Part shown: one piece after another, positions 1-64,000 of the stretch | Numbering within the stretch: the stretch's first letter is position 1 | Layout: every line of letters starts with the position of its first letter | From: Escherichia coli | GTDB taxonomy: Bacteria; Pseudomonadota; Gammaproteobacteria; Enterobacterales; Enterobacteriaceae | DNA length: 64,000 nt | Assembly: GCA_025336685.1 (NCBI GenBank) | Contig: GCA_025336685.1_4717.1 | Reading direction: 5' to 3' (one strand) | The notes under the pieces: model-generated | The model's input: the letters and a program-made list of their open reading frames with translations, nothing else | Told to the model about the DNA's origin: nothing | Database searches by the model: none | Position numbers and translations under genes: made by a program

Positions 1-659
1 CGTTTTGCAACGGTTTGCGGATCCAAACGTCGTAACGTCCCTGATGCTGCGTTACGTGGATTTACGTACGGTTTTTCATTGTTTGCAACGAGTTCTGTGT
101 TCAAGAGTTCAAAGGCGTAGTGCGGCATCAACACTTCACCACGAACTTCGATTTTCTGTGGTGTTGATTCCCCCATTTTCAATTGTGGAAAGACGCCCAT
201 TACCGTACGGATATTCGATGTAACATCTTCGCCCTGAACACCGTCCCCACGAGTTACCGCACGTTGCAACAAACCATCCTCGTAATGAATCGCGATCGCT
301 AACCCATCGTATTTGGGTTCGATCAAGTATTCGAGCGTGTCTTCTGCTACCCCTAAGGTTTTTGCGATGGACTCCGTCCAATTCCGCAACTCTTCTTCAG
401 TGAACAGGTTATCCAAAGACATCATCGGAGACGGATGCTTCACGGTCTCAAAACCGTCAACCGGTGTGCCTACACGACGGGTTGGGCTGTTAGGTGAAAC
501 CTGATCGGGATGCTGCGCTTCATATTCCCGTATCGTTTTCACCAGGTTATCGTATTCTTCATCGGTGTATTTCGGTTCCGCTTTAACATGGTAATAATAA
601 TCAGCTTCGAGGATCGTATCGATAAGTTTCAGATAGTCTGCTACTGTTGTGATTTTCAT
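1..659 (-). CDS. ligA: NAD-dependent DNA ligase (LigA-like), N-terminal part; C-terminus lies beyond the window start
   Basis: Minus-strand ATG at 659..657; translation MKITTVADYLKLIDTILEADYYYHVKAEPKYTDEEYDNL...EPKYDGLAIAIHYEDG...RGDGVQGEDVT...NPRNAASGTLRRLDP matches the LigA adenylation domain including the KxDG lysine motif; not in the ORF track because the frame runs off the edge. Confidence 0.8.
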   Translation of the reverse strand, partial: MKITTVADYLKLIDTILEADYYYHVKAEPKYTDEEYDNLVKTIREYEAQHPDQVSPNSPTRRVGTPVDGFETVKHPSPMMSLDNLFTEEELRNWTESIAKTLGVAEDTLEYLIEPKYDGLAIAIHYEDGLLQRAVTRGDGVQGEDVTSNIRTVMGVFPQLKMGESTPQKIEVRGEVLMPHYAFELLNTELVANNEKPYVNPRNAASGTLRRLDPQTVAK

Positions 660-940
660 TTACGTTTACCTTTGTTTCTCTGACGTTCTTCTCGACGAGC
701 GAGTGCTTCACGACGACGTTTCTGTCGAACTTCTTCGGGTAACCGGCGTTCGAACCAAAAGAACGGCCAGAAAATCGACCCGAGGGCGATAAAAGGGAAT
801 GCTCCCATCATCGCAACGCAATGTGCTGGAAGCGTGTAGGTTGGGGATTTAATACCGTGCTTATGTAACCCGATGGTCACTGTAACTATTTCGATTAGCC
901 AGCCAGATAGATACAGGCAGCCGAGCATTTGTAGAATCAT
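656..940 (-). CDS. small membrane protein, basic C-terminal tail
   Basis: ORF 656..967 in track starts at TTG; ATG at 940 (MILQMLGCLYLSGW...) is preceded by GGAGG; hydrophobic segments then RRLPEEVRQKRRRE tail. Confidence 0.4.
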   Translation of the reverse strand: MILQMLGCLYLSGWLIEIVTVTIGLHKHGIKSPTYTLPAHCVAMMGAFPFIALGSIFWPFFWFERRLPEEVRQKRRREALARREERQRNKGKRK

Positions 941-1047
941 ATTGTCGTTTCCTCCATACGAAACCAAAAAATTGTCAAAATGTACATCGGCATAACACCC
1001 GTGTCCGCCCGCGATGGGAGGGACACGAGCAATACGCTTTTATTTCT

Positions 1048-1656
1048 TCAAGACTTCACAACACATTCGACTTCGTCGTTCATATAGGCTTCGTATAAAG
1101 ACAGCACTTCCTTCATTTTAATTTCAGGTAGCGCGACGGAACGAATCGCTTTCAGGATATTCCGTGTTTGATGGTGTTTAGCCTTCGCCTCACGCAGTTT
1201 ACAGAATTGACGGATACAGGTATTAACTTTACCGCCTTCCGCACGTTCGAGGGCGACATGCAGTTTCAGATCCAGTAATACTTCCGTGAGTTCCTGGGTG
1301 GCAGGATCGTTACGAATAAGTCGCACCGTCCGTTCATCCGGATTCAGCATCGTAAGGTACTGAAGCTTGATCTGCTCGGGTACGGGTTTCGTGTTCATCA
1401 TGATGGTGTCAAACTGTTCCTTAACATCCAACTCATTGAACACATAACGTTCGATGTGTACGACGTGCGCTTTTCCTGACTCACCGTAAACCGCCATCGC
1501 ACGATAGTCATCGAACAACACGACATACATCAGATCTTGTTCCGGTCCGGTGGTACCATCGATGAGCTTCGGTGCATACTCCTTAAAGAAGCCGCAACGA
1601 ACCGCTTCATCCGGCATGATCGTCCACGCTTTAACGGGTTGCTTTACGAGTTCCAT
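1048..1656 (-). CDS. hypothetical protein
   Basis: ORF 1048..1680; internal ATG at 1656 (MELVKQPVKAW...) has GAGGTG 5 nt upstream. Confidence 0.45.
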   Translation of the reverse strand: MELVKQPVKAWTIMPDEAVRCGFFKEYAPKLIDGTTGPEQDLMYVVLFDDYRAMAVYGESGKAHVVHIERYVFNELDVKEQFDTIMMNTKPVPEQIKLQYLTMLNPDERTVRLIRNDPATQELTEVLLDLKLHVALERAEGGKVNTCIRQFCKLREAKAKHHQTRNILKAIRSVALPEIKMKEVLSLYEAYMNDEVECVVKS

Positions 1657-1951
1657 GTAACACCTCATCAAGATTATCACTTACACCTGGCGGTACCACG
1701 ATACCGGTACGAATCACAGCAGCAACTTCCTGCATGCCTTTACCCTTCAACGCATATGTTTCATGTACCACATTACGTCGAGTCGTTAATCCAACAAATT
1801 TACATACCACCATGTTGTTTTCTGAAAGATAAGCGGTGTCGAGTTCACCGTGCAACAATTCTTTTTCTTTGGTATCAATGCCTAATAACGCAATTTGATA
1901 AGCAGAAAGTTTCCAATAACGCATGTTATCACCCAAACTGTTAAGAAGCAT
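1631..1951 (-). CDS. hypothetical protein (start may be ATG 1924)
   Basis: ORF in track; alternative start MRYWKL at 1924 with GGGTGA RBS. Confidence 0.35.
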   Translation of the reverse strand: MLLNSLGDNMRYWKLSAYQIALLGIDTKEKELLHGELDTAYLSENNMVVCKFVGLTTRRNVVHETYALKGKGMQEVAAVIRTGIVVPPGVSDNLDEVLHGTRKATR

Positions 1952-2357
1952 CCTGTTTAATGTTGATGACTATTTCCGTTCGAACCGGATTGGTCAGTAC
2001 GGCCTGCATGCGTTCAAGCATCATTGGGTTATCCGTAACTACCACATCGGCGTAACACATTGGATGACTTTCGAACGCTTCGGTGTCGCTTACTAACAGA
2101 ACACCCATCACATTTACGTATTGCGGTATGCGACCACGAATGCGTTGCCACATGTCTTGAGTAAGGTCTTCGCTTTCTAACGCAACCACGACAACAGGAC
2201 TGATATTTACCGGGAAACGCGGATGTACCGTGCGGCGAAACGTTATCCAGCTTTCGATGTGGGATAATGCAAGTTCGAGAGAACAACATTTTGGAGAAAT
2301 CTGTATGTTTATTTGCTGAATCAATGAAAGGGGGTTTTGTACAGTCTCTTCAGCCAT
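1941..2357 (-). CDS. hypothetical protein
   Basis: 138-aa ORF abutting the upstream gene stop. Confidence 0.45.
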   Translation of the reverse strand: MAEETVQNPLSLIQQINIQISPKCCSLELALSHIESWITFRRTVHPRFPVNISPVVVVALESEDLTQDMWQRIRGRIPQYVNVMGVLLVSDTEAFESHPMCYADVVVTDNPMMLERMQAVLTNPVRTEIVINIKQDAS

Positions 2358-3335
2358 TTACTTTTTCCTGAAAATCAATGTCGGTAAGCCGTTTCTTACA
2401 GCATAATACAACACTAAGAGGTTAATCTTGCCTGCGGATACCGTAAGCATTTTACGACGACGTGGTAAACTAACCGGTACGGTAGATGCCATCGTCGCAC
2501 TGTTCTTGAACGTTTGGGAATAACGTCGCAGCGACGCTTCACCTAACAACGGAAGGAAAAGATCCTCGGTAAGAATATCATCGCAGATATACGTAATCGC
2601 AAGTAACGACGGATTCCACTCGTTCAGGAACTCGAAAATCTCGTTTGCGATACCCAGTGCGTTATTGGGAAGCGGAACCTCACGAACGTATTTCTGATTG
2701 CCTTTATCCAGCAGGATTCTCGACATACAGTAGTCGTGGATTATACCCGCAACGTCATCCGCTGTCTCAGCATTCTGCATCAATGCTTGCGCTTCTTCCC
2801 AAGCCAGCTGACGTTTTGTTTCGTAATAGGTTGGTTTCAAAACCGCGTAAAAATCATGGATTAAACGACCAACGTCGCCACGGGTTTTCTCAGCCAGCGC
2901 GATTGCGTACGCTTTCTTCTCCGCATCCGTTAAGATCTGATTACGCCACAGTTCATATTCGTCTAACAGCTCGGTGTATTTGGCGGTCCAGTCAGAGGAA
3001 AGATAATAACCGATGCTATCAATCAACGCCTTCGTTAAAACACCCAGACGTTCGCGTCTCGGATCGACCGACGGCTCATAGACGAAAGGCAGCTTCGGTT
3101 TTTCAAAACCGCTGGCTACGACGGTATCTGAAAAAGCGTTCGCGAAAACACCCATCGGTTTCCATGACGTGAGGAGATCCTGATACAGCATCGGATGAAC
3201 GTTATTAATCGCTGTGAATTTATCGTCGAAAAGACTCACGCTTGGATGTTCGGCATTCGCAAGTTCAAAATAAATTATTTCGAGCAACGCCTTTACCGCA
3301 TCGCGTGTCTTATCGATAGGGCCAACAGAAGCCAT
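2358..3335 (-). CDS. hypothetical protein
   Basis: 325-aa ORF, no recognisable motif. Confidence 0.5.
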   Translation of the reverse strand: MASVGPIDKTRDAVKALLEIIYFELANAEHPSVSLFDDKFTAINNVHPMLYQDLLTSWKPMGVFANAFSDTVVASGFEKPKLPFVYEPSVDPRRERLGVLTKALIDSIGYYLSSDWTAKYTELLDEYELWRNQILTDAEKKAYAIALAEKTRGDVGRLIHDFYAVLKPTYYETKRQLAWEEAQALMQNAETADDVAGIIHDYCMSRILLDKGNQKYVREVPLPNNALGIANEIFEFLNEWNPSLLAITYICDDILTEDLFLPLLGEASLRRYSQTFKNSATMASTVPVSLPRRRKMLTVSAGKINLLVLYYAVRNGLPTLIFRKK

Positions 3336-3349
3336 GTAAAATATCCTCG

Positions 3350-3616
3350 TTAAAAAGTACCCATGATCGATAGGGCAATATGGTCTTTATTCGCACGCGC
3401 TTGTAACGACATATCGAGACCGCTTTTCTTAATATGCCAACGTGCCACCAGTTCCGGTTGGTCAACGGAATACAACCCTTCTCGATGTTGATTCAACCAT
3501 TTAGCAATCGGATGCAATTTATCGGGATTGACCACACCCAATTCCAAGCCGCCAGGTGTTAATGGTTTAGAATAAAAGTCAAGTGCGTTCCGTAAAAAGT
3601 CATCCTCGATGTTCAT
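3350..3616 (-). CDS. hypothetical protein
   Basis: 88-aa ORF; ATG at 3616 overlaps the stop of the upstream small ORF (ATGA). Confidence 0.45.
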   Translation of the reverse strand: MNIEDDFLRNALDFYSKPLTPGGLELGVVNPDKLHPIAKWLNQHREGLYSVDQPELVARWHIKKSGLDMSLQARANKDHIALSIMGTF

Positions 3617-3729
3617 CGTAGCATACCTACCATGCCAATTACAGCAAACAGTACGCCGACGGCGCTATACGCAAGCAGCGCTTTAGCAACCCAAGATTTT
3701 ATTTCCGTAAGCTCGTCATTATTTACCAT
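3613..3729 (-). CDS. 38-aa hydrophobic peptide (single predicted TM helix)
   Basis: Not in ORF track (too short); ATG 3729 preceded by GGGGTGAG; MVNNDELTEIKSWVAKALLAYSAVGVLFAVIGMVGMLR; stop overlaps next start. Confidence 0.3.
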   Translation of the reverse strand: MVNNDELTEIKSWVAKALLAYSAVGVLFAVIGMVGMLR

Positions 3730-3805
3730 ATCTCACCCCGTTATGTTATTGTCTGATCTCATACCTTTACCTAAGCGTATCCCCGCCATTAAGACGGGGT
3801 GCTTA

Positions 3806-4180
3806 TCACCAGAGACGATTACCTTCCTCGTCCCACCAAGCAAACGCTTGTGTCGACCCAAATGCGTTAGGGCGTAATGCCATGCCCTTACGGTCAACGA
3901 TTAACCGCAACTCAGTACCGAACCATTCAATCGAGATAAACAAACCCTTCCGAATGATTGCTTGATAACCTGATAGCCGTTCAAAGAGTCGTTGAAAATT
4001 CTCATCATGTTCACACGACACTAATGCTTCTGAATAGCGCCGCATCGATCTTGCGTCAGCGGGTAAACGTGTTTTACAGTCCCACCATAACACAGCGTAC
4101 ATCAATGCGGCATTACGCAATCGTAGTGATTGAACCGGTGTTAATTGTCGTCCTTCAACATCGTCGATGATAACGTACAT
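3806..4180 (-). CDS. hypothetical protein
   Basis: 124-aa ORF. Confidence 0.45.
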   Translation of the reverse strand: MYVIIDDVEGRQLTPVQSLRLRNAALMYAVLWWDCKTRLPADARSMRRYSEALVSCEHDENFQRLFERLSGYQAIIRKGLFISIEWFGTELRLIVDRKGMALRPNAFGSTQAFAWWDEEGNRLW

Positions 4181-4186
4181 TGCGTC

Positions 4187-4441
4187 TTATTCCGCGTTTG
4201 TTTCCTTAACATGGACACATTCCGCATCGATCGTCACACCGGTAGAACGATGGGTCTCGTTGGGAGAATCAAATCCGCTATTGAACAACATAGCGAACGT
4301 GTTATTATCCATACGAGCAAAGGTCTCCGCAATACGATCGGGATGAAAATCGGTGCGGTTGATGGTCGATTTCACAAAAACTCCTATAAACAATTTAATT
4401 ATTGGTATTAAGATTAAAGCAGGATCTGCGGACAGCAACAT
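4187..4441 (-). CDS. hypothetical protein
   Basis: 84-aa ORF, overlaps upstream gene by 28 nt; start uncertain. Confidence 0.3.
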   Translation of the reverse strand: MLLSADPALILIPIIKLFIGVFVKSTINRTDFHPDRIAETFARMDNNTFAMLFNSGFDSPNETHRSTGVTIDAECVHVKETNAE

Positions 4442-4899
4442 GATTCGTAACCACCTTCATGCGGTAACGTATTGCTGGTGTCAGGCCAGACAAGCTGAAT
4501 GCCCGCAACTTTTTTACCATATCGAGCGACAGCAGCTATCGCATACACTTCATTGAAGGATTCAATATCTTCAATTTCGCGTACGTCGAGACGCAACGTT
4601 TCGCCTGTACCCTTCAAAGTCAGATTGCCGTCGAACGCACCTAACGGGATGGTCTTTGCCTTCACCATGAAGTTACCCAGCTTGTTGATTGCTGAACCAA
4701 GGGCAGGGCAGTAACCGGACACGAAGATTTCCGGCATCCCATGTTCGGTTAGACCAACAGTATACATAAAGCCGGGCTCGTCGCTTCCCTCATCAGGAGC
4801 GACACCGACAATAGCCCACTGCTTTTTCTCGATATATTCTTCGACAAAATCGTCCAGTTTTGAAAAATTGTTTTCATTAAGTTTAACTGTGTTACTCAT
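4414..4899 (-). CDS. hypothetical protein
   Basis: 161-aa ORF MSNTVKLNENNFSKLDDF... Confidence 0.5.
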   Translation of the reverse strand: MSNTVKLNENNFSKLDDFVEEYIEKKQWAIVGVAPDEGSDEPGFMYTVGLTEHGMPEIFVSGYCPALGSAINKLGNFMVKAKTIPLGAFDGNLTLKGTGETLRLDVREIEDIESFNEVYAIAAVARYGKKVAGIQLVWPDTSNTLPHEGGYESCCCPQILL

Positions 4900-5173
4900 G
4901 TTCTTTATCCTTTAATGCGTTTTCTAACCAACGGACATAACTTTCACGATAAATATGAATATGTCTTTTACCGTCGCGAAAGTTAGGGTCAATAAGATGA
5001 ATCGCAGCATGGGTTGAGGTAGCCGCATGCTGCAAATGTTTTCGTGTTAATCGTCCACGTTTTACCCAGCGTTGAATATACCGTGCGTCTGCTGCAAGAC
5101 AGGTATGTTCATCGATGAAAGGCACCAATACCTGAACGATGCTACCGTAATACACCATCGAACTGTTGAACAT
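4892..5173 (-). CDS. hypothetical protein
   Basis: 93-aa ORF. Confidence 0.4.
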   Translation of the reverse strand: MFNSSMVYYGSIVQVLVPFIDEHTCLAADARYIQRWVKRGRLTRKHLQHAATSTHAAIHLIDPNFRDGKRHIHIYRESYVRWLENALKDKEHE

Positions 5174-5203
5174 CTGCGTCTCCGTGCAAATGGATGGGGC
5201 GGA

Positions 5204-5512
5204 TTAGTGAAGAATTACTGTTTGCGATCCGTTCTCGTATTCAGCAAGTAACTCGTCGTACCGACGATCAACTGTCTTGATCGCATTATCAATCTCCGAC
5301 ATGTCTGATGCCGTAGATCGTTTCGCTTCCAGTCGATATACTAACGCATCACGCATACCCTCGGCTGCAGCGAGTTCACAGGTTGCTTGATGTTTATTAT
5401 CCGAAAAGACGAAGAACGGTTTGTTTTCTTCATCAGCCAAGAAGTAGTCACGAATCGCAACCAACCTTTCTTCTGGAACCAGTTCACAATTGTTTTCGTT
5501 CATTTTCATCAT
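5204..5512 (-). CDS. hypothetical protein
   Basis: 102-aa ORF. Confidence 0.45.
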   Translation of the reverse strand: MMKMNENNCELVPEERLVAIRDYFLADEENKPFFVFSDNKHQATCELAAAEGMRDALVYRLEAKRSTASDMSEIDNAIKTVDRRYDELLAEYENGSQTVILH

Positions 5513-5517
5513 CTCTC

Positions 5518-5844
5518 TTAAAGTTTTAACGTATTGACGCCGCTTATAAAGGCGTTGATTTCATTGTCGATGTTACCGGTTTGTTCGATAATCTTCTCCA
5601 CCATCAATCTTGGTTTGTTGTATGCGATACATACAGCATCGGGACCATTTCCATACATGCTAGCGACGTAAATCCGAAGTTCTTTTAAACGATCGAGTAA
5701 CAACTGTGTGACATCCAGAACTTCTTCTGTGGCGGTCCGTGTGTTACAATCGCGTAACTTATGCTCTAACAGTGACGTCGCGGCATCGAGCATGGATGTG
5801 TATTTACGGTAGTTATAGATATCAATCATGGCTGTCTGATTCAT
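5518..5844 (-). CDS. hypothetical protein
   Basis: 108-aa ORF. Confidence 0.45.
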   Translation of the reverse strand: MNQTAMIDIYNYRKYTSMLDAATSLLEHKLRDCNTRTATEEVLDVTQLLLDRLKELRIYVASMYGNGPDAVCIAYNKPRLMVEKIIEQTGNIDNEINAFISGVNTLKL

Positions 5845-5855
5845 ACATACGTTAC

Positions 5856-6515
5856 TTATTTGTCAGGGTCTGGAAAATAGTAATATCGCCAATACAACAT
5901 AGCAATCGCATTTCTTATTCGACGCGCCTCGAAACGACGGCCGAGAAAGGACTTGTAACAAGAATCGCGAACCATAAACAACTCATGGCTCGATATCATC
6001 AGAACCACGATCTCTCTTATATACGAATTGCAGCACTCGATAAACGGATCTGTATCGTACGTATATTTCCTGGCACTACCTATCCCCAACTCTCTATTTA
6101 ACTCACGACAGTTTATCAAAGACTTCGCACAACTGATAAGCCGGACGAAGTCCCGTAAATTGCGGCGAAAGCAAAAATGTCGCCAGGTTCTTAGTGCGTT
6201 ATGTAGCGGACCTAGGATATCTATTCCGATTTTTACAATGTCCGCATCTTTCTTTAATACTTTTTTGTAATACTTCCTATCGTTCGATAATCCATTAAAC
6301 TCATAATTACAATTATATAGCTTATTCGTGCATTCAACCATCTCGTCGATGTATGATAAGAAGTAGTCCACTAATCTAACTGCTTTGTTATCGTCGTACT
6401 GTTCAGTCAGCAGGCGAAGCTGGAGTAGTCGTTTTCGGAAGCGGCGAATACGCCATTGCCACCAAAACCATCGAATATCCCGAATAGGTTTTACTGTCTC
6501 TGTATTAGAGTTCAT
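5856..6515 (-). CDS. hypothetical basic, W/R-rich protein
   Basis: 219-aa ORF in an AT-rich block. Confidence 0.45.
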   Translation of the reverse strand: MNSNTETVKPIRDIRWFWWQWRIRRFRKRLLQLRLLTEQYDDNKAVRLVDYFLSYIDEMVECTNKLYNCNYEFNGLSNDRKYYKKVLKKDADIVKIGIDILGPLHNALRTWRHFCFRRNLRDFVRLISCAKSLINCRELNRELGIGSARKYTYDTDPFIECCNSYIREIVVLMISSHELFMVRDSCYKSFLGRRFEARRIRNAIAMLYWRYYYFPDPDK

Positions 6516-7149
6516 CGTTATTGATACCCTCTATTAGTTGTACCGCAACCTCTCTTTCGGTGTTGTAAAAGAACTTGCGATGGAACCGAACAAGAAGCCT
6601 TTCAAATTTACGTTGCACGATCTTTTTGCGTTCGATATGGCCCAGGGAGAGCAAAGCACCCATGCAACGTACCGCCTGTTCAAGAACTTGTTTCGCGGTA
6701 TCATGATCATCCGGCAACGGTAAATCTTCTTCGTCGTCTTTAGCGATAAGACGTCTAATGATGTTATCGATGCGTATCTCATCGCCGTTAATAAAAGCAC
6801 CTTTCTCCCATTCATCAAACCGTTGATGGATTTGACGTTGTAGGTTGGCCCTATCTTCCGTTAACTCTTTCAACTGGTTTTCTAAGTTGAATACGGTACG
6901 GCGATCTGTTTCAGTGAATCTTTCCGACTCTTTATACCACCAATCATTACGTGCCAGTAAATCGTTGACACGCGATACCATCCGACGACATTCACCAACA
7001 AGTCCATCACCATTCGGTAACTCTGTGCCGAAATAACATTTGTATTTATAACGCGTAACACGGATTAAACGTTTCGCTAGAAAACCTTGTTTTTCCAGTT
7101 TCTTCTTCAGCTGTATGTATTTCTCTTCTTTTGTTTCCATTAATTCCAT
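6505..7149 (-). CDS. hypothetical protein
   Basis: 214-aa ORF, charged/coiled-coil-like composition. Confidence 0.45.
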   Translation of the reverse strand: MELMETKEEKYIQLKKKLEKQGFLAKRLIRVTRYKYKCYFGTELPNGDGLVGECRRMVSRVNDLLARNDWWYKESERFTETDRRTVFNLENQLKELTEDRANLQRQIHQRFDEWEKGAFINGDEIRIDNIIRRLIAKDDEEDLPLPDDHDTAKQVLEQAVRCMGALLSLGHIERKKIVQRKFERLLVRFHRKFFYNTEREVAVQLIEGINNDEL

Positions 7150-7538
7150 GATGTTGTACCTCGTTCAGCAATCAGGAGGGTCGTGGTTGTGCTTTTCACT
7201 AATCTATTAAAGTCTTGATATATCCGCCTGAGGGATGATTTCAAATTGCAATAACGGTTGAAATAAACCTTCAGGTCATCTTTTGTCACCGTCTCCGTAT
7301 TTATTTTCGTAGAAACACCGAGATCGATAAACTCTTTTCTTAATTGGGATAATTCGTCAAGAAGTCGATGATGGCTTAGATAAATAATAGATTTATCGGA
7401 TAACAACTCGCCGGTTATCCGGCTCTGGCGTTCATCGAGATATTGGAGCCGCCATTCAATTCGCTTACGTAATTTATCAAGTAAATCAACAAAAGCGGTA
7501 TAGCTGTTAACGGCTAGGTTAACTTGACTCGCTATCAT
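7140..7538 (-). CDS. hypothetical protein
   Basis: 132-aa ORF. Confidence 0.45.
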   Translation of the reverse strand: MIASQVNLAVNSYTAFVDLLDKLRKRIEWRLQYLDERQSRITGELLSDKSIIYLSHHRLLDELSQLRKEFIDLGVSTKINTETVTKDDLKVYFNRYCNLKSSLRRIYQDFNRLVKSTTTTLLIAERGTTSWN

Positions 7539-7885
7539 TCCACATTCTCCGTTATATGCTTTAAACTGTTACGTATACTTCTCAATCGATGGTTAAATCC
7601 GGAACGATAACATTTCCGTTCAAACCGTGCCGCTCGCGATTTATTCGCCTGATGAAGCTGTTCGTTCACCTGCGACGCTATACGTAAACGCCGCAATAAA
7701 GACCTCAGCCGAACGACAACCAACGGCTGTTCTTTTACCTTCTCTAGTTTGAGTAAATCGTCAATACGAAACTTTATTTCGATAATCTGATTCCTGTTTT
7801 TGCGGTACTGATGAATATACCAACATCGACGAAAATAGGCGATGCTAAACATAGGGTAGGTCCTTTTCAACGCCACCTCCAACAA
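7535..7885 (-). CDS. hypothetical basic protein
   Basis: 116-aa ORF. Confidence 0.4.
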   Translation of the reverse strand: MLEVALKRTYPMFSIAYFRRCWYIHQYRKNRNQIIEIKFRIDDLLKLEKVKEQPLVVVRLRSLLRRLRIASQVNEQLHQANKSRAARFERKCYRSGFNHRLRSIRNSLKHITENVE

Positions 7886-8070
7886 TAAAACGGATTAGGT
7901 GCTTTATGGTATTTATAAATACCCACTTTCTTCCGTCTGCCTTTACCCGGTCCTCGTTTAATACGTTTGTTATAAACACGACCCAAATATCGAGTGACGA
8001 TAGATCGGGATAAATACATCGGATCGATATAATCCAGAGTACCCGCTTCTGTTTCTTCGAGACATTGCAT
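7867..8070 (-). CDS. hypothetical small basic protein
   Basis: 67-aa ORF. Confidence 0.35.
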   Translation of the reverse strand: MQCLEETEAGTLDYIDPMYLSRSIVTRYLGRVYNKRIKRGPGKGRRKKVGIYKYHKAPNPFYCWRWR

Positions 8071-8096
8071 ACGTAACTCCTCTTTCCTCTAAGAAG

Positions 8097-8300
8097 TCAA
8101 TCCAGCATAAGCCATGGCATCGCTTTCGCGATAGAATCCACCGCAGCATTTGCTATCCTTCGTTCAGTCGTTGGTACCACATGCGCCACGAACCGTTTCC
8201 CTTTATTGCAACCTTTCTTGTGTTTTCCTTTGACCAAACGAACACCAATCATGTCGTTGATAACATGATTTAGTATGTGGCGCTGTAGAGAATTAATCAT
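8097..8300 (-). CDS. hypothetical small protein
   Basis: Track start 8303 is GTG; ATG at 8300. Confidence 0.35.
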   Translation of the reverse strand: MINSLQRHILNHVINDMIGVRLVKGKHKKGCNKGKRFVAHVVPTTERRIANAAVDSIAKAMPWLMLD

Positions 8301-8439
8301 CACTTTTACTCCAGGCAGAGAAGATTCTTGGTTTTAGTTCTATCTGTCCGCATATCCAGGTGTATCTCCATTTACCTTTACGAGGACCTTTCTTATTTTT
8401 AACACCTATCAGAATACGATAAGGGTATGACCAAGCCAT
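8293..8439 (-). CDS. 48-aa basic protein
   Basis: Not in track; ATG 8439 preceded by AGGAG at 6 nt; MAWSYPYRILIGVKNKKGPRKGKWRYTWICGQ... Confidence 0.35.
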   Translation of the reverse strand: MAWSYPYRILIGVKNKKGPRKGKWRYTWICGQIELKPRIFSAWSKSDD

Positions 8440-8469
8440 TCTAAACTCCTAAAATAAATCTCGATATTC

Positions 8470-8763
8470 TTAATGCAATTGCTTCTTAAAACCTAATTTA
8501 AGAAGCGTCATTCTCTTGTCGATGGTATCTAAGGCTTCCAGCAAGGATTTACGCTGCTCCTTTGTAAGCATATCGACGCGTAGACGTTCGTTAATTTCTG
8601 CTTTAAGTTGTATAGGAAGGGTTTGTGTAAGTATGCTATCAGCCTCCATCTCGTAACTATTTTTCGGTATGGGTAATGCTTCAGTAACGCCAGTGAGATA
8701 AAAACCGATAATGGTTACTCGTTTATCCATTGCTTCTAACAGTTCAGAACTTACTTCATCCAC
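8470..8763 (-). CDS. hypothetical protein
   Basis: Track start at 8796 is a GTG inside the terminator hairpin; GTG at 8763 has GGAG 8 nt upstream; ATG at 8730 is an alternative. Confidence 0.35.
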   Translation of the reverse strand: MDEVSSELLEAMDKRVTIIGFYLTGVTEALPIPKNSYEMEADSILTQTLPIQLKAEINERLRVDMLTKEQRKSLLEALDTIDKRMTLLKLGFKKQLH

Positions 8764-8780
8764 GATAGTTCTCCGTATTA

Positions 8781-8798
8781 GGGTGGGCGTACCCACCC
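8781..8798 (-). terminator. hairpin GGGTGGG-CGTA-CCCACCC immediately after the thyA stop
   Basis: Perfect 7-bp stem, 4-nt loop (UACG on the minus-strand RNA). Confidence 0.45.
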
Positions 8799-8810
8799 TC
8801 AGTTGTTAAT

Positions 8811-9107
8811 TTATACCGCCACCTTAGCCTTGATAGCAGGGTGTGATTGATAACCGACGAATACAAAGTCTTCGTAGCGGTAATCCGTAATACTTTCCGG
8901 TTTACGTACGATTGTTAGCTTCGGTAATGGATACGGCTCACGACTAAGTTGCTCTTTAACCTGTTCGAAATGGTTGTGATAGATGTGGCAATCCCCACCC
9001 GTCCACACGAACTCACCAACGTCCATATTCAACTGCTGGGCAAGCATATGCGTTAGCAACGAATATGATGCGATGTTGAATGGAACACCTAAAAATACGT
9101 CAGCACT
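8811..9107 (-). CDS. thyA: thymidylate synthase, exon 2
   Basis: [25 protein letters not shown]...[10 protein letters not shown] matches the ThyA C-terminal half; joins in frame to exon 1 ending ...LSCQLYQR. Confidence 0.85.
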
Positions 9108-10214
9108 CATTCTGTTCAGATAAGGTCGTTAATCTTATCCCGTTAAAATAACAGCTGTAGATTATCTCTACAGTTCGGACTATATCACGATCTCCTTCCC
9201 TGGAGACCCCTCCCGTTTCACACCCACTTGGGCGTTACGCTACTCATCACTATTTTTATTCATCCGTTTAGTGCTTTCGCTAGTCTCTGGGCATTCTTCT
9301 ACAAGTCTGTACGATTCAAATTTGGGATTTTTACTACCTAATCGATAAAGTATCGTTGCCGGAACAACACCTAACTGCCGAGCCGCCTCAGTTAAAGAGA
9401 CATACTGAATTCCGTCGATTTCCACTTTACGTGCTGTAGTGGGAATCTTCCCCTTATTCACTTCGGCAAGACGACGTCGCGTCTCTTCTGTATGGTGTCG
9501 CCCATAGAACGAATTCTTTTCCCCGGTTCGGGTTTTTGCAAACTCTGATATCTTTCGACGAGTTTCTTCGCCAACCTTTACACCTAGGCGTCTAGCCCTA
9601 GACGCCGCGATGTTTTCGGGAGTGCATACTTTTCGCCGAATGAGTTCACGTGTTTCCGGTGTATGTGTTCGACCATACATCCCGTTACGTTCGCCCGGAT
9701 TGCCATGAACAGCGCGCCTTTGTTCAGGCGACATCGAAGCGAATCGATCGTTAACGACTTTAGTTATTTTCTCGATTATGTCATCGCGACGTGGGTTTCT
9801 CGATAAATTATCACCGCCTAAAGCACCTTTCCCGATATTGAGAGATGCTTCTTCCGGGATGCTATCGATATACACCTGCTCTAAAGCGTATGCCTCTTCT
9901 CGGGTACTACATTCATCGATATCCACGGTGATAAATCCACCACGGTTATGGATATCTTGTAATTTAGCGTTGTGGTGAGAACCATTACGCAAAGCCGATC
10001 TGTGCGTAGCTAACCGCTGATTAATGTTCCCGGTGCTACCAACATAGACATCGCCGTCTTGAGTACATAACCGATATACTACTGGTTTTTTCATACTGCC
10101 TCCTTTAAAAGAGAGACAGACTTGTAGAAGGTTAGCAACGGATTAGCCCGTAGGCTTTCCCGTTTTAAGGAGGTTATTCGACGTAGCTCACGCTACGAAG
10201 GCGCAGTTGCGTTT
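9108..10214 (-). other. group I intron (1107 nt) in thyA
   Basis: Exon 1 ends in U, intron ends in G (..CUGAACAGAAUG); P-like UUAAAACGGGAAAGCC, Q-like AAUCCGUUGC, R-like CCCAGAGACUAGCGAAAG, S-like GUGAUAUAGUCCG; last ~35 nt closely resemble the T4 td intron 3' end as I recall it. Confidence 0.8.
9240..10094 (-). CDS. GIY-YIG homing endonuclease encoded inside the thyA intron
   Basis: N-terminus VVYRLCTQDGDVYVGSTGNINQRLATH (GIY-YIG), repeated NUMOD-like GxxNxxYGRxHTxETR segments, C-terminal HTH-like region; ATG 10094 preceded by AGGAGG. Confidence 0.85.
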   Translation of the reverse strand: MKKPVVYRLCTQDGDVYVGSTGNINQRLATHRSALRNGSHHNAKLQDIHNRGGFITVDIDECSTREEAYALEQVYIDSIPEEASLNIGKGALGGDNLSRNPRRDDIIEKITKVVNDRFASMSPEQRRAVHGNPGERNGMYGRTHTPETRELIRRKVCTPENIAASRARRLGVKVGEETRRKISEFAKTRTGEKNSFYGRHHTEETRRRLAEVNKGKIPTTARKVEIDGIQYVSLTEAARQLGVVPATILYRLGSKNPKFESYRLVEECPETSESTKRMNKNSDE

Positions 10215-10937
10215 ACGCTGGTAAAGCTGACAGGATAAAGCACGTGTTGGTACGTTATGCGCATTCAACCAAAGTTCTGTTTCACTGCGTCGTACATCAT
10301 CCGTAACCCACTGGGTTCTTAATACGTCGTTGCGCTGGACATAATCAACGCGTTCATCGAGTGTGAGTTCGTGGGTATAGAACTGATAGAATGAATGGCA
10401 CGGAGCGAGATGCATATCGTCTAAATCACCTACGTTCCATGCGCTAACGATGATCCGTCGAGAATCAGGATCTTCTTTAAGCTGACGCATCACGTTTGCA
10501 ATCTGATCGTGATGTCTAACATACACGAGGTGTTTTAGCATACCGTCATTAAGAATGCCGAAATATTCATAGCCGCGTTGCATCAACTCACGAGTACGTT
10601 CTGTATCGTGCGGAACAACCACTTTATAGTCGATCCATTCCCGCCATTGTTTGCCGTAAATCGGTCCTAGATTCCCTTCTTCGTCAGCCCATTCATTCCA
10701 GATACGAACACCGTTATCTTGAAGATAAGCAACGTTTGTGTCGCCGTTAAGAAACCAGAGCAGTTCGTGGATAACGCTCTTAAGGTGAATCTTCTTGGTG
10801 GTTACCAGCGGAAATCCTTTCTTCAAGTCAAAACGCATCTGACGTCCGAATACGGAACGGGTCCCGGTCCCCGTGCGGTCGGCTTTATCGCGACCGTTAT
10901 CCATGATGTCTTGCAAAAGGTCCAAATACTGTTTCAT
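10215..10937 (-). CDS. thyA: thymidylate synthase, exon 1
   Basis: [31 protein letters not shown]...[32 protein letters not shown]...LSCQLYQR; in-frame read-through into the intron gives KRNCAFVA-stop. Confidence 0.85.
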
Positions 10938-11137
10938 TTTAATCCTCTAAGTGTTTCAAGTAGTTCCTGAAATTTATAACGATATTTAGAATCACTTAAC
11001 GTGTAGCAGCAACCACGTAACACGTTATACGCGTAATCAGCTTGTAAACCACGAACCTTCGGATCCAATGATAGATTCAATGACGCGTCATCAAAAATCC
11101 ACGCTTCAATGTTCTTCTTAGATTCCTTCGTTAACAT
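10934..11137 (-). CDS. hypothetical protein
   Basis: Track start 11146 is GTG; ATG 11137 has GAGGTGA upstream; stop overlaps thyA start. Confidence 0.4.
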
Positions 11138-11268
11138 CGTTTTCACCTCGTCGTAAAAGTAAATAGAGTTTTGTCGAGACGCCCTAATTACTTACAACGT
11201 AGGTTCTCCTGGCTTCAGAGAATTCTTAAAATCCGTTAGTTTTGATAGATAGGATAAGACGGCATAAA

Positions 11269-11289
11269 AGCCTCCCATTACGGGAGGCT
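11269..11289 (-). terminator. hairpin AGCCTCCC/GGGAGGCT followed on the minus strand by UUUUAUGCCG
   Basis: 8-bp stem, then U-rich tract. Confidence 0.5.
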
Positions 11290-11301
11290 CCATCAATCAA
11301 C

Positions 11302-11850
11302 TTACTTCACGAGAACAGTGAATTCGAGAACGTAAATAGTCTCGTCATCCATCGGATTTGTCGTGGTATAACCAACAAAGCAATAACCCATATCCGCGAT
11401 AAAATCGCTAAGTTTATCAACATCGCCTACATTGATACGATCATCAACAGACAGACGACATTTACGGGTTATACCACATCCGCGAGGAACACCGGATAAC
11501 ACGGATAGGAAATGCGCGATCCGGTTATTGGTTGCGAACTGTGCATAATCGCCGTAGCGTTTAAGGTCCTTCATCGCAACCTCGACAGCCATACGACGAC
11601 CAGGCGCTACGTATTCAGTGTACGCATACGCTGCGATCGTACGACGATCTTCAGTCAGGTAAGTATTCCCATCAGGATGGTAGCTCTCGATTGTTCCGTC
11701 TTCATAGGTGACGTTTACAACAGGTGCACCGTACTCGTCGCGACCGAATTCAATCTTGCATTTATCCGAAAGCGGTAGAATCGTACACGGTTTTGCGTTG
11801 TTCTCATCGGGGAGATTATAACCGCTCATCATTTTCAAAAAGATAGACAT
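11302..11850 (-). CDS. hypothetical protein, tandem paralog A
   Basis: MSIFLKMMSGYNLPDENNAKP...TIAAYAYTEY aligns with the adjacent 11937..12470 product; RBS GAGGT. Confidence 0.5.
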   Translation of the reverse strand: MSIFLKMMSGYNLPDENNAKPCTILPLSDKCKIEFGRDEYGAPVVNVTYEDGTIESYHPDGNTYLTEDRRTIAAYAYTEYVAPGRRMAVEVAMKDLKRYGDYAQFATNNRIAHFLSVLSGVPRGCGITRKCRLSVDDRINVGDVDKLSDFIADMGYCFVGYTTTNPMDDETIYVLEFTVLVK

Positions 11851-11936
11851 AATAGAACCTCATGATAATAGATAATAGAAATGATAGATAGTACAACAAA
11901 TTGAGGAGGTATTATCCCACCCCCTCGTAGGGATTA

Positions 11937-12470
11937 CTACTTAACGATCGCGATGATTTTGCCGCTCGCACCGGCGTAATATGCTGTTAATTTACCAGTA
12001 AACAACTCTTGTAAAAGACGATTTACATGACTAACAAAGTTAGGGTTGTCTGATTTTACAAACTCGATATTGCGCGTTTGTTTTATATCACGATCGATTA
12101 AGCGTATTTCCAACAACGCACAAATAAGGCGATCGTCAAGTTTACCACTTGTATCCAACACTTCCCCATACGTCGTAGCACGGACGTCCGCATACATACG
12201 GTCAACATCATCCTTCCCAAAACCACAGGAATAGGCATACGTTGCGATGGTATTACCATTGTCCATCACATAAACGTTACCGCCTGGGTAATCGATAAAT
12301 CGTTGATCCTTATCGCCATGAGCGACGAACTCCAGTGTCGGTCTACCTAGTGAATCACGATTGAATTCGATTGTGGTCAAACGGTCAGGTACCACATGCA
12401 ACGTAAACGGTTTCGCATTGTTACGATCGCTAGTATCACAGTTAGCCATTACTTTTACAATAACACTCAT
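11937..12470 (-). CDS. hypothetical protein, tandem paralog B
   Basis: MSVIVKVMANCDTSDRNNAKP...TIATYAYSCGF; RBS AAGGAA. Confidence 0.5.
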   Translation of the reverse strand: MSVIVKVMANCDTSDRNNAKPFTLHVVPDRLTTIEFNRDSLGRPTLEFVAHGDKDQRFIDYPGGNVYVMDNGNTIATYAYSCGFGKDDVDRMYADVRATTYGEVLDTSGKLDDRLICALLEIRLIDRDIKQTRNIEFVKSDNPNFVSHVNRLLQELFTGKLTAYYAGASGKIIAIVK

Positions 12471-12544
12471 GTTTTATTCCTTAGTAGTCCTAGTAGTAGT
12501 ATTGAGGAATTTCACCTCATTAGATAGTCTATTTTGGTAATGTT

Positions 12545-12844
12545 TTACTGAAACAGGACATTAAATTCGACAAGATACCCATCGGATCTATCACCACGAT
12601 AACGGTTGCAGAAAACGCCGAATTTCATCAAGAACTCACATAACTCTTCGGCTTTGTATAACGGAATACGATTTTCGTCGAACAGAGGGCACTTATGGCT
12701 AACCCGCTCCGACGAATCAACGCAACACAAATAAAGAAGGAACCGAACGATAGCTCGGTTCTTAGTGAAGCTCTCGAATTCACCTGCGGTTCTGAACTCA
12801 TCGAGGAGCTTTGTCGTTTTCTTCAATCGTTCACGATCAAGCAT
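12545..12844 (-). CDS. hypothetical protein
   Basis: 99-aa ORF, RBS GAGG. Confidence 0.45.
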   Translation of the reverse strand: MLDRERLKKTTKLLDEFRTAGEFESFTKNRAIVRFLLYLCCVDSSERVSHKCPLFDENRIPLYKAEELCEFLMKFGVFCNRYRGDRSDGYLVEFNVLFQ

Positions 12845-12866
12845 GTTAACCTCAATACGAACATAA

Positions 12867-12898
12867 CCCTCCTCCTTCCCTGATGGGTTGGAGGAGGG
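12867..12898 (-). terminator. hairpin CCCTCCTCC ... GGAGGAGGG
   Basis: 9-bp stem downstream of the 12908 stop. Confidence 0.45.
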
Positions 12899-12907
12899 AA
12901 TATGCTA

Positions 12908-13222
12908 TTATTCTGCTTTAGGCGATGAACCGTTCTTTTTGAAGTCGGATTCGTATTTCACGTTAGAATCGAGAACCTCACGAACGGTTTTATCCGTACA
13001 ACCACGGGCGATGTATGCATTAAGATCGTCGCGTAATTTACGCATTGTTGTTTTATCCGCATCAGAAACATCTGACTTGGTAAGACGGAACGCAATCGCA
13101 TCACGAATTTTATTCAACATTGCTGGGTTATTACGCTGTTCTGCAAATACCGCTTTGATGAACTTATCGCTATCTTTCGAAGCGATGGCTGCATCAAGAA
13201 TCTCAATATGCTTTTCAGACAT
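12908..13222 (-). CDS. hypothetical protein
   Basis: 104-aa ORF, RBS AAAGGAA. Confidence 0.5.
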   Translation of the reverse strand: MSEKHIEILDAAIASKDSDKFIKAVFAEQRNNPAMLNKIRDAIAFRLTKSDVSDADKTTMRKLRDDLNAYIARGCTDKTVREVLDSNVKYESDFKKNGSSPKAE

Positions 13223-13273
13223 CTTCTTTCCTTTATTAAACGATCATCGTCATATTCATTGCGCAGGGTGCTA

Positions 13274-14599
13274 TCACTTCAGAAGCTTAGACATCGCCAT
13301 GCTTCGCGCTAACGCAACATCATACGCATCCATGATCGCGTCACCGATAGCGGTATGACGGATCAGCGGAATACCCATGTCTGGATACTCTTTGGTGCCT
13401 AAGATGGATACCGGTTTGTCTTGATACGCAGCAATCATCGAACGGATATCCTGAACCTGGTTATAACGACAAACTGGCTTAAAGCCCGCTTTACGGAACC
13501 AATGCTCTAATTGAGGCCAATCTGTTTCACCGCGAGCAAGATAATAGAAGGTATCCTTACCGTAGTATTCAGTCATTTTGTCACGAATACTGTTGACGAA
13601 CGCATTTACTTCGGTGATGGCTTCTTTATAACCCATTGCCTTACAATGTTGAAAACAATAGTCGCGCGCTTCCTTTGGTGCTTTGGTTTGCCACCATTCT
13701 ACTGTTGATTCACTGATACGACCACCGTCAGCGATTTGACCATGAACGTCAGGGAAGATATCTATACGCGGACCGTTAACAATGGATTCTGGATTAGCCA
13801 GATCGAAGAACACGATACCGATTTCCAGCAATACTCCATTCTTTTCCAGACTAAGGTTTTCAACATCTAAACAAAATGCAGGCTTCTCTACCGCTAACGG
13901 CTCGAACGAATGGTTGCTGGTATCCGATTCGGTTTTAAGTTCGACGACAACCGGATCGGTATCCGTAGGTTTCAGTTCTACTACAGCATCATCGAGTCCC
14001 GATAACGAAAAATAGTCTTCGAAGAAATCGGGTATCGTCATGCCATGCAAATTGATATCGCAATCTTCCAACCATTGCTTCAACTGGTGCTCACCGGCAT
14101 GAATCGCTAAACGACATGGTCCGGAACGATCATCTAGCGCTGCATCGATCCAGAAGAAAGCGCGTATAAGTAAGTAAGGATTGTACTCCGCGATGATTTC
14201 TTGGCTAGCCGAGAAATCGTACACCATTAGTTGTGTTATTCCCTTACGAGTGTTATACGGATCAACTTTCAATCGACGCACTATTTCTTCTACGAATTCC
14301 AACGCACGCGTGTACGATGTGGACCCACCTTGTTCATACGAACATATACCCGTCAAAAGTTCCTTATAGGACGCATATGGAACCATAGGCGATAATTTGT
14401 ACGACAGTTCAGTATTGTAATTATCGCATAATTTCTTCGGGGCGATAGCATCCTGTATCGCTGTAATAAACGCCGGTCCATCAATATCAAACAACCATCC
14501 TTGACGCCGGTATGCAGTGTATCGTAATAACGCACCGATAACTGCCTGGGGCGGTGTATATTCTTTTCCGTTAATTTCAAACAGTAGTTTGCTCATCAT
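13274..14599 (-). CDS. protein with C-terminal DnaQ-like (DEDDh) 3'-5' exonuclease domain
   Basis: FCLDVENLS (Exo I D-x-E), later HTAIGDAIMDAYDVAL (Exo III H-x-A-x-x-D-A); N-terminal ~230 aa unassigned. Confidence 0.6.
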   Translation of the reverse strand: MMSKLLFEINGKEYTPPQAVIGALLRYTAYRRQGWLFDIDGPAFITAIQDAIAPKKLCDNYNTELSYKLSPMVPYASYKELLTGICSYEQGGSTSYTRALEFVEEIVRRLKVDPYNTRKGITQLMVYDFSASQEIIAEYNPYLLIRAFFWIDAALDDRSGPCRLAIHAGEHQLKQWLEDCDINLHGMTIPDFFEDYFSLSGLDDAVVELKPTDTDPVVVELKTESDTSNHSFEPLAVEKPAFCLDVENLSLEKNGVLLEIGIVFFDLANPESIVNGPRIDIFPDVHGQIADGGRISESTVEWWQTKAPKEARDYCFQHCKAMGYKEAITEVNAFVNSIRDKMTEYYGKDTFYYLARGETDWPQLEHWFRKAGFKPVCRYNQVQDIRSMIAAYQDKPVSILGTKEYPDMGIPLIRHTAIGDAIMDAYDVALARSMAMSKLLK

Positions 14600-14611
14600 A
14601 ACACCTTTTCA

Positions 14612-14947
14612 TTATTCTGGTTTATCTGTTGTCAGGCCGAGTCCGGTCAATATCACGTAGTCGTACCAAGCTTTTACTTTCGCTTTCGCTTCATCTAAAC
14701 TATCGGTGTTGATGTGCGGAAACTCATCGTTGATTGGGAAAGGTAAATCACAGTCGTAGCTTGTATAATCCTTCCAACCTTTCCACTCGATAGTTAGAGA
14801 ACCAAAAACGGTCTCAGCAACAACGTGGTTATAGCGACATTCTTCACATGGCGAGCGCTCTTCCGACCAAACAAGCTCATGCTGCGCTAAAAGTTGTTGT
14901 ACGACCGATAATGGTTGCTCTTCATTAAGTTCGATAATGTCTATCAC
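14612..14947 (-). CDS. hypothetical protein
   Basis: 111-aa ORF. Confidence 0.45.
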   Translation of the reverse strand: MIDIIELNEEQPLSVVQQLLAQHELVWSEERSPCEECRYNHVVAETVFGSLTIEWKGWKDYTSYDCDLPFPINDEFPHINTDSLDEAKAKVKAWYDYVILTGLGLTTDKPE

Positions 14948-15540
14948 CGTATACCCTCCTTTTCCTTATCGTAATTACTACACATATTGACAAACGCAGT
15001 ATTATCAGACAGCATGCTAACCATCTGACGGATTGCGTCCAACGGTTCAAGTTTAGGATTGATTGATTCACCGGTCAACGCGCTTATTGCTCGTGTGATC
15101 TCAGCCAAATCAACGTTCGGGTCTTTATCATCAATGATGAGCAGACTCTTCGCTGGTTTCTGACGACGTTTGATGATTAACAAATACGTGACAAGGTTCT
15201 CACGCCAAGCGTCAGAATCCAGATTGCGTATTACGGTTAACGCGCGACGCTCTTCCGCCCATGATGGTTTCTCACGGATAACGGGCATGTAAGATAATTG
15301 CTCAGCAAGCCCTTTCAAACTGACACGGTTGGTGCCACCAGGATGCTCACTAATCCGCAACATCTCGGTTAACAGACGGACATATGCGGTTGTTGTAGAA
15401 ACACCCCGCAGCGGCAGGAACAAATTATGTCCCGGAACCCCATCATGACTCAGCGGTGCGATATACGCCATGAATTGACGGATATCGTCATCGGTCTGTT
15501 CTCCAGCAACGAACTTAAACGCTTCACGTAGAACGCTCAC
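14944..15540 (-). CDS. hypothetical protein
   Basis: 198-aa ORF. Confidence 0.45.
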   Translation of the reverse strand: MSVLREAFKFVAGEQTDDDIRQFMAYIAPLSHDGVPGHNLFLPLRGVSTTTAYVRLLTEMLRISEHPGGTNRVSLKGLAEQLSYMPVIREKPSWAEERRALTVIRNLDSDAWRENLVTYLLIIKRRQKPAKSLLIIDDKDPNVDLAEITRAISALTGESINPKLEPLDAIRQMVSMLSDNTAFVNMCSNYDKEKEGIR

Positions 15541-15826
15541 TACGAAGTCTCCTTAATGTTTCTTTTATATGCAATCTCTTCGGCAAGTACAGACGTTTGT
15601 ATAGATCAATTAACAGATAACGCATAACAGAAGCGACCACCAGGTATTCACCTTCAGCTTCCGAATAACGTATCATGTTAATTGGGTAATTCAAATAAGA
15701 ATAAGAAAAGAGATCATCGTTGGTAAGGTGATGATCTTCAAGATACTGACGAAACAATTTTGCTAAGGCATCGTACTCCATTCCGTAGTAACACAACGAC
15801 ACCTGTCTTGCAGATAGTCGTTTCAT
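15524..15826 (-). CDS. hypothetical protein
   Basis: 100-aa ORF. Confidence 0.4.
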   Translation of the reverse strand: MKRLSARQVSLCYYGMEYDALAKLFRQYLEDHHLTNDDLFSYSYLNYPINMIRYSEAEGEYLVVASVMRYLLIDLYKRLYLPKRLHIKETLRRLRSERST

Positions 15827-16665
15827 GCTGGGTTACCTTTTAGTTTTCCACGTATCATGTCGACAACGCGTGAGGGATCAGAAATAACATTGGCGATAAG
15901 ATGATCGATAGGTAGGTCGAGAACGATTTTCTTCAGCTGGAAAGCCGTATCTTTACGACGCACGCCGTAGAACACGCCATCTTTAAACACAACCTCGTAC
16001 GAAATGGGGAGCTGGCTAATAACCGTGTTAGCGTAATCACCCAACCACATCGACCCCGCCATCAGATGCGCACAAACCGCATGACTAATACGCACATCTT
16101 TGTTCTTCCGGCTAACGTCTTTGGTTTTCGACATGGTAACCAGAAGTTCACCGATCTTACTCAGCATATCGTCGTATACCCCAAAGAACTTAATCAGTTG
16201 TCGGGCACCTAACGATATATACGTTTCTCGCGGTAAGACACAACACACCTGCGGTAACGTTCCAACCCCATAGACACAACTGTAGGGTGATAATGGGAGC
16301 AAATCAGCAACCGCGTTCTTGATGTTGTTATACTCAACGATATCGTTGAACGGCGAAAGCCCTTTCGTAATCGGTTTATCAATCGCCACATCAAACTCCG
16401 CGAACGTCCATGCTGCTTTACGGGGTTCCCCTTTCTTGTACGGTGGGGCCAGTACCGCAACAACACGAAGTCGATATTCGTGTGTATCGCGTAGCTTAAG
16501 TTGGATACCCTCATCGTCGCCTTCACGCACAAGTGAGTAGCGGCTCGCGCAACCATCACAGGCCACCGTTGGTTCGTGTTGACCGTATGCTGCAAGCATT
16601 GGTTTACTAAGATCTTTATCACAGTGTTTACAATGATGATCCTGTTCCTGATAACTGATTTTCAC
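15823..16665 (-). CDS. hypothetical protein with N-terminal zinc-ribbon-like CxxC..CxxC
   Basis: CKHCDKD...CDGCASR near the N-terminus. Confidence 0.5.
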   Translation of the reverse strand: MKISYQEQDHHCKHCDKDLSKPMLAAYGQHEPTVACDGCASRYSLVREGDDEGIQLKLRDTHEYRLRVVAVLAPPYKKGEPRKAAWTFAEFDVAIDKPITKGLSPFNDIVEYNNIKNAVADLLPLSPYSCVYGVGTLPQVCCVLPRETYISLGARQLIKFFGVYDDMLSKIGELLVTMSKTKDVSRKNKDVRISHAVCAHLMAGSMWLGDYANTVISQLPISYEVVFKDGVFYGVRRKDTAFQLKKIVLDLPIDHLIANVISDPSRVVDMIRGKLKGNPA

Positions 16666-16680
16666 ATCAGGGCTCCTTTG

Positions 16681-17637
16681 TTAATGTAATACGCGATCTA
16701 CTGGAATTGTCGAAGCGTTGCTGGCGGACAGATTCGTTGCTTTACGATCGGGACTGAATCGACGAGCGTTCTCTTCATGGTAGTTAACAGGGTTGTCCTG
16801 TTTCAGCAATTCTATTGCTTCATCAAACGCTAATTCCCTATAACCCTTTGGATATAGGAACAGAGGTTCGTCAATATCCAACCCTTTAACAAACTCATGC
16901 GACAACCAAACGCTACCATCGGCACTGTAAAGAACAGGCTCAACATCATAATCCAAAACGTATTGATACCAGTAATTAAACAGTTGGGCGATCCATCGAT
17001 TACGTAATAAATAATCGATTACGACCGCACTACGCACGCTATGGCACCAGCCGATCTTACCGTCAACTCTCTGTAACAATGTACCGTCATTTGCTTGGTG
17101 GATGACAGCATTAAATAACCAGGCAAGATCGGTTGCGAAAAGTGCCGCTTCTTGAATATCGCTAATGTAGCGCACAGGTATCGTCAGATGAGTGCGGTAA
17201 TGCGCCATCGCTTCTTCGTAGTTGTCTCCTTCGATACAGAGAATACCATTTGACGACAGATGCCCCTGATTCAATGACTGGCTGATATAAAGATCAGCGA
17301 TCGCGTTAATATGTTCGACGGTACCCAAGGTTAATTCGGACATAAAACGATCAACGTCAACAGACATCGATGTACCGGAAATGAACGGATTGGCTGGGCG
17401 AGCCGTATTAGAGAAAATGATCGACCAGATCGCTTCGTGTTTTTCATCCGATGGGACAAACGAAATATGACGTTCTGCACTATTATCATCAACAGATACT
17501 TCTACTGTTTTCAAACAGCTAGTACAAACATAACACGTGTTCGGCAACGGCATATCCGAAAACATATCGTAACGAATTGTCGCAATTGAAATATCGTGTC
17601 CGCAGTGAGGGCATGTGGTATCAATAAGTGTTCTCAT
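16681..17637 (-). CDS. hypothetical protein with N-terminal zinc-ribbon-like CxxC..CxxC
   Basis: CPHCGHD...CYVCTSC near the N-terminus. Confidence 0.5.
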   Translation of the reverse strand: MRTLIDTTCPHCGHDISIATIRYDMFSDMPLPNTCYVCTSCLKTVEVSVDDNSAERHISFVPSDEKHEAIWSIIFSNTARPANPFISGTSMSVDVDRFMSELTLGTVEHINAIADLYISQSLNQGHLSSNGILCIEGDNYEEAMAHYRTHLTIPVRYISDIQEAALFATDLAWLFNAVIHQANDGTLLQRVDGKIGWCHSVRSAVVIDYLLRNRWIAQLFNYWYQYVLDYDVEPVLYSADGSVWLSHEFVKGLDIDEPLFLYPKGYRELAFDEAIELLKQDNPVNYHEENARRFSPDRKATNLSASNASTIPVDRVLH

Positions 17638-17903
17638 TGTTGAATTCCTTTTGATAAGAATAACTGTATATCGGTAAACTGTTCTTTAGGAACATCGTCG
17701 GCAGCCGTTAGAACCTCAGGGCCGTGTTCGTTGAGGTAAGCTTCTCGTTGAAGATGATAAAGTCGATTGGCTTCTTGGAACTCAGTGTCCGTCATGTAAA
17801 CCAACTTAAACTTCGAACGTTTATTCGGATTATATCTCTTATTACGTTTCTTTGGTTTCTTCGCCATAATAGCCTCGTGAAGGTGGATGGGTGTACCATC
17901 CAC
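17634..17903 (-). CDS. hypothetical basic protein
   Basis: 89-aa ORF. Confidence 0.4.
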   Translation of the reverse strand: MDGTPIHLHEAIMAKKPKKRNKRYNPNKRSKFKLVYMTDTEFQEANRLYHLQREAYLNEHGPEVLTAADDVPKEQFTDIQLFLSKGIQQ

Positions 17904-17914
17904 CTTCCTCCATG

Positions 17915-18436
17915 TTAAAGTGCGTTCATTTCTTCAGGTGTGCGTACAGTGCGCGTGTTGGGATCGACCATTGCTGGTACGCCCGCAGGACATTTACGGA
18001 CATCAATCCGCATCTCCGGCTCGATCGGACGAACGCGATACGTTTTACCATCGTCGGTTAACACCGAAATGGTCAACGCTTGGTTCAATTCATTAACGAA
18101 GTTCACCAAACGCTGCTGCCCGCCTGTCGACCAGAAGTTAAGATCGGTTTCTCCGCTGAAATAACTGATTCCTTCGGCGGTCCCAATCGTGATTTTAACG
18201 ATGCCTGGATAGTCACGAAGAAGGGGTGCCTGATAACCTTCATCTTCCGTATCCAATTTTACCCACGCGCCTCCCGTAGACAAGCAGTTAACTTCCAAGG
18301 CGGTTGGCGCACTGACTTCTGCCGATGACCAGGTATACATCGTACCTAGTTTAGCGTGTCCGGTTTCCAGCTCACTGTAATCCCAAGCGTGTGCTGATGC
18401 TGTAATAAAGAGGGCTGCAAGAAACAACTTTTTCAT
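17915..18436 (-). CDS. predicted secreted/periplasmic protein
   Basis: MKKLFLAALFITASAHA-WDY: n-region, hydrophobic core, AxA cleavage motif; RBS AGGAA. Confidence 0.5.
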   Translation of the reverse strand: MKKLFLAALFITASAHAWDYSELETGHAKLGTMYTWSSAEVSAPTALEVNCLSTGGAWVKLDTEDEGYQAPLLRDYPGIVKITIGTAEGISYFSGETDLNFWSTGGQQRLVNFVNELNQALTISVLTDDGKTYRVRPIEPEMRIDVRKCPAGVPAMVDPNTRTVRTPEEMNAL

Positions 18437-18491
18437 TCTTTTCGATTCCTATTAAAAGTGACCGATTTCTGTGGTCAGGATTGCTAATACA

Positions 18492-18926
18492 TTAAATCCG
18501 GTTTTGTTTCCGTATTGCACGGTTACGTTTACGTTCTTGGTCTTTGACAGTACCAAGAAACTTCCTTAATTCTGACGGTTGGAGCGTACCCTCACGTACC
18601 ACGCCGTTTTGTTCGATATGGTAAGACCAATAACCAACTTCAGCTGTTAAAGATAACGTTGTTGGTTGCACGTCGGGCAGCGATCGAGGTGAGAAAATAA
18701 AGAGTAATTCAAAAGGCGTTTCTCGGCTGATGGTGGGACGGATACTAACGTCAAGCCCCTCCCATCGCTGCGGCTTAAATATTCCTCCAGCGGCGACGAT
18801 TGTCTCCGAGCGTTGGTCTACAAGCTCAGCTAATTCACGATCGTCATTGAAATAAATATCGTGAAGGATATCTGTGTCGATAAAAAACCCGCGATCGGAA
18901 TCGTGACGAACAATTGAATTCTTCAT
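18492..18926 (-). CDS. hypothetical protein
   Basis: ORF 18492..18953; second ATG at 18926 has better RBS spacing. Confidence 0.4.
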   Translation of the reverse strand: MKNSIVRHDSDRGFFIDTDILHDIYFNDDRELAELVDQRSETIVAAGGIFKPQRWEGLDVSIRPTISRETPFELLFIFSPRSLPDVQPTTLSLTAEVGYWSYHIEQNGVVREGTLQPSELRKFLGTVKDQERKRNRAIRKQNRI

Positions 18927-19000
18927 TCTAACGCCTTTGTTGTTTGTTTTCATGTCCTATACGAACACGAAAAACCGTTAATTTTTACCTTGGTTGCGTG

Positions 19001-19288
19001 TTAAAATTCCACACCGCGACCGGTCATCGACGAAGGAACCGTGCGATAATAGAAGTAGATGTAATGGTCGCGATGGCTAAAATAGTTTTTGCAAGCATAG
19101 AACTCTCCAGATCCAATGAATGATTTAATACGTGTGACTTGAGGGTGTCGTTCGATTAGCGCTCGTAGGACGATTTCCATTTGGTGTGCGCTCAAGCCTG
19201 GTCGAGCTGCGACATGATAATGAAGCTCCTTAAGAAATCGTTTCCAGGGTTCGGGTTGTGTCGACGATCGAGACATCGTTATCTCCAT
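19001..19288 (-). CDS. hypothetical protein
   Basis: 95-aa ORF, RBS GGAG. Confidence 0.45.
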   Translation of the reverse strand: MEITMSRSSTQPEPWKRFLKELHYHVAARPGLSAHQMEIVLRALIERHPQVTRIKSFIGSGEFYACKNYFSHRDHYIYFYYRTVPSSMTGRGVEF

Positions 19289-19314
19289 AGCAGGTACCGG
19301 TAACGCGGCATAAA

Positions 19315-19332
19315 CCCTCCCCGAAGGGAGGG
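19315..19332 (-). terminator. hairpin CCCTCCC-CGAA-GGGAGGG (UUCG loop on RNA) followed by UUUAUGCCG
   Basis: Perfect 7-bp stem, tetraloop, U-rich tail. Confidence 0.55.
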
Positions 19333-19342
19333 CGGTTAATGA

Positions 19343-19900
19343 TTACTCCATCCATACTTCTTCGTCGTAATGATTTTCTATCGCATTACGCCAAAAACGT
19401 ACGGTGTCCAAACTAATCGGTGCGTAAAAGTGTTGGTCAACGCCTACATTAAGTCCGTTGGCCTTCGCTAACATACAGCGATGAATGTGCCCGAATAGAT
19501 TGAAGTAGCCTGGGTTTCTTTCGCTGGGCTTATGGCATAGCCAGTAGGATTCGTCATTGCTAATCGGCAATACCAGCGGATGTTCATAAACAGCAGCAAA
19601 CCCCATACCGAGCAGTTTATCACGCCACGCGTCGAAGCTTAATCCTGTCGCTTTGTATGCGTCTTCGTCCCAATTCCCCATTACCAATTGAACCTGGATA
19701 TCAGAACGAATGGCTTCCACGAACTCGAACTTACCCCAATCACCTAAATGCCACAACACACTGTTCTTTGGAAGATTGTTGATGGCTTTCAGCATATGCT
19801 GGTTCATATCGGCGACGCTTGCGAACGGACGGCGTGAATACGTCCATGTACGCTCGCTATCAAAATGGGTATCCGATATAAAGAAGATGGGTGAGGTCAT
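19343..19900 (-). CDS. calcineurin-like metallophosphoesterase
   Basis: Motifs ISDTHF, GDWG, GNWD, GHIH. Confidence 0.7.
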   Translation of the reverse strand: MTSPIFFISDTHFDSERTWTYSRRPFASVADMNQHMLKAINNLPKNSVLWHLGDWGKFEFVEAIRSDIQVQLVMGNWDEDAYKATGLSFDAWRDKLLGMGFAAVYEHPLVLPISNDESYWLCHKPSERNPGYFNLFGHIHRCMLAKANGLNVGVDQHFYAPISLDTVRFWRNAIENHYDEEVWME

Positions 19901-20379
19901 CGATTTAATTGCTCCAGAAATGCACGACCCGATTTACTTGCTTTTAAATGTTGTTCTGCGGAAGTAAGCAGAAGATCGGTTGGTGTGAATGCAGCGCTAC
20001 CTTTCCACGCCGTTTTCAGTTTACCCTTTTCGATACTGAACTGAATCAGTTGTTGGGTACCGAAGTTAAGCGTGTTCGTTGCGGCGCTAAATACACCACC
20101 CATCATGCTGTAACCAAAGACTTTCACATTTTCCGTGTAGAAGTCATTGTCGATCAATTTGTTCTGGAGCTCGAGTTGGTCGGACGGCAGTAATCCCCCA
20201 TCAAAGACACTTAAAATACCAGCCAGGCGATACATACTCACCTTCCCTGCAACGCCCACCACGTAATTGCCATACACGGTTTCTTCCAGTTTAGCAACAA
20301 CGGTGCGATCGTCGGAGGTTTTCATCGAAACCTCAATACCATCACCAACTTCTGTCAACGTTAAATCAACGATACTCAT
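19897..20379 (-). CDS. hypothetical protein
   Basis: 160-aa ORF, ATGA overlap with upstream gene. Confidence 0.45.
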   Translation of the reverse strand: MSIVDLTLTEVGDGIEVSMKTSDDRTVVAKLEETVYGNYVVGVAGKVSMYRLAGILSVFDGGLLPSDQLELQNKLIDNDFYTENVKVFGYSMMGGVFSAATNTLNFGTQQLIQFSIEKGKLKTAWKGSAAFTPTDLLLTSAEQHLKASKSGRAFLEQLNR

Positions 20380-20401
20380 TCATTATTCTCCGCTTTCATG
20401 T

Positions 20402-21088
20402 TTAACACATGATTTCACCATGTTTCTTTTCAACATACGTATAAACGTCATCCAAATAAGCAATGAGTTTATCCCGATTTGCACAAAGCGATTTAATCGC
20501 CGCAATCTCTTTCATATAAAGCTGCTGACCTAACGCCGGATAAGTAATCCAAGCATAGCCGTCAGGCGCAAATTTAGAAATAAGATAATCGGCGGTTTCC
20601 TGTAATGCGAACTCTTTACTCATCTGACCGTAACGATGTTCGATTGCACGGATACCAAAACGTTCACTATCCAGACGACCCATATCCGCCAAACGAAGCA
20701 CCTGAGAAGCAACCGAGCTACGTGGACCGGAGTATGAGGCACGGTGTTCAGCAATAAGTACACGTATCTCCTCGATGTCTTCTGGTGTGAAAATATGTTG
20801 CTCGTTACGAAGCAGGATAACCGCTGCACGAATACCCCCGATGAGGTGGTGGTATGTTCTGTTTTCATGGCATGCAATATCGTGCATAAAAGCGGCAGTT
20901 AATAGACGACGACGTTCCGTGGGTCTGATGATGCCAACCACATCGGCAAGCTCATTTGCCAGTTCAACAACAGCAAGCACATGTTCTTCTTGATGGGCAA
21001 GATCGTTCTTCTGAATATTTTCAATTACTTCAGCGCGAGTTTCCTGAGATAAGAAATTTAAACAATCCAACGAATATAAAGATTTCAT
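20402..21088 (-). CDS. HD-domain phosphohydrolase
   Basis: HEEHVLAVVELA ... FMHDIACHE (H..HD metal-binding pattern). Confidence 0.6.
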   Translation of the reverse strand: MKSLYSLDCLNFLSQETRAEVIENIQKNDLAHQEEHVLAVVELANELADVVGIIRPTERRRLLTAAFMHDIACHENRTYHHLIGGIRAAVILLRNEQHIFTPEDIEEIRVLIAEHRASYSGPRSSVASQVLRLADMGRLDSERFGIRAIEHRYGQMSKEFALQETADYLISKFAPDGYAWITYPALGQQLYMKEIAAIKSLCANRDKLIAYLDDVYTYVEKKHGEIMC

Positions 21089-21136
21089 CGCACGTACCTC
21101 TTTGAATCGGTAGATAGATTAATAGATATTGATTAC

Positions 21137-21161
21137 TCACGTAAGTAATATAGCCGTGAAA
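21137..21161 (-). promoter_or_regulatory. conserved promoter-like motif (TATATTAC core), copy 1
   Basis: Plus strand TCACGTAAGTAATATAGCCGTGAAA, 49-73 nt upstream of the HD gene start. Confidence 0.5.
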
Positions 21162-21304
21162 GGATTTGTGTTGGTCCGTTTCGATGCCCATCGTATTTTA
21201 TGGATTGTCGAATGACGTCATTTTAAGGGACATCCCCGACCTCCTCCCCACACCTTTCCAGGGGAGGAGTTTTATCATACTTTTCTATTAATTCGAGCGC
21301 GATT

Positions 21305-23386
21305 ATGTTGGATAGAATCAATCGTTTAATGAACCGAATGACGGTTAAAAATCAGAGTAACAATACCGTGCATATCGGGGGTATCGATGCGTGGCGTCTT
21401 TCAGATGACATTCAGCGAATATGGGGTACCTCCCGATTTATGAAGCACATGTTTCGTAATTTTTCTTCTAGTGGGCTCAGTCTCCACAACTTTTACCTCC
21501 CCGATTTCGTTTATATTCTCGAAACGATCATCGAGGCAAAGAATACCCGTAGCAACAAACGCATGCTGAAACACCTTATCGAGATACTACTACAGGAAAC
21601 ATGGTTGCAAAATACCACCATCGAGCAGCCCGCAATCCTCGATAAAGCACGCATGAACAAAATGCTAACGCTCTCTCTGTTCGATTATCAAGATGAGTTC
21701 ATCGACATCTATAACCGTAACGTACCTAAATACCGACTGAAAGGATACGTGTGTGCGATGGGTGCAGGTGCCGGTAAAACGATCACAGCGCTGGCATTAA
21801 GCGCCGCAATGAACGTCGATGTATTTGTGGTCTGCTGTCCTAAGAACACCATGCGTTCAGCATGGCAATCCGATGTAAACAAAGCCATCGTTGATCCTGC
21901 AACAGAAACCGCGTTCTGGTCAGACACAATGCCACCATCACAGCTGCAGAAAAGCGATAAGTACTATTTTCTACATTACGAATCGATGGGCTTATTAAAC
22001 GATGTGATGATCAAGCATAAACGCACAGCGAAGCGCGTTCTTATTGTTGTTGACGAAAGCCATAACTTCAACGACAAGAACAGCCAACGTTCCCAGCGAC
22101 TGGTTGATCTTGTACAGACAATGCGTCAGACCATGAATGCGGATGTGCACGTCTTGTTTATGTCAGGTACCCCTGTTAAACAGATGGGTTCTGAGATGAT
22201 CCCATGTTTAGGTTGTATCGATCCGATGTTCCAAGGACAGGTGGTCGATAGCTTCAAAGCAATTTACGGTTTAACCAGCAGCCGTGCTAACGATATCCTC
22301 AGACATCGTCTTGGGTTCATGATGCATGTCGTACCTAAAGAGGCTTACCGTAAAACCCGTCCGGAAGTTCAGGATGTTTACGTGAAGCTTCCTAATGGTA
22401 GCGATTATACCATCTCGAGCATTCGTGACGACATGGCGATATTTGTACGCGATCGGGCGAAGTATTACAAGGATAACTGGGGACATTACCGAAAGATTTT
22501 TGATGATGCCTTGGACTACTATCGTAAGACTATTCGTACCGACGGAGAACGTAAAGAGCTATCTCGATACGAATCGATTGTTGCGCGTTTCCAGAAAGGT
22601 TACGATCCCGTCAGAGACAAAGACGATGCGATGTTCTGCAGCGCGTTTGAAAAACGTTCCATCATGCCAGTTCTTCCTTCTGATTTAAGGGTTGCTTTCA
22701 AAGACGCCAAGAGCGTCATCAAGTACGTTGGGTTGAAAATTCAGGGTGAAGCATTGGCCCGTGTTCTGGGCGCAGCGCGCATTCGGTGTCATGTCGACAT
22801 GGTGGAATACATCGACTTCGAAGGGTACATCAATAACGCCGAAGCCAAAGTGTTGATCTTCACGTCGTACGTTCAGGTGGTTGAACGCGTCGATAACATG
22901 CTTCGTGATGCGGGCTTCTTACCGGAACCCATTTACGGGAAGACCAACAAAAACATCAACCAAATACTTGCCCGTCTACGCGACGATCCTGACAGCGGTC
23001 CCGCTATCGCAACCTTTGATAGCTTAGCTGAAGGGGTTCCGATGCTGATGTGTAATGTGGGTCTCTTCTTGAACAACCCGTGGCGTTCATCCGATGAAAT
23101 CCAAGCCATCAGCCGTCTCGACCGTGTAGGGCAAACGCAACCTGTTCGGATTTATCGTTTCATGTTAGATACGGGAAGCGAGGGTAACGTTTCTACCCGT
23201 AGTCACGAAATCATGGAGTTAAGTCGACAGCTTGTTGAAGAAATCACGGGCGTCAAATATGTAGTGAACAAGCAAGATGATGTTAACTTGCAAGAAACGT
23301 TGGCGATGGAAGGATACGATCAATACGTTACCGTAAACGCCACGGAATACGATATTAAACCACGACCTGCGTTCTTGGAATGGTAA
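21305..23386 (+). CDS. SF2 (SNF2/DEAH-like) helicase
   Basis: Walker A MGAGAGKT, DEAH-like VVDESHNF. Confidence 0.7.
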   Translation: MLDRINRLMNRMTVKNQSNNTVHIGGIDAWRLSDDIQRIWGTSRFMKHMFRNFSSSGLSLHNFYLPDFVYILETIIEAKNTRSNKRMLKHLIEILLQETWLQNTTIEQPAILDKARMNKMLTLSLFDYQDEFIDIYNRNVPKYRLKGYVCAMGAGAGKTITALALSAAMNVDVFVVCCPKNTMRSAWQSDVNKAIVDPATETAFWSDTMPPSQLQKSDKYYFLHYESMGLLNDVMIKHKRTAKRVLIVVDESHNFNDKNSQRSQRLVDLVQTMRQTMNADVHVLFMSGTPVKQMGSEMIPCLGCIDPMFQGQVVDSFKAIYGLTSSRANDILRHRLGFMMHVVPKEAYRKTRPEVQDVYVKLPNGSDYTISSIRDDMAIFVRDRAKYYKDNWGHYRKIFDDALDYYRKTIRTDGERKELSRYESIVARFQKGYDPVRDKDDAMFCSAFEKRSIMPVLPSDLRVAFKDAKSVIKYVGLKIQGEALARVLGAARIRCHVDMVEYIDFEGYINNAEAKVLIFTSYVQVVERVDNMLRDAGFLPEPIYGKTNKNINQILARLRDDPDSGPAIATFDSLAEGVPMLMCNVGLFLNNPWRSSDEIQAISRLDRVGQTQPVRIYRFMLDTGSEGNVSTRSHEIMELSRQLVEEITGVKYVVNKQDDVNLQETLAMEGYDQYVTVNATEYDIKPRPAFLEW

Positions 23387-23392
23387 TTAAGA

Positions 23393-23418
23393 AGCTCTGT
23401 CTGATGTCAGACAGAGCT
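23393..23418 (+). terminator. hairpin AGCTCTGTCT-GATGTC-AGACAGAGCT followed by TTTATGCCG
   Basis: 10-bp perfect stem 6 nt after the helicase stop. Confidence 0.6.
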
Positions 23419-23485
23419 TTATGCCGTGTTTGTTACAAAATCGTATGGCGTATATGCGTTGTACTTATTAAATAGGACAGAATAC

Positions 23486-24937
23486 ATGAAACTCAAACAA
23501 AGCTGGAAAGACGAACTTCTTGCGTTAGTAAATAGCAAAAACAGTTTACAGCTGACATTAGCCGACGTAAAATTTGAACTAACTGAACCGGTAAGCGAAG
23601 TGCCCGGAACGGTTACTGTTACGATCAAACCGAACGATGATAGCCGTTACTTTAACGAGCAGTCTCTGACCTACATCCGTCGAGACATCGCTAAAAACTT
23701 CACCGGGATCCCGTTACGGGTTATCGTTAAAAATGATACTGCCGTAAAGGATATCATCAACACGATCGCTGAACGTTACGGATTGGTATTTGACACAACC
23801 GTCGACTTCCTCGAATCCGAGCTGAATAAACAAATTACGTTCGCAGACACCGGTATTAAAGACATCACGGTTCCGGTTGCAAACACGTCTTATGTTTGGG
23901 CTGGTAATCTTCAGTTCAACATTGCTAACGATACGTTAAGCTTGATTACGATCATCAAGCAAACCGATCTTACGAATCTGGTTTATCTGGATGGTGTTGA
24001 AGCTGATACAACGGGATCGTTACTATTAGCAACGACCTCGGTTATCGACGAAAACGGAAATACCGAAACAACTGAAGGTGTCCTTGACGCAGCGCACTTC
24101 CAGAATGTCCTGAACGTCATGGTTCGTTATGGTGATATTACCAACGAACAAATGCAACAAGCAATGCAGACAATTAACCAAAGCGAAGACGTTCGTAGAG
24201 TAGAGGTGAGATCATACGGTGACGCCGAATTACTGGTAACCACCAAGAAAGATTGGGCTATCGGCAGCCTTAAGGGTGCTATGGTTGTTGGACGCGCTTC
24301 ACCTAAACCGATCCAATACGTTCTTAAAACAAAAGGCGGCAGCATTATATTATCATTAGATGGTTGGACAAATGTTTCCATCGATTGGGGTGATGGGAAT
24401 AAGACGACGGAGGACTCAGTCGATAATGAATATCGGCACACCTATGCGGACACTACAGAACGTACGATCGTCGCTACGGGTACCCCTACCAACGTTGAAG
24501 ATACAGAGGTACAGCAAAGCTTCACCGGTGGTAACATCACTGAAATCGTTGACTGGAACAACGGATTACCTAAGGCCCCATCATTACCTGCGGCGAACAG
24601 TTTAACTAAGGTTCCTAATTATATCCCGGCATACTGGACATCGTTAGAAGGTATGTTTACACGATGCAGCGTTATTAACGACGTGAACATCACCAAATGG
24701 AACACCCGCAACATTACTTCAATGAAGGACCTCTTCTACGGTTGCGCTGCGTTCAACCAACCGATCGGTTCGTGGGATGTTTCGTCTGTTAAGAATATCG
24801 ACAATATGTTGTCTGGATGCTTCGCGTTCAATCAGGATCTGAGTGGTTGGACATTCCCGGCAGGCACTTCACACATCAACTACGACGGCATGACCGCCGT
24901 GTGGAGTACTGAACACAAACCACACTTCGCTGAGTAA
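23486..24937 (+). CDS. protein with C-terminal DUF285/BspA-like repeats
   Basis: Track start is further upstream; ATG 23486 (MKLKQSW) has AGGA RBS; C-terminus has repeats FNQPIGSWDVSSVKNIDNML / FNQDLSGW. Confidence 0.55.
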   Translation: MKLKQSWKDELLALVNSKNSLQLTLADVKFELTEPVSEVPGTVTVTIKPNDDSRYFNEQSLTYIRRDIAKNFTGIPLRVIVKNDTAVKDIINTIAERYGLVFDTTVDFLESELNKQITFADTGIKDITVPVANTSYVWAGNLQFNIANDTLSLITIIKQTDLTNLVYLDGVEADTTGSLLLATTSVIDENGNTETTEGVLDAAHFQNVLNVMVRYGDITNEQMQQAMQTINQSEDVRRVEVRSYGDAELLVTTKKDWAIGSLKGAMVVGRASPKPIQYVLKTKGGSIILSLDGWTNVSIDWGDGNKTTEDSVDNEYRHTYADTTERTIVATGTPTNVEDTEVQQSFTGGNITEIVDWNNGLPKAPSLPAANSLTKVPNYIPAYWTSLEGMFTRCSVINDVNITKWNTRNITSMKDLFYGCAAFNQPIGSWDVSSVKNIDNMLSGCFAFNQDLSGWTFPAGTSHINYDGMTAVWSTEHKPHFAE

Positions 24938-24956
24938 AAAAAAATAGTTAGCATAT

Positions 24957-24989
24957 CTTCCTCCCTACCCATAACGGGCGGGGAGGAAG
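24957..24989. terminator. hairpin CTTCCTCCC ... GGGAGGAAG between convergent genes
   Basis: 9-bp stem, followed by GTTTATG on the plus strand. Confidence 0.5.
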
Positions 24990-25006
24990 GTTTATGTGGC
25001 TATGAC

Positions 25007-25345
25007 TTAGAACCAGAGTTCTTTCATGAGGTAGGCTTCCATATCGTAGATAAGCCACTCGTCAGGAATTTCTAAAGGATCGTCTTCGGTTAAGGTCAGC
25101 ATGTGCAGGGCGAACGCACGCTTAATATCGTTCAGCAGTTTCTCGTCGTCGTAACCTTCGGGTAGTTTACGGTCTACCAGTTGGGTTTGTTTATAGACAG
25201 CACAGAACGCTTCAGGGCTATGTTTGTCCATCGGAAATTGTTCGGCGGCCTGGACCATCGTCAACGTCCAGCTTACAACATTGTAACGCTCACCGTTAAT
25301 TTCACTGAACTGATCATCGATTAAACAGATTTGTTGTACGTTCAT
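25007..25345 (-). CDS. hypothetical protein
   Basis: 112-aa ORF. Confidence 0.45.
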   Translation of the reverse strand: MNVQQICLIDDQFSEINGERYNVVSWTLTMVQAAEQFPMDKHSPEAFCAVYKQTQLVDRKLPEGYDDEKLLNDIKRAFALHMLTLTEDDPLEIPDEWLIYDMEAYLMKELWF

Positions 25346-26235
25346 TCATTTTCTCCATTCTTATCTTGGTCGCAATCGCACTCTTCGACGTCTTTCTTAC
25401 TTAAACGTAAGACACCAAGTGCGGCATGCTTGAGTTCTTGCAACGCGCTTTTCAGCTGACCTTCTTCATCGAAATCAAAATACTTCTCGTTGTAGCTTAA
25501 TGCTGGAATCATATTTACGAGAGGCTCGATGGCAGGCATCAACATTTCAATAACAACCTTAGGATCAACAAAGCGTTCAAACCCTTCAGGAAGTTTGCTT
25601 ACCACAACTTTATCGTTCTTGATGAAGAATTTGTTCTTGAACAAATCGTCAAGAATAGCGTTCTCTTCATCCGTACGTTTTGCGTGAGGACGATCGATCA
25701 TCTGCACAAACACATCACTCAACGCTTCAGGCAAGGTCGGATTTTCACGAAGAGAAGTTCCAGCCGGAATTTCAATATCGATCTTTGCCCACTCAACAAC
25801 CTGGTGATCTCGTGTGTAGATAACATCGACTTCCCATGCCAGGCCGTCCGGACTTTCTACGGTGTAGCGTGTTTTCGCCTGACCTTCCGGAGCCATACGC
25901 TCGATAGCATCAAACATCTCGACTGGAATTTCGACTTCGCTTTCCGTTGCATCGCCTGGACCACGATACACCTTCGTGGTCATGATGTATTTCGGTTCTT
26001 CGTTATCGATCTGTATAGCTCGTGCTCGTACTTGACCTTTCACACCACCAACGGCCGTGTTATCAAACAACCATTGATGTTGCACCATATGTTCGATTTT
26101 TGATGCTACTTGACGAAGACGCTCAACACCATCCTCAGCCAGTTTACCAAAGAAGACCAGCTCACGTTCCTGCTGTGTCTCACCACTTAACATCATTAAA
26201 TTGGCGATTTGTTTCACGCCTCTTACTTTTGACAT
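25342..26235 (-). CDS. hypothetical protein
   Basis: 297-aa ORF. Confidence 0.5.
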   Translation of the reverse strand: MSKVRGVKQIANLMMLSGETQQERELVFFGKLAEDGVERLRQVASKIEHMVQHQWLFDNTAVGGVKGQVRARAIQIDNEEPKYIMTTKVYRGPGDATESEVEIPVEMFDAIERMAPEGQAKTRYTVESPDGLAWEVDVIYTRDHQVVEWAKIDIEIPAGTSLRENPTLPEALSDVFVQMIDRPHAKRTDEENAILDDLFKNKFFIKNDKVVVSKLPEGFERFVDPKVVIEMLMPAIEPLVNMIPALSYNEKYFDFDEEGQLKSALQELKHAALGVLRLSKKDVEECDCDQDKNGENE

Positions 26236-26303
26236 ATATGCTCCGGTTGTAAGGGCCTGCTTCGAGGCCCTTCATTGATTTTTGATTCCACCAAACGCTA
26301 TCG

Positions 26304-27878
26304 TTACAATTCAAAATCTTCATCGATAACGCGCTGGGTAAGCACTTTGTCGCTGAAGAACTCCACCTTGCGCTGATGGTATTTACGATGCGCTTCGATA
26401 GAAGTACATACCAGATACCAGAAGGTTGGCGTCATTCCTTCAAACTTCCCTTTCAGCTGACGCAGTCGCCCCAACACCTGAATGTTACCGGTTCGTGACC
26501 CCATCGCTAACGTCATGAACGCCATCACCAAGTCAGGAAGGTCGATGCCCGTACCTGCCGATTTCACCGTCGTAACGCTAATATCGTTATCCAACAAGAC
26601 CATGAAATCTTCTTCAGCCGTATAAGGACCGATCTCTAACTCAGGAATACGTTCACTGAGATAATGCGACAACGACTTACACATATCAACGGTTGCACAA
26701 TACACCAGCATCTTCATACCTTCCTGATACTGGTTCATGAAACCTTTGATGATAACCGTATAGATAAAGTTGAAATACGCGAGTTTGAGCTGCTTGTTCT
26801 TCATGATAGACTGTTCGAATATCGTGTGAGAATAAGAACCCCCAAACCCTTTGTATCTGACTTTATCTGTACTACGTAGTCGATACGTCACGGCATTTAC
26901 CGCAATGTATTTCTTGTATTCGCCTTTCGCATAACGGGCTTCTTTCGGATACATCAAATACAACATCCGCTCGATGAACGGATCATCGGACACCGCCGTT
27001 GCTGACAGATAGATGATTTCCGGAATACTAGCGTAACACTTGACCTTAAACAAGAAATGCAATGCTTCATGGCACTCGTCATGAATCAGAAGGCCTATGC
27101 CGGTCTTTTCCCAAAACTCAGCGGGATGAAAGGCATACGGCGCAACGCAGTTATTCTTCTCGTAGTCCGCAATATAACGTTGGAACATGTTCAAGGAGAA
27201 CAATGCGATTTTGAAGTCGAGTTCACCTTGTTCAACCAAGGTTTGAAACTCCAACATACTGTAACGAGGAATGTCGGGATGCGGTGGATCCTCCTTAGCG
27301 TTCCCGCGTATCTCGATAACGTCCCCTGGTTCCATCCCGAAGAAGTTCAGCAGTGAGCTTCGCCAACCTGGCATGTATCTCGGCGACAGAATGATACCCG
27401 TCCGTACACCGCGTCGGAAGGTAATCTCCTGCGACATGGCCGTTTTTCCCGACCCTGTTTGAGCGGTGTTTAGACTCATTCTGAAGGGGGTATCCTTACC
27501 CCCATTCATGTACTCCAACCATTCTTGCTGATCTTCACGCCATGGGAACTTCCATTTCTTTACGAACTCCACTTCTTTACCTGGTGCCGGATCGTGATAA
27601 ACGATTTCCAACCACTCTTTTCGTATCCCTCGGGAAAAGATAAAATCCAAAAACGATTTCAACTGTTCGCGGAGTAAGTATACCTCGCTATAATCGCTTC
27701 TCGCTGCGGCATACGTGTTTATGGTATCGGTAACCATTCTCCGTGTACGAGGGTCGCGCCGTTTCCTCAGATGCAAACAACGGTCTCGAAGGTAATGGCC
27801 GATAAGATGGGCAAATCGAAGTCCGTATCCGCTCAGCTTCATGCCATGCGAGAAGACGTCGATACGAGCTAACTTCAT
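26304..27878 (-). CDS. SF2 DExH-box helicase
   Basis: Walker A TGSGKT, motif II LIHDECHE; ATGA overlap with upstream stop. Confidence 0.7.
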   Translation of the reverse strand: MKLARIDVFSHGMKLSGYGLRFAHLIGHYLRDRCLHLRKRRDPRTRRMVTDTINTYAAARSDYSEVYLLREQLKSFLDFIFSRGIRKEWLEIVYHDPAPGKEVEFVKKWKFPWREDQQEWLEYMNGGKDTPFRMSLNTAQTGSGKTAMSQEITFRRGVRTGIILSPRYMPGWRSSLLNFFGMEPGDVIEIRGNAKEDPPHPDIPRYSMLEFQTLVEQGELDFKIALFSLNMFQRYIADYEKNNCVAPYAFHPAEFWEKTGIGLLIHDECHEALHFLFKVKCYASIPEIIYLSATAVSDDPFIERMLYLMYPKEARYAKGEYKKYIAVNAVTYRLRSTDKVRYKGFGGSYSHTIFEQSIMKNKQLKLAYFNFIYTVIIKGFMNQYQEGMKMLVYCATVDMCKSLSHYLSERIPELEIGPYTAEEDFMVLLDNDISVTTVKSAGTGIDLPDLVMAFMTLAMGSRTGNIQVLGRLRQLKGKFEGMTPTFWYLVCTSIEAHRKYHQRKVEFFSDKVLTQRVIDEDFEL

Positions 27879-29881
27879 AACGTGAATACATCCTCCGGTT
27901 TAGGTTCTTTGCGCGGTAAAAGCATGTAGTCGATCGGATGATCCGGCTTCATGGTTGGGATATAACTGTTCGGGTTTTGGAACGCATCCAGCTGCTCTTG
28001 GTGAGCGAACTTCATACTCAAGGAGCGCATGTTCATGTTCTTCTTGAAGGTACTGAAGTATCGTGTTGTTCCCTGTTTCGGCATGCGATAATCTTTCGTG
28101 TGTGGTGAACGAATCATGCTAGCGTAGAGAATAACATCGAGATGCGAAAGGTTCATTCGCAGACGCTGGGCACACAGGCGATGCCAATAGTACAGCACGT
28201 TTGCAACTTCTTCCGGTGTAGCTTCGTCTTCCGAGAGGAATCCGGCACTGAAAGAACCTTTCCCGAATTTGAACTCACGTTCGATTTCTTTTGCGTACTC
28301 CATCATGTTTTTGTGGATTAACGGCATCTGGAATAACGTACGTGAATTGTCCCAGTGTTTCAAGTCGAAAATCACAATCCCGTCAGACGTCACTTCCCAG
28401 CTATGGCGTTTAAGATAACGGATAAACGCTTTACTCGGTACAACAGGACGTCCGCAGAAATCGAAATTGACTTTGAGCTTACGATAGCTTTCATCTTTCC
28501 TGTCGTAAATCTCCATATCGCAAAGCGTCATGTTAAACAGACGCTGTGGTATCAGCGAACTGATTTCTTCCGCTTCAGCTACATCGTACAACATGTTCGC
28601 AAGACCTAACTTCATCTTAATCAACACGTGTTTACCTTTCAGCTCACGTGCGAGTTTGATGTCGTTCATGTTCTGGCTGTAGCGAAGGATATGTTGATAT
28701 TCCGGTGGGATTGGTGCTGTGGATACCGTTGACGAACCATCGTGGTGTTTGGTAGAAAGAATGTTCTGCGTTACCTGTTGCGAGCAGGTACGTGCTGCAC
28801 CATCACCGACATTATCAGTCAATGCGAAGTTATGGCTCAATTCACCATAACACGTCGTGCATACCCCAGCAGGATCGGGATGATGACAATAGTTAACGGA
28901 GCGCATGCGTACCGTCGTGCCGATCAATTCTTTCATGTGTGGTTGTATCGCTACCAACGAACCGTCATCACGAATAATGAATCGACCGTGGAAGCCGCGT
29001 AGGTCGGTCTCATCACGGATTGGCATCGGGATGGCCTCTCTACTACCACAATCACCAGGATGTAGTCGTTGCACAACCGCTGTCGCTATCTGAAGTTCGC
29101 GACCGAAATATTCGGACTTTTTAATCTGCTCTTTGTTGAACAGCAGCGATTTCGCCGCAGAACGACTTTCTTTCAAGCTGTCAGGAAGAGAGATCAAACC
29201 GGCTGCATACGACCGCATTACCGGATCGCGGAATATCTCGGAGTTAATATCGGTCAAGAATCCACGCATCCCAATACACTGTAGCACCTGCCCAATCGAA
29301 ACGTGTTCGGTTCTTACCGCACGTGCGATAGGGTTTGCATGTAACGTTTTATCGGTGCTCAGTACCTTTGTCAATTTCTTGTATGCGCTTTCGATACCTT
29401 CGCGGGTGGGTTCCGCTTCAGCGATGATTTTCTTAACTTCAGGGTGTACAGTAATCTGATAAAAATCGTCCGCACAAATAGTTGTTACGTATTCCTCCAA
29501 CGCATACGTAAAGAAGTTATACACATTGTTAAACATATCGAACAATGCTTTCCAGAGAACCTCACGATTCTCTTGTGGGTAAGCATACATGCATTGACGA
29601 TACGCTGCGCTTTGCAACGCAACCGACGAACCAGCAGTAAACTTGCGTTTATCCACCAGGTTCTCTTTTGTCAATGGTGTCTCAGGATACATGCGATGCA
29701 CAGACCAGTGCATGTAACTAAAGAAAATGCGTCGTGCGCGCAATTCATGAACGCCATCGTCCATCTCGATATATACACGGTCGTTAGGCTGTGCCCACTC
29801 GAATACCTCATCAACCGGCCAGTGCATAAGCTCGCGTGCCCTCACACGACGTTTCGTGGTGGTCGTCTGTGTTGTAGTCAT
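27875..29881 (-). CDS. multisubunit RNA polymerase beta-prime-like subunit, C-terminal module
   Basis: CTTCYGELSHNFALTDNVGDGAARTCSQQVTQNILSTKHHDGSS parallels bacterial beta-prime CxxCYG...GxAIGxIAAQSIGEPGTQLTMRTFHxGG. Confidence 0.65.
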   Translation of the reverse strand: MTTTQTTTTKRRVRARELMHWPVDEVFEWAQPNDRVYIEMDDGVHELRARRIFFSYMHWSVHRMYPETPLTKENLVDKRKFTAGSSVALQSAAYRQCMYAYPQENREVLWKALFDMFNNVYNFFTYALEEYVTTICADDFYQITVHPEVKKIIAEAEPTREGIESAYKKLTKVLSTDKTLHANPIARAVRTEHVSIGQVLQCIGMRGFLTDINSEIFRDPVMRSYAAGLISLPDSLKESRSAAKSLLFNKEQIKKSEYFGRELQIATAVVQRLHPGDCGSREAIPMPIRDETDLRGFHGRFIIRDDGSLVAIQPHMKELIGTTVRMRSVNYCHHPDPAGVCTTCYGELSHNFALTDNVGDGAARTCSQQVTQNILSTKHHDGSSTVSTAPIPPEYQHILRYSQNMNDIKLARELKGKHVLIKMKLGLANMLYDVAEAEEISSLIPQRLFNMTLCDMEIYDRKDESYRKLKVNFDFCGRPVVPSKAFIRYLKRHSWEVTSDGIVIFDLKHWDNSRTLFQMPLIHKNMMEYAKEIEREFKFGKGSFSAGFLSEDEATPEEVANVLYYWHRLCAQRLRMNLSHLDVILYASMIRSPHTKDYRMPKQGTTRYFSTFKKNMNMRSLSMKFAHQEQLDAFQNPNSYIPTMKPDHPIDYMLLPRKEPKPEDVFTL

Positions 29882-30026
29882 TATTGCTTTCCGATTTAAA
29901 TGGTTTTATCATACGGTTTACCAAATCCGTTGGACTTTACTATCGTTGTGATAGCATCGGGAATCCCTTCCCTTAGGTTATGTAGGTGTTAATATATCTC
30001 CACTGCTGTCGTAAAGGTCAGCAGCA

Positions 30027-30512
30027 TTATCCAGCTTCCTGTTGTAAAGCGTATGGATCCATAGCGTCTGACATATTCGCAAAAACGGTGAGAATAAACC
30101 CCTTTATCTGTCTCACCTCGGTTACACGAAGCCCTTTATCATTACGGTATACGTTTTCTTCACCGACCAACTTCGGCCTGACAGCATAAACCCCATCAAC
30201 AAACGGGAATGTCGGATACGGATAAACGCCGATACGAATGATGTTTGGGTAATCACCTCGAAGGTCACGCCCAAATGTATCTACTCTACCGTAAACCGTT
30301 CCATCCACACCCTCCACTTCAATGAGATCATTTCGAATATCCTGAAATAGCTGCTCTAACGTGTCGGCGGGGTACGTATATGCGACACCTAACGCTGGAT
30401 CCTCAATGGTTTTGACACTGAATCCGTTAAGCCAAACAATCTGTTCATCCGCCCATGTTTCTTCATATACCGTTAATCCATCGCCGTATATGTTGGCGTG
30501 TGCTATCTCCAT
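30027..30512 (-). CDS. hypothetical protein
   Basis: 161-aa ORF. Confidence 0.45.
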   Translation of the reverse strand: MEIAHANIYGDGLTVYEETWADEQIVWLNGFSVKTIEDPALGVAYTYPADTLEQLFQDIRNDLIEVEGVDGTVYGRVDTFGRDLRGDYPNIIRIGVYPYPTFPFVDGVYAVRPKLVGEENVYRNDKGLRVTEVRQIKGFILTVFANMSDAMDPYALQQEAG

Positions 30513-30626
30513 AATCTCATTTCCTCTTATACGTTAGGATAGATGACATGTTGGATATACGTTGCCTTTGCATATATTGCTTTATTTCCGTCAGAAATAA
30601 CGGAAAATAAAAACAACGACATAGTT

Positions 30627-30656
30627 CCCTCCCACCTCCACACGGGAGAGGGAGGG
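30627..30656 (-). terminator. hairpin CCCTCCC ... GGGAGGG
   Basis: 7-bp outer stem downstream of the 30670 stop. Confidence 0.4.
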
Positions 30657-30669
30657 TTAGTCATGTTTA

Positions 30670-31035
30670 TTACTCTATGCTGTCTTCTTCAGCACAATCC
30701 TCTTCGGAACCGTCGAACGTTTTCTGCACCGCGGTGGTATCCCAGTTGGCGGCGTAATCAGCCATCGCTTCGCGCAACGCTTCTTCACCAGCATCACCGG
30801 CCAGGTCAAGCACAACCAAACCTTGCGCGACGTTTTGAGCGACTGTATCAATAACGGTTGCATCTTCTTCAAAACTACGTACCGGTTCAATGGTGCCTAC
30901 ATCAACAGCATAGTTCGTGGTCGCTGTAAGCACGGCGACTTGTAGCGCATCGCTATTATCATCATCATGCAATGCTGCTTCAATACCGATTGGACGGGCC
31001 AGTTCTTGCAGTGTTAATTTGCGAATTAAGTTCAT
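30670..31035 (-). CDS. small acidic protein
   Basis: 121-aa ORF with acidic C-terminus. Confidence 0.45.
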   Translation of the reverse strand: MNLIRKLTLQELARPIGIEAALHDDDNSDALQVAVLTATTNYAVDVGTIEPVRSFEEDATVIDTVAQNVAQGLVVLDLAGDAGEEALREAMADYAANWDTTAVQKTFDGSEEDCAEEDSIE

Positions 31036-31068
31036 TATGTTTTTCCTCAGGTGAATGTTAGCGATCGT

Positions 31069-31416
31069 TTAAAACTTTAAAACTTTTTCGATACGATGGT
31101 TGACAAGTTCATTGAACGATTCTTCAACTTGTTCAATAATTTCATCAACGTCGATATCTAATTGTTGGGGTTGGATAACATGCTCTTTCATGGTTTCTAG
31201 CCAGTATTCGGCTTTAACCATAACGTTAGCTACTTGTTCAACCTGACTACGTATGTCGACGATCTGACAGTCAGGATTTTTAATGTCGATGATGTGTCCA
31301 TGATGATTGATAAAACCTAGCTTATTCGTTGCTTTTACTGCATCGCGGGCAAGTTCTTGCAGGATTAAATTATTTACGTAGTTCACTGCTATGGAACGAT
31401 TTTCTTTATCACTCAT
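31069..31416 (-). CDS. small acidic protein
   Basis: 115-aa ORF; shares an LxLQELAR segment with the 30670..31035 product. Confidence 0.45.
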   Translation of the reverse strand: MSDKENRSIAVNYVNNLILQELARDAVKATNKLGFINHHGHIIDIKNPDCQIVDIRSQVEQVANVMVKAEYWLETMKEHVIQPQQLDIDVDEIIEQVEESFNELVNHRIEKVLKF

Positions 31417-31495
31417 ACCAGGGATCCTCTTTTTAAGTCTTCACATTCTAGTGTTAAGCAGTTAAAATAAACCGTCCCTTTAATCAGCATAAACA

Positions 31496-31525
31496 TCCTC
31501 CTCCCACCACATGGGTAGGAGGAGG
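31496..31525 (-). terminator. hairpin CCTCCTCC ... GGAGGAGG followed by AUGUUUAUGCUG
   Basis: 8-bp stem; a GTAATATA word sits between the upstream stop and the hairpin. Confidence 0.4.
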
Positions 31526-31536
31526 CGTAATATACA

Positions 31537-31947
31537 TCAGAAAGGAGGACGATCTTTAAATTCTAGCAACGTGTCTTCGAAGCAAGCGATGAGTTCAGAC
31601 TGCAATTCTGTTCGGCCTTGTTCACCGAAAAGTTCCAGCAACATTAACCCCCGAGCGGTCTTCGTAGCAACCTCTTCGCAGATACAGAGATTGTGGACTT
31701 CATCATCGTCAACATCTTTACGTAACTGTGCCGCAATGGGCTTAAGATTGCCGTTTTCATCGTATTCGTCACGAAATGCATCATAAGCCGCATCGATGTT
31801 CGCTATCCGTGTCAATCCTTCAGAATCCCGCCAGTCTCGATATAATCCAAGCAGACGGTTATGATTCTTCGTTTTGATGTTCGGTGCCGGAAGGTTGCGT
31901 AACAGATGTGGTGTAATCCTTGCTATAACGCTATCCGAATGGTCCAT
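31537..31947 (-). CDS. hypothetical acidic protein
   Basis: 136-aa ORF. Confidence 0.45.
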   Translation of the reverse strand: MDHSDSVIARITPHLLRNLPAPNIKTKNHNRLLGLYRDWRDSEGLTRIANIDAAYDAFRDEYDENGNLKPIAAQLRKDVDDDEVHNLCICEEVATKTARGLMLLELFGEQGRTELQSELIACFEDTLLEFKDRPPF

Positions 31948-31958
31948 CGTTTACCTCG

Positions 31959-34127
31959 CTAGCTTTCGCAGTCATCTGCGTCGATGATTTGTCCACCGGC
32001 AACGTTCAGTTGATGATACAGAATCCTCAACGCACGGTTACCACCAATGGGATACTTCTCGAAGTTGGTCGCAATAGGAATCGCTGACGGCTTATCGGTC
32101 GCATAGATGCTTTCAGTGATGCTATCCACCTGTTTTGGATTGTTTGCATAGTCCATAAAGACGCTCGCAAACCACCCACCAGCAAAGGCGGTAACTTCGC
32201 GATGTTCAGATTCACCACAGTAACGAGTTGGTTGCTCTTTACCAGGAGAACTGTACTTATCGCTATTACTGAGTTTCGACGGTAATCCGTGCGCTTGCAG
32301 TTTAGGAATACCCACCGCTGACCAATCGTTCGCCGTCTTCTCCAACATCATGATGTACGTGTCACCGATCGCAATATCGTTCTTGGTTGTCCGCCACTGC
32401 CCAGAACGTCCGCGGTACCGTACAGGACCTTTCTTCAACGGGAACTCACGAATCAGATTCTCCATACGTTCTGAACCCGCTGCGATACTGTCTGTCGGGA
32501 TATAAACTTCCGTACCGTGGCGTTGTACGTACCGTAAATGATCCCATTTATCCTCATCCGTGATACAGTATTTTTCAACAACCTGTTCCACGAACTCAGG
32601 ACTGACGATATAGTAGTAGCGCATCAGTGTGTTCCAAGCGGTCTCCAGATCGCCTGCATCCATCACTGGTTTCAGCTCACGCATGATCTGGTCACCAACA
32701 CCGTTGATGTATGGCGCATTAACACGACTTAAACTCATCCTTTTGATTACCGTGCTATCGTCAAACATAAAGTCCGCAACGTTACCCCATTGGTCAACCG
32801 GCATTTCATCGTCTTCCATGATGTCGGTTACGACGAATTTATCACCCGCCATACCCGTGAATTTAAACCCGATACCTGGAACAACGTCATACGTGTACGT
32901 GATGGTCACACGCCAATCATCGAGATTCTCTTTACGGTAATCGCGGGTTGGTAATACATGACGTAGCTGTCCGTTAGGATTGCGGATATCAATACCGTGT
33001 TCAGCATCAGCCAGGTTCAACCACCACATCACCGTTTGATGATGACGTATCGGCGTACCAACGCGTTCACGTTCGTACTTACGAACAGCATCCTGAATTC
33101 GGGTGTAAAGCAAACCGATTGCGTTTTCATATTTCAGGAATTGACGATACGGAGGACGCATCTTCTCTTCCATCATAATCGCACGCTCGCGGGCTTGACG
33201 TCCAGAACGACGATGTCGATCGCTGACAACATCGATATCCGTTACACGCGCATTCGGTTCAGCGTAAGTGAGATCATCGTAAACATAATCCACGCGCTGA
33301 AGGTTACACGTCATCATGTCAACAACGCTGAGGATAGGATCTATTTCGCGTGTTGCTGCAAGCAACCCATCCTTACGAATGCGCTCACCGTTCTCGGGTA
33401 TTGCTTGGTATACTTCGTCATCACCGTAGAGATTGATTGGGTATCGCGATTTACCTGATGTAATTGTTCGCTTCTCAATACCAGTACTGGTGAAATGCTT
33501 CAATACACCGCGACGGGCAACGCCACCATCTTCAATACACTGGTAGAAGCTACCGAAACACACCTTGCAATCGCGACCGTAACCCCACTCACGTGTTTCT
33601 TGATTGATCGCTGGGCTTTCCATCAAACGAGAATATCGTGGTACGATCTGGCCTCGACGAAGGGAATGGAACAAGTTGGTTGGTCGAAAACGGAAACCGT
33701 ACTGCTGATGCATGATGTGATGCTCGGGCACTTCAAGCAAGCGTAGCTCGTGACGGTTACCATCCTCTTGGTTTTCATACAGCACGTAATGCATCGTGTT
33801 TGTTTTGATGCTGTTTGCTGTATGCCCTGGTTGAAACCGCGGAATGATATCTATGATGCGAGATTCAACTGGAAACTCTACTGACCAAGTGTTTTGTCCG
33901 TACTGGTATTCAATCCCCGTCGTTAGTCGGGACGGCTTCGCATCTTTGATAACCAACGCTTGGCTAAGATGTCCACCAAACATCGCAGCGCGCTGTGCTG
34001 AGTTATAATGCAATAGCCCGTTAAGTCCAGTCCCTACGCCAGTATACTCCTGTTTAATGGGAATGATTTTACCTTCAGCGATTGCCTGCTTCACAGATTC
34101 ATAAAGAGGTTTTTCTTTATAATGCAT
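31959..34127 (-). CDS. multisubunit RNA polymerase beta-like subunit, C-terminal module
   Basis: GDKFVVTDIMEDDEMPVDQWGNVADFMFDDSTVIKRMSLSR parallels beta GDKxAGRHGNKGV..EDMP..G.P.D..LNPLGVPSRMN; GESEHREVTAFAGGW parallels GEMEVWALEAYGA; ATG 34127 (MHYKEKPLY) with AGGAAG RBS instead of track start 34292. Confidence 0.65.
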   Translation of the reverse strand: MHYKEKPLYESVKQAIAEGKIIPIKQEYTGVGTGLNGLLHYNSAQRAAMFGGHLSQALVIKDAKPSRLTTGIEYQYGQNTWSVEFPVESRIIDIIPRFQPGHTANSIKTNTMHYVLYENQEDGNRHELRLLEVPEHHIMHQQYGFRFRPTNLFHSLRRGQIVPRYSRLMESPAINQETREWGYGRDCKVCFGSFYQCIEDGGVARRGVLKHFTSTGIEKRTITSGKSRYPINLYGDDEVYQAIPENGERIRKDGLLAATREIDPILSVVDMMTCNLQRVDYVYDDLTYAEPNARVTDIDVVSDRHRRSGRQARERAIMMEEKMRPPYRQFLKYENAIGLLYTRIQDAVRKYERERVGTPIRHHQTVMWWLNLADAEHGIDIRNPNGQLRHVLPTRDYRKENLDDWRVTITYTYDVVPGIGFKFTGMAGDKFVVTDIMEDDEMPVDQWGNVADFMFDDSTVIKRMSLSRVNAPYINGVGDQIMRELKPVMDAGDLETAWNTLMRYYYIVSPEFVEQVVEKYCITDEDKWDHLRYVQRHGTEVYIPTDSIAAGSERMENLIREFPLKKGPVRYRGRSGQWRTTKNDIAIGDTYIMMLEKTANDWSAVGIPKLQAHGLPSKLSNSDKYSSPGKEQPTRYCGESEHREVTAFAGGWFASVFMDYANNPKQVDSITESIYATDKPSAIPIATNFEKYPIGGNRALRILYHQLNVAGGQIIDADDCES

Positions 34128-34158
34128 AGGACTTCCTATTATCGAATTGAGGTACGTC

Positions 34159-34512
34159 ATGTCTAACACGCCCCTGAACGACTTTCTTAAGACAAACCCC
34201 GATGACCTCATCCACGATCTTGATTTCAGGAACGTTGTTGAGATGCATCTGGAATATTTCAAAAATGCCGGACTGGTCTCTACGATAGACATACCACCCG
34301 AACGCGCCTACGAATTCGATGGTAACTTTTATGGATTGTGTCGTGTTCTGCTCGGCGAGGGCAGTGAATCAATGCACTGGATCACCATGAGACTCAATGG
34401 TTATCGCGACCCTACGGAATACACCGCCGATGTTCTAACCATGAAGATTGTCGATACAAGCGCAATCAACACATTAAAACAACAGTACCGCACAATCCAC
34501 TACAGCGCTTAA
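34159..34512 (+). CDS. hypothetical protein
   Basis: Track start is TTG at 34147; ATG 34159 (MSNTPLNDF) has GAGG RBS; divergent from the beta-like gene. Confidence 0.45.
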   Translation: MSNTPLNDFLKTNPDDLIHDLDFRNVVEMHLEYFKNAGLVSTIDIPPERAYEFDGNFYGLCRVLLGEGSESMHWITMRLNGYRDPTEYTADVLTMKIVDTSAINTLKQQYRTIHYSA

Positions 34513-34517
34513 GATAA

Positions 34518-34546
34518 CCCTCCCACAGCGTAAAGCGTAGGGAGGG
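34518..34546 (+). terminator. hairpin CCCTCCC ... GGGAGGG followed by CATTTATGCCG
   Basis: 7-bp stem with 15-nt loop, 6 nt after the stop. Confidence 0.5.
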
Positions 34547-34577
34547 CATTTATGCCGTCGTTCGTTGGCTTAGCACA

Positions 34578-35858
34578 TCAGAAACGATTTACAGTACGTC
34601 CTGTCCATGCACTCAGGATGTTGTTACGTTCCATCTCAGCCCGACGACGTAAGCCGTTTGGTGACTGCGGTGCTTGCGGCATCCCCCACCCAGCAGGCTG
34701 CATACCCATACCAGGCCAAGCGGAATTATTGAACATCGTACCGTTACGTTCCGCAACACGATTCATTAATGTATCAAACGTGCTATTACCTGCCGGTTGA
34801 TTACCGCCGCTTTCCCATTGATTAGGTTGAACAGGTGTAGTTTTACCCAACAGGTTATCAATCACGTTACTCGTTGCAGCAGGACGCGGTTGCATGCCTT
34901 CATGTGCAGCTGCTGATGGATTTGGCTTAACCGTCGGCTGCGGACGACTGTTCAGCGTTACACCCATGTTGTATTTCGCTGGTGGAATCTGACCACGATG
35001 TTGGGTAATCGGCTCAAAATCCTCGACCCAGGTAACATCGCAATAACCGTTCTCTTTACCGTCGTACTTATCACCAAACAGTTTGATAAGATTGTTCAGC
35101 GGTTCCATCAGCTTCGCGAAGCTGTGGATAAGACAATCGAAATACGGAGCATGAGGATCGCTTGACCCAGCATTATACGTTTCACTTACCTCACCGGAGT
35201 GAGGGATAACGTACTCAACCAGGTTTCTCAGCATGTTAAGATCTTTCTTGGAAATCTCAACACCACACCAGTACGTTTTCTTATCTTTCGTGCTGATGTG
35301 TTCCTCTTCCATGAACGGGAAAGTAACTACCGCAACGCGGGTCATCTTCTTACCCATGTAGGTTGCGCCAGTACGACGAAGATAAATTTTAGACAACGTA
35401 TACGGTGTGTCACGTTTCAACCAAACGGTGACCAGTTTACCTAACGTCGTTAGCGTTTTATCGCTGGCATCCGCAAGGATATTGAAGAACTCTTTTTGCT
35501 TCGGTCCGAAACGTTTTGCTTCTTTAGGATTGATTGCGGTTTCAACCATCCAAATCAGCATGGAACACAGTGTGGCGTTAAAACGAACAACCATTGCACG
35601 ACGCAGGAACTGAAGTACTTCCGATTCACCATTCATCACGTCTTCACTTAGCGGATGGAACAGTACACGTTCGGCGAGTTGATTTCCGGTACGAACTTCG
35701 GGAACCGGCATCAGCAACGGCATGCTTTCCACGGTAGCGGCAACTGCAACAACTTTACCATCCCCATCTGTAAAACGATATTCTAATTCGTGGGCGTCAT
35801 TTTCAAAATAGTTAACGCTTTGCAGCGCTTTGCGATAAGCTTCAATAAGCTTCGACAT
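34578..35858 (-). CDS. hypothetical protein with Q/P/G/M/N-rich low-complexity C-terminal region
   Basis: 426-aa ORF, RBS AAGGAAA; C-terminal ~120 aa low complexity. Confidence 0.5.
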   Translation of the reverse strand: MSKLIEAYRKALQSVNYFENDAHELEYRFTDGDGKVVAVAATVESMPLLMPVPEVRTGNQLAERVLFHPLSEDVMNGESEVLQFLRRAMVVRFNATLCSMLIWMVETAINPKEAKRFGPKQKEFFNILADASDKTLTTLGKLVTVWLKRDTPYTLSKIYLRRTGATYMGKKMTRVAVVTFPFMEEEHISTKDKKTYWCGVEISKKDLNMLRNLVEYVIPHSGEVSETYNAGSSDPHAPYFDCLIHSFAKLMEPLNNLIKLFGDKYDGKENGYCDVTWVEDFEPITQHRGQIPPAKYNMGVTLNSRPQPTVKPNPSAAAHEGMQPRPAATSNVIDNLLGKTTPVQPNQWESGGNQPAGNSTFDTLMNRVAERNGTMFNNSAWPGMGMQPAGWGMPQAPQSPNGLRRRAEMERNNILSAWTGRTVNRF

Positions 35859-35887
35859 ATTGCGTTTCCTTTTCTTTTACGTCAACG

Positions 35888-35906
35888 GTCCCCTACAACA
35901 GGGGAC
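35888..35906 (-). terminator. hairpin GTCCCCT-ACAAC-AGGGGAC
   Basis: 7-bp perfect stem just downstream of the 35914 stop; no U-tract. Confidence 0.35.
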
Positions 35907-35913
35907 CTATGGA

Positions 35914-37500
35914 TTAGAAGTTGCCTTTGGTAGTTACCGCATCCACCAGGTTAAACAAATCAACACTCAGCTTGTAAACCTCCTGCTGACTACGGTTGAG
36001 CAGCGGGCTGTACGCGGATGGGTTGATGTTCGGCATGGTGTACGGAATCGGTGAAGAGCCGTCAACGCTGATCTTGAACTGGCTGTCCAGGAACAGGTTA
36101 ATCGCACCACTCACCATAACCGCGTTCGGGTTGTTACCCAACATGGAGGGCAGGATATTGGTAATCATGTCGGAACGCATCTGTTCAGCAGCGCGGTTAC
36201 AATCATACCCTTTAATGAACGGTACAGCGTCAGTAACCGCAACCGCCCATTGCCCAGGCATGATGCCTAGTTCTGGATGGCCGTGGTTATCAGCAATGAA
36301 ACGGAACGACTCCAACATGCGATACGTCATCGCAGCAGGCATCATCGCAGCAAGTGATGAACAATACAGCGTTGGATAATCGATAACGTCCCAGCTCTGG
36401 CTATCGGTCGGCATCCAACCAAACTCGGTGGTTGCCGATGTACCGCGACGAGCTTCCACGTACGGGAACAGTCTTAAGACATCACGGACATGCTCGCCGA
36501 ACATCCGTTTCATATCAGCCCAACTCAGGCTACCGCTGAAGGCGAATCCCTCATCACGCATAATCGCACCGAATACCGGATGCGCAACCAACGGTTCTTC
36601 ACGAACAGCTTGAGCTGCTTCTACGTAAATATCCTCATTCTCTGCGCTACCTGGATGAGACCCGCTTTCGTACGTCTGACGAATAGCCCCGACGTTATCG
36701 AAGGCTTTTCTTAGATAGATGGTTGGGATGTTCGTATCAGCACTCGCTGGTTTGATTTTCTCCGTTGCGAAACACATTGCTGCTTCCACACCACGAAAAA
36801 CCGGTTCCGGTTGCGATTGATAGGAAGAGCGATGAACCACATCAGCGTAGGCTGGATCGAACTGCTGCATCACGTTCTGCATGGCTGGGTCCATGAACTG
36901 GTTATCAAAACCACCATTGCCTACCCAACGTGCAGTCGACGCATAAGTCAGCGTATCCTGAACACGAGTACTGAACTGAACATCACGATTAACAGGGTCG
37001 TATGCGCCAGTCAAAAGGTTCGTTGCGTCCATCGGGGTCGCGCGAACGATTTGCTTACCGAACATATCCGTTGTGGTTGTTTCGGTTACCTGGATTACAT
37101 TCGTGAAGAAGAACACCAGTTCGTTCGGCAGATCGATGGCACGTGTTGTAAACGCATCGAGGCTTACCGAATGGTCGGTGTATCCAGAAATGTAATGGAC
37201 GCGCTTGGTTCCTGGTGCAAGGGCCAAGGATTCTTCCACAGCCATCATGAAATGGAAACGACGTGTGCCCCAACCATTCGCAATCTCCGAAACCCCCTCA
37301 GGTTCTGCAGACTGCTGTAACAAACCGGTTGCAAGCTTATTGATTGCTGATGGGGTTGTTGCCGTACCGAACTTCGTCGTGTTAATAAAGTCTTCGATGC
37401 TACGCATGCTATCTGCATGGAATCGTAGTGGACGACGTTGTACGTTGTTGTACGGTGCGGTTTCAACCATCAGTATTTCACGAACATTCATCGGGATCAT
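35914..37500 (-). CDS. hypothetical 528-aa protein
   Basis: Long ORF, no recognised motif. Confidence 0.5.
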   Translation of the reverse strand: MIPMNVREILMVETAPYNNVQRRPLRFHADSMRSIEDFINTTKFGTATTPSAINKLATGLLQQSAEPEGVSEIANGWGTRRFHFMMAVEESLALAPGTKRVHYISGYTDHSVSLDAFTTRAIDLPNELVFFFTNVIQVTETTTTDMFGKQIVRATPMDATNLLTGAYDPVNRDVQFSTRVQDTLTYASTARWVGNGGFDNQFMDPAMQNVMQQFDPAYADVVHRSSYQSQPEPVFRGVEAAMCFATEKIKPASADTNIPTIYLRKAFDNVGAIRQTYESGSHPGSAENEDIYVEAAQAVREEPLVAHPVFGAIMRDEGFAFSGSLSWADMKRMFGEHVRDVLRLFPYVEARRGTSATTEFGWMPTDSQSWDVIDYPTLYCSSLAAMMPAAMTYRMLESFRFIADNHGHPELGIMPGQWAVAVTDAVPFIKGYDCNRAAEQMRSDMITNILPSMLGNNPNAVMVSGAINLFLDSQFKISVDGSSPIPYTMPNINPSAYSPLLNRSQQEVYKLSVDLFNLVDAVTTKGNF

Positions 37501-37501
37501 T

Positions 37502-39088
37502 TTATTTTTTTCCTCTTAAATTTACTACATGTTCATTTAATCGAACAACTAATTGCACAAGCTGCTGACGGATATCTGCTGGGCAAAGCATCAATCCTTT
37601 ACGATCAGCTGGGACTTTCTCAAGGATTTCCGGACCTGCTGCGGAAACATCCCAATCCCATTCACAAAACGCATCAGCCACCATGTTAATACCGACAACC
37701 GGTAAAGTTGTACGTTCATCTTCATACATGGCATGCGGATACAATTTATTGACGGTAATGACCTCCTGTGGTTTTAACTGATGGATAATCTGGTAAACGT
37801 CGTCGCGTTTAACCTGGATACCTACGGTCAGCGCAGCCAGTTGAGGAAAACCCCAATGGTCTAATAAGCACGCTGCGATTGCTAACGCTTTTGCCTGATG
37901 TACGGCTTCAATCGGTGATAGACTTCTCGCTGGAAGATGACTATCAAGCAACCATTGTGCCAATGCTCGGCATCCACGGTTGATTGGTTTTAACTCAATG
38001 CTGTCATCATGTTTAGCGTAGGTGTATCCGTCGTAACGTTTTGCGATACGCGCATACATGTCTTCAACTTTACCGTAAGGTGCTGTTTCGTCGACGTCAT
38101 GCAACACCCGTTCCATCTGGGTAAGATACGCGATATCAAGGATGAGTACGCGTGGTGAACGTTTATCTTTCACCATCAACGCATCAATCACGCCTTGACT
38201 GTCTTCATCTTGCGCATTCCCTCGCGGCGTTTTCTCGCGAATCGGTCCGCTGAAACGTCGTTCCGTACAAAGGTTATTCACATAGCTAAAGATCAACGTT
38301 ACCAGGTGCGTACAACTCACCAACACTCCATCTTTAACGACAGGCTGTACGGCTTGGTCCAAATCGCGTACTGCGAGACGGCGAACGATGGCTTGTGAAC
38401 GCAACCAACCAGGTACTTTCTCTGTCGACATGTAATCCACCGTCATCGACAGCGTGATCTTTTTATCGCCTGTCTGTGCACGGATATAATCTTCCAGTCG
38501 GTCGTAAGCAGCGATATCATGAATGCGTGTTTTATACATCAACGACATAGCCACTTCTTCTTTACGTACCGTCCCGTACGTTTTCCCTGCGTCAATCAGA
38601 AACTCCGCCCAAATCGGCACCATCAGCCGGACGTAGATCGCTAACGCCGTTAACTCAACGTAATCGTTTCGTAAATAGGTTTTCTCAGGTATGTCATCCT
38701 CACCTAATGTTGTTTTCATGTCTGGCGGTAATTTTACCCAACCTGGGGTATTACACAACGCCAGAATCTCTTCATAGACGATCGGTTTGTAAATTTCACC
38801 GACGGCGCGGCTCAACTCCTCCATTTGTTGCTGTGGAGCAATGTAGTTATCCATCGCTTCACGTGCTTTAACGAACCCTTCGAAGATGTCGTCGATTCGA
38901 CGTGGGTTCTTTTGTTCTATCCAAGCGAGATACTTATTAATCTCTCGCATCTGATTGCTAGCCATATCCCCATCAATCTTGATGTAGCCTTGGCCTGAAA
39001 ATTCCACGGCACGTCCGTCACGATGTTTGATGAGATAGTGATCCAGCTTTTCTTTGCCTTGCGTCGTAATGACGGGCACAATGTGCAT
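37502..39088 (-). CDS. hypothetical 528-aa protein
   Basis: Long ORF preceded by a 240-nt structured leader with promoter-like motif. Confidence 0.5.
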   Translation of the reverse strand: MHIVPVITTQGKEKLDHYLIKHRDGRAVEFSGQGYIKIDGDMASNQMREINKYLAWIEQKNPRRIDDIFEGFVKAREAMDNYIAPQQQMEELSRAVGEIYKPIVYEEILALCNTPGWVKLPPDMKTTLGEDDIPEKTYLRNDYVELTALAIYVRLMVPIWAEFLIDAGKTYGTVRKEEVAMSLMYKTRIHDIAAYDRLEDYIRAQTGDKKITLSMTVDYMSTEKVPGWLRSQAIVRRLAVRDLDQAVQPVVKDGVLVSCTHLVTLIFSYVNNLCTERRFSGPIREKTPRGNAQDEDSQGVIDALMVKDKRSPRVLILDIAYLTQMERVLHDVDETAPYGKVEDMYARIAKRYDGYTYAKHDDSIELKPINRGCRALAQWLLDSHLPARSLSPIEAVHQAKALAIAACLLDHWGFPQLAALTVGIQVKRDDVYQIIHQLKPQEVITVNKLYPHAMYEDERTTLPVVGINMVADAFCEWDWDVSAAGPEILEKVPADRKGLMLCPADIRQQLVQLVVRLNEHVVNLRGKK

Positions 39089-39180
39089 AACAACCTCTTT
39101 TCGCGGTTCCCTGTTGAAACGTCTTCTGTGACGTCTACCACAAAGGTAACATTTATGTCGCCTCTATGACTTTGTTCATA

Positions 39181-39202
39181 GAGGTAATATAAGCGTGAAT
39201 AA
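39181..39202 (-). promoter_or_regulatory. conserved promoter-like motif (TATATTAC core), copy 2
   Basis: Plus strand GAGGTAATATAAGCGTGAATAA, ~95 nt upstream of start 39088; overlaps hairpin CCTCTATGA/TCATAGAGG. Confidence 0.45.
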
Positions 39203-39330
39203 TTTTGGATTCCAGCTGAGTTATCGCTCAGCATGCAAGGCATCCCGCCGAAGCGAGACACCTTGCACTAACGGAAAGTATTCGCGTTACCTTCTGAGTC
39301 TTCGATTCAGAATGCGAAGCTAAAGCATTA

Positions 39331-40119
39331 TTAGAACGCTAAGCCATCAAAGGCTACAGACGGATCATCGTCGTCATTTGCGCTTGGTGCATCCCAACGG
39401 GTATCAGGGGCAGCTGGGGCCGAACGTGATGCGTTAGAGTTACCGTTGTACTGGCCGTTACCAGCATTACGGTTACCGCCGCCGTTATTATTGTTGCGAT
39501 TATAGCTGTTGTTGCCATTACTTACGCTACGGCTCTCACCATCGAAATTGGTTGCGAGGATGCTTGGCAACACAGCACGATGGATGCGTACGAATTCCAA
39601 TGCACAAAGCGGAGAAACAACCCCGATCTGCAACGGTTGCCCAGACTCATCAACCAGAGAGTGGAAACGTGGTGGTTTGAATACGAACTGGATGTTTGGT
39701 TTCTGGTATGCTGTTACAGCGATGTATACCGAACCATCATCATTCTTACCAACCCATGTTGTACTTTCGGTAATCTGTTTCTTCTTACCTGGGTTATTGC
39801 GATCATCAATAACCTTTTCGTTCTTCATCGCAAAGCGTTGACCTGGTTTACCCTTAGCAACCTGCTCAAGGATCGCAAGCAGGTTGTAGAACGCGTATGA
39901 ACTCATGCGTGCCCAAATGCTTTCAGCGCGACCCTGCTGGTCTTTACGACCTGTATAAACCGTGATACGCGGTTGATTCTTAGCAACGCTAATTTTCAGT
40001 GAGGGGACCGAATTGCCACCCTCAACTTTTTCGTCCGCCCACAGTTTCCAGTTGTTGTCGTCGTAAGCCGTAGGAATAATGTTTCCTTGTGGTTTACTAC
40101 CCGAATTCCAATTGCTCAT
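39331..40119 (-). CDS. possible ssDNA-binding protein
   Basis: Globular N-terminal ~190 aa, N/G-rich linker (NGNNSYNRNNNNGGGNRNAGNGQYNGNSN), acidic C-terminal tip DDDDPSVAFDGLAF resembling an SSB tail. Confidence 0.4.
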   Translation of the reverse strand: MSNWNSGSKPQGNIIPTAYDDNNWKLWADEKVEGGNSVPSLKISVAKNQPRITVYTGRKDQQGRAESIWARMSSYAFYNLLAILEQVAKGKPGQRFAMKNEKVIDDRNNPGKKKQITESTTWVGKNDDGSVYIAVTAYQKPNIQFVFKPPRFHSLVDESGQPLQIGVVSPLCALEFVRIHRAVLPSILATNFDGESRSVSNGNNSYNRNNNNGGGNRNAGNGQYNGNSNASRSAPAAPDTRWDAPSANDDDDPSVAFDGLAF

Positions 40120-40192
40120 TTTCAGCCTCGTTACGTAGTGTGCATCAATTTCTGGTTCAGATGATTGTCAATATTAGTTAAAAATTACAGCC

Positions 40193-40990
40193 TCAGCGGA
40201 ACATGTCCAACAGAAAACGTTTTGCGAAGGGGTCGCGTAACTGGTTGACACCAAAGCGTGTACGGTCTTCCGTTGTTAACGGATTCCACTGACTCTGTTT
40301 CGCAAGATCTAACAGCATCCTTTTTATTTTCACCGGTCCGCTGTTAAACTGTACGGCTTGGTCACCGAACGTTCCCAATGTCATCTTTGTAAATGGGAGG
40401 TTCGCAACCTCTGGACGATCCCCACCAGTAAGTTTGGTTGACCACTGATGTTTTCGTTTCAAAGTTCCGGTATGACTCTCTACCAAAATAAGTTCACCAA
40501 AACCGGTTCTTGCCAACAAGTCAGAAACATAGTGCGTGGTGATATACGATGTTTTGGTTATCGTGGGTAATTTACAATCCATCGATTCGATATTAGGGAG
40601 TCGATCTACAGACGCCATCAACCCACGATAAAGTGTAGCGAGTCCTTTTTGTTTTTCGGTATGTGGCTCCTTGTGTATAGCGTGCGGATAAACACGCTTT
40701 ATTGATGCATAGGTTGGCGCATATATCCGCAAACGAATATGGGGAACGAGTTCATTCACCAACTGCCTTAGCTGCAGCAACTCGTTTTGAAAATCCCCCG
40801 TTATCATCGATAATGGTAATTTATGTTGCTCGACGTCTTCAAAGCTTTCAACAAAATTGCGCGCTAAAGTACGCAGGTTGAACAACCAATCCATCGGTGT
40901 TTCTGGCTGTTGCTGTACTGCTGATAATGTTGCTGACGTCCCCACCGATAAAGGATAATCACCTAGCGTGCGGGCGTACATATCGCTCAT
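40193..40990 (-). CDS. hypothetical protein
   Basis: Track start 41026 is TTG; ATG 40990 (MSDMYARTLGDY) preceded by AAGGAG. Confidence 0.45.
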   Translation of the reverse strand: MSDMYARTLGDYPLSVGTSATLSAVQQQPETPMDWLFNLRTLARNFVESFEDVEQHKLPLSMITGDFQNELLQLRQLVNELVPHIRLRIYAPTYASIKRVYPHAIHKEPHTEKQKGLATLYRGLMASVDRLPNIESMDCKLPTITKTSYITTHYVSDLLARTGFGELILVESHTGTLKRKHQWSTKLTGGDRPEVANLPFTKMTLGTFGDQAVQFNSGPVKIKRMLLDLAKQSQWNPLTTEDRTRFGVNQLRDPFAKRFLLDMFR

Positions 40991-41009
40991 ACCCCACAAC
41001 TCCTTCTTA

Positions 41010-42152
41010 TCATGGCAACGTATCAAGCCAAGCAGAAACCTTTAAGGCATCAACGTTCGGGTATTTATTACGGATGCGTTCGACCAACAAACGCTTAACG
41101 TTGTCCTTTGTCAAGTCCCCACCCTTCTCGATAACGTTATTGACAAAACTGTTCTTTAATAGCGACTGGTTGTTCTTGGCATCCGTTTTAATTGACCAGA
41201 CAAAACCTGGATACAAAGAAGGGATAGAACGAAACGTTTTCGCTGCGTCGTCTTCCTTATCGCAGCGTATTCGAATATGATCGCCCTTCTTCAATGGAGC
41301 CAATTCCCGTTCCAACACACGGACAATTTCATCTCCAACAAGACCATGCAGTTTTATCGTCTTGTAGACATCTGCTTTCTTGTTCTCAACAAATTCCCAT
41401 TGGTCGTTAAACGATTCTGTTAACGTATAACGGAGGTACCCCTTTGGACCTTCTTCGCCATGCGACAAGCGACCGAACGAACCGCCAACCATGATACGTC
41501 CTTTCTGGGATTGTAAGTGAATATGTCCGCTCACAATCCATCCCTGGGTCTTCTCCACCATTGCGTTATACGCATCACTGCTATGAACACATGTCGCTTT
41601 TAACGCTTCTGGTGGAAGCTGATATTCGAACGCACCGTGCATCAGAATGAAGTCCGGCGATCCCTTCTCATCAATAAGTCGGTTCACGGCTGACAACGTC
41701 ACATCCGGGTCGTGGCTGTAGTTATCTGGAAGATAAAGTACTTTTAAACCAAAGTCTTCATCAACCATGCAGAGGTCATCGTAATAACGAACTTTCGCTC
41801 CTATCTCCATGACCTCGTTCTGCTCAACGAACCACTGGCTTTGCTTCTGGTCGTGTAAATTGGTACCCTCAAGAAAGATCAATGTAATATCGTGTTTTCT
41901 CGCATACCGTAACAACCAGGTACCCCAAGCACGAACAGCAACCACGTCACTCGTTACAAACGTCGTAATACGATCGAAGACATCACCACTGAACGTAATC
42001 ACGTCAAGCAGCGCAGGATCTTCTTTGGTGATGTAATAACGTAGCTGGTTAATCAGGTTTACTGTTGGTGTTTGACGATGGATAAAGTGAATATCCGACA
42101 AATTGATTCCACGTAATACCCCAGGCGTTTTATTTCGACTGAAGTCTCGCAT
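41010..42152 (-). CDS. calcineurin-like metallophosphoesterase, Mre11/SbcD-like nuclease candidate
   Basis: Motifs LSDIHF, GDVFD, GTNLHD, MHG, SGHIH. Confidence 0.6.
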   Translation of the reverse strand: MRDFSRNKTPGVLRGINLSDIHFIHRQTPTVNLINQLRYYITKEDPALLDVITFSGDVFDRITTFVTSDVVAVRAWGTWLLRYARKHDITLIFLEGTNLHDQKQSQWFVEQNEVMEIGAKVRYYDDLCMVDEDFGLKVLYLPDNYSHDPDVTLSAVNRLIDEKGSPDFILMHGAFEYQLPPEALKATCVHSSDAYNAMVEKTQGWIVSGHIHLQSQKGRIMVGGSFGRLSHGEEGPKGYLRYTLTESFNDQWEFVENKKADVYKTIKLHGLVGDEIVRVLERELAPLKKGDHIRIRCDKEDDAAKTFRSIPSLYPGFVWSIKTDAKNNQSLLKNSFVNNVIEKGGDLTKDNVKRLLVERIRNKYPNVDALKVSAWLDTLP

Positions 42153-42934
42153 CAGAATTCCTCTAAATCGCTGCTGCTAATAGTCCCCGTCGTAGACGAC
42201 ATGTTTCTACTGCTCGCCGACGCTGTTGTTGCGGATGTTCTGGCTAGATTCAATCCATTTAATAACCCGCGCTCTTTTACCGTACGACGCGAACCATCAC
42301 GAACATCGTAAAGAGGTACGTTGTAATGGTCAAAAATCCGAAGCCATTGCACGTAATCAGCAACAACATGGTCTTTGCTTTCATTCGGAGCAAAGCGATC
42401 GAGCTGATGGTCAACATACGCTTTTGCGCTTTCAGGATTGAAGTTATACTGTCGACGTGCTTTATCCACCATCGCGAGGAAACATGTGTTGGGGTCACGA
42501 TTGATGTATGAACGCGTCCGGATAAAGATAGCCGGTACCGTAAACAGAACCTTGTTGTTATTCCCGTCAGTGACAATATTAACGGCACGATGTGGCTGAC
42601 CTGCTATCTTACACCAATCATGGACAATGGTGCTATTACTCAACATCTCCGCGTATTCAGGATCCTGAGAAAACATTCCTGCGAACGGATACAAGAAATG
42701 TTTAACAAACAGCGATTCGGGCAGGATGTTGGGACGCGTCATCTCCTGTAAACCTTTTCGTAGAAGCTCGCTGTTGTCTACCAGCTCCTGCCACATGTCC
42801 GGTCGTGTTTTCGGGATGGACGGATCCTGAGCGCGACGAATGCGTTCTTCTTCATTTACAACCACTACCCCGGCCGGATACCCCAATAAATCCGTTCCTT
42901 CGCTAACGTTGCTGTTAGTTTGGTGCGCCTTCAT
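42152..42934 (-). CDS. hypothetical protein, S/T-rich C-terminus
   Basis: 260-aa ORF. Confidence 0.45.
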   Translation of the reverse strand: MKAHQTNSNVSEGTDLLGYPAGVVVVNEEERIRRAQDPSIPKTRPDMWQELVDNSELLRKGLQEMTRPNILPESLFVKHFLYPFAGMFSQDPEYAEMLSNSTIVHDWCKIAGQPHRAVNIVTDGNNNKVLFTVPAIFIRTRSYINRDPNTCFLAMVDKARRQYNFNPESAKAYVDHQLDRFAPNESKDHVVADYVQWLRIFDHYNVPLYDVRDGSRRTVKERGLLNGLNLARTSATTASASSRNMSSTTGTISSSDLEEF

Positions 42935-43322
42935 TTACTTCCTCCTGCCACTTGACAAAATTACCACGCTCGGATCGCAGAACACCGCCCAAATCGTACG
43001 ATATACCTTTCTCTGTGACAATCCCGCCAATCTGGAGATCGACACGTTCCGTCGTCGGATCGATATACTTGACACGGACTTTCAATTCCACACGATCGTA
43101 ATAACGCATTAAATAATCATACAACATCCGGTATGTCGCATCTTCCAATTTGGGTGCGCTATACTGCGATGTTGCAATGAGGTACGGTAGTGAAACGATG
43201 GAACCTTGATAGCAATACGACTGGGAATGATTCGATATTGCGAAATTGGTCATTAACCCATCCAGCTTTTTTCCCGACGCGGTTAAAAAGCTCGACAGTC
43301 CAGGTAACGGATTCGATGCCAT
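42915..43322 (-). CDS. hypothetical protein
   Basis: 135-aa ORF. Confidence 0.4.
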   Translation of the reverse strand: MASNPLPGLSSFLTASGKKLDGLMTNFAISNHSQSYCYQGSIVSLPYLIATSQYSAPKLEDATYRMLYDYLMRYYDRVELKVRVKYIDPTTERVDLQIGGIVTEKGISYDLGGVLRSERGNFVKWQEEVNEGAPN

Positions 43323-43335
43323 GAGGAACTCCTCT

Positions 43336-43785
43336 TTAAGCGTAATTCATTCCAACCAATCTATCGTAGTTAGGCATATGCCCTAACTTCAGTTCGATAG
43401 GCATGGATACGTTGGTGCGCGGTGCGTAAAATGTTCGCGTATGCATATCGATATACCCACAGTCCAAATAAACAATATCGGACAACTCTGCCGGATGTTT
43501 AGGTGTGGGAATCTTTAGTCGATTATAACACTCGAGCTGCCACCAGGCATGAAAAAAGTTATTGTAAGCGTACGATTTACTGTTGGCAACTTTAAGTCCG
43601 TAGACCACCCATAACGCCGCCATGAAGTTGGTTGCGTTAATTCGCATCGGTTGTTCATTATTGAGCATGTACGTGTAGGTAAACAAGGGCGTGTTACCAT
43701 CACCGAAACGTCCGACCAAGGTATTGTTTGTGCGTTCGACCTCAAAGGAAAAATGCTGGCTGCTATTACCATCAAAATGAATCAT
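43336..43785 (-). CDS. hypothetical protein
   Basis: 149-aa ORF. Confidence 0.45.
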   Translation of the reverse strand: MIHFDGNSSQHFSFEVERTNNTLVGRFGDGNTPLFTYTYMLNNEQPMRINATNFMAALWVVYGLKVANSKSYAYNNFFHAWWQLECYNRLKIPTPKHPAELSDIVYLDCGYIDMHTRTFYAPRTNVSMPIELKLGHMPNYDRLVGMNYA

Positions 43786-43866
43786 TCTGTTCTCCCCAAG
43801 CTTTTCATTTCATAGAGTGGTGGAAATTCGTAGAAAGTTACAAAAATAAAAAGAATGGGTAGTCCC

Positions 43867-43887
43867 TCCCCACCCGAAGGTAGGGAG
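43867..43887 (-). terminator. hairpin CTCCCCACC-CGAA-GGTAGGGAG followed on the minus strand by a U-rich run
   Basis: 9-bp stem with one mismatch; UUCUUUUUAUUUUUG follows. Confidence 0.5.
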
Positions 43888-43902
43888 AGACCACAGATGT
43901 AT

Positions 43903-44367
43903 TTAAACCAATGCTGCGATAACGTCGTTAACATTACGACCACGCAACTCTGCCGCCAAACGAATAACTTCATCCAGGGAACGGTTTGTACGAATCTTAG
44001 CTACTTTCCAATTTTCAGGATACTGTTCGAAGTTAAGTAACCAAGTCATTACCTTTGCTTGTTCCACACCGTTGAGTTTGATTGTCGTGCGTGGATTGGC
44101 TTTGAACCACTTCTTGCTCAGCTGTGCCATACGGCGAACAGGGTAAGCGTAAGCGCGAGTCCAATCTTTGGACAGATTGTCGAGTAACTCACGGTAGCTG
44201 CTATCGTAGTCTTTGTTGATACGACGTAATAACCAGTTGGCGGTCATCTGATAGAGTTTATCATCTTCGCGTAACCGCATCCCTGCTACTGCTAAATAAA
44301 CGATAAGACCTGCACCCATGATGAGAGACAGGATAAACAGAACTTGGGTTTCTTGTGCTAAAGTCAT
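43903..44367 (-). CDS. membrane-anchored protein (N-terminal TM helix)
   Basis: VLFILSLIMGAGLIVYLAVAG hydrophobic segment; promoter-like motif upstream. Confidence 0.45.
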   Translation of the reverse strand: MTLAQETQVLFILSLIMGAGLIVYLAVAGMRLREDDKLYQMTANWLLRRINKDYDSSYRELLDNLSKDWTRAYAYPVRRMAQLSKKWFKANPRTTIKLNGVEQAKVMTWLLNFEQYPENWKVAKIRTNRSLDEVIRLAAELRGRNVNDVIAALV

Positions 44368-44452
44368 TTTACTATCCTCGGATTTCGTTAGGATTTGATT
44401 TCCAATATAAGGACAATGTGATATGCCTTATACAGTCGATTGATGTTGTACA

Positions 44453-44479
44453 TCACTTAAGTAATATAGCCGTGAAAAA
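44453..44479 (-). promoter_or_regulatory. conserved promoter-like motif (TATATTAC core), copy 3
   Basis: Plus strand TCACTTAAGTAATATAGCCGTGAAAAA, ~90 nt upstream of start 44367. Confidence 0.5.
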
Positions 44480-44486
44480 TGTTGGA

Positions 44487-45284
44487 TTAACGTGTTCTCC
44501 TATCACGATGCGTATACGACTGAAGACCGATGTCCATATGCGGTAACGTCAGCGTCTGCCAGATCTGTCGTGCATAGCGATCGAGCGTATGATCGTCAGT
44601 AACACAATCGACCGGTTCGATGAGGTGCGTCGTATACTGGCTTTTCTCGGAGAAAGGTTCTATGTTAGCGGTGTCCCCTAATCCGCTTTTCACCGTGAAG
44701 ACGAGACGAGTAATTATCATCGCCTTATGCTGCTGTTCATTATAGCGAAGGCTACGATATACGGCATAGCTCCCCCCTTTTAAGCTTCGGGTATAACGAA
44801 GGTCGGAGGTCGTCTCGGAAATCTGATACAGCATCCAATCCAACGTATCTCGCCAGTACGCATCATCCACATCAGGAACCGTGATACCATAACGCGTAGG
44901 CAGCAGTTCTAAAAGCAATTTATAAAGTCCTCGACGCAGACCATGCTCTTCTGTTTCAGACAAACCGTGTCCAACGTAACGTGAGATACGCGTACGTAAA
45001 TACGTACGGATGAACATATTTGTCATCAGTGATTTCGCGCTACTACTGGTATCCTCAAAGCGATCAACACTGAAACTCGTTTCAATCGGCTGCCCATTAA
45101 AGTACAATGCGGCAACATACATCGCATTACTGCTATCTCGTTCAATGTTTAAACGCCCGCAGATATTGGCTGCGTCGTTCATGGTAAATTCTAACTTATC
45201 GTGTTCGATACGATAGATAATATCCTCTTGGGTTGCTAAGCTCGCAATGCGACGATAACCCGGAGAAGTGCGTTTTACACCCAT
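44487..45284 (-). CDS. hypothetical protein
   Basis: Track start 45302 is TTG; ATG 45284 (MGVKRTSPGY) with GAGGA RBS. Confidence 0.45.
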   Translation of the reverse strand: MGVKRTSPGYRRIASLATQEDIIYRIEHDKLEFTMNDAANICGRLNIERDSSNAMYVAALYFNGQPIETSFSVDRFEDTSSSAKSLMTNMFIRTYLRTRISRYVGHGLSETEEHGLRRGLYKLLLELLPTRYGITVPDVDDAYWRDTLDWMLYQISETTSDLRYTRSLKGGSYAVYRSLRYNEQQHKAMIITRLVFTVKSGLGDTANIEPFSEKSQYTTHLIEPVDCVTDDHTLDRYARQIWQTLTLPHMDIGLQSYTHRDRRTR

Positions 45285-45325
45285 GATTGTCCTCGTTTTC
45301 AATTTAAGATTACATGCAGCATAAA

Positions 45326-45350
45326 CCCTCCCCGCATAAGGCAGGGAGGG
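45326..45350 (-). terminator. hairpin CCCTCCC ... GGGAGGG followed by UUUAUGCUG
   Basis: 7-bp stem. Confidence 0.45.
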
Positions 45351-45365
45351 TAGCCATTGAATAGA

Positions 45366-46004
45366 TTAACCTAATTTACCACCGGCGATATTGGTGAAAT
45401 CTTCGCCATCAGGAACTTGCAGTAGAATACGTGCCATGTCCCAGTTGGTTAATGTGATTGCTTTATCATCGATACTCAGTTCTGGTAGGTCGAGTTCATG
45501 ATCATCAAACTCGTAGGAAATACTCCACGTTTCATCTGTTTTAGGATCCGTCATCAATACACCGTCTGTCACACGCATGTAGTCCGGATGCAGTTCATTA
45601 CTGAACGTACTGAACGGATCGGTGTAACATTCAGCATACCCCTCGATCTGCTGACGCTGTGCCTTCGTACGTAATTCAGGGCACGCCATGATCAGTTGTC
45701 GAGATATGCCGTTTGCAGCACGGAAGTCTTCCACAGTGTTACATGGCATAACCACATCGTCATGGAAGATGTTCTCCGATTGTCTCAACAGCGTCTTACG
45801 GAGTTCAGCATAGTTTATCTGATTGAATGCATCGAACGTTGCTAACGATTCAGCGTAAAAATGCTTTACGTGTTCGCTTGCGCCACCGAGACTATTCATC
45901 AACTTATGGCCGTACTCCATAAAGCTTTTATCGAGACCGGAGGACATTTCTCCGAACCTCAGTGCACGATAACTGTCTCGTCCACCTGTAAATATTTGCG
46001 CCAT
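45366..46004 (-). CDS. hypothetical protein
   Basis: 212-aa ORF; AGGAGG RBS directly after the upstream stop. Confidence 0.5.
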   Translation of the reverse strand: MAQIFTGGRDSYRALRFGEMSSGLDKSFMEYGHKLMNSLGGASEHVKHFYAESLATFDAFNQINYAELRKTLLRQSENIFHDDVVMPCNTVEDFRAANGISRQLIMACPELRTKAQRQQIEGYAECYTDPFSTFSNELHPDYMRVTDGVLMTDPKTDETWSISYEFDDHELDLPELSIDDKAITLTNWDMARILLQVPDGEDFTNIAGGKLG

Positions 46005-46019
46005 TACAGGCGTCCTCCT

Positions 46020-46257
46020 TTAGCAATGGTTGTTAGTTGCTTCTATTTCATCAAGATACGGTTCTACGTCATCGCCCTCCACGAATTCGTTGAACCAACA
46101 GTCAATGGTAGAAATAACCGGTGACTGGTGTTCACATTTCTTAGATACCTTAAAAGGCACGTTATTATCCATCATACCGAGTTCGGGTCGAAAACGCCCG
46201 AAATGTTTCGCAGTCCAAATGTCTGGGACGATATGGTTGTTCATCGCGTCCCCATCG
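46020..46257 (-). CDS. RNA polymerase beta-prime-like N-terminal subunit, exon 2
   Basis: Starts with codons for DGDAMNNHIVPDIW, the continuation of NADF|DGD; ends at stop 46020. Confidence 0.75.
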
Positions 46258-47669
46258 CTTCAGTTTAATTTGGTCGAACGTATTCCAATTTCAATCCATG
46301 CCAATCACCGCCTTTACTAATAGCGGTACTTATCGTAGTCGGATGCACTTTATGTTCTTCAGCAAGGGCGAATCTATCAGGATAGACTTTATGTGTACCA
46401 TCCTCAAACACCACCTTTACTGGGAACCTTTGTAATCCACCAGTTTTTGGTCTAGGCTCTTTAGGAATATATTTACATTCGTTCACATCGCCAGGATAAT
46501 TCCTTGTCCACCATGCTTTCCAACCGTTTCTGGAAAACATCTTATCTCCATGACATAAGCTATGACTTAATGTCGCATAGCTCACTCCCACCATTGTTGC
46601 CGCCATTACGGTACTTTCCATGTGATACTTGTCTCCATCGGGCGATATTAAAACCAACCCGCCGTAAATAACATACGACTTACCGGCATCTTCGGATGTG
46701 AAACCGACAAATTCCATTCCGTGGGTAGCCGCATCGTAATATTTCATCAACGGCCATTGTCGTGTAGTACGGAACCATTTTGAAATCTGGGTGTGTGGGA
46801 TACCGTAACACTTAGCCGCATCGCGCATACTGTAATGTTCGGTTATCTCGCCAGTTCTCAAATCCTTTATCCATACTGTTTTAGCTTTCCAGTTCAAGCC
46901 CGTACGATAGGCATGGTACGTATTTTGGGATTGACTCGTCCATTCAAGATTATCCAAGCGGTTGTTATCTTTAACTCCGTCAAGATGGTTACCTACTAAC
47001 ATTGATCCCTCAGGCAGCATAGGTTTTTCACGAAAGGTGGATAAAACAACATGATGAGCTGCTATATCTCTACCTTCATGTCTGACCCTTACATATCCTA
47101 ATACGTTAGTTTTTCCTACTTCCTCTCCAGTATAGGCATCTATAATGACACCCTCCACAGAAGCGGCAAGTCCGGGATAATCTTTACAATGGTAAAATCC
47201 TGGGAATTTTGTCTCTCTAAGTTTCATCTTCTCTCCGCTATCGGCCAACAGAGAGAAAACGTTCCTCGGAGGCCGACGTTTTCAAATTAAACTACGTTAT
47301 CGACTATATCTTCATCCTCATTGCGAGGAGTCTCCCGTTTGGGTCTGTGTTTAACAGAGCCTACTCTACTCGACATCGCGTCTTTCGATAGTCTGTGAGC
47401 ACACATCTTAACGAACATTCGTGGACTCCTAAACAGGTGAACATTCTTGTTAAGATGCTTCGCTGCGGGTTATTCCCGTCCTACCTCTTTTACCATACCC
47501 AGTTCATTACGCTGGCCCTCATCTATGTCGCCACGATGAGTTGGTGTGTAGTCCGATTACAGAAACTTCCCGTCAATTAGAGAGTTTTAACTATGTTCCT
47601 GTTACCAGAAACCCGACTCCGATGATATCAATAAATCAACGTAAGTTATTGATTTAATTGAAGAAACTG
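46258..47669 (-). other. group I intron (1412 nt) in the RNAP beta-prime-like gene
   Basis: 5' splice after U (GCCGACUU|CAG); candidate IGS GAGUCGG pairs with exon CCGACUU including a U.G wobble; P AAUUGACGGGAAG, Q AAUAACCCGCAGC, R GCUCACAGACUAUCGAAAG, S GAAGAUAUAGUCGA all in the first ~400 nt; 3' end ...CUGAAG with terminal G. Confidence 0.8.
46265..47227 (-). CDS. HNH homing endonuclease encoded in the 3' part of the intron
   Basis: HHVVLSTFREKPMLPEGSMLVGNHLDGVKDNNRLDNLEW (HNH core); track start 47248 is TTG, ATG 47227 has GGAGAG RBS. Confidence 0.8.
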   Translation of the reverse strand: MKLRETKFPGFYHCKDYPGLAASVEGVIIDAYTGEEVGKTNVLGYVRVRHEGRDIAAHHVVLSTFREKPMLPEGSMLVGNHLDGVKDNNRLDNLEWTSQSQNTYHAYRTGLNWKAKTVWIKDLRTGEITEHYSMRDAAKCYGIPHTQISKWFRTTRQWPLMKYYDAATHGMEFVGFTSEDAGKSYVIYGGLVLISPDGDKYHMESTVMAATMVGVSYATLSHSLCHGDKMFSRNGWKAWWTRNYPGDVNECKYIPKEPRPKTGGLQRFPVKVVFEDGTHKVYPDRFALAEEHKVHPTTISTAISKGGDWHGLKLEYVRPN

Positions 47670-48925
47670 AAGTCGGCATTGTATCCCTTAAGGATCATCA
47701 CGCTTAACCCGATGGTGTTATCCTGCGGATCGCGTTTAACCTTGGTGATTTCAAGACATTGGTTACTGCTTCGGTCAAGTGATGGGTTTCGAACAAAACC
47801 ACACACAATCCCATCGAACGGTGTATCGGCAATAAGCTCATCGTGTAGCTCGCTCATCATCGGGTGGTAATTACGGACATGTTCCGCAACGAACGCACGT
47901 GCTGCTCTTGGTGAATAACCACGATGGAATAACTTGGATTGGATGTGTTCTTTATTGGTTAATGTAAATGGCGCGTATGGGAAATGCAGATGATAATAAC
48001 GATGGTTCGCTGTTATCGAACTGATTACGGTACGCGTGGTGAATGGGTGTAATGTACCTAATATGTTTTTACGCGTGATACCTTTCTTCTTACCGATGAA
48101 CTCATCGAAAATCGCCGAGTGGTACTGCAGCAGCTTCAGTTGTACTTTCGCCATCCAGTTTTCTTTCTTTCTGGCGCTCAAAGGTGTTGTTGGGTGATAG
48201 ATACTATTCAATGTGCCGATAGCATCGATCGCACCTTCCATTTTGCTATCTGCATAACGGCCGGTCGGTGTATTTTCGATAACGAACATCATGGCCGCAG
48301 GAAAGCTGATATACTGGCTGAAGAACTTATCACGATGGATACGGATGAATTCTCGTAGCGTGTCAACTTTCTCTGTGTTCTTCGGTCCACGTAACGTAGG
48401 TCCTTTATACAAGATCTCCATGATGCGATCGAAGTTCTGTATAAAGCTATTTACGCCACGTCGTATCCCGAATACATCGAATTGCTGCTCCAGATAGTTC
48501 TTGAGTTCGATGGGTCGTTTTACATTTGGACGGTAACTGGCATCAATGAGCCACGTCATCGTTTCGAAGCTTTTGATATTCAACTCGCTTGCCAGCACGA
48601 GATGGACCAACGGGTTAATGAACGCATCGATTCCTTCAGGGACACGCGCCCAGACCGTCGAACGAATCTCCTGTTCTGCTGGGTAGGTCACAACCGTTTT
48701 ACAGTTTGGACACACCGTGCCGAGCAGCTCACCACGATTGTAAAAACCGCATCCACATTGCGGTGTGATATCCAACGTATCGCTGGAGTAAACACGGGTG
48801 ATAAAACTGTTTAATTTCTTCTTCTCTTCGACGACTTTTGTATCGTAATCGTTCAACAAAATCGGCGTAAAGGGAAGTTCTGCGAGCTGTCTATCGAAAC
48901 TCACGATATCGAGCATGATGGCCAT
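47670..48925 (-). CDS. RNA polymerase beta-prime-like N-terminal subunit, exon 1
   Basis: Zinc-ribbon CGCGFYNRGELLGTVCPNCK; C-terminal ...IGLSVMILKGYNADF parallels bacterial ...LHPLVCAAYNADF; the ORF reads through into the intron as SFFN-stop. Confidence 0.8.
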
Positions 48926-48967
48926 GGGACATCTCCTACAAATGAAAAAGAACGTTAGGACGTATAA

Positions 48968-48991
48968 GGGAGGGAGGTTGCCCTCCCTCCC
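48968..48991 (-). terminator. hairpin GGGAGGGAGG-TTGC-CCTCCCTCCC upstream of the beta-prime-like gene
   Basis: 10-bp perfect stem. Confidence 0.5.
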
Positions 48992-49017
48992 GTCAGATTA
49001 CATCGAACGTTCTTCCA

Positions 49018-50913
49018 TTAGAACAGGTTGAATGCCCCACCCATGTTGTTACCGCCAACATTCGGACGATCGCTACGTGCATAGATGTTGCCGGAGATGT
49101 TACCCAGACCACGAGCACGTGCTGCTGTGTTACCACGAACAGCGGTACCTGCCAGATGCTGGATGTTCTCAGGACGGATGGTGAAGCCAGCTTCGGCAGC
49201 CGCTTCAATCAATGCCGCAAGCGCATTCGGTTCGAAATCGTAACGCATTGCCCAACCGGTTTGTTCCCAGCTACCAGACAGAACGCGATCGATGATTTCG
49301 TGACGAGCAACAACACGCTGAGACATCGACATATCGGTACGGTCGAAGCTGTCTTCCCAAGCTTCTACGGTATCCGGGTTAGTGATGTTCATCATGTACA
49401 GATCGTCCATATCACGAATATCGTGACGGTGGCCATCCTGGTGGTTGTAGTGACCCAGCGGGATACGGTTACCGGTAGCGTACACTAACGGCTGGCCGTA
49501 TTGATATTTCTTGCTGAAGCAACCCAGGGTGGTATCATCGAATGCACGATAGAGTGCTTTATAGCCTTCGGAGATTTCTTGAACTTTACCGTCAACGTTG
49601 CCCGTAAAGATCTTCTCAGCTGCAGGGATCATACGCAGCAACCAGCTATATTCACCTTCTTCCGGTACATCGATAGAAATCAGCAGAGACGGATACAGTA
49701 CCTGTTGCAGGAACTTGTAAATCTGCTCGTTGGTTTGAGTAGACAGATCCAGCGGTGCGGTAACTTCCGGATCCAGTACCATTGCCAGAGCACCCGGGTT
49801 ATGAGGACCGATGCCACGAGCAGCGTTGCTGATTAAAGACTGTGCCCACGCCATACCGCTGTTCAGCGTAGCGATGGTACCAATCAGACCTAACACGAAA
49901 GTGTTCGGAGTGAACGCATCCAGCTCCAGCGGGTAAGCGCTGGTCATCACGTAACGCGGCTGGTATTGTACAGTCGGCGGTACCGGATAACCGTTAACCA
50001 GAACAGGACCTTGGTTGAAGGTCGGGTTCTGCGGGCTGTAGGTCAGGTCAATGTAACCAGTGGTTGCGACCAGGCGCTGTTGACTATCGTAATCGCTCAT
50101 CGCTTGACGGATACGGTTAGAGATAGTTACAGTGATGTCAGAACGTACTGGGTTACCGACGATATCGCTGTCCTGCATACCGCTGGTGTTGTACTGAACG
50201 CTGCTGATCGGCTGATCGCTTGCCATCATGCCCAGGTTGAACTGCGGCAGGCCCAGTTTATCGCCGAGACGGATTTCGATCGCGGTTTGGATTGCGTTAT
50301 CTGCAGCAGACAACAGGGTGGTTGCCAGATGTGCAGATTCAGCGGTGATTTCATTGGTCACCACAGCCAGACCGGCGATACGAACAGTACCATTAGCCTT
50401 ACCACCAATAGCCGCATACATTGCCGCCATGACTTCGTTGATGAACGTGCCGTTCAGGTTATCAACCCAGGTACGTGGTACCAGAATGTTACCATGCGGA
50501 CCTTGTTCTTCACGACGCGGCAGCGGAGCCAAACCGGCAACCAGCGGAAGCACATAACCGAAGAAGTGGTTATGGTCACCAACTTTTGCACCGCTCATAA
50601 CAACCAGGGTCGGATACGGTACACTGTACTGGTTAGGATCGACGGTCACCATGATGAAGTCGTCTTTGAATCCTTTATCTTCCAGTTCTTTTTCCATCAG
50701 ACGGCGGAGATTCAGTACCTGCTCGGAGCCAGTATTACGGCTAATACGACGGCTCAGTGTACGGTTGATCGTACGCATCGTATGAGTTACTTTAGGCTGG
50801 CCAGCAAAATCTGCAGCGGTTTCCAGCGCCTCATCAGCACGTTGTGCGGTGCGGGTTTCAGCTGCACGAATTTCTACATTATCGTTACCGTTATTACGTA
50901 CGTCTAAGCCCAT
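49018..50913 (-). CDS. 631-aa protein, candidate nuclear-shell protein (chimallin-like); function inferred only from size, promoter and position
   Basis: Long ORF with AGAGGAA RBS, promoter-like motif upstream, immediately upstream of the beta-prime-like gene; I recall a similar arrangement in phiKZ. Confidence 0.45.
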   Translation of the reverse strand: MGLDVRNNGNDNVEIRAAETRTAQRADEALETAADFAGQPKVTHTMRTINRTLSRRISRNTGSEQVLNLRRLMEKELEDKGFKDDFIMVTVDPNQYSVPYPTLVVMSGAKVGDHNHFFGYVLPLVAGLAPLPRREEQGPHGNILVPRTWVDNLNGTFINEVMAAMYAAIGGKANGTVRIAGLAVVTNEITAESAHLATTLLSAADNAIQTAIEIRLGDKLGLPQFNLGMMASDQPISSVQYNTSGMQDSDIVGNPVRSDITVTISNRIRQAMSDYDSQQRLVATTGYIDLTYSPQNPTFNQGPVLVNGYPVPPTVQYQPRYVMTSAYPLELDAFTPNTFVLGLIGTIATLNSGMAWAQSLISNAARGIGPHNPGALAMVLDPEVTAPLDLSTQTNEQIYKFLQQVLYPSLLISIDVPEEGEYSWLLRMIPAAEKIFTGNVDGKVQEISEGYKALYRAFDDTTLGCFSKKYQYGQPLVYATGNRIPLGHYNHQDGHRHDIRDMDDLYMMNITNPDTVEAWEDSFDRTDMSMSQRVVARHEIIDRVLSGSWEQTGWAMRYDFEPNALAALIEAAAEAGFTIRPENIQHLAGTAVRGNTAARARGLGNISGNIYARSDRPNVGGNNMGGAFNLF

Positions 50914-50976
50914 TTGGGATTCCTCTTTTCTTAACCTTTATTAAATGACGTCATTGAATCAGCTTCTACTCGCTCA

Positions 50977-51010
50977 TTCACCTAGGTAATATAACCCTGA
51001 AATTTTTTTC
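50977..51010 (-). promoter_or_regulatory. conserved promoter-like motif (TATATTAC core), copy 4
   Basis: Plus strand TTCACCTAGGTAATATAACCCTGAAATTTTTTTC, ~65-95 nt upstream of start 50913. Confidence 0.5.
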
Positions 51011-51167
51011 AATATTGGTGTAACCGCATTGAACGATATAAACCCCTAGGCGAACGCTGCCGAGAAGCAACATTCTTTCTACATATAATCAGGATATGTC
51101 TGTAAACTTTTACTTCTCTTATTGAGAGTAATGTCATATCCGTTTACCATCTTCTTACGGAGTTCGT

Positions 51168-52262
51168 ATGTTTCGTGTTTTAAATAACCTCCCGCGAACA
51201 TCATCGGGTGTGCAACCCGTCCCTCAGAAAGACTATCTAATACGCGAAGTTCAAAGAAACCTACAGACAATCCAGAACCACTATCAGGGTTTTACCTTCG
51301 CGGTTCAGAGCGATCACATCCTTGCGTTGCTGCTCGCACAGCTCCCTATGAGATACGACATCTCAGTACAAACTTACTACGACATGATTCTCGATCTTAC
51401 TCCAGAATTGGGTAATCGTGTTAAGTTGACAACATCAAGATACGCGGGTAAGTTATTCGACGGAGCCTTCTATCCGGGATTGCATGAAGCTATTATCGCA
51501 ACCGGTGAAAGTCGTCTTATTTCACGTGACGTTCTTGACAACTGGCGTAATTGGTCACCAGTTAGAATCGTGACGCACCCATACGCAAATCTTCGTTACA
51601 TTCCTCTTCACCAAAAGCAGGTTGAGGAAGGACGGGGGTTTGCGGTCATTATGGTTGATGTACCTTTATTAGCGCTACAGTATCGAATGTGGTCTTTGGT
51701 CATGGGGCATAACGTCGATGGTAAATGGGTGGTTAAAGAACCGGTTACAAGCTTCCTTGCGAGTTTTCCGTTGGTTAACGCATTATACTCACACAACGAT
51801 GTTGTCGTACGCAACCGCTGTTTGTGGGTATCTCCGGCTAAGAATCCACTCAAATCACCAATTTACGTTAACGACCTTGATAACGTATTCGACCAAGTCG
51901 CTCTGTCCGTACAGCATCATTTATTACGAAGAAGACGAAGCTACACCGACATGCTTAAACAGATACCGAGTTTATACGGGGATCAGTACCAAGCAACCCG
52001 AATGGGCTACACCGTTGATCTTCGACAAACCCGATGGGCAAGGGATCTGGGTTGTCTGTCATTATGGCAGCAACTCGTCACGTTGCAAAACGTATCTGAA
52101 AGCGTCGGATTTAGCAGTCAAATCGATAACGACCTGTACCGTGCTGCCGACCGGAGTCTAAAAGAAGGTAACTGGGAATCCTCTCCGTTACCTGGCGATT
52201 TAAGACGTGAAGTTATTGCACAGGTTGCCGACCTCTTAAAAATTCTTCCTGCTGGTGCATAA
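51168..52262 (+). CDS. hypothetical protein
   Basis: 364-aa plus-strand ORF with GGAG RBS. Confidence 0.5.
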   Translation: MFRVLNNLPRTSSGVQPVPQKDYLIREVQRNLQTIQNHYQGFTFAVQSDHILALLLAQLPMRYDISVQTYYDMILDLTPELGNRVKLTTSRYAGKLFDGAFYPGLHEAIIATGESRLISRDVLDNWRNWSPVRIVTHPYANLRYIPLHQKQVEEGRGFAVIMVDVPLLALQYRMWSLVMGHNVDGKWVVKEPVTSFLASFPLVNALYSHNDVVVRNRCLWVSPAKNPLKSPIYVNDLDNVFDQVALSVQHHLLRRRRSYTDMLKQIPSLYGDQYQATRMGYTVDLRQTRWARDLGCLSLWQQLVTLQNVSESVGFSSQIDNDLYRAADRSLKEGNWESSPLPGDLRREVIAQVADLLKILPAGA

Positions 52263-52281
52263 CCACCTCCTTCTTTCCACG

Positions 52282-52313
52282 CATCCTCCCAACCCGTAAG
52301 GGAAGGGAGGATG
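52282..52313. terminator. hairpin CATCCTCCC ... GGGAGGATG between convergent genes
   Basis: 9-bp outer stem plus inner CCC-GTAA-GGG. Confidence 0.45.
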
Positions 52314-52328
52314 GGGTGGTGGGTTATG

Positions 52329-54482
52329 TTATTCTGCGGTTTCTTGCTTCGGTAAATAACTTGCTGCGATGTCTTGGGCCAACAATGTATTGTTTTTATT
52401 CGAGATGAAAATACCGTAACTTTCCATTAACGCATAATACGAACGAACGAGCGTAGAGATCAGTCGACGAATATCCATACCTTGAATAAAGATATCAGGA
52501 AGCCCGGAGGCTTCGATCACCGGTAATGGTATCGTTAAGTTGCTTATCGTTTTCTTATCGTTACGTACAATCCAATCACGGAAACGTTGTTGTAACCCTT
52601 TATCCTCCCATGAATCAATCCAATCATTAAGAAGCGTTTTGTTCTTCGTCGCCAGCGGTACACGAACCCCAACATAAGGCGGTTCAGAGCAATGGCCGTA
52701 CGATTGAGCAAACACCTCTTCCCACATATCGTAAGACTGTTTCGTTACTGCAACATGTGGTTTCACTTTAACACGTGTTAAGAAATCGGGGTCACCTCGT
52801 TTCATTGACTCAACGATTTCGTTTTCTAACGAGATGATATCATCAAGAACCAATCGAATACTGATCTTCTCGTTACGTAACAGCTTATCCATGATACCAC
52901 ACATCATCCGCTCAACACGTTGGACGATCATCTTCGGCGCTGATGCGTCGCGCATAACAGGGCCTTTCAATTCCAGCTTCGGTGGATTGATAGGAACCCC
53001 TTCACGCATGGTCATGTATCCGTAATAGTTTTTACCCATCGAGGTTAACGACAGGATTAAGAACATATATTCGTTCTTCATCTCCATTACGTACATATGC
53101 TCTTTCGCTACACCGATATTACCAGAACACATCGCCATCAGATGAACCGTAATCTGCGTAACCAGATAGATAAGCGTGTTTGCTAAGCGCGTCGAAATTG
53201 GATTGATCTCCATATTTCCAAATCGCCACTGAACCCACTCCTGGCAGGTAAACACCGTCGAGTCGGTATCAGACAACACACCCACTTCACGGATTGCCGA
53301 CGGAAAAGCATAAACGCCTGCCGGTTGGTTCTCGGTACGCCATAACGCCTTAATTAAATCAGCGTAGCTTTGGATGCGTTGCAGCATTAATTTTGTCGTT
53401 GCTGCAGTAAGACGATAACCGAGTTCATTTCCTTTTTCTAGCGCTACGTAAATCGCTTCCCCGTTCAAGAACTCCGTGCATTGTGCTGTAATCCAAGCTA
53501 CCGTGTTGTTATCCATGGAAGCAATAATGGCTTTAGCCTCTTCCATCGTTTCAACAGGTTCGGATGCCAGTTCACATAACGAGTCAAGAAAATCTCGAAC
53601 AAATTCAGGATTAAGCTCACGTAACGAGTACAGGTTATTGCTGTACATGTAGCAGGCACGTTCCAACGGCGTTAAACCGGTAATTAGCTCCCGGATGGTC
53701 AGCTCTTTCTCTGGGTCGAAAGTATACCGATGTAAGCATTTCGATACGTTAGCCCAAACCTCTTCCGGCGTAGGGTAATGCAGTTTGTATTTTACCATTA
53801 CCTGCTCAATGGCTTTACGATCGCTGTTACGGACAATACTCACGATGTTTTCAATTGCGATATCACAATCGTAATAATGGAAATTACCCGCAAGGAAGCG
53901 TTCGTTGTTCGCATTGGCTGAACCTGAAGCACAGCGACATGTTGTCGTTAGACTCGGATGCGCGATCGGATTGTAAAATGGGTTAAACTTGGACGCTTGG
54001 GTTCCTGACAAGCTGTTGTTATCTAACTTGGTGTTGGTTTGTCGTTTATCGTGTAACTCAGCTTCGTCTTTACGTCCGTGAGCTTGCGCTATCGACATTT
54101 GTTTCTTCTGTTTCTTACGCAACTTACCGTTTTCAACCGCAAAGTCGCTTAGCACACTGGAACGTGTTTCACGTGGATAACAGTTAGCCCATACCGGCGT
54201 GATAATTAAATTATTTTCTTTAATATCGTTGAAGTATTGGCTGAACTTGATGACTTCTTTTTCTCGGTTTCCTTCAGTACGCTGTGTTAGTACAAGGCAG
54301 TCGGGATCAACCATCCCGTATTTTCCACCAGGACTAACCGTATCAAGAACAAACTGCAACGCTTCCTGCTGAGAAATCCCACGCATGCGCATTAAGAACA
54401 GGGTATAATCCTGTACCGCTTCTTTGGTCATATCCAACGTACGGCCATATCCGTTTTCATCGTAAAAGAACGGATTTTCCAT
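52329..54482 (-). CDS. hypothetical 717-aa protein
   Basis: Long ORF, GGAGG RBS; no confident motif. Confidence 0.55.
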   Translation of the reverse strand: MENPFFYDENGYGRTLDMTKEAVQDYTLFLMRMRGISQQEALQFVLDTVSPGGKYGMVDPDCLVLTQRTEGNREKEVIKFSQYFNDIKENNLIITPVWANCYPRETRSSVLSDFAVENGKLRKKQKKQMSIAQAHGRKDEAELHDKRQTNTKLDNNSLSGTQASKFNPFYNPIAHPSLTTTCRCASGSANANNERFLAGNFHYYDCDIAIENIVSIVRNSDRKAIEQVMVKYKLHYPTPEEVWANVSKCLHRYTFDPEKELTIRELITGLTPLERACYMYSNNLYSLRELNPEFVRDFLDSLCELASEPVETMEEAKAIIASMDNNTVAWITAQCTEFLNGEAIYVALEKGNELGYRLTAATTKLMLQRIQSYADLIKALWRTENQPAGVYAFPSAIREVGVLSDTDSTVFTCQEWVQWRFGNMEINPISTRLANTLIYLVTQITVHLMAMCSGNIGVAKEHMYVMEMKNEYMFLILSLTSMGKNYYGYMTMREGVPINPPKLELKGPVMRDASAPKMIVQRVERMMCGIMDKLLRNEKISIRLVLDDIISLENEIVESMKRGDPDFLTRVKVKPHVAVTKQSYDMWEEVFAQSYGHCSEPPYVGVRVPLATKNKTLLNDWIDSWEDKGLQQRFRDWIVRNDKKTISNLTIPLPVIEASGLPDIFIQGMDIRRLISTLVRSYYALMESYGIFISNKNNTLLAQDIAASYLPKQETAE

Positions 54483-54556
54483 AAATCCTCCAAAAGTTAT
54501 TTAGTCTGTCTACATCATCTCGTATATCTGTTAAAAAAGAAGGACGGCATAAAAAG

Positions 54557-54584
54557 AACCGATCCAGCCGAAGCCAGATCGGTT
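54557..54584 (-). terminator. hairpin AACCGATC ... GATCGGTT followed on the minus strand by CUUUUUAUGCCG
   Basis: 8-bp stem, U-rich tail. Confidence 0.55.
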
Positions 54585-54638
54585 TAAAGGATAATAACTG
54601 ACTGAAAGATATCGATGATGTTCGTGAAACAAGATCTT

Positions 54639-54687
54639 CTCTCGTGTTACAATGATGCCAGATCAGAGGGAGGTTGTAACACGAGAG
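54639..54687. repeat. perfect 14-bp inverted repeat CTCTCGTGTTACAA / TTGTAACACGAGAG with 21-nt spacer
   Basis: Lies in the 300-nt intergenic region between the 54781 stop and the 54482 start. Confidence 0.6.
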
Positions 54688-54780
54688 ATGGTTCGCCAAA
54701 GAAGGAATAAAAAACACGAACCTATCTTATTTCACTGATGGCACTAACCACTCAAAATATATAGTACCGTATGTAAAAGT

Positions 54781-55194
54781 TTACTGATTAATCAAGTCGT
54801 TAGCAACAATCTTGGTGTAACCCGCCTGATTAAGAATTTGATTAATTTTTGTCATGTCGGTCGCATCCTCGATAACGATGCTAGGTTTATAGATCAGCGT
54901 CTTGGTAACGACGATCGTGCTCTCCTTAATCCAAGGAATCCCTAAAATCACATACTCACCATCAGCTGTGATGACCTCGACGTAATTGTACTTCGTCGGA
55001 TCGTTCGGTACACTCGACGGGAGCCGGGAATAAATCTGTTGGTGAATGGCGTCCACATCGCGGCCGTTACGTACGGCGGTACGATAATTGTACACCGCGC
55101 TAATTTCTACTCCGTTGAAGTTAACCCCAAGTTCTGGGGCGTACACATCAAAACTCACAACAGAGCCAATCTTTTCTAAATCAGAAGCTGGCAT
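54781..55194 (-). CDS. hypothetical protein
   Basis: 137-aa ORF, RBS AAGGA. Confidence 0.45.
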   Translation of the reverse strand: MPASDLEKIGSVVSFDVYAPELGVNFNGVEISAVYNYRTAVRNGRDVDAIHQQIYSRLPSSVPNDPTKYNYVEVITADGEYVILGIPWIKESTIVVTKTLIYKPSIVIEDATDMTKINQILNQAGYTKIVANDLINQ

Positions 55195-55205
55195 AATAGC
55201 ATCCT

Positions 55206-55727
55206 TTATTTAAAAATGTATTCATATCCGAAAGTCGTCGCCGACCAGACCCGGATAGATGATAGTGTTCCACCACGATAAAACGTTTTTGTGAACTCCA
55301 TATCCTGGACAACACGATAATAAACACGTCCGATAATACGTACGATAAGATATCGTGATAACGATCTCTCCTCGCAGTACTCATCGATAAAGTCATCGTC
55401 GATATCCGATAAGACAACATCTGCGATTTCTTGCAGTAGATTCCTCATCAGCATCTGCCTTCCTTCGGTACCCCACCCAGACAAACAGTAATCGTCTTCC
55501 GCCTGACTATAGATGTCGTTAACCGCCTGTTCGAGCAGTTGCTCAAGATAGTAGTCATCGCGCTTTATAACGTGGCGACGGCGCTCAGTGGCGTATTTTT
55601 CCATCCTGTGTTTCTCTTGTTCGGCGTATGTATTAACGACGCCACAGTCTTTTCTGGATCGTCCCACAATGCGCGACGAAAACTGGATACTACCATAACG
55701 GTAGGATAGATTTGTACGACCTCCCAC
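55206..55727 (-). CDS. hypothetical protein (start uncertain)
   Basis: ORF from track; overlaps upstream ORF by >100 nt if the first start is used. Confidence 0.3.
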   Translation of the reverse strand: MGGRTNLSYRYGSIQFSSRIVGRSRKDCGVVNTYAEQEKHRMEKYATERRRHVIKRDDYYLEQLLEQAVNDIYSQAEDDYCLSGWGTEGRQMLMRNLLQEIADVVLSDIDDDFIDEYCEERSLSRYLIVRIIGRVYYRVVQDMEFTKTFYRGGTLSSIRVWSATTFGYEYIFK

Positions 55728-56053
55728 CCGTAACGATGCGTGTTAGTCGTACGACCGACATTGAACAGACATAACTGATTTAAGAAACAGAGCTGCATCT
55801 TCGTAAACAACACCATGTCTTCACGTTTAACGTATCCGAGGATATATGCATTCTCGAACGCCTCGCGTGACAAGACAGGACGATTAAGATACCGCAACGC
55901 TAATACCAGCAACGTTGTTATACGCAACGGATCTTCCGGGTCATTCATGGTGTTCAGCTCTGCTTGTAACCAGTCGGGGATAGTAACCGTCAGACGATAG
56001 GTATCTGTTCCACGATCAACCACATTCAACGTTGAAAAAGGCAACATATCCAT
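55565..56053 (-). CDS. hypothetical protein (start uncertain)
   Basis: ORF from track. Confidence 0.3.
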   Translation of the reverse strand: MDMLPFSTLNVVDRGTDTYRLTVTIPDWLQAELNTMNDPEDPLRITTLLVLALRYLNRPVLSREAFENAYILGYVKREDMVLFTKMQLCFLNQLCLFNVGRTTNTHRYGWEVVQIYPTVMVVSSFRRALWDDPEKTVASLIHTPNKRNTGWKNTPLSAVATL

Positions 56054-56591
56054 GAATTCCTTCTAGCTCGAGGTTGTTCTCGACGGTCTTCGGTAATAAC
56101 CCACTGGCCGTTAACATCTGTGTCATCGAGTAATCAAAGCACGGAAATATAAGGTTAACGGTTTCCTGGATCGCGTCAACATAACTATAAATGGCTTCAT
56201 AATACTCACCGTCATGATCTACGCTAACCAGTTCCTGACACAGTTCTTCGCTTATCATTTCATATACCGGTGGATACCACGATTGAAATGGTCGCTGCAT
56301 ACGTAACGACCAGTACTCGTACGTCGTATACTGAAGCACGTCATAAGCCGATACGTTAATGCGGTCGAAGAAAGCATACTTGTCCATATGCTGATACAAC
56401 ATCGCCAGTACGGTTTCCAAGCACACCGATATCCGCACGCCATCATCTTTCCCGTTAAGAAAATTAGGTTTCTGCCGATAACGCACAAATGCCGACGGCT
56501 TTGATTGTATTATTCCACCACCAACCATAACGTCATACTCGTATCTAACGTAAAATTGAAATGCCACCAATCTTCTACACGTGGAATCCAT
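56016..56591 (-). CDS. hypothetical protein (start uncertain)
   Basis: ORF from track; no good RBS at any candidate start. Confidence 0.3.
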   Translation of the reverse strand: MDSTCRRLVAFQFYVRYEYDVMVGGGIIQSKPSAFVRYRQKPNFLNGKDDGVRISVCLETVLAMLYQHMDKYAFFDRINVSAYDVLQYTTYEYWSLRMQRPFQSWYPPVYEMISEELCQELVSVDHDGEYYEAIYSYVDAIQETVNLIFPCFDYSMTQMLTASGLLPKTVENNLELEGIHGYVAFFNVECG

Positions 56592-56995
56592 GTACGAAGG
56601 ATTTGGTTAACTTCGCTTCGCATCACCGATAAACGACAACGAAAGTCGAACTTCTCATCGTGGCCGTAGTCTTCATGCATGAAAACTTCATCCAAAACGA
56701 ACTCAAGTTGCGTGTCTACATCACGACCGGAGATATTTCGTTTGTACAGATACAGTTCAATCGTGTCGTAAAGCAACGTATGAATATCATAATTTCCGTT
56801 CGGCGAGAAATAAGGTAATCGCTCATCGAGCATCGAAAACAGATACTCACTGTAGTTTAATAACGGGATGATGTACCGACGTCCGGTCTGTGGTGTGCGA
56901 ATATGTATCGAAACCTGACTTGGACGCGGAATAGCCGACGGCTTAGAATCGTCTCTCTGAAATTGCTCTAAAGATCGCAACAAAGGTGGCCGCAT
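56510..56995 (-). CDS. hypothetical protein
   Basis: ATG 56995 (MRPPLLRS) with GGAGAG RBS. Confidence 0.35.
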   Translation of the reverse strand: MRPPLLRSLEQFQRDDSKPSAIPRPSQVSIHIRTPQTGRRYIIPLLNYSEYLFSMLDERLPYFSPNGNYDIHTLLYDTIELYLYKRNISGRDVDTQLEFVLDEVFMHEDYGHDEKFDFRCRLSVMRSEVNQILRTWIPRVEDWWHFNFTLDTSMTLWLVVE

Positions 56996-57239
56996 TGTAA
57001 CTCTCCAACGCCCAATTGTAAGGCCCTTCCAACATGTGTTCCCATACGTGAATAAACTCACTACCGAAGACAGGCTCGAGCGCCATGGTGAGATTCGTAA
57101 GTTCTGACGCTGCCGCATGGTAAGCATCAACATGTCTTTCCATCGACGGATCGTCTTCATTGAAAATACGTTCTGTGTCGCCAGCCCTCTCAATAAGTTC
57201 GGTAATGAGATCTGTCCATGTTTCGTGGCACGTCATCAT
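56943..57239 (-). CDS. hypothetical protein
   Basis: ATG-ATG at 57239/57236 (MMTCHETW) with AGGAA upstream. Confidence 0.3.
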   Translation of the reverse strand: MMTCHETWTDLITELIERAGDTERIFNEDDPSMERHVDAYHAAASELTNLTMALEPVFGSEFIHVWEHMLEGPYNWALESYNAATFVAIFRAISERRF

Positions 57240-58167
57240 TTCCTGTTCTCGACTTAGTATTCCGATGTCTGCGTGGACGCTGGACTCGAACCGGTCTAAA
57301 AGGACCCGAAGAACATGCACCTTGTCGATGTATTTCACCGTTATCCAAGAAAGCGGTCGCCATCGACTCAGCGTCCATCCGGTACTCGGGAACCCCAAAC
57401 TCATATAGTACGGGTTGCACGGGACCGAAGACGGAGCGACGTTGTTTAAATCGTTCCTTAATGGCAATGCCCTGTTTAATGTAAATGGGTTCATTGGCGA
57501 GTTGTTTCGCTTTTCGTTTCGCGTGAGCCAATCGAAGTTCTTCCAATTGCCCAAGCCATTCAAATTGTTCATCTGTTAGCTCCTGGGGACGTTCAACAAT
57601 CGCGCCAGATGGGCAGACATTGATCGTGATGTTAATTGATGGCATCGCCATCACTTGAGGGTTACTATTACGTACGCGGACAACATGTTCGGTTGCTGAC
57701 TTACGATCAACGCAATACTCTGTTTCTTGGAACTCAAATGCTTTTAACGGTGTTGGTTTTGTTTGATGTTTCTTAACACGACCAAGATCAACGATATAGA
57801 CATAGTCGCACACACGCTCTATTCCGTAAATACGGTTATCCGACCAGTTCTTACCAAACAGCTTGTTGTGATGATAAGACAAATATTCGGTTACCATACC
57901 CTGAACAACATCGAAGTCTTCTCGAAAGTCAGGTTGATACCAAATCGGGCCGAGAATATCTGCGAACGATTCGTGACGATATCGAGGATCATGTCGAGTC
58001 CAGGGCATTCTCTGATTAAGATCGAAATCCACCAACAATTCCGTTAATTGCAGTTTTTCCTTCGGAGAAAGCTGGCGTTGATGATGCAAACTCAAGCAAT
58101 CGATAAGTGGTAATGAAACCCACGATGCTAATGTGTACAAATCGATCCTGGCTAGTCTCTTGGTCAT
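57190..58167 (-). CDS. hypothetical protein
   Basis: ATG 58167 with AGGAAA RBS; C-terminal ~45 aa Arg-rich. Confidence 0.4.
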   Translation of the reverse strand: MTKRLARIDLYTLASWVSLPLIDCLSLHHQRQLSPKEKLQLTELLVDFDLNQRMPWTRHDPRYRHESFADILGPIWYQPDFREDFDVVQGMVTEYLSYHHNKLFGKNWSDNRIYGIERVCDYVYIVDLGRVKKHQTKPTPLKAFEFQETEYCVDRKSATEHVVRVRNSNPQVMAMPSINITINVCPSGAIVERPQELTDEQFEWLGQLEELRLAHAKRKAKQLANEPIYIKQGIAIKERFKQRRSVFGPVQPVLYEFGVPEYRMDAESMATAFLDNGEIHRQGACSSGPFRPVRVQRPRRHRNTKSRTGNDDVPRNMDRSHYRTY

Positions 58168-58258
58168 ACTCTTTTCCTAAGTCCCCATTGTTTATACACA
58201 CGATATCTGGGAATAGTTAAAATATACGGCGTAAAACGAAATAGGAGAGTTTCTGGCA

Positions 58259-58390
58259 TCATTTTCTCCCTCTTCGAATACCACCGATACCTCTTCGATC
58301 CAAGACGTCCCAAGCACGCTTTATTTCTTCCTCCCGTTCCTGATTCCAATCGTTAAATCGTTTTCTTATTTTATCCCACCACTCTCCCAT
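58259..58390 (-). CDS. small basic protein (43 aa)
   Basis: ATG 58390 (MGEWWDKIRKRF) with AGGAG RBS just downstream of a terminator. Confidence 0.3.
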   Translation of the reverse strand: MGEWWDKIRKRFNDWNQEREEEIKRAWDVLDRRGIGGIRRGRK

Positions 58391-58412
58391 GCTTTCTCCT
58401 ACACGGCATAAA

Positions 58413-58434
58413 AGCCTGCCCCGAAGGACAGGCT
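58413..58434 (-). terminator. hairpin AGCCUGUCC-UUCG-GGGCAGGCU followed by UUUUAUGCCG
   Basis: 9-bp stem (one G.U), UUCG loop, U-tract. Confidence 0.55.
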
Positions 58435-58443
58435 CGATAGAAC

Positions 58444-58644
58444 TTAATAACCATCCAATTTCAATGAAGGATGGTTGACGATATGTGCGTGTTTTGCTGG
58501 GTCGTATGGTTGATATGGAAAATAACCATGCCACTGACGACCTTGGCATTTCGTACATACGAACTGACCATCGCTTCGCTGATTCTCGTAAGCGAGTTCA
58601 GTACTATCAACATGACCGCAACGTTCGCAGATAAACAGCGACAT
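58444..58644 (-). CDS. small zinc-ribbon protein
   Basis: CERCGH ... CTKCQG, 66 aa. Confidence 0.4.
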   Translation of the reverse strand: MSLFICERCGHVDSTELAYENQRSDGQFVCTKCQGRQWHGYFPYQPYDPAKHAHIVNHPSLKLDGY

Positions 58645-58826
58645 AGCGCATCTCCATTCACTTGAACTTTTTGGTTCGGTGTTAGAAAAGCAAGAAACCG
58701 CTGTTCTTCGCTTCCGCTACAGTTTCGTCACCAACTTTCGGTGCCTGTTGACGCGCGTTACGATGTTCGATGTAACGTTTCGCTTCGTCAGCGATTTGTT
58801 TGATAATACCCTAAACGATCCAGTAC

Positions 58827-59660
58827 TTAAAACAAACGACGTCGCTTCTGAATCAGGCTGCTTTCAGGTACAAAACCGTCACAGCTGTAAATAGCGTTAA
58901 CACCCATGACTTTAGTCGCGTCTTTCGGATAAAGCGTACAGAAAGCAATAGGACTATCGTTCTCTTTCGTCCAATCGTATCCCACGAACGTATTCAGTTC
59001 GGTGATCGTTGGTTCCAAACCGGTAACACGTGGATGGTTTAAGAAGTTTTCCAGGTCGGCGCTGTCAAGACGACGGTTCTCACCAGAAAACAGAACACAA
59101 AGCTGGCTAATAACAACCTGCACGTCCAGGTTGACATCCTGCTCCGATTTCCCATTTTCGCCATTCATGTGATAGCTAACAATCACCGGACGTTTCAATC
59201 CTTCTGCAGCTGCCATCAGTCCTTTAAAGGTACGATCGGCGTTGATCGTTTGACGCTCATCATCGAACGAGGCAACGATGCAACACACCACACGTTCACC
59301 GCGTTCCAGCAGGTTAGCAACCAACGCAGGACCTGCAACAGAACCTGAACCACCGCTCAGACTAAAGACCACGATATTAAATTTACCAGGCGTATGCTTA
59401 TTGAGAATGCCTGGGATTTGTGAACAGATCAGTTCAGCGTTCTCATCACGCTTCTTACCAGAACCGTCTAACTCACGACCCGCCGCATCTTTAAAGATGT
59501 AGATATGATCGTCGTCCAGTGCGCTATCGCGTAGGTTAGCCCGGCTGGTATCAACATACGTCATGCTGTGTAATCCTTTCGCGACTTCGCCTTCAAACGC
59601 TGAGCCGATTTCGCCACCACAACCACCAACAGCCCAAATATGTACTTGGTTCTCTTGCAT
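58827..59660 (-). CDS. phuZ: PhuZ-like phage tubulin
   Basis: IWAVGGCGGEIG (tubulin/FtsZ N-terminal G-box) and FSLSGGSGSVAGP (GGGTGSG-type loop); block order matches PhuZ as I recall it; 277 aa, apparently lacking a C-terminal tail. Confidence 0.75.
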   Translation of the reverse strand: MQENQVHIWAVGGCGGEIGSAFEGEVAKGLHSMTYVDTSRANLRDSALDDDHIYIFKDAAGRELDGSGKKRDENAELICSQIPGILNKHTPGKFNIVVFSLSGGSGSVAGPALVANLLERGERVVCCIVASFDDERQTINADRTFKGLMAAAEGLKRPVIVSYHMNGENGKSEQDVNLDVQVVISQLCVLFSGENRRLDSADLENFLNHPRVTGLEPTITELNTFVGYDWTKENDSPIAFCTLYPKDATKVMGVNAIYSCDGFVPESSLIQKRRRLF

Positions 59661-59724
59661 GTGAACTCCTAATTTAATATGTATTTAACGTACAATGAAT
59701 CTTTCTTTGCTAAAGGGGTGACCC

Positions 59725-60567
59725 ATGGGTGCTATTGACCACAGTGTAGATCGTATCTGTCGTACAATACCGGCAGATATCCTACAGTATTGCTATATCG
59801 ATCGTTACGACTGGCGTAATCGCTATCCTCGTTCCGTAGAAGACATCATTACCGATTGGGTAATCCGTAAACGGGTTATCGGTGACATCGATATCTACGG
59901 GGGACTACAAACCGTTATTCCCCTCGATGATGCTGGCGTCACAGTCGAAGAAGTCACCATTAATTGTTATGTTTTCCACATCCCGTTGGAAGCCACGCAG
60001 GGACGTTATATCACGTCCGCATTATCCATTATCTCAGGGAGCGTGAACAACTACGGAATAAACTATAACGGGCAATGGGGTGCTTTCAACCAAACCCAGT
60101 TTCAACGTCAGCTTTGTGGGTGGAACCCCGCAAGCAACACGTTACAGCAAGGGATGAATGCTTTCGGTCCCATGAACGTTCTTAGTACGGCCAACGTTGA
60201 TATCATCGCCCCTAACACCATCATGGTGAACAACGTCACGCCGGTACAATTTCCCCTGAGTCTACGTTGTTTTCTTGCCCACGATCCGGAACTCACCAAC
60301 CTCAGCATGGAAGTTTGGAACGACTTCTACAAACTCTGTTTATACGCCACGCAAAGTGACATCTACAACAGAACCGTTATCCGTCTCGATAGAGGTGTTA
60401 CAGCACAAGGACAAGAAGTCGGTGCATTCAAGGAATACATCGATCGCTTTGCTGATGCTGAAAACACATATCAGGAATTCCTGAACGAAACGTGGGCTGG
60501 CGTTGCTGCCTGGAACGATCCACAAACTAAACGTCGCGCCATTCGACTACAAACCGGCTACTTCTGA
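59725..60567 (+). CDS. hypothetical protein
   Basis: 280-aa ORF, RBS AAGGGG, divergent from phuZ. Confidence 0.5.
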   Translation: MGAIDHSVDRICRTIPADILQYCYIDRYDWRNRYPRSVEDIITDWVIRKRVIGDIDIYGGLQTVIPLDDAGVTVEEVTINCYVFHIPLEATQGRYITSALSIISGSVNNYGINYNGQWGAFNQTQFQRQLCGWNPASNTLQQGMNAFGPMNVLSTANVDIIAPNTIMVNNVTPVQFPLSLRCFLAHDPELTNLSMEVWNDFYKLCLYATQSDIYNRTVIRLDRGVTAQGQEVGAFKEYIDRFADAENTYQEFLNETWAGVAAWNDPQTKRRAIRLQTGYF

Positions 60568-61094
60568 TTAACGACAGCTTCCTCCCTCGGTGTTTTCGAG
60601 GGAGGTATTTGCCGTTTGAACACTTTCAGCACGTTCGCAAAATCAGCAGCAATAATACAGGCCGAGGCTGATAGCTTATTGCTGAAAATGAGATCGTCCG
60701 GTAAACAATCGAACTGAATACCATATTGCGTCTTTGTCTCGTCAACGATCAGTGACGGTGTCGATCCTGTCTTCGCAATATCGGTGATGTACAAACGTAA
60801 AAATAATTCACCGTCTTCGCTATCAATAAAACGATAAGCGTTACCGGAAAACGCAGCATACGGCGTAACGATAAATTGAACACGATCGTCGGTCGGGTGG
60901 ATTTGTAACCAACGTTCGACATCGTTATTGCTCACATTCTGCATACGTAACACCGTGAATGCGAACAGTGTATCGTGATGCTTGGAATAATGCAGCACAT
61001 ACGCCGCATCTTTCTTTCTGTGAATCCCTTCAATATATTCTATTGTCGTGTAGCCTGATTTATATAGCTTTACTTGCGGTTTATCACTCATCAT
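60558..61094 (-). CDS. hypothetical protein
   Basis: ATG 61094 (MMSDKPQVKLYK) overlapping the upstream stop. Confidence 0.45.
   Translation of the reverse strand: MMSDKPQVKLYKSGYTTIEYIEGIHRKKDAAYVLHYSKHHDTLFAFTVLRMQNVSNNDVERWLQIHPTDDRVQFIVTPYAAFSGNAYRFIDSEDGELFLRLYITDIAKTGSTPSLIVDETKTQYGIQFDCLPDDLIFSNKLSASACIIAADFANVLKVFKRQIPPSKTPREEAVVNQK
60581..60605 (+). terminator. hairpin CCTCCCTCG-GTGTTTT-CGAGGGAGG followed by TATTTGCCG
   Basis: 9-bp perfect stem 14 nt after the stop; overlaps the 3' coding end of the convergent gene. Confidence 0.5.
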
Positions 61095-61390
61095 AACAGC
61101 CCTTCCCGTTTCATCGCAGCGCGCATACTTGCGTAAAGCGCATTCTTCATCGCACCTGGACGCAACGGATAACAAATCTCATATCGACGTCCTTGTTTTA
61201 CAGCAATTTTCCTTCCGTTCAAAAACAGCGTACCATTATCCAGCAACAACTCACCTTGTAGTACCATGAGTCCTGCTTTAACATGCCGTCCTTCTTCTTT
61301 AGTTAAGACCTTATAGCCGTGTTTATCCAATAACCACAATTCGTAGATACCATGCGCAGCCTTCGGCATTACTTTCTTCTTCGTCGTCAT
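61091..61390 (-). CDS. hypothetical protein
   Basis: 99-aa ORF. Confidence 0.45.
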   Translation of the reverse strand: MTTKKKVMPKAAHGIYELWLLDKHGYKVLTKEEGRHVKAGLMVLQGELLLDNGTLFLNGRKIAVKQGRRYEICYPLRPGAMKNALYASMRAAMKREGLL

Positions 61391-61402
61391 GGAAGATCCT
61401 CC

Positions 61403-61777
61403 TTAAACTCCTTGTCGGACCATCACCAACCGGAGCATGTTGTATTCCAATGTAGCGCTTTCTAATTCGAATTCATATCGATACCAGAAATTCGGCTCTA
61501 GTTGACCTACAACACATTTACGAACGTCTGTCTGCACCTTCCTCGACAATCCCTGTAATAGTTGCGTTATCTCTGGCCTGAAGTAATACGCCAAACCTAA
61601 CTGGTCAGAGTAAAACAGGCCACAATCAAAGATGGCCTGTAAAATAACATATTCAACCATCAGGTGCCGTGCATGGGGCTCAGGGAATGGCGAACGTAAA
61701 GCAAGATCTAACACATCGACGATTGGGCCGACATAAATGGCGGCACGGTACTCACGAATAACACTGATGTTATCCAT
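61403..61777 (-). CDS. hypothetical protein
   Basis: 124-aa ORF. Confidence 0.45.
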   Translation of the reverse strand: MDNISVIREYRAAIYVGPIVDVLDLALRSPFPEPHARHLMVEYVILQAIFDCGLFYSDQLGLAYYFRPEITQLLQGLSRKVQTDVRKCVVGQLEPNFWYRYEFELESATLEYNMLRLVMVRQGV

Positions 61778-61790
61778 GGTAGCCTATTCA

Positions 61791-62615
61791 TTAACTATCG
61801 CTTTCTGATGTATCAACGTAGTTGAAAATACGATCCCGTAAACACTCATAACGAGGCAACGCACTAAGAATGATCATCTTCAACTGCATCGCGATCGATA
61901 CGCGTTCTTCATCCGATGCATCGTCTCCCCATTTACCCGGCTTAACCTGAATAGGTTCACGCGGATCCTGCGGAAATATGAAACTTAACAACAGATAATC
62001 CGTACGGAACTCCCACACTTCTCGGCCGTCGTTATCGGTTTCTTTACGCAACGTGAAGAGTTGACGTTCGGTGGTTGGATCCAGCATCAGCGGTCGACCA
62101 CGAACGATCTCCAGTTTACGTGGACTGACGAACGTCGTACGTTCAGGAAGGTATTTTTCAACATCATCCGTATCCAACAAGAACAAAATGATGTCGTCGA
62201 AATACTTCGGTGCGTACGTGTGTATCGGTTCGCCATCGCTATACGAAGAGATCTCTTGGAGTATTGGCGTCTTAGACGAAAAGTTCTGGCATGAACCACG
62301 AGTGATCGGTAAGGTGTTCCATTGATGTTCCGTAGACAATTCGACAGGCACCAACGGATAATCATCGATGAAGACCGCGCACGTTGTGCTAATGGGTATT
62401 CTTCCATCATTGTTCGGTTCAAAAACCAGACGTATCTTACCGGTAATTAACGCCATCTCATCTGGCATTAAGTGGCTCGCTGACCGGGCAAGTCTGAAAC
62501 CGCTCGCCTGTTTATAAGGTTCGGGTTTATAGCCACGGACAATAAGAGAGACATCCGCAAGTTCAACGCTCACGAACGCATCTTTGATGTCTTCATTGTT
62601 CGTCGTTAACGTCAT
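61791..62615 (-). CDS. hypothetical protein
   Basis: 274-aa ORF; ATG overlaps the upstream gene end by 23 nt, GGAG RBS. Confidence 0.5.
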   Translation of the reverse strand: MTLTTNNEDIKDAFVSVELADVSLIVRGYKPEPYKQASGFRLARSASHLMPDEMALITGKIRLVFEPNNDGRIPISTTCAVFIDDYPLVPVELSTEHQWNTLPITRGSCQNFSSKTPILQEISSYSDGEPIHTYAPKYFDDIILFLLDTDDVEKYLPERTTFVSPRKLEIVRGRPLMLDPTTERQLFTLRKETDNDGREVWEFRTDYLLLSFIFPQDPREPIQVKPGKWGDDASDEERVSIAMQLKMIILSALPRYECLRDRIFNYVDTSESDS

Positions 62616-63630
62616 TGTTCATTTTCTCCATTGCTACAAATCGTTCAAGTTCACGTAATAAACGCTCTTTTAAAGCAGGATCAACTTCCGGAGCATGTTT
62701 ATCACGATACCATTCGGTCCCGTTGTATTGCAGGCTAACATGCCATGTTCCTAACGGGCTTTCCTCTGCAGCGGCGATGAAATTCTTAACGCCGGTTTTG
62801 GTAGGATACTCCATGATAGGAACAGCCTGCTTCGGATCCATTACGGTAAGATCCTGGAAGTTATAATCCAGGAGTGTTAACGCGCGTTTGTCGCGTAACA
62901 GTAATCCGCAATCCAAGATAGTGAAATCAATACCCCAGAAACGTAACTTACCTCCAACCCCAACAGGGGTATGGCCACGATAAACCGCGAGATAAATCTC
63001 ACCTTTATCGGTTTCTTTGTTGTATCCTGCAATGAAAGCAGCCGTAATTAATGGCTGGTGTCCTTTCGCTAAGAAGACAGGGTGGTTATGATACAACCAG
63101 TCACTACGAATCAGATCGGTAACCTGACCTAAACGTGCTGTTGGTACCATCACCGATCCCAGAGTTTCATCAACAGGAACCTGGTAATATTCAAACAGAA
63201 CACCATCGATTTCTTCGGTAGCGTAAGGCGTACGTGTGGGATCGTTAAGAAGTTTACGGAGTTTTGTGTCGATTTCGTTAACACGGCTACCCTGTTCTTT
63301 CTCGCGGCTACCGATAACAAAAGCAACAAGATTACGTACGCTAACAAAAACATCATCTTTCTCGGTGTCGCTGAGATCAGCCTCATCCGGCATCGTTGTC
63401 CAATGTAACGGACCTTCAACGACCTTAAGCCATCTATCTTCACGTCCCGGATAAATAAAAGGCTTATGTACAGGAACACTGGTATGCTGAACCCGTAATA
63501 ACAGATTACATAACGATGGCAATGTTTTCTCCAGAGGAGGAACAATACCTGATGTAACGGAAATAACGTAACGATTAAGAACAAGAGAAGCTGAATAGGT
63601 GATGTTATCTAATCCTGGTAATTGATCCAT
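62593..63630 (-). CDS. hypothetical protein
   Basis: 345-aa ORF, RBS AAGGA. Confidence 0.5.
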   Translation of the reverse strand: MDQLPGLDNITYSASLVLNRYVISVTSGIVPPLEKTLPSLCNLLLRVQHTSVPVHKPFIYPGREDRWLKVVEGPLHWTTMPDEADLSDTEKDDVFVSVRNLVAFVIGSREKEQGSRVNEIDTKLRKLLNDPTRTPYATEEIDGVLFEYYQVPVDETLGSVMVPTARLGQVTDLIRSDWLYHNHPVFLAKGHQPLITAAFIAGYNKETDKGEIYLAVYRGHTPVGVGGKLRFWGIDFTILDCGLLLRDKRALTLLDYNFQDLTVMDPKQAVPIMEYPTKTGVKNFIAAAEESPLGTWHVSLQYNGTEWYRDKHAPEVDPALKERLLRELERFVAMEKMNNDVNDEQ

Positions 63631-64000
63631 GATAAGAATCCTTAGTATGTTTGATATGTTGTTTAATTGACATATTAAGTTTAAAAGAGGTTATGTTTTA
63701 CGTATTGTTAATAACGTATTCTTATTTCTATTAGGTTATGTTCTATCTAAAGATAGTAAACAGATATAATGCTCCCCACCTCCCCATTCTCCCAAGTAAT
63801 ACTGGCCTACCGGCCCTCTCCTTTTTAAGGGAGAGAGTAAGCATTCAGTATTGCTCAAATGAATAAGCAAAACAGTATAAACTTACCGTCTCGGGATAAC
63901 TCGAGACGGCGTAGTATCTGTTTATCTCTTTATGCTAACAACCTATTTCTGCATAAACCTTTAACGATTCGAATACATCTCCCTTCTTTATCATCGTCTT

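Follow-up and report, generated by a model that had tools for sequence, protein, structure and literature searches.

Tailed gene-end hairpins of a Goslar-like jumbo phage as probable versions of the phiKZ terminator motif

Many genes in the window, that is, the whole stretch of 64,000 nucleotides analysed in this study, end in a stable GC-rich hairpin followed by a short conserved tail, which raises the question of whether these elements stop transcription, start it anew or serve another purpose. With reference to its 93.7% identity to Goslar, a jumbo phage of E. coli, the window can be assigned to a relative of Goslar, a phiKZ-like chimallivirus. It encodes chimallin and orthologs of the phage RNA polymerase subunits, which places it among the phiKZ-like phages having a multisubunit RNA polymerase of their own. 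An Rfam scan of the window matched only a group I intron at 47281-47660, and no curated RNA family corresponded to the hairpins.

We observed approximately 17 hairpins at gene ends, most of them with CCYCCC/GGGRGG arms, after which the sense strand reads (T)TTATG(C)(Y)G (Table 1), and the family is confirmed to be larger than a sequence-only reading had counted. The six hairpin-tail sites of that reading were recovered at exactly the positions and strands it gave; all six copies of TTTATGCC in the window, against 1.84 expected and a count reached by none of 100 shuffles, are TTTATGCCG lying 0-3 nt past a GC-rich hairpin. About ten further sites carry TTATG or TTATA variants, the relaxed tails (TTATGCCG, TTTATGCTG, TTTATGTGG, TTATGTT, TTTATAC and TTATAC) adding sites 997, 12867, 24955, 31493, 45325, 48968, 52275 and 63885. 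The proposed family of CCCTCCC stems and its UNCG-type loops were also borne out, as CCCTCCC was found 15 times against 2.5 expected, a count that the shuffles never reached, and C(UUCG)G loops were noticed at 19314, 54557, 58412, 43859 and 39233.

Table 1. Hairpins of the window with and without the conserved tail
Position	Strand	Hairpin	Tail	Context
988..1030	-	997-1030 (-20.3 kcal/mol)	GTTATGCCG	17 nt past Goslar_00123 ortholog stop
3772..3805	-	strong, gene-end	no TTAT tail	
8780..8799	-	gene-end, AGGGUGGG-UACG-CCCACCCU	none	
11260..11290	-	GAGCCUCCC-GUAAU-GGGAGGCUU	TTTATGCCG	after Goslar_00143 ortholog; element's Goslar ortholog annotated as putative terminator
11903..11926	-	gene-end	no TTATG tail; then AATTTGTTG	Goslar ortholog annotated as terminator
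12858..12898	-	CCCTCCTCC..GGAGGAGGG (-23.4 kcal/mol)	TTATGTTCG	9 nt past Goslar_00146 ortholog
19306..19333	-	GCCCUCCC-UUCG-GGGAGGGU	TTTATGCCG	9 nt past Goslar_00157 ortholog
21241..21276	+	CTCCTCCCC-N11-GGGGAGGAG	TTTTATC	divergent region upstream of helicase gene; possibly a 5'-UTR terminator or attenuator; Goslar ortholog annotated as terminator
23392..23426	+	12 bp, AAGCUCUGUCUG-AUGU-CAGACAGAGCUU	(TT)TATGCCG	after helicase gene
24947..25000	.	bidirectional	TTTATGTGG (+) / ATATGCTAAC (-)	convergent Goslar_00161/00162 orthologs
26248..26274	-	gene-end	none	next start codon 12 nt on
30627..30656	-	CCCTCCCTCTCC..GGAGGTGGGAGGG	none	next start codon 4 nt on
31485..31528	-	-24.4 kcal/mol	TTTATGCTG	8 nt past Goslar_00170 ortholog
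34508..34557	.	bidirectional, CCCTCCC..GGGAGGG	CATTTATGCCG (+) / TTATCTTAAG (-)	convergent Goslar_00172 (+)/00173 (-)
35887..35907	-	gene-end, GGUCCCCU..AGGGGACC	none	
43859..43894	-	very stable (-30.3 kcal/mol), UUCG loop	no adjacent TTATG; then CCATTCTTTTTATTTTTG	
45317..45351	-	ACCCUCCCUGC-CUUAU-GCGGGGAGGGU	TTTATGCTG	after Goslar_00184 ortholog; next gene annotated to start at the ATG of the tail
48959..48991	-	GGGAGGGAGG-GCAA-CCUCCCUCCC (-22.4 kcal/mol)	TTATACGTC (variant)	26 nt past chimallin gene
52258..52328	.	long, bidirectional (-29.2 kcal/mol)	TTATG past stem on both strands (GGGTTATGTT, GGTTATGCAC)	convergent Goslar_00190 (+)/00191 (-)
54545..54584	-	12 bp, UUCG loop	CTT, then TTTATGCCG	196 nt past Goslar_00192 ortholog; element's Goslar ortholog annotated as terminator
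58404..58435	-	GAGCCUGUCC-UUCG-GGGCAGGCUU	TTTATGCCG	8 nt past Goslar_00200 ortholog; next start codon 21 nt downstream
60581..60614	+	CCUCCCUCGG-UGUUU-UCGAGGGAGG	TATTTGCCG (variant)	after Goslar_00202 ortholog; within convergent gene 00203
63873..63910	-	GCCGUCUCG..CGAGACGGU	AAG, then TTTATACTG	after Goslar_00208 ortholog

The tail and the hairpin were found to go together. TATGCCG occurs 13 times in the window; each of the seven intergenic copies has a hairpin in front of it (-17.5 to -21 kcal/mol), whereas the six copies inside genes have no such hairpin (-3.5 to -11.5 kcal/mol). When compact intergenic hairpins with dG <= -15 were counted as strand views, TTAT lay within 8 offsets of the stem end in 10 of 25 (background 4.6%, binomial 7e-8), compared with 0 of 19 hairpins inside coding sequences of the window. 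The hairpins, of -15 to -29 kcal/mol, fold far more stably than their shuffles (z from -3.1 to -6.5), a minority having stems other than CCYCCCC, as in phiKZ. No more than about half of the strong hairpins at gene ends have the tail, and about nine hairpins of the window are equally strong and tailless.

With regard to the genes, the placement of the tails is tightly coupled to stop codons and not to start codons. Every tail has the same orientation as the gene that precedes it, and the hairpins do sit right after stop codons, as had been proposed, at a median distance of 12.5 nt (IQR 8-22), while the spacing between the element and the following start codon varies widely (2-396 nt). A hairpin of this kind occupies each of the four convergent junctions, and at three of these both strands have a tail.

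Comparison with Goslar revealed compensatory changes in the stems at 23392 (U-A to C-G), at 3772 (G-C to A-U) and, twice, at 43859. The stems differ completely in sequence from site to site, yet all of them pair, and together with the compensatory changes this argues that the stem structure is under selection. The tail is not invariant, since the Goslar ortholog of site 23392 carries TTCATGCTG. Across the whole Goslar genome, an unbiased k-mer test identified TTATG, TTTAT and TATGC as the 5-mers most enriched after strong hairpins, and the genome-wide enrichment that the sequence-only reading had called for was found, TTATG being observed 25 times against 3.9 expected (p=4e-13). A strict pattern searched in IMG/VR gave 112 matches, where fewer than one was expected by an estimate that assumes the database size; the matches lay almost exclusively on contigs of 220-325 kb (PhiPA3, Noxifer-like), and among the matches listed, 71 of 80 were on contigs of 220 kb or more. 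Of four loci that were checked, one is from PhiPA3 itself (100% identity), two are from Noxifer-like contigs and the fourth is from a phiKZ-like contig that is more distant.

The closest known counterpart is the phiKZ terminator motif, for ONT-cappable-seq of phiKZ revealed 61 mapped terminators that share 5'-BCCYCCCCHWWDGGGRRGGBYTTATKYYGT-3' (Putzeys et al. 2024, Microlife, PMC10914365). Both phages belong to the Chimalliviridae and share the GC hairpin with pyrimidine and purine arms, including the CCCTCCC-GTAAT-GGGAGGG form and the TTCG loops, the tail TTATG-Y-Y-G(T), the gene-end position on the sense strand and the bidirectional copies between convergent genes. They differ in that the host of the window phage is E. 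coli and not Pseudomonas, its genus being Goslarvirus, and in that its tail is more uniform (TTTATGCCG; consensus KKTTATGCYG against TTATKYYG for a phiKZ subset) and usually lacks the paired upstream CATAA. In phiKZ the 3' ends have been mapped, whereas the elements of the window are known from sequence. Between 69 and 119 kb of phiKZ, 10 of the 23 mapped transcription termination sites (TTS) fall at a TTAT attached to a hairpin, with offsets of -1 to +4 nt relative to its A (median +2), though several strong phiKZ hairpins with TTATG have no mapped TTS. Again, motif A of 201phi2-1 (n=59), a stem-loop found at many TTS alone or with motif B, strongly resembles the phiKZ motif according to its authors, on whose statement the comparison rests, that phage being a Serwervirus of another host; combined forms lengthen the stem, and among eight strong terminators assayed in vivo, two co-occurring motifs terminated better than a single one (PMC11512511). 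The UUUAUGCCG-tailed hairpins are, judged by their motif, the Goslar-like phage's copies of the conserved terminator motif mapped in phiKZ, so the finding is genuine but was for the most part already known through RNA 3'-end sequencing of phiKZ.

With the composite anatomy, the strand and gene-end placement, the selection on pairing and the identity with the phiKZ motif taken as established, the elements are very probably intrinsic-type, hairpin-dependent terminators, in the Goslar-lineage version of the motif, of a phiKZ-like nucleus-forming jumbo phage, and the polymerases concerned would be the phage's own. The terminator or 3'-end reading offered earlier is supported, as the mapped phiKZ motif is identical and the phiKZ 3' ends coincide with it; termination in the window phage is suggested by motif homology to phiKZ, the phage to which the coincidence with mapped RNA 3' ends belongs. 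According to this mechanism, the phage multisubunit RNA polymerase would run past the stop codon, and the nascent RNA would form a GC-rich stem-loop of very high stability, pyrimidines dominating its 5' arm and purines its 3' arm, often with UUCG or GUAAU as the loop. At this point the polymerase would be left on a weak rU:dA-rich hybrid, UUUAU, with release some 5-8 nt past the stem, within UUAUG(Y). The conserved AUGCYG may make up for the absent long U-tract in that it slows the polymerase or makes it pause, the likely pause determinants being a pyrimidine at the 3' end, G as the next nucleotide and a GC-rich downstream duplex, and hairpins with tails on both strands at convergent ends would act bidirectionally.

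Such elements resemble canonical Rho-independent terminators in the stable GC-rich hairpin immediately before the point of release, in the U-rich segment after it and in the phiKZ 3' ends a few nucleotides past the stem. They differ in the U-tract, which is only UUU-A-U followed by the conserved GCYG, and in the polymerase, which is the phage-encoded split-subunit enzyme and not the host RNA polymerase. The U-tract of TTTATGCC holds four T in eight, and none of the tailed sites reaches the canonical minimum of five T in eight. A consensus terminator scan of 8000-27999 reported no tailed hairpin, and its 23 predictions were not enriched over the 18 in shuffles. The U-tract being this short, a purely canonical mechanism does not explain the conservation of the tail sequence.

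Among the alternatives, the one that survives best, itself improbable, is that the tail serves the non-virion RNA polymerase as a promoter of the late or middle class (TATG, +1 at the G), in which case the hairpin would only terminate the upstream gene, or the element would be a combined stop-restart module. The sequence-only reading had considered the tail equally likely to be a second promoter class and pointed to TATG in phiKZ-like late promoters. That statement on TATG is correct, the core of the phiKZ late promoter being exactly TATG with G as the start site and an additional undefined downstream sequence required (Yakunina et al. 2015, PMC4666361). Some tails also have a promoter-like spacing to a Shine-Dalgarno sequence and ATG (58405 with a leader of 17 nt, 19307 and 23418), phiKZ promoters often lie 8-40 nt beyond terminators, and recent preprints are reported to describe promoter-terminator coupling in bacteria. 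Nevertheless, the equal weighting was not supported. Four of the sites, the tails at 24955+, 34518+ and 52275+ together with the variant at 60581+, face convergent genes and lack a same-strand gene downstream that they could serve, the nearest same-strand gene past 24955+ and 34518+ being 9 kb and 17 kb away. Intergenic TATGCCG or TTATGCY without a hairpin was not found in the window except at one start codon and in one antisense copy, and the five divergent promoter regions of the window contain no TTATGC-type tail, the sole tail in them being TTTTATC at 21241, which is attached to a hairpin. Of 37 hairpin+TTAT sites in phiKZ, 10 coincide with a TTS and not one has a mapped transcription start site (TSS) at the tail G, the nearest being 8 nt off, and none of the 59 phiKZ TSS upstream sequences (P008-P066) ends in a hairpin-abutting TTATG. 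The phiKZ late promoter has its TSS mapped at the G and no preceding hairpin, unlike the tail TATG of phiKZ, which has mapped 3' ends and no TSS. That the tail and the late promoter both carry TATG is an interesting coincidence, and the TATG of the late promoter is bound by a core RNA polymerase subunit (GP123 pocket, PMC12809450).

Almost as well placed, though likewise improbable, is the possibility that the elements are signals for RNA processing or stability, in which an endonuclease (for instance host RNase E, or a phage enzyme) would cut in UUUAU and the hairpin would shield the new 3' end from exonucleases while the mRNA leaves the phage nucleus. The extreme stability of the hairpins, their UUCG and similar loops and the AU-rich, single-stranded tail beside the stem suit this proposal, as do the many equally strong hairpins without a U-rich tail that have a start codon 4-28 nt further on, so that stopping transcription at these places would be counter-productive; moreover, 3' ends mapped by ONT-cappable-seq cannot by themselves tell termination from processing or exonuclease trimming to a hairpin. 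Against it, the phiKZ 3' ends were called on full-length reads enriched for 5'-triphosphates, with a drop in read-through (PMC10914365), and they lie 5-8 nt past the stem, the positions of intrinsic termination. In addition, 201phi2-1 terminators with motifs of the related type kept a reporter placed downstream of them from being expressed in uninfected P. chlororaphis (PMC11512511).

The same activity in uninfected cells, displayed by some of those terminators, speaks against a third and still less probable proposal, namely that the tail is the site of a phage termination, antitermination or RNA-export factor and that the hairpin alone is insufficient, termination being factor-dependent. Though TTATGCYGT is conserved far beyond the needs of a U-tract, across Pseudomonas and E. 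coli phages, and antitermination was raised as a possibility by the 201phi2-1 authors (PMC11512511), no such factor is known, and ChmC, the RNA-binding protein of Goslar and PhiPA3, binds near start codons with no motif.

Lastly, it is hardly conceivable that the hairpins are REP/MITE-like repeat copies or accidents of composition with no role in transcription: the CCCTCCC/GGGAGGG arms are common to many of them, and palindrome loop inversions between the window phage and Goslar indicate recombination at palindromes, but the stems at 23392, 54557, 58412 and 63885 are unrelated to the CCCTCCC type and carry the same tail, the orientation at gene ends is strictly sense, the stems show compensatory changes and shuffles never equalled the observed motif counts, so that the repeat candidate was rejected on its unrelated stems and on the bias in strand and position.

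The terminator reading also invites comparison with the class II termination or pause signal of T7 RNA polymerase, which is sequence-specific and hairpin-free and acts on a single-subunit polymerase. In both cases a phage polymerase would answer to a short conserved sequence beside a U-rich stretch, the difference being that in the window phage the hairpin is always present.

The combination of a gene-end hairpin with a tail of the (T)TTATG(C)(Y)G type on the sense strand is real, strongly non-random and wider than the sequence-only reading had described. We observed CCCTCCC 15 times in the window against 2.5 expected, and TTTATGCC six times, a count attained by no shuffle, against 1.84 expected. 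The six tailed hairpins reported from the sequence were recovered with their coordinates and strands, as all six TTTATGCC copies have G as the next base and adjoin a GC-rich hairpin. Seven of the 13 TATGCCG copies are intergenic, each with a preceding hairpin whose energy is -17.5 to -21 kcal/mol, and nothing comparable precedes the six copies located within genes of the window. RNALfold, run with a 45-nt span and a cutoff of -9/-10 kcal/mol, returned hundreds of coding-region structures, and the search was restricted to compact single hairpins of <= -13 to -15 kcal/mol. In the resulting census of compact hairpins (dG <= -15), TTAT was present within 8 offsets of the stem end in 10 of 25 intergenic strand views (background 4.6%, binomial 7e-8), and after none of the 19 coding-sequence hairpins of the window. 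A loose criterion of being preceded by a hairpin has a background of 13%, and a per-site listing was used instead. Reading every intergenic region on the transcribed strand, together with a dedicated hairpin and TTAT scan, disclosed about 17 tailed gene-end hairpins, with the tails TTTATGCCG (6), TTATGCCG, TTTATGCTG (2), TTTATGTGG, TTATGTTCG, TTATGTT/TTATGCAC (one hairpin, two strands), TTTATAC, TTATAC, TTATC and TATTTGCCG; about nine other hairpins of the window are of equal strength and lack such a tail. The spacing from stem end to TATG is 1-5 nt (mode 2). Every listed hairpin beats dinucleotide shuffles in folding (z -3.1 to -6.5), and no Rfam family was found to cover these hairpins.

With reference to the origin of this DNA, Escherichia phage vB_EcoM_Goslar matches positions 18000-26000 at 93.7% identity and 100% query coverage (megablast). 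When the annotated Goslar coding sequences were placed by blastn, which gave the gene map of the window, orthologs of Goslar_00121 to 00208 were found to span it entirely, almost all on the minus strand, including several phage RNA-polymerase subunits and, at 49018-50913, the nuclear-shell protein chimallin, which is 98% identical to Goslar-like contigs in IMG/VR; a search of that database with the chimallin protein returned Goslar-like contigs only. Goslar is a nucleus-forming, phiKZ-like jumbo phage, and it is established for its family that the genome is transcribed by two phage-encoded multisubunit RNA polymerases and not by the host enzyme. In positions 8000-27999, sigma-70-like promoter matches stayed below the shuffle level (29; shuffles 37.3 +/- 5.6). 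Canonical U-tract terminators showed no enrichment there (23, with 18 +/- 4.1 in shuffles), and both results are in keeping with transcription that does not depend on the host polymerase.

Genome-wide enrichment of the tail after hairpins, which had been set as a test of the proposal, was found in the complete Goslar genome, where an unbiased ranking of 5-mers in the 14 nt after strong hairpins placed TTATG first (25 against 3.9 expected, p=4e-13) and TTTAT and TATGC next. About 25-30 sites of hairpin plus TTATG are scattered over the whole of that genome. Moreover, an exact scan of IMG/VR for CCCTCCC-N3-8-GGGAGGG-N0-3-TTATGCCG detected 112 stretches, compared with a chance expectation of <1 that is an estimate with an assumed database size. 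Among the 80 of these 112 matches listed, 71 come from contigs 220-325 kb in length, a single contig having as many as 13. The four loci checked by DNA similarity were PhiPA3 itself (100%), two contigs resembling Noxifer (77% and 79%) and a phiKZ-like contig that is more distantly related. These matches mark the composite as a signature of phiKZ-like jumbo phages.

In phiKZ, ONT-cappable-seq mapped 133 transcription termination sites (Putzeys et al. 2024, PMC10914365), and the motif of 201phi2-1 (n=59) "strongly resembles" the phiKZ terminator motif; when eight strong 201phi2-1 terminators were tried in vivo, two co-occurring motifs terminated better than a single one (PMC11512511). The tail consensus of the window, KKTTATGCYG (n=16), matches the TTATKYYG of 24 phiKZ terminators taken from Table S4 of the bioRxiv supplement, an OCR text from which sequence-based offsets are slightly noisy, and the offset measurement was therefore redone on the phiKZ genome itself. 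Even a whole hairpin is common to both phages, CCCTCCC-GTAAT-GGGAGGG in phiKZ (T040/T059) corresponding to AGCCTCCC-GTAAT-GGGAGGCT at 11268 in the window. Many of the phiKZ terminator hairpins in Table S4 carry CATAA, the complement of TTATG, at their 5' flank, which makes them symmetric (bidirectional) with an extendable stem, whereas such symmetry is seen in the window at convergent junctions only. The literature on Goslar yielded no report of the motif or of transcript ends, and the ChmC eCLIP paper, examined for a 3'-hairpin binding motif, yielded none. The element is the known phiKZ-type terminator motif, and what is new here is the genus and the host. Phages of Pseudomonas and of E. coli share the phiKZ terminator signal together with its tail, so it belongs to the phage's own transcription machinery and not to that of the host.

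During the analysis of placement, the strand of the tail was always the sense strand of the gene that had just ended. The hairpins do stand right after stop codons, as had been claimed, at a median stop-to-hairpin distance of 12.5 nt (IQR 8-22); the next same-strand start codon is 2 to 396 nt away, and at four sites there is no such gene downstream. All four convergent gene junctions of the window have such a hairpin, and the TTATGC-type tail is present in none of its five divergent regions; the one divergent-region hairpin tabulated below may be a 5'-UTR attenuator. The hairpins without a tail tend to stand 4-28 nt ahead of the next start codon, and they may be stabilisers or weak elements permitting read-through. 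The TTTATGCCG sites in 8-28 kb all fall short of the conventional rule of >=5 T in 8 nt, which means a short, interrupted U-tract, and owing to that shortness standard terminator finders miss most such sites. A stable hairpin followed on the sense strand by TTATG(C)YG offers a simple annotation rule for the ends of transcription units in the genomes of Goslar-like phages and other chimalliviruses. Additionally, the true start of the Goslar_00183 ortholog is probably downstream of its annotated ATG, and the 242-nt intergenic region may hold an array of terminators and promoters, or else a small RNA.

Coordinates of hairpin, promoter-box and insertion features in the window
Feature	Position	Strand	Remark
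Convergent junction	24947-25000		TTAT/TATG tail on both strands
Convergent junction	34508-34557		TTAT/TATG tail on both strands
Convergent junction	52258-52328		TTAT/TATG tail on both strands
Hairpin of fourth convergent junction	60581-60614		Inside overlapping convergent gene
Divergent-region hairpin, then TTTTATC	21241-21276		Also annotated as terminator by Goslar's authors
Altered hairpin interiors	21241-21269, 45325-45351, 12867-12898		Loop (or inner stem and loop) approximately reverse-complemented relative to Goslar; outer stems unchanged
Annotated ATG of Goslar_00183 ortholog	45320-45322		Is the ATG within terminator tail TTTATGCTG; no Shine-Dalgarno sequence
Intergenic region, 242 nt	39089-39330	-	UUCG hairpin of -27 kcal/mol (39233-39268), second small hairpin, TATATTAC box, further hairpin
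TATATTAC boxes	21145, 31527, 39184, 44461, 50986	-	Intergenic, co-directional with genes; one upstream of chimallin
Thymidylate synthase ortholog (Goslar_00141)	8811-10937	-	Split into 8811-9094 and 10231-10937
Insert in thymidylate synthase ortholog, 1.1 kb	9095-10230		Goslar lacks it
ORF of the insert	9240-10094		GIY-YIG, NUMOD3 and I-TevI DNA-binding domains
Group I intron RF00028, 50.3 bits	47281-47660	-	In RNAP beta'-like gene region
HNH_3 ORF	46265-47248	-	Adjoins the group I intron

Stem sequences are unrelated between sites (AGCCUCCC, CCCUCCC, AAGCUCUGUCUG, AACCGAUCUGGC, GAGCCUGUCC and GCCGUCUCG) and very variable in length; all of them pair, and the tail is shared. Compared with the Goslar orthologs, compensatory double substitutions have turned U-A into C-G at 23392 and G-C into A-U at 3772 and have altered two pairs at 43859; a G-U to G-C change was noticed at 11903, while the loops are free to vary and include three clean inversions. 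These three loop changes look like inversions across the palindromes. Of 15 tailed sites in this comparison, 14 keep TTTATG, the exception being 23392, whose Goslar ortholog reads TTCATGCTG. The positions after TTTATG vary between C and T, and they are exactly the Y positions of the phiKZ consensus.

To set terminator against promoter, the phiKZ interval 69-119 kb was run through the same hairpin and TTAT scanner, and the matches were set against the published coordinates of mapped 3' ends and 5' starts in that interval. Ten of the 23 mapped 3' ends coincide with a hairpin-attached TTAT, at offsets of -1 to +4 nt (median +2) relative to its A, which places the ends of these phiKZ transcripts inside UUAUG(Y), 5-8 nt past the stem. 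Several strong matches have no mapped 3' end, and the composite therefore predicts termination imperfectly. None of the 37 scanner matches has a mapped start at the tail G; the nearest start to a tail (P049) uses a second TATG, 8 nt downstream, and others are 23-39 nt off. The sequence-only reading had allowed that the tail could "equally" be a termination signal or a second class of promoter: its first half stands, given the identity with the phiKZ motif and the phiKZ 3' ends at the tail, and its second half is not supported. That the tail is a promoter is also disfavoured because none of the 59 phiKZ start-site upstream sequences examined ends in a hairpin-abutting TTATG (several hold the terminator tail further upstream), because tails occur at convergent junctions and because hairpin-free copies are absent from the window, although one site, 58405, has a suitable tail-to-start geometry, with a 17-nt leader containing AGGAG.

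Based on anatomy, placement, selection on pairing and identity with a motif whose 3' ends were mapped in a relative, the hairpins with their tails are most likely hairpin-dependent terminators of the phage's own polymerases, and the same 3' ends presumably form in this phage as in phiKZ. In the RNA:DNA hybrid, UUUAU would supply a weak upstream half, and the conserved G-C-Y-G may slow forward translocation; a pyrimidine 3' end, an incoming G and, in the purine arm about 10 nt upstream, another G would resemble the general pause consensus of multisubunit polymerases. The TATG tetranucleotide that forms the invariant core of the tail is identical to the late-promoter TATG with which the non-virion polymerase selects start sites, and its G is the position around which the phiKZ 3' ends are centred. 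According to a structure from 2026, it is the core beta-like GP123 of the phiKZ non-virion polymerase, and not the sigma-like GP68, to which single-stranded non-template TATG binds at -3..+1 (PMC12809450). Together these points raise the possibility, which we nevertheless consider rather unlikely, that the tail is a polymerase-specific signal and not merely a weak U-tract, read by the GP123-type non-template-strand pocket that recognises the late-promoter TATG. Once ...UUUAU had been transcribed, non-template TATG would fill the beta-like subunit pocket of the elongating enzyme, and the complex, anchored or paused exactly 5-6 nt beyond the hairpin, would terminate despite the short U-tract. 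If so, a single protein-DNA contact would mark where transcription units start as well as where they end, and stopping and restarting could be allowed at some sites, such as 58405.

Apart from the hairpins, the split thymidylate synthase ortholog and the ORF of its insert resemble the T4 td intron with I-TevI; Rfam detected no intron in the insert even at E<=0.1. The HNH_3 ORF has no nucleotide match to the NUMOD1/HNH gene that Goslar holds in the same place, and the homing endonuclease beside the group I intron appears to have been swapped. In the published table of phiKZ start sites, the TATATTAC box forms the conserved core of the early (virion-RNAP) promoters, and its five copies in the window compare with 2.6 expected, a number that is not significant by itself, while their placement is striking.

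Follow-up and report, generated by a model that had tools for sequence, protein, structure and literature searches.

Does a phage thymidylate synthase gene (thyA) that appears as two pieces with a nuclease gene between them encode two polypeptides, a lost function, or a single enzyme interrupted by a mobile element? We addressed this question for the thyA locus of the window, by which we mean the whole 64,000-nt stretch of DNA analysed. The phage to which the window belongs is a giant Escherichia coli phage related to Goslar, its closest sequenced phage, and Goslar-like phage contigs occur in isolate assemblies of both Salmonella and E. coli. The explanation that best fits the locus overall, and very probably the correct one, is a mobile group I intron with an I-BmoI-type endonuclease inserted in thyA, with ThyA restored by splicing.

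Two exons yield a complete thymidylate synthase

An earlier note on this DNA had placed two thyA exons on the minus strand, and both its coordinates and its claim that they add up to a complete ThyA held (Table 1). The ligated exons would encode a 339-aa ThyA that can be aligned gap-free with its uninterrupted counterpart in phage Goslar (also 339 aa) and matches the Pfam Thymidylat_synt profile (PF00303) over its whole length (positions 1–266 of 266, E = 2e-117); an uninterrupted 339-aa homologue (P0001) is 98% identical to the spliced product. At the nucleotide level, exon 1 is ~93% identical to the 5' portion of Goslar thyA, and exon 2 is ~94% identical to the 3' portion past its first ~13 nt. 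The thyA genes of Goslar and of the intron-less contig L019 are uninterrupted and 1020 nt long, while the window has exactly 1107 nt extra, the intervening length given earlier and precisely the segment missing from Goslar thyA. Conserved catalytic motifs and open frames are intact in both exons. Without splicing, the exon 1 frame would continue for 8 codons into the intron and stop at a UGA in the P2 loop (ORF 10188..10937). The predicted ligated-exon junction reads ...CAGCGU/AGUGCU... (a slash marks the intron position here and below), that is, ...UACCAGCGU/AGUGCUGAC...

Table 1. Features of the interrupted thyA locus (window coordinates; ribozyme helices are predicted).
Feature	Coordinates	Strand	Remarks
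thyA exon 1	10215..10937	(-)	241 codons, last CAG CGT = ..YQR (..LSCQLYQR)
thyA exon 2	8811..9107	(-)	98 codons + stop, first AGU GCU GAC = SAD..
Group I intron	9108..10214	(-)	1107 nt; presumed IA type with P7.1/P7.2; kin of td and beta22 introns
Divergent exon patch flanking intron	9081..10231	(-)	~-17 to +27 of junction; candidate co-conversion tract and/or endonuclease target region
5' ribozyme domain	10131..10214	(-)	P1, P2, P3 5' strand, P4-P5-P4', P6 5' strand
Internal guide sequence ACUGCGC	10201..10207	(-)	P10: ACU with exon-2 AGU; P1: GCGC with exon-1 GCGU
P2	10182..10197	(-)	GUGA loop
P3 5' strand	10168..10173	(-)	
P4-P5-P4'	10138..10163	(-)	
P6a 5' strand CUUCUACAAGUCUGU	10116..10130	(-)	half of 15-bp stem closing ORF-containing loop
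Shine-Dalgarno AAGGAGG of endonuclease gene	10099..10105	(-)	
Homing endonuclease gene	9240..10094	(-)	284 aa; GIY-YIG, two Pfam-detected NUMOD3 repeats, C-terminal helix-turn-helix
P6a 3' strand	9296..9310	(-)	within final 24 codons of endonuclease ORF
3' ribozyme domain	9108..9290	(-)	P7 through P9.2, terminal G at 9108
P7 5' strand	9278..9285	(-)	
P7.1	9248..9273	(-)	
P7.2	9220..9235	(-)	
P3 3' strand	9209..9214	(-)	
P8	9189..9208	(-)	
P7 3' strand	9177..9182	(-)	
P9	9155..9173	(-)	
P9.1	9142..9152	(-)	
P9.2	9118..9140	(-)	

The intervening sequence has the anatomy of a group I ribozyme

The window carries a group I intron that is probably self-splicing, as its anatomy and homology suggest. 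All 15 helices are fully paired, and the P3–P8 catalytic core is present, with its P3/P7 pseudoknot and GAUAUAGUC element. Across nine related introns, 390 of 392 cells pair, with compensatory changes at 35 of the 44 pairs; these counts were made on helix strands picked by eye and anchored to conserved junctions, because a MAFFT alignment of nine ORF-excised introns aligned the conserved cores well and left the variable helices out of register. Two covariance models built with the window excluded match the two halves of the intron, which places the match far above chance. The first (R1), from the 3' halves of eight other thyA introns and an RNAalifold structure, matches 9108..9290 over its full model length (119.7 bits, E = 8.3e-33); the second (R2), from the 5' halves of seven other introns, matches 10131..10223 (66.3 bits, E = 3.7e-12), and both matches terminate exactly at the predicted splice sites. 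These two independent matches uphold the earlier proposal of a group I intron within thyA, as do the complete P1–P9.2 structure, the U.G pair at the 5' splice site and the G that ends the intron.

Base pairing with the guide is predicted at both splice sites. In P1, which RNAalifold predicted independently for the R2 model, exon GCGU pairs with guide GCGC, so that the last base of exon 1 (U, 10215) forms the U.G pair; P1 covaries in beta22 and SPbetaL1, where exon CCGU faces guide GCGG. P10 is formed by ACU (10205..10207) and the first three bases of exon 2 (AGU), and the sequence of JA29 reads as a covariation of this pairing (UGA with UCA). The intron 3' end reads ...GAUUAACGACCUUAUCUGAACAGAAUG, with GAAUG as its final bases. 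Its likeness to the td terminus, pointed out in the earlier note, is close: 34 of the last 35 nt (97%) agree with the 3' terminus of T-even td introns, and the alignment with the T4 td intron suggested there shows a homologous ribozyme with a core ~56% identical. The P7.1/P7.2 helices between P7 and P3' are typical of subgroup IA, to which we take the window intron to belong by comparison with the td intron.

The endonuclease ORF occupies the P6a loop, and its 3' end (9240..9310) overlaps P6a', P6', P7 and P7.1. The strands of P6a (10116..10130 and 9296..9310) are perfect complements, and equivalent closing stems of 5–9 bp exist in Joad, JA29, LY2 and td, with a 6-bp stem in AH06 as a weaker candidate. 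A further check named in the earlier note, a search with the Rfam group I model, came out negative: RF00028 has no match at thyA at its gathering threshold (50 bits) or at E <= 10 (8700..11000), where the sole Rfam matches are two chance ones (weev_FSE and snoZ161_228). The miss is probably due to the ~800-nt ORF loop (805 nt) inside P6a; RF00028 scores 69.9 bits for the SL2 homologue, whose core is contiguous, and 36.2 bits for the ORF-bearing td intron.

The insertion site is shared with beta22 and I-BmoI

The window junction (CAGCGT/AGT) lies between the catalytic Arg codon (CGU) and the next Ser. The splice junction of T4-like td, read from the td gene L002, is ...DVFLG/LPFN, and the td-site sequence (GTATTTTTAGGTGTTCCATTC) runs uninterrupted within the window's exon 2; the intron is not at a td-type site, and the earlier note correctly put it 7 codons (21 nt) further upstream than the T4 intron. 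The novelty which that placement implied does not stand, since the Arg/Ser site is already known from the thy intron of Bacillus phage beta22, whose record (GenBank L31962) reads GTCCGT/AGT (..GVR/SNDMGLGNPFN). The corresponding sequence in SPbetaL1 is GCCCGT/AGT, and seven other phages have the site occupied (beta22, SPbetaL1, LY2, SL2, Joad, JA29 and AH06). The beta22 intron was reportedly described by Bechhofer, Hue and Shub (1994), and the I-BmoI-encoding group I intron in Bacillus mojavensis thyA is said to have been described by Edgell and Shub (2001). Published I-BmoI numbering puts the B. mojavensis intron at the same site (PMC3664794, PMC5009752), a position that we deduced from the numbering and motif in these later papers. 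The window intron is a further example at the known beta22 and I-BmoI site, which is common to many large phages, and the site is not new.

The intron ORF encodes an I-BmoI-type endonuclease

The intron ORF had been described as a GIY-YIG protein with NUMOD repeats, and profile and structure matches agree: the GIY-YIG domain (PF01541) scores 46.7 bits (cutoff 22.6, E = 3.9e-12), NUMOD3 is found twice (E = 1e-13), and the DNA-binding region matches that of I-TevI in the PDB (1i3j, E = 2.4e-9). The Pfam I-TevI_DNA-bd profile scores 25.8, just below its curated cutoff of 27. Residues aligned with the catalytic Arg, Glu and Asn of I-TevI are mostly present, in an alignment judged by eye. The I-TevI zinc finger (CxC...CxxC) has no counterpart in the aligned endonuclease, which carries an additional NUMOD3-like repeat there. 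I-BmoI likewise has no zinc finger (PMC5009752), and because it is absent from both we grouped the window enzyme with the I-BmoI subtype. The protein is 43–44% identical to the SL2 thyA-intron enzyme and 29% to I-TevI, its C-terminal region is 63% identical to a 41-aa ORF remnant in the beta22 intron, and the identical protein, labelled 'group I intron endonuclease' in the database, occurs on at least 11 public contigs. Folding of 10060..10135 gave no significant td-like hairpin masking the ribosome-binding site of the endonuclease gene (z = -1.43).

A plausible course of events at this locus, much of it by analogy with I-BmoI, would run as follows. The transcript would fold into the P1–P9.2 ribozyme, its guide ACUGCGC base-pairing to the last bases of exon 1 (GCGU, where U.G forms at the splice site) and to the first bases of exon 2 (AGU); free guanosine would attack the 5' splice site, and joining of the exons after the terminal G would restore the mRNA for the 339-aa ThyA. 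The gene in the P6a loop would supply the I-BmoI-type GIY-YIG endonuclease (NUMOD3 and helix-turn-helix, no zinc finger), which in an intron-less thyA may bind on the exon-2 side, immediately downstream of the insertion point, and cut at the Arg codon, a few bases upstream. With an intron-containing genome as the repair template, the intron would then be copied along with part of the exon sequence next to it.

Sequence divergence points to recent homing

The intron is polymorphic for presence and absence among Goslar-like phages, and where present it is little diverged. Between Goslar-like contigs it differs at 9–10 of 1107 positions (~0.8%), against 19–38 of 723 and 18 of 297 positions in the exons (5–6%; three contigs aligned over the whole gene). 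Since the endonuclease protein is identical among contigs, the changes in the ORF are all synonymous. The flanks of the junction are scrambled: the comparison with Goslar gives 27 mismatches in 60 nt around the junction, as against ~2 per 30 nt elsewhere, and the divergent patch relative to the intron-less allele of L019 spans -1 to +38, the L019-type allele reading ..CAGCGA/TCGTGCGAC.. at the site. The target region also varies among intron-less alleles, with MLLARSQDTVLGT, MLTARSQDALLGT and QLYQRSCDTVLGK as unusual variants. Low intron divergence and scrambled flanks together indicate that the intron has, to judge from these sequence patterns, recently homed among Goslar-like phages; the low divergence could partly stem from constraint on the RNA and the ORF.

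This pattern bears on whether the intron is still mobile. It is conceivable, albeit unlikely, that the intron splices and is no longer actively mobile here, having been inherited vertically and lost precisely in Goslar- and L019-type phages, with an endonuclease that is either not active or kept from target DNA in the phage nucleus. The intron-less alleles diverge strongly exactly at the presumed recognition region and could be uncleavable, and such phages keep their DNA within a protein shell (the collinear Goslar region has annotated homologues of ChmA and PhuZ). However, vertical descent hardly accounts for an intron 6–7 times less diverged than its flanking exons, all differences in the intact ORF are synonymous, precise loss of a 1107-nt intron is rare, and the patches in the flanks resemble imported sequence.

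Current annotation suggests a different arrangement, with no intron at all: a thyA split by a free-standing homing endonuclease cassette into two associating polypeptides (249 aa and 99 aa), such as some split phage genes yield. Gene callers do divide the locus into two Thymidylat_synt fragments that flank a nuclease gene, here as in the Joad and JA29 annotations, and the last three bases of the insert form an in-frame AUG before exon 2. However, this AUG has no ribosome-binding site and lies within the conserved intron terminus GAACA(U/G)AAUG, the insert is a complete covarying group I ribozyme whose ends match the gene break to the base, the break separates adjacent Arg and Ser residues of the catalytic region, where a split enzyme would probably not work, and beta22, with the same site, is annotated as a joined CDS. 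We regard such a split gene as highly improbable. Equally hard to credit is a decayed relic, in which the intron no longer splices, thyA is a pseudogene and host thyA supplies dTMP; the short P1 (4 exon pairs) and the absence of an Rfam call would fit it, yet the exon frames and conserved catalytic motifs are intact, as is every helix, and at least six diverged genomes retain the split arrangement. A spliced, mobile intron accounts best for the locus.

Comparison with known thyA introns

The I-BmoI intron lies in the same host gene (B. mojavensis thyA; PMC3664794, PMC5009752, PMC2853131), and its enzyme has the architecture of the window enzyme (GIY-YIG, NUMOD3 repeats, helix-turn-helix, no zinc finger). 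In I-BmoI numbering the target includes G-6, the critical G-2, A+4/A+5, G+7 and A+8/C+9, with the cleavage motif GCCCG (PMC5009752, PMC3664794); G-2, G+7, A+8 and C+9 are also present in the window. The ORF of SPbetaL1, a Bacillus phage intron at the I-BmoI site, is 38.5% identical to the window enzyme. The setting differs, in that the beta22/SPbetaL1-type ORF is in the P8 loop whereas that of the window is in P6a, and the window's host is a Gram-negative jumbo phage, unlike the Bacillus setting of I-BmoI. The beta22 intron, reported by Bechhofer et al. 1994 as cited in PMC11620839, has the identical insertion site and a homologous ribozyme (cores ~51% identical), with CCGU/GCGG in P1 as opposed to GCGU/GCGC; it retains only an ORF remnant, in P8, whereas the window ORF is intact. 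The beta22 record L31962 annotates a joined CDS.

The T4 td intron interrupts the same gene, also holds a GIY-YIG ORF in its P6a loop and has a P9.2 hairpin and 3' terminus 34/35 identical to those of the window. The 3' end of the I-TevI ORF overlaps P6'/P7 in td (PMC2988022). The td site is 21 nt downstream, however, the guide sequences differ, and I-TevI has a zinc finger. Cleavage by I-TevI takes place 23/25 nt upstream of the td site (PMC2988022), which on the td sequence falls 2–4 nt upstream of the position of the window intron.

Split thyA genes of other jumbo phages (Erwinia Joad/RisingSun, Erwinia AH06, Dickeya JA29, Pseudomonas SL2 and other phiKZ-like phages) share the Arg/Ser site, and the ribozyme cores of their introns are 58–63% identical to that of the window. 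Joad has the same flanking peptide (LSCQLYQR/), and AH06 the same P2 stem core, GUGA loop and P7' sequence. The enzymes are more varied: that of SL2 is 44% identical and located in P9.1, that of Joad is 35% identical, and that of AH06 is an HNH enzyme. We considered that SL2 might hold a remnant of the I-TevI ORF on account of the shared CAUAAAUGCCUAACGACUAUC, and discarded this because the stretch is P6'/J6-7/P7 core sequence. Records of the Joad, JA29, SL2 and AH06 type annotate thyA fragments only, and the literature searched gave no account of a thyA intron from either Goslar-like or phiKZ-like phages.

This locus leaves the present picture of group I introns and homing endonucleases as it was. 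Its value lies partly in annotation: what is called in Goslar-like phages as two thyA fragments and a nuclease of unclear role is very probably one gene with a mobile intron. The beta22 and I-BmoI site gains a Gram-negative, nucleus-forming phage host, and the independent evolution of intron, endonuclease and host gene is again seen, a single site having ORFs in P6a, P8 or P9.1 and enzymes of the GIY-YIG or HNH type. The divergence contrast between the intron and its exons (5–6%) offers a natural system for homing within protein-shelled phage genomes.

A precedent is the endonuclease gp210 of PhiPA3, encoded in an intron of an RNA polymerase gene (Birkholz et al. 2024, PMC11620839). As in the window, an essential gene of a nucleus-forming phage harbours a mobile group I intron that encodes a homing endonuclease and is polymorphic among close relatives; the differences are that gp210 is an HNH enzyme in another gene and has been tested experimentally. 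It is possible, though less likely than not, that the window enzyme is likewise a weapon in co-infections of nucleus-forming Goslar-like phages, with its thyA target as an arms-race locus and the unusual intron-less variants as selected escape alleles. In that case the enzyme would enter the phage nucleus by import and cut the intron-less thyA of competitors, as gp210 does to PhiKZ (PMC11620839). A separate invasion of the same gene is seen in some relatives, in which a LAGLIDADG intein sits at the ThyA catalytic cysteine.

A group I intron splits thyA in a Goslar-like phage

The window was collinear with Escherichia phage vB_EcoM_Goslar (NC_048170, 123509-186180; 92-96% identity), a 237-kb jumbo phage in which the collinear stretch is annotated with a nuclear shell protein and a PhuZ tubulin. 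The Goslar thyA gene (gp141) comprises 339 uninterrupted codons. Relative to it, the window thyA carries exactly 1,107 extra bases between an Arg codon (CGT) and a Ser codon (AGT), which places the intervening sequence at 9108..10214 without recourse to an RNA model. When 10215..10937 and 8811..9107 were joined, they encoded a 339-aa protein matching the Pfam Thymidylat_synt profile across its entire length (E = 2e-117). The earlier note, which had described a complete ThyA split by a group I intron with a GIY-YIG endonuclease, was exact in its coordinates and sequences, and the finding is real and was correctly read. It is of a well-known kind and at a known site, and split thyA genes are already annotated in this phage group (e.g. 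Joad).

The exon-1 frame reads on for 8 codons into the intron (KRNCAFVA; 10188..10214, minus strand) and stops at a UGA within the P2 GUGA loop. Frames in Joad and AH06 likewise enter the intron and stop at UGA in the P2 loop, unlike those of beta22, SPbetaL1, LY2, SL2 and td, where an in-frame UAA opens the intron. Collinearity with Goslar was broken at 6162..7531 (1,370 nt in place of 687 nt) and 13894..14606 (713 nt in place of 650 nt), and ~185 nt of Goslar (180322-180508) were absent at about 58336.

Evidence for the ribozyme

Comparison with the Rfam group I model, a check proposed in the earlier note, gave no RF00028 match at thyA at either the gathering threshold or E ≤ 10, likely because an ORF-bearing loop of ~800 nt is extruded from one helix. 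A homologous intron with a contiguous core, that of Pseudomonas phage SL2, scored 69.9 bits, and the ORF-bearing td intron (the T4-type thyA intron with I-TevI) only 36.2 bits. Two covariance models, R1 and R2, were therefore built from thyA introns of other phages, with the window excluded and the structure chosen by RNAalifold. The R1 match terminated on the predicted final intron base, and the R2 match included P1, in which exon GCGU pairs with intron GCGC. Over 64 kb and both strands, each model had one further match, to an RNA polymerase intron near 47.3-47.6 kb.

Inspection showed all helices in the window to be fully paired. When nine related introns were compared, 390 of the 392 cells in the helices held standard pairs, and both sides had changed in 35 of the 44 pairs, a count for which strands were selected by eye at conserved junctions and which supports the model matches but is no substitute for them. 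Both model matches, the full pairing, the U.G at the 5' splice site and the terminal G bear out the group I assignment. Helix strands P6a', P6', P7 and P7.1 overlap the final 24 codons of the intron ORF, and the same overlap with the ribozyme core is described in a review for the I-TevI ORF in td (PMC2988022).

Features of the split thyA gene, its intron and the RNA polymerase locus in the window
Feature	Position	Strand	Detail
thyA exon 1 ORF	start 10937	-	N-terminal 241 residues of ThyA-type thymidylate synthase, to ...LSCQLYQR
R2 match (5' half plus 9 exon bases; 7 introns)	10131..10223	-	66.3 bits, E = 4e-12
Guide sequence ACUGCGC	10201..10207	-	complements ligated exons GCGU|AGU; U.G wobble at 5' splice site
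P2			closing loop GUGA
P3			CCUCCU/GGGAGG; followed by P4, P5
P5			closing loop UACG
P6a, 15-bp stem	10116..10130 with 9296..9310	-	closes ORF loop
Intervening ORF, 284 aa	9240..10094	-	between both ThyA ORFs
R1 match (3' half; 8 introns)	9108..9290	-	full model length, 119.7 bits, E = 8e-33
P7			GACUA/UAGUC; followed by P7.1, P7.2, P8, P9, P9.1, P9.2
Intron 3' end			terminal base G
thyA exon 2 ORF	end 8811	-	through to ThyA C-terminus
RNA polymerase beta'-like subunit ORF	47654..48925	-	precedes second group I intron
Second group I intron	47281..47660	-	RF00028, 50.3 bits
HNH_3 endonuclease ORF	46265..47248	-	327 aa

Endonuclease and insertion site

The protein encoded by the ORF has a GIY-YIG domain (E = 3.9e-12) together with a pair of NUMOD3 repeats (E = 1e-13), in agreement with the GIY-YIG and NUMOD-like elements first read from the sequence. 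The gene is intact and has its own ribosome-binding site (AAGGAGG, 10099..10105). In alignment with I-TevI (29% identity), the enzyme apparently mostly keeps the residues at the catalytic Arg, Glu and Asn positions, judged by eye; the zinc finger of I-TevI was not found in this alignment, and I-BmoI, the enzyme of the Bacillus mojavensis thyA intron, is likewise reported to lack one (PMC5009752). Among thyA-intron endonucleases, those of SL2 and other phiKZ-like Pseudomonas phages were 43-44% identical, that of Bacillus phage LY2 41%, that of SPbetaL1 38% and that of Erwinia phage Joad 35%. A 41-aa ORF remnant in the intron of Bacillus phage beta22 was 63% identical, over the C-terminal domain only, and shares the exact run TEAARQLGVVPATIL.

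The junction in a T4-like td gene reads ...SVDVFLG|LPFN, and that of the window, after YQR, lies 21 nt upstream, as the earlier note had recognized. This site is already known and not new. The beta22 thy gene (GenBank L31962) has the junction ..GVR|SNDMGLGNPFN, and the same Arg codon precedes the intron in SPbetaL1, LY2, SL2, Joad, AH06 and Dickeya phage JA29. PMC11620839 cites Bechhofer et al. 1994 as the report of the beta22 intron. The published substrate numbering of I-BmoI (G-6, critical G-2, A+4/A+5, G+7, A+8/C+9; cleavage motif GCCCG; PMC3664794, PMC5009752) is consistent with GCCCGT|AGTAATGAC, which is the SPbetaL1/beta22 junction sequence except for its last base; I-BmoI therefore serves the same Arg|Ser site. 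According to PMC5009752, the introns of td and B. mojavensis sit at different points in the gene and differ in the intron loop that carries the ORF.

Mosaic composition of the intron family

Comparison of these relatives indicates that the thyA intron family is mosaic. P6a holds the ORF in the window, Joad, JA29, LY2, AH06 and td; in beta22 and SPbetaL1 it is found in P8, and SL2 has it in P9.1. AH06 encodes an HNH enzyme where the window has GIY-YIG. The ribozyme cores of AH06, Joad and SL2 were 62-63% identical to that of the window, and the td core about 56%. The 3' end, already likened to td in the earlier note, nonetheless shares 34 of 35 bases with T-even td introns over the P9.2 hairpin and 3' terminus (9108..9142, minus strand), while the P9.2 stems of other relatives vary freely. 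This likeness suggests a small recombination patch swapped with the td intron of a coliphage.

In phiKZ-like phages such as SL2 (L005, 1719..2809), the thyA intron is at the Arg|Ser site. The SL2 core is contiguous and close to td (69% identity), with the GIY-YIG gene in the loop of a 9-bp P9.1 stem. In the records of these phages, annotation is limited to 'thymidylate synthase', 'GIY-YIG nuclease' and a 75-aa 'hypothetical protein', the last being thyA exon 2.

Probable intron spread and target variation

At least 11 public contigs from Salmonella or E. coli assemblies and sequencing runs, several of them 237-244 kb long, encode the identical endonuclease protein (labeled 'GIY-YIG nuclease family protein', 'NUMOD3 domain-containing DNA-binding protein' or 'group I intron endonuclease'). 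Between the window and six contigs with the identical enzyme, introns differed at 9-10 of 1,107 positions (0.8%) and ORF differences were synonymous throughout. For three contigs the alignment spanned the entire gene, with 19-38 differences over the 723 positions of exon 1 and 18 over the 297 of exon 2 (about 3-6%). Vertical inheritance with precise intron loss fits poorly with this contrast between intron and exon divergence, and on the simplest reading the intron has spread recently by homing, with flanking exon sequence co-converted. Exon sequence at the junction diverged steeply from intron-less alleles, with 27 mismatches in 60 nt relative to Goslar where other stretches had about 2 per 30 nt; relative to L019, an intron-less Goslar-like contig (ThyA 98% identical), mismatches were concentrated at positions -1 to +38. 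Intron-less Goslar-like alleles were themselves unusually variable near the junction (QLYQRSCDTVLGKPFNV, MLTARSQDALLGTPFNI, MLLARSQDALLGTPFNI, MLLARSQDTVLGTPFNI), with the remaining protein 89-98% identical, and resistant target variants were possibly also selected alongside homing.

Ribozyme anatomy is complete, the endonuclease gene is intact, the intron is polymorphic for presence and absence, and its divergence is low. By analogy with the I-BmoI and td systems, the RNA would self-splice through a two-step, guanosine-initiated pathway. The endonuclease would bind as a monomer to exon-2 DNA directly downstream of the site and nick both strands a few bases upstream, near the Arg-codon G; the window, Goslar and L019 alleles all have G-2 and G+7. 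An intron-containing allele would escape cutting because its exon 2 is preceded by intron ...AAUG instead of ...GCGU, and the intron would be copied by double-strand-break repair. Homing in a nucleus-forming phage would also need enzyme access to DNA within the ChmA shell, and such access has been demonstrated for PhiPA3 gp210 (PMC11620839).

The finding would not surprise a specialist. No paper on Goslar-like or phiKZ-like thyA introns was found in the literature searched. What modest interest the finding has comes from the population-level sign that nucleus-forming phages have undergone recent homing, and from the variability of the target region.

Other invaded loci

The RNA polymerase intron is also annotated in the Goslar record. 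The HNH_3 endonuclease encoded downstream is only 29% identical to the Goslar HNH protein gp186, and the genes had no nucleotide similarity (window 46247..47296 against 1,433 nt in Goslar); with the intron conserved, the endonuclease has therefore been exchanged.

In two Goslar-like contigs (L016, 533..2308, and L017, 166..1941; runs DRR848677 and SRR4022189), thyA exon 1 holds a ~342-aa intein with a LAGLIDADG domain. Both also carry the window-type intron and identical endonuclease, so a single gene has been invaded by both elements. The intein site is exactly the catalytic cysteine (..DDMHLAP|CFLAGTPV...AVHN|CHSFYQFY), making the +1 extein residue the ThyA nucleophile.

Follow-up and report, generated by a model that had tools for sequence, protein, structure and literature searches.

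The thymidylate synthase (td) intron of phage T4, with its endonuclease I-TevI, is among the closest described counterparts of the introns reported here and belongs to subgroup IA2. Another is found in phage Goslar, whose RNA polymerase beta' gene carries an annotated group I intron (Intron_gpI, HOV27_gs001) encoding the HNH protein gp186. An HNH intron, gp210, also interrupts the virion RNA polymerase gene of phage PhiPA3 (Birkholz et al. 2024, PMC11620839). Gain and replacement of endonuclease genes independently of the ribozyme is the established view for such elements (PMC3984707).

The window analysed here, a stretch of 64,000 nt, is collinear with Goslar positions 123509-186180 at 92-96% identity, and its RNA polymerase beta'-like gene adjoins a chimallin homologue. 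It contains only two R..S modules, one in a td intron and the other in an RNA polymerase intron, both on the minus strand like all features described below. A sequence-only reading had noted that the R and S elements of the two introns are similar; each of the four elements that it quoted does occur exactly once, on that strand. It is very likely that the window belongs to a nucleus-forming jumbo phage of E. coli akin to Goslar, with two separately acquired, IA-type mobile group I introns that are not close relatives of one another. As mobile group I introns, both are of an ordinary type.

The td intron (1107 nt, positions 9108..10214, last base G) separates exon 1 (10215..10937) from exon 2 (8811..9107) and splits thyA/td at CAGCGT|AGTGCT (YQR|SADV). 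Joined, the exons encode a product that gives a full-length Pfam Thymidylat_synt match (391 bits) and is collinear with the uninterrupted td gene of Goslar. The helices assigned are P1 (GCGU/GCGC), P10 (AGU-GC/GCAACU), P2, P3 (CCUCCU/GGGAGG), P4, P5 (AGCC/GGCU), P6a, P7, P7.1, P7.2, P8, P9 and P9.2. The R element, composed of J6/7, the P7 5' strand and CGAAAG, lies at 9274..9291 and the S element (J8/7 and the P7 3' strand) at 9176..9188. P6a is a perfect 14-bp pairing between CUUCUACAAGUCUG (10117..10130) and CAGACUUGUAGAAG (9296..9309) that brackets the ORF of a predicted I-TevI-like GIY-YIG homing endonuclease of 284 aa (9240..10094). The second strand is itself part of this ORF, whose 3' end passes through P6a-3', P6-3', R/P7 and P7.1; as the sequence-only reading had stated, R falls inside the 3' end of the gene, within its last 18 codons. 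The protein has the GIY-YIG (46.7 bits), NUMOD3 (51.4 bits) and I-TevI-type carboxyl-terminal layout, the DNA-binding domain scoring just under the cut-off (I-TevI_DNA-bd, 25.8 bits for a cut-off of 27), and its alignment with I-TevI, of 252 positions, shows 29% identity (E=1e-30). Towards the 3' end of the intron, a P9.2 region of 30 nt (9113..9142) is identical to that of the Mosigvirus (T4-like) td intron, and 97% identity to T-even td introns extends over the last 35 nt (9142..9108).

The RNA polymerase intron (1412 nt, 46258..47669, core 47669..47297, last base G) splits the beta' catalytic motif at NADF|DGD, between exon 1 (47670..48925), which ends in KGYNADF with GACUU, and exon 2 (46020..46257), which starts with DGDAMNNHIVP. 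A RNA_pol_Rpb1_2 match spans the junction in the spliced product, and the intron scores 50.3 bits on Rfam Intron_gpI (RF00028; gathering score 50). Its internal guide sequence, CAUCG|GAGUCGG (47613..47624), can form P10 with exon 2 (CAUCG with CGAUG) and P1 with exon 1 (GAGUCGG with CCGACUU); in Goslar, L012 and L017, synonymous changes in the exons are matched by covariation in both helices. R and S lie at 47382..47400 and 47300..47313, respectively. P9 is a perfect 11-bp pairing of AGUUUAAUUUG (47283..47293) with CAAAUUAAACU (46262..46272), and it brackets a cassette with the ORF of a putative HNH homing endonuclease of 320 aa (46265..47227). The ATG at 47227 is preceded by GGAG and an alternative TTG start is found at 47248. 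The stop codon is included in the P9 3' strand and ends 7 nt ahead of the 3' splice site, the distance given in the sequence-only reading. The match of the protein to Pfam HNH_3 is marginal (25.6 bits, cut-off 24.8) and partial, covering residues 87-110 only, and the Pfam search gave no NUMOD match, while the Goslar homologue matches HNH_3 and NUMOD1.

Both introns display the hallmarks of group I: a P1 between guide and 5' exon closed by U.G, a P10 and a terminal G. Minimum-energy folds of ORF-less constructs recover P2, P3, P4, P5, P6a, P8 and P9 in both. The segment that links the P7 5' strand to the P3 3' strand contains in each a P7.1/P7.2-type insert (66 nt in the td intron, 50 nt in the RNA polymerase intron) made of two hairpins and a GAGUAG junction, and the Rfam alignment leaves a 49-nt unaligned insert at this position. 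These inserts suggest that both introns are IA-like. The class assignment of the td intron rests on hand-built helices and on its orthologues at the YQR|S site (in AH06, L009, RisingSun and SL2). A Rfam search with the td intron itself gave no Intron_gpI (RF00028) match, presumably because the 855-nt ORF sits in P6.

That missing match, a P1 of only 4 bp and several GenBank records that annotate comparable loci as two td coding sequences plus an endonuclease could be taken to mean that the td element is a decayed remnant of a ribozyme, or a free-standing GIY-YIG gene between fragments of a split protein. This is very improbable, since no core helix is missing and comparison with the four orthologues shows covariation (compensatory changes in P3, P6a, P7, which is GACCA/UGGUC in RisingSun, P7.1, P7.2, P8 and P9), and the uninterrupted core of the SL2 orthologue scores 69.9 bits on Rfam. 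Moreover, boundaries placed by the rule of U before the intron and G as its last base restore the exact reading frame through an essential motif, and a break within the conserved YQR|S active-site segment makes a split protein implausible. The sequence-only reading proposed one intron lineage in this genome, as would arise if a single intron had been duplicated or transposed between genes and the copies had then gained or replaced endonucleases of different families. The P7.1/P7.2-type inserts with their common junction are in line with this proposal, as is R, which agrees at 15 of 18 positions including CGAAAG, and a neighbour-joining tree of the R..S segment places both introns in one broad clade together with two DNA-polymerase introns. 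The td intron, however, reaches the same 15/18 in R with DNA-polymerase introns of unrelated viral contigs, while S (9/13) is the lowest value in the panel of 13 introns, stripped of their ORFs, that was used for core comparison. The matches in R and S are far beyond chance against random sequence but not against other group I introns. The two elements look alike because P7 and its junctions, which they build, are the guanosine-binding core common to the whole class. Outside R and S, blastn between the two introns gave no HSP even at E<=10. Their cores (z=2.5) are among the least similar pairs of the panel, whereas the td core scores 16.0 with L009, 14.9 with AH06 and 9.7 with T4 td, and the RNA polymerase core 75 with Goslar, 66 with L012 and 9.2 with PhiPA3; R..S identity between them is 51% in a panel range of 42 to 72%. 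Differences extend to the loop of P1, to P5 and P6, to the loop of P7.2 and to the 3' domain. In the td intron P5 is short, AAGU forms the loop of P7.2, the P9/P9.2 tail is like that of T4 td, and the ORF sits in P6a. In the RNA polymerase intron a hairpin occupies the P1 loop, P5 bears a long extension common to a PhiPA3 RNA polymerase intron, the ORF sits in P9, and the empty form lacks the 3' domain. Each intron has same-site orthologues in other genera. At NADF|DGD, orthologues of the RNA polymerase intron occur in Goslar, L012 and L017, and Goslar carries this intron without the td intron. Duplication within this genome is thus largely refuted and most improbable.

A structural alignment placing the introns in unrelated subgroups had been named as the outcome that would overturn the single lineage. 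Both came out IA-like and share the R subtype AGACUA[GU]CGAAAG followed by GAGUAG, but as this subtype also occurs in DNA-polymerase introns elsewhere, their relationship is at subfamily level only. At that level their 3' halves may have a common ancestor. Another account keeps the lineages distinct and derives their R..S halves (P7-P7.1-P7.2-P3'-P8) from one module, common to jumbo-phage td introns, the RNA polymerase intron and some DNA-polymerase introns, that recombined onto different 5' halves. The signature CGAAAG with GAGUAG(AGUAG)G is indeed found in both window introns and in L009, AH06, Goslar, L007, L008 and L017, and is absent from T4 td, nrdB and PhiPA3. By its P5 extension, the 5' half of the RNA polymerase intron is instead like PhiPA3 and L012_rp0, and the td intron is visibly mosaic in its 30 nt of Mosigvirus P9.2 region, L009 having a T4 P9. 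Yet the signature amounts to ~20 nt of functionally constrained core, for which convergence or ancestral retention is an equally good explanation, and the variable helices inside R..S cannot be aligned between the two introns. Recombination of such a module is therefore unlikely, if less remote than the two readings above, and two separately acquired introns remain the preferred interpretation.

The exchange of endonuclease genes is better seen between genomes. The sequence-only reading had suggested independent acquisition or replacement of endonucleases from the two window introns; the suggestion holds for orthologues at the same site and does not follow from comparing these two introns. At YQR|S, a GIY-YIG ORF occupies P6 in the window, L009 and RisingSun, the ORF in P6 of AH06 is not of this family, and SL2 has its GIY-YIG ORF in P9.1. 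At NADF|DGD, the L012 intron is empty and ends in GUCGAUAACAG directly before the exon. The Goslar intron has a core 97% identical to that of the window and an HNH protein (HNH-B) only 29% identical, while the L017 intron is ~67% identical with an HNH 56% identical. All HNH cassettes sit at one and the same position, 2-3 nt ahead of the 3' splice site, each framed by a perfect stem of its own; these stems, of 8-14 bp, become P9. From these comparisons it is well supported that endonuclease genes are gained or replaced as cassettes, independently of the ribozyme. The RNA polymerase ribozyme is known in an empty state (L012) and carrying two or three HNH cassettes that differ greatly, a series that might tentatively be viewed as a natural "before and after" of endonuclease-gene invasion, in which the HNH gene would be a stem-bracketed mobile unit copied into an ORF-less intron. 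Since the insertion point lies against the part of exon 2 expected to be recognised by the enzymes, the series would agree with a model of an endonuclease that cleaves close to its own target and comes to be copied into the ORF-less intron. The 26 nt encoding YNADFDGDAM host up to three group I introns among relatives.

The td intron would thus represent a thymidylate synthase lineage established at YQR|S in several jumbo phages, and the RNA polymerase intron a beta' lineage at the catalytic NADF|DGD. For both RNAs, self-splicing is predicted to take the standard route: the guide would pair with the two exons, forming P10 and a P1 that has U.G at the 5' splice site. Guanosine attack would follow, and the 3' splice site would be marked by the terminal G. 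In co-infecting relatives, alleles that lack the intron are the predicted targets for cutting or nicking by the respective endonuclease, and their repair would copy the intron in. The endonuclease genes act as separate modules and have repeatedly been inserted or exchanged in each lineage. Sequence, helices, covariation and comparative states are the observed part of this scheme; splicing, nuclease activity and homing are inferred.

The T4 td intron shares with the window td intron the host gene and the architecture: the P6 loop holds the gene of a GIY-YIG/NUMOD3/helix-turn-helix endonuclease, the 3' end of which enters the core, AAGU forms the loop of P7.2, and the P9-P9.2 tail ends in GAACA-AAUG. 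The 3' 87 nt are 75% identical to T4-type td (E about 1e-11). The T4 insertion site (CTTGGGT|CTACCG, FLG|LP) is not occupied in the window, where the intron sits 21 nt upstream at YQR|S, and the guide sequences differ because of this shift. T4 td differs also in the sequences of P3, P5, P6a, P7.1 and P8, and its R lacks the CGAAAG of the window intron. The insertion site and the guide ACUGCGCC are in contrast identical in the td introns of RisingSun and AH06 (Erwinia), SL2 (Pseudomonas) and L009 (an IMG/VR contig), which follow the helix plan of the window intron with compensatory changes. Three of these four orthologues encode a GIY-YIG protein 35-43% identical to that of the window, which SL2 carries at its different location; the ORF of AH06 is annotated as HNH, Pfam finding only an I-HmuI-type NUMOD-like domain. 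The T-even-identical P9.2 region is found only in the window among the YQR|S introns, L009 and AH06 differing across it.

The Goslar beta' intron has the same gene and splice sites as the window RNA polymerase intron, its core identity extending over 373 nt. Besides the divergent HNH, it differs in its P9 bracketing stem, of other sequence and 14 bp long compared to 11 bp in the window, and 13 nt downstream of it lies a second group I intron, devoid of an ORF and without counterpart in the window. PhiPA3 gp210 resembles the window case as an HNH homing endonuclease whose group I intron is placed at the catalytic aspartates of a chimallivirus RNA polymerase subunit (PMC11620839); it differs in RNA polymerase gene and phage genus, and the likeness is drawn from its description. 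The PhiPA3 intron compared by sequence (L005, in gene 065) has only the P5 extension in common with the window. A further known system, in another gene and host, combines a conserved ribozyme with strongly divergent HNH ORFs, as do the window and Goslar; compared to it, the RNA polymerase intron has in addition a natural ORF-less form, that of L012.

The two group I introns of the window, one in the thymidylate synthase (td) gene and the other in an RNA polymerase beta'-like gene, were described accurately in every detail by the sequence-only reading, ORF positions included. The four strings that it quoted from R and S, conserved elements of the group I core that comprise the P7 strands and their junctions, each occur exactly once, on the minus strand, and the observation is confirmed.

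Positions 123509-186180 of Goslar are collinear with the window at 92-96% nucleotide identity; the window sequence itself is absent from the phage collection searched. Goslar (Escherichia phage vB_EcoM_Goslar) is a nucleus-forming jumbo phage. Its thymidylate synthase, its nuclear shell protein (49018..50913) and the adjoining RNA polymerase beta'-like subunit all have homologues in the window. The 631-aa ORF at 49018..50913 was taken for a capsid protein, an assignment dropped when the Goslar annotation and Pfam on a relative identified it as a homologue of chimallin, the nuclear shell protein. The neighbouring interrupted gene is presumably that of the non-virion RNA polymerase beta' N-terminal subunit, by synteny with phiKZ gp54/gp55. 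The intron-bearing genes are deposited as split or 'hypothetical' CDSs, an annotation that the present analysis corrects. Relative to Goslar, window segment 7139..7531 (393 nt; 132-aa ORF at 7140..7538, minus strand) has no counterpart, the flanking matches lying 7 nt apart in Goslar. Segments 13894..14607 (714 nt vs 650 nt) and 6165..6519 (355 nt vs 58 nt) are replaced with undetectable similarity, and at position 58334 the window lacks some 188 nt that Goslar has (180320..180507).

The td intron (10214..9108, minus strand) follows an exon 1 ending in LSCQLYQR (CAGCGU). The joined exons code for a 339-aa protein that matches Pfam Thymidylat_synt across the full profile (391 bits) and is collinear with the product of the uninterrupted Goslar gene; a split-protein reading of td was considered and rejected. 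The intron ORF (10094..9240, minus strand) features GIY-YIG and NUMOD3 matches, an I-TevI DNA-binding domain slightly under the cut-off and 29% identity to an I-TevI orthologue, and R (9291..9274) falls within its final 18 codons. The RNA has a P1 of only 4 bp (GCGU/GCGC), P10 (AGU-GC/GCAACU) abutting the 5' side of the P1 guide, P2 (CGUAGC/GCUACG; loop GUGA), P3 (CCUCCU/GGGAGG), P4, and a P5 of minimal size (AGCC-UACG-GGCU). A perfect 14-bp P6a (10130..10117 with 9309..9296) encloses the endonuclease ORF. The core continues with P7 (GACUA/UAGUC), P7.1 (CACUA/UAGUG), P7.2 (GCCC/GGGU, AAGU loop), P8, P9 and P9.2, and then the tail GAACAGAAUG.

Rfam searches with the E-value relaxed, over 8500-11500 and over the entire window, detected neither the td intron nor a third intron. 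The td structure was therefore built by hand and checked against orthologues. RNAalifold on a MAFFT alignment of the R..S segment, which spans both elements, recovered P7 alone, since the variable hairpins do not line up in it, so a covariance model was dropped in favour of an explicit helix table in which the helices of both introns were checked for complementarity pair by pair. The minimum-energy fold of an ORF-less td construct recovered P2, P3, P4, P5, P6a, P8, P9 and P9.2; P7 is missing from it because P7 and P3 form a pseudoknot. The Shine-Dalgarno region of the GIY-YIG ORF, UUUUAAAGGAGG (10110..10097), is almost the complement of the P3 5' strand with J3/4, CCUCCUUAAAA (10175..10163); such pairing might switch the RNA between folding as a ribozyme and being translated into the endonuclease.

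The td intron is absent from Goslar, and its insertion site CAGCGU/AGU (YQR/S) is occupied in four others: Erwinia phages AH06 and RisingSun, the phiKZ-like Pseudomonas phage SL2 and the 223-kb IMG/VR contig L009. The guide and the arrangement of helices are common to these introns, and P2, P3, P6a, P7, P7.1, P7.2, P8 and P9 show compensatory changes; the uninterrupted SL2 core scores 69.9 bits on Rfam. The intron site of T4 td differs, lying 21 nt downstream of the window site. By way of background, the thy intron of Bacillus phage beta22 may also lie 21 bp from the T4 site.

The RNA polymerase intron (47669..46258, minus strand; Rfam Intron_gpI, 50.3 bits) interrupts the catalytic NADFDGD motif, with exon 1 ending in KGYNADF and exon 2 starting with DGDAMNNH; an RNA_pol_Rpb1_2 match of the joined exons spans the junction. 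The guide CAUCG/GAGUCGG (47624..47613, minus strand) forms P10 with exon 2 CGAUG and P1 with exon 1 CCGACUU. P1 has a U.G pair at the splice site and a 7-bp hairpin in its loop. P2 with a GUAA loop, P3, P4, a P5 extension of ~100 nt and a closed P6a hairpin follow, and P7, P7.1/P7.2 and P8 complete the core. P9 (47293..47283 with 46272..46262, minus strand; 11 bp) holds in its loop the HNH ORF, which runs from the ATG at 47227, with GGAG upstream, to 46265 on the minus strand; its HNH_3 match is marginal and it ends 7 nt upstream of the 3' splice site. The putative ribosome-binding site of the HNH ORF sits in a CUCUCU...GGAGAG hairpin (47255..47225). Goslar carries the same intron with a core 97% identical, and it is also found in the Goslar-like IMG/VR contig L012 and in L017, a more distant 256-kb chimallivirus contig. 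Exon 2 CGACG pairs with guide CGUCG in Goslar, exon 1 CAGAUUU with GGAUCUG in L012 and exon 1 CUGACUU with GGGUCAG in L017; the predicted P1 and P10 are thus confirmed by covariation.

Goslar (locus L001, ~4592..4934) and L012 (~771..417, minus strand) carry a second, ORF-less group I intron of 355 nt with P7 GAAUAC/GUAUUC, which follows DGDA and lies 13 nt downstream of the first one. This intron is unannotated in Goslar and scored under the Rfam threshold used; the window is uninterrupted there (CGATGGGGACGCGATGAAC, 46257..46245). L012 has a third, of 365 nt and 30.3 bits on Rfam (~1533..1169, minus strand), which follows ILKG-Y and lies 13 nt upstream. The 26 nt encoding YNADFDGDAM thus hold three introns in L012, with two 13-nt mini-exons between them (ATAATGCAGATTT, CGACGGTGACGCT).

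The sequence-only reading assigned both window introns to one lineage in this genome, which the comparison of 13 phage group I intron cores, ORFs removed, does not support. Blastn (word size 7) between the two gave no HSP even at E<=10. Their local-alignment score, set against 200 dinucleotide shuffles, yields z=2.5 and was reached by 3 of the shuffles. The td intron scores 16.0 with L009, 14.9 with AH06, 11.8 with the DNA-polymerase intron of contig L007, 9.7 with T4 td and 7.3 with T4 nrdB, and the RNA polymerase intron 75 with Goslar, 66 with L012, 9.2 with a PhiPA3 RNA polymerase intron and 7.3 with the DNA-polymerase intron of contig L008. Aligned over R..S, the window pair is 51% identical, in a panel range of 42-72%. 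The likeness in R (15/18) equals that of the td intron to AH06, L009 and both DNA-polymerase introns; the AGACUA...GAUAUAGUC portion of this match is the Rfam consensus itself, and the additional CGAAAG marks a subfamily to which introns of DNA-polymerase genes in other phages also belong. Likeness in S is the lowest for the window pair (9/13, vs 11/13 for T4 td and 12/13 for nrdB).

Peripheral structure also differs. The P7.2 loop is AAGU in the td lineage, like T4 td and nrdB, and different in the RNA polymerase lineage. The P9/P9.2 3' tail is T4-like in the former and missing from the latter, whose ORF-less form stops 8 nt past P7. The P5 extension GAGGGCCAG..UAAU..ACUGGGUA.GGUAAAAG of the RNA polymerase lineage, common to PhiPA3 and L012_rp0, is absent or unrelated in the td lineage (P5 is minimal in the window td intron and longer, but unrelated, in AH06). 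Both window introns have P7.1/P7.2-type inserts; their subgroups are therefore not unrelated, and the two are akin as members of the phage IA class. Within the window only the two known R..S modules were found: relaxed-threshold Rfam, regex and nhmmer, including a profile without window sequences, gave no third one, and tblastn no paralogue of either endonuclease. The DNA-polymerase introns of the unrelated viral contigs L007 (3030..3300) and L008 (1612..1891) are of the same R subtype (AGACUAUCGAAAG...GAGUAGAGUAGG), with an HNH ORF downstream in one and none in the other. At 1008 aa the polymerase ORF of L007 is unusually long, and an intein may lie in it as well.

Independent endonuclease turnover, the other part of the proposal, is supported on a different basis, the comparison of each intron across genomes. 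The window and Goslar versions of the RNA polymerase intron match up to the exact end of GUCGAUAA and again from the AG that precedes exon 2. The cassette between these points is bracketed by AGUUUAAUUUG/CAAAUUAAACU in the window and UUACGUGCACCGAC/GUCGGUGCACGUAA in Goslar, and the two HNH proteins are 29% identical. In L012 the intron lacks the cassette, GUCGAUAA being followed by C and the AG at the exon, and its ORF-less junction joins GTCGATAACAG to exon 2 CGACGGTGACGC. The L017 HNH protein is 56% identical to that of the window in an intron ~67% identical, and has its own bracketing stem (UCAACUGAG/CUCAGUUGA). The endonuclease tree conflicts with the ribozyme tree, a discordance that calls for one cassette exchange or more. 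In the td lineage the P6 loop holds GIY-YIG ORFs in the window, L009 and RisingSun (35-39% identical). The ORF in the AH06 P6 loop is a different one, annotated HNH, for which Pfam gives an I-HmuI-type NUMOD-like domain only. The SL2 GIY-YIG protein is the closest to that of the window (43% identical), yet it is located in the P9.1 loop.

The window td intron is itself a mosaic. A 30-nt stretch of the P9.2 region (9142..9113) is identical to the td intron of Mosigvirus (T4-like), and the final 35 nt match T-even td introns at 97% identity; the sister introns differ there. The P9.2 identity suggests recent recombination of the jumbo phage with a co-infecting T-even phage. The td exons of window and Goslar share 32/60 nt within 30 nt on either side of the site (10244..10215 and 9107..9078), vs ~93% identity elsewhere. 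At the site the window encodes CQLYQR/SADVFLGV (codons CGT/AGT), and those other carriers that were compared at the protein level have the same or close variants; the Goslar allele (locus L002) encodes CMLLAR/SQDTVLGT (AGA/TCA), with GCAAGATCACAGGAC... in place of the canonical CAGCGTAGTGCTGAC... This divergence may be either a co-conversion tract that the window phage received from an outside donor or a recoded, cleavage-resistant, intron-less allele in Goslar.

What is established on group I introns and on enzymes of the I-TevI and I-HmuI types allows a mechanism to be proposed. Both RNAs would self-splice, guanosine attacking at the P1 U.G pair and exon ligation being guided by P10 and the terminal G. 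During mixed infection the GIY-YIG enzyme would make a double-strand break in intron-less alleles and the HNH enzyme a nick, and repair would copy the intron with flanking exon sequence into the cut allele. Each ORF extends into strands of its ribozyme (P6a-3' to P7.1 for GIY-YIG, P9-3' for HNH), so that translation probably competes with folding, as described for T4 introns (PMC3984707).

Independent invasion of introns by endonuclease genes is textbook biology, already established, and the remaining findings are incremental but useful. Among the by-products, the comparative series for the RNA polymerase intron is of most use. The states empty, HNH-A (the window enzyme), HNH-B (the Goslar enzyme) and GIY-YIG in two loops, in closely related jumbo phages, could serve to test cassette entry and exit. 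The modular pattern matches the accepted view that ORF-less introns were invaded many times by homing endonucleases (Hausner, Hafez and Edgell 2014, PMC3984707) and, as far as a title cited in PMC11620839 conveys, accounts of introns that resemble one another yet hold highly divergent ORFs. In nucleus-forming phages an intron-encoded HNH endonuclease targeting RNA polymerase was demonstrated to serve as a weapon of one co-infecting phage against another (PMC11620839), a question for which Goslar-like phages, with different cassettes at one site, provide a ready system.
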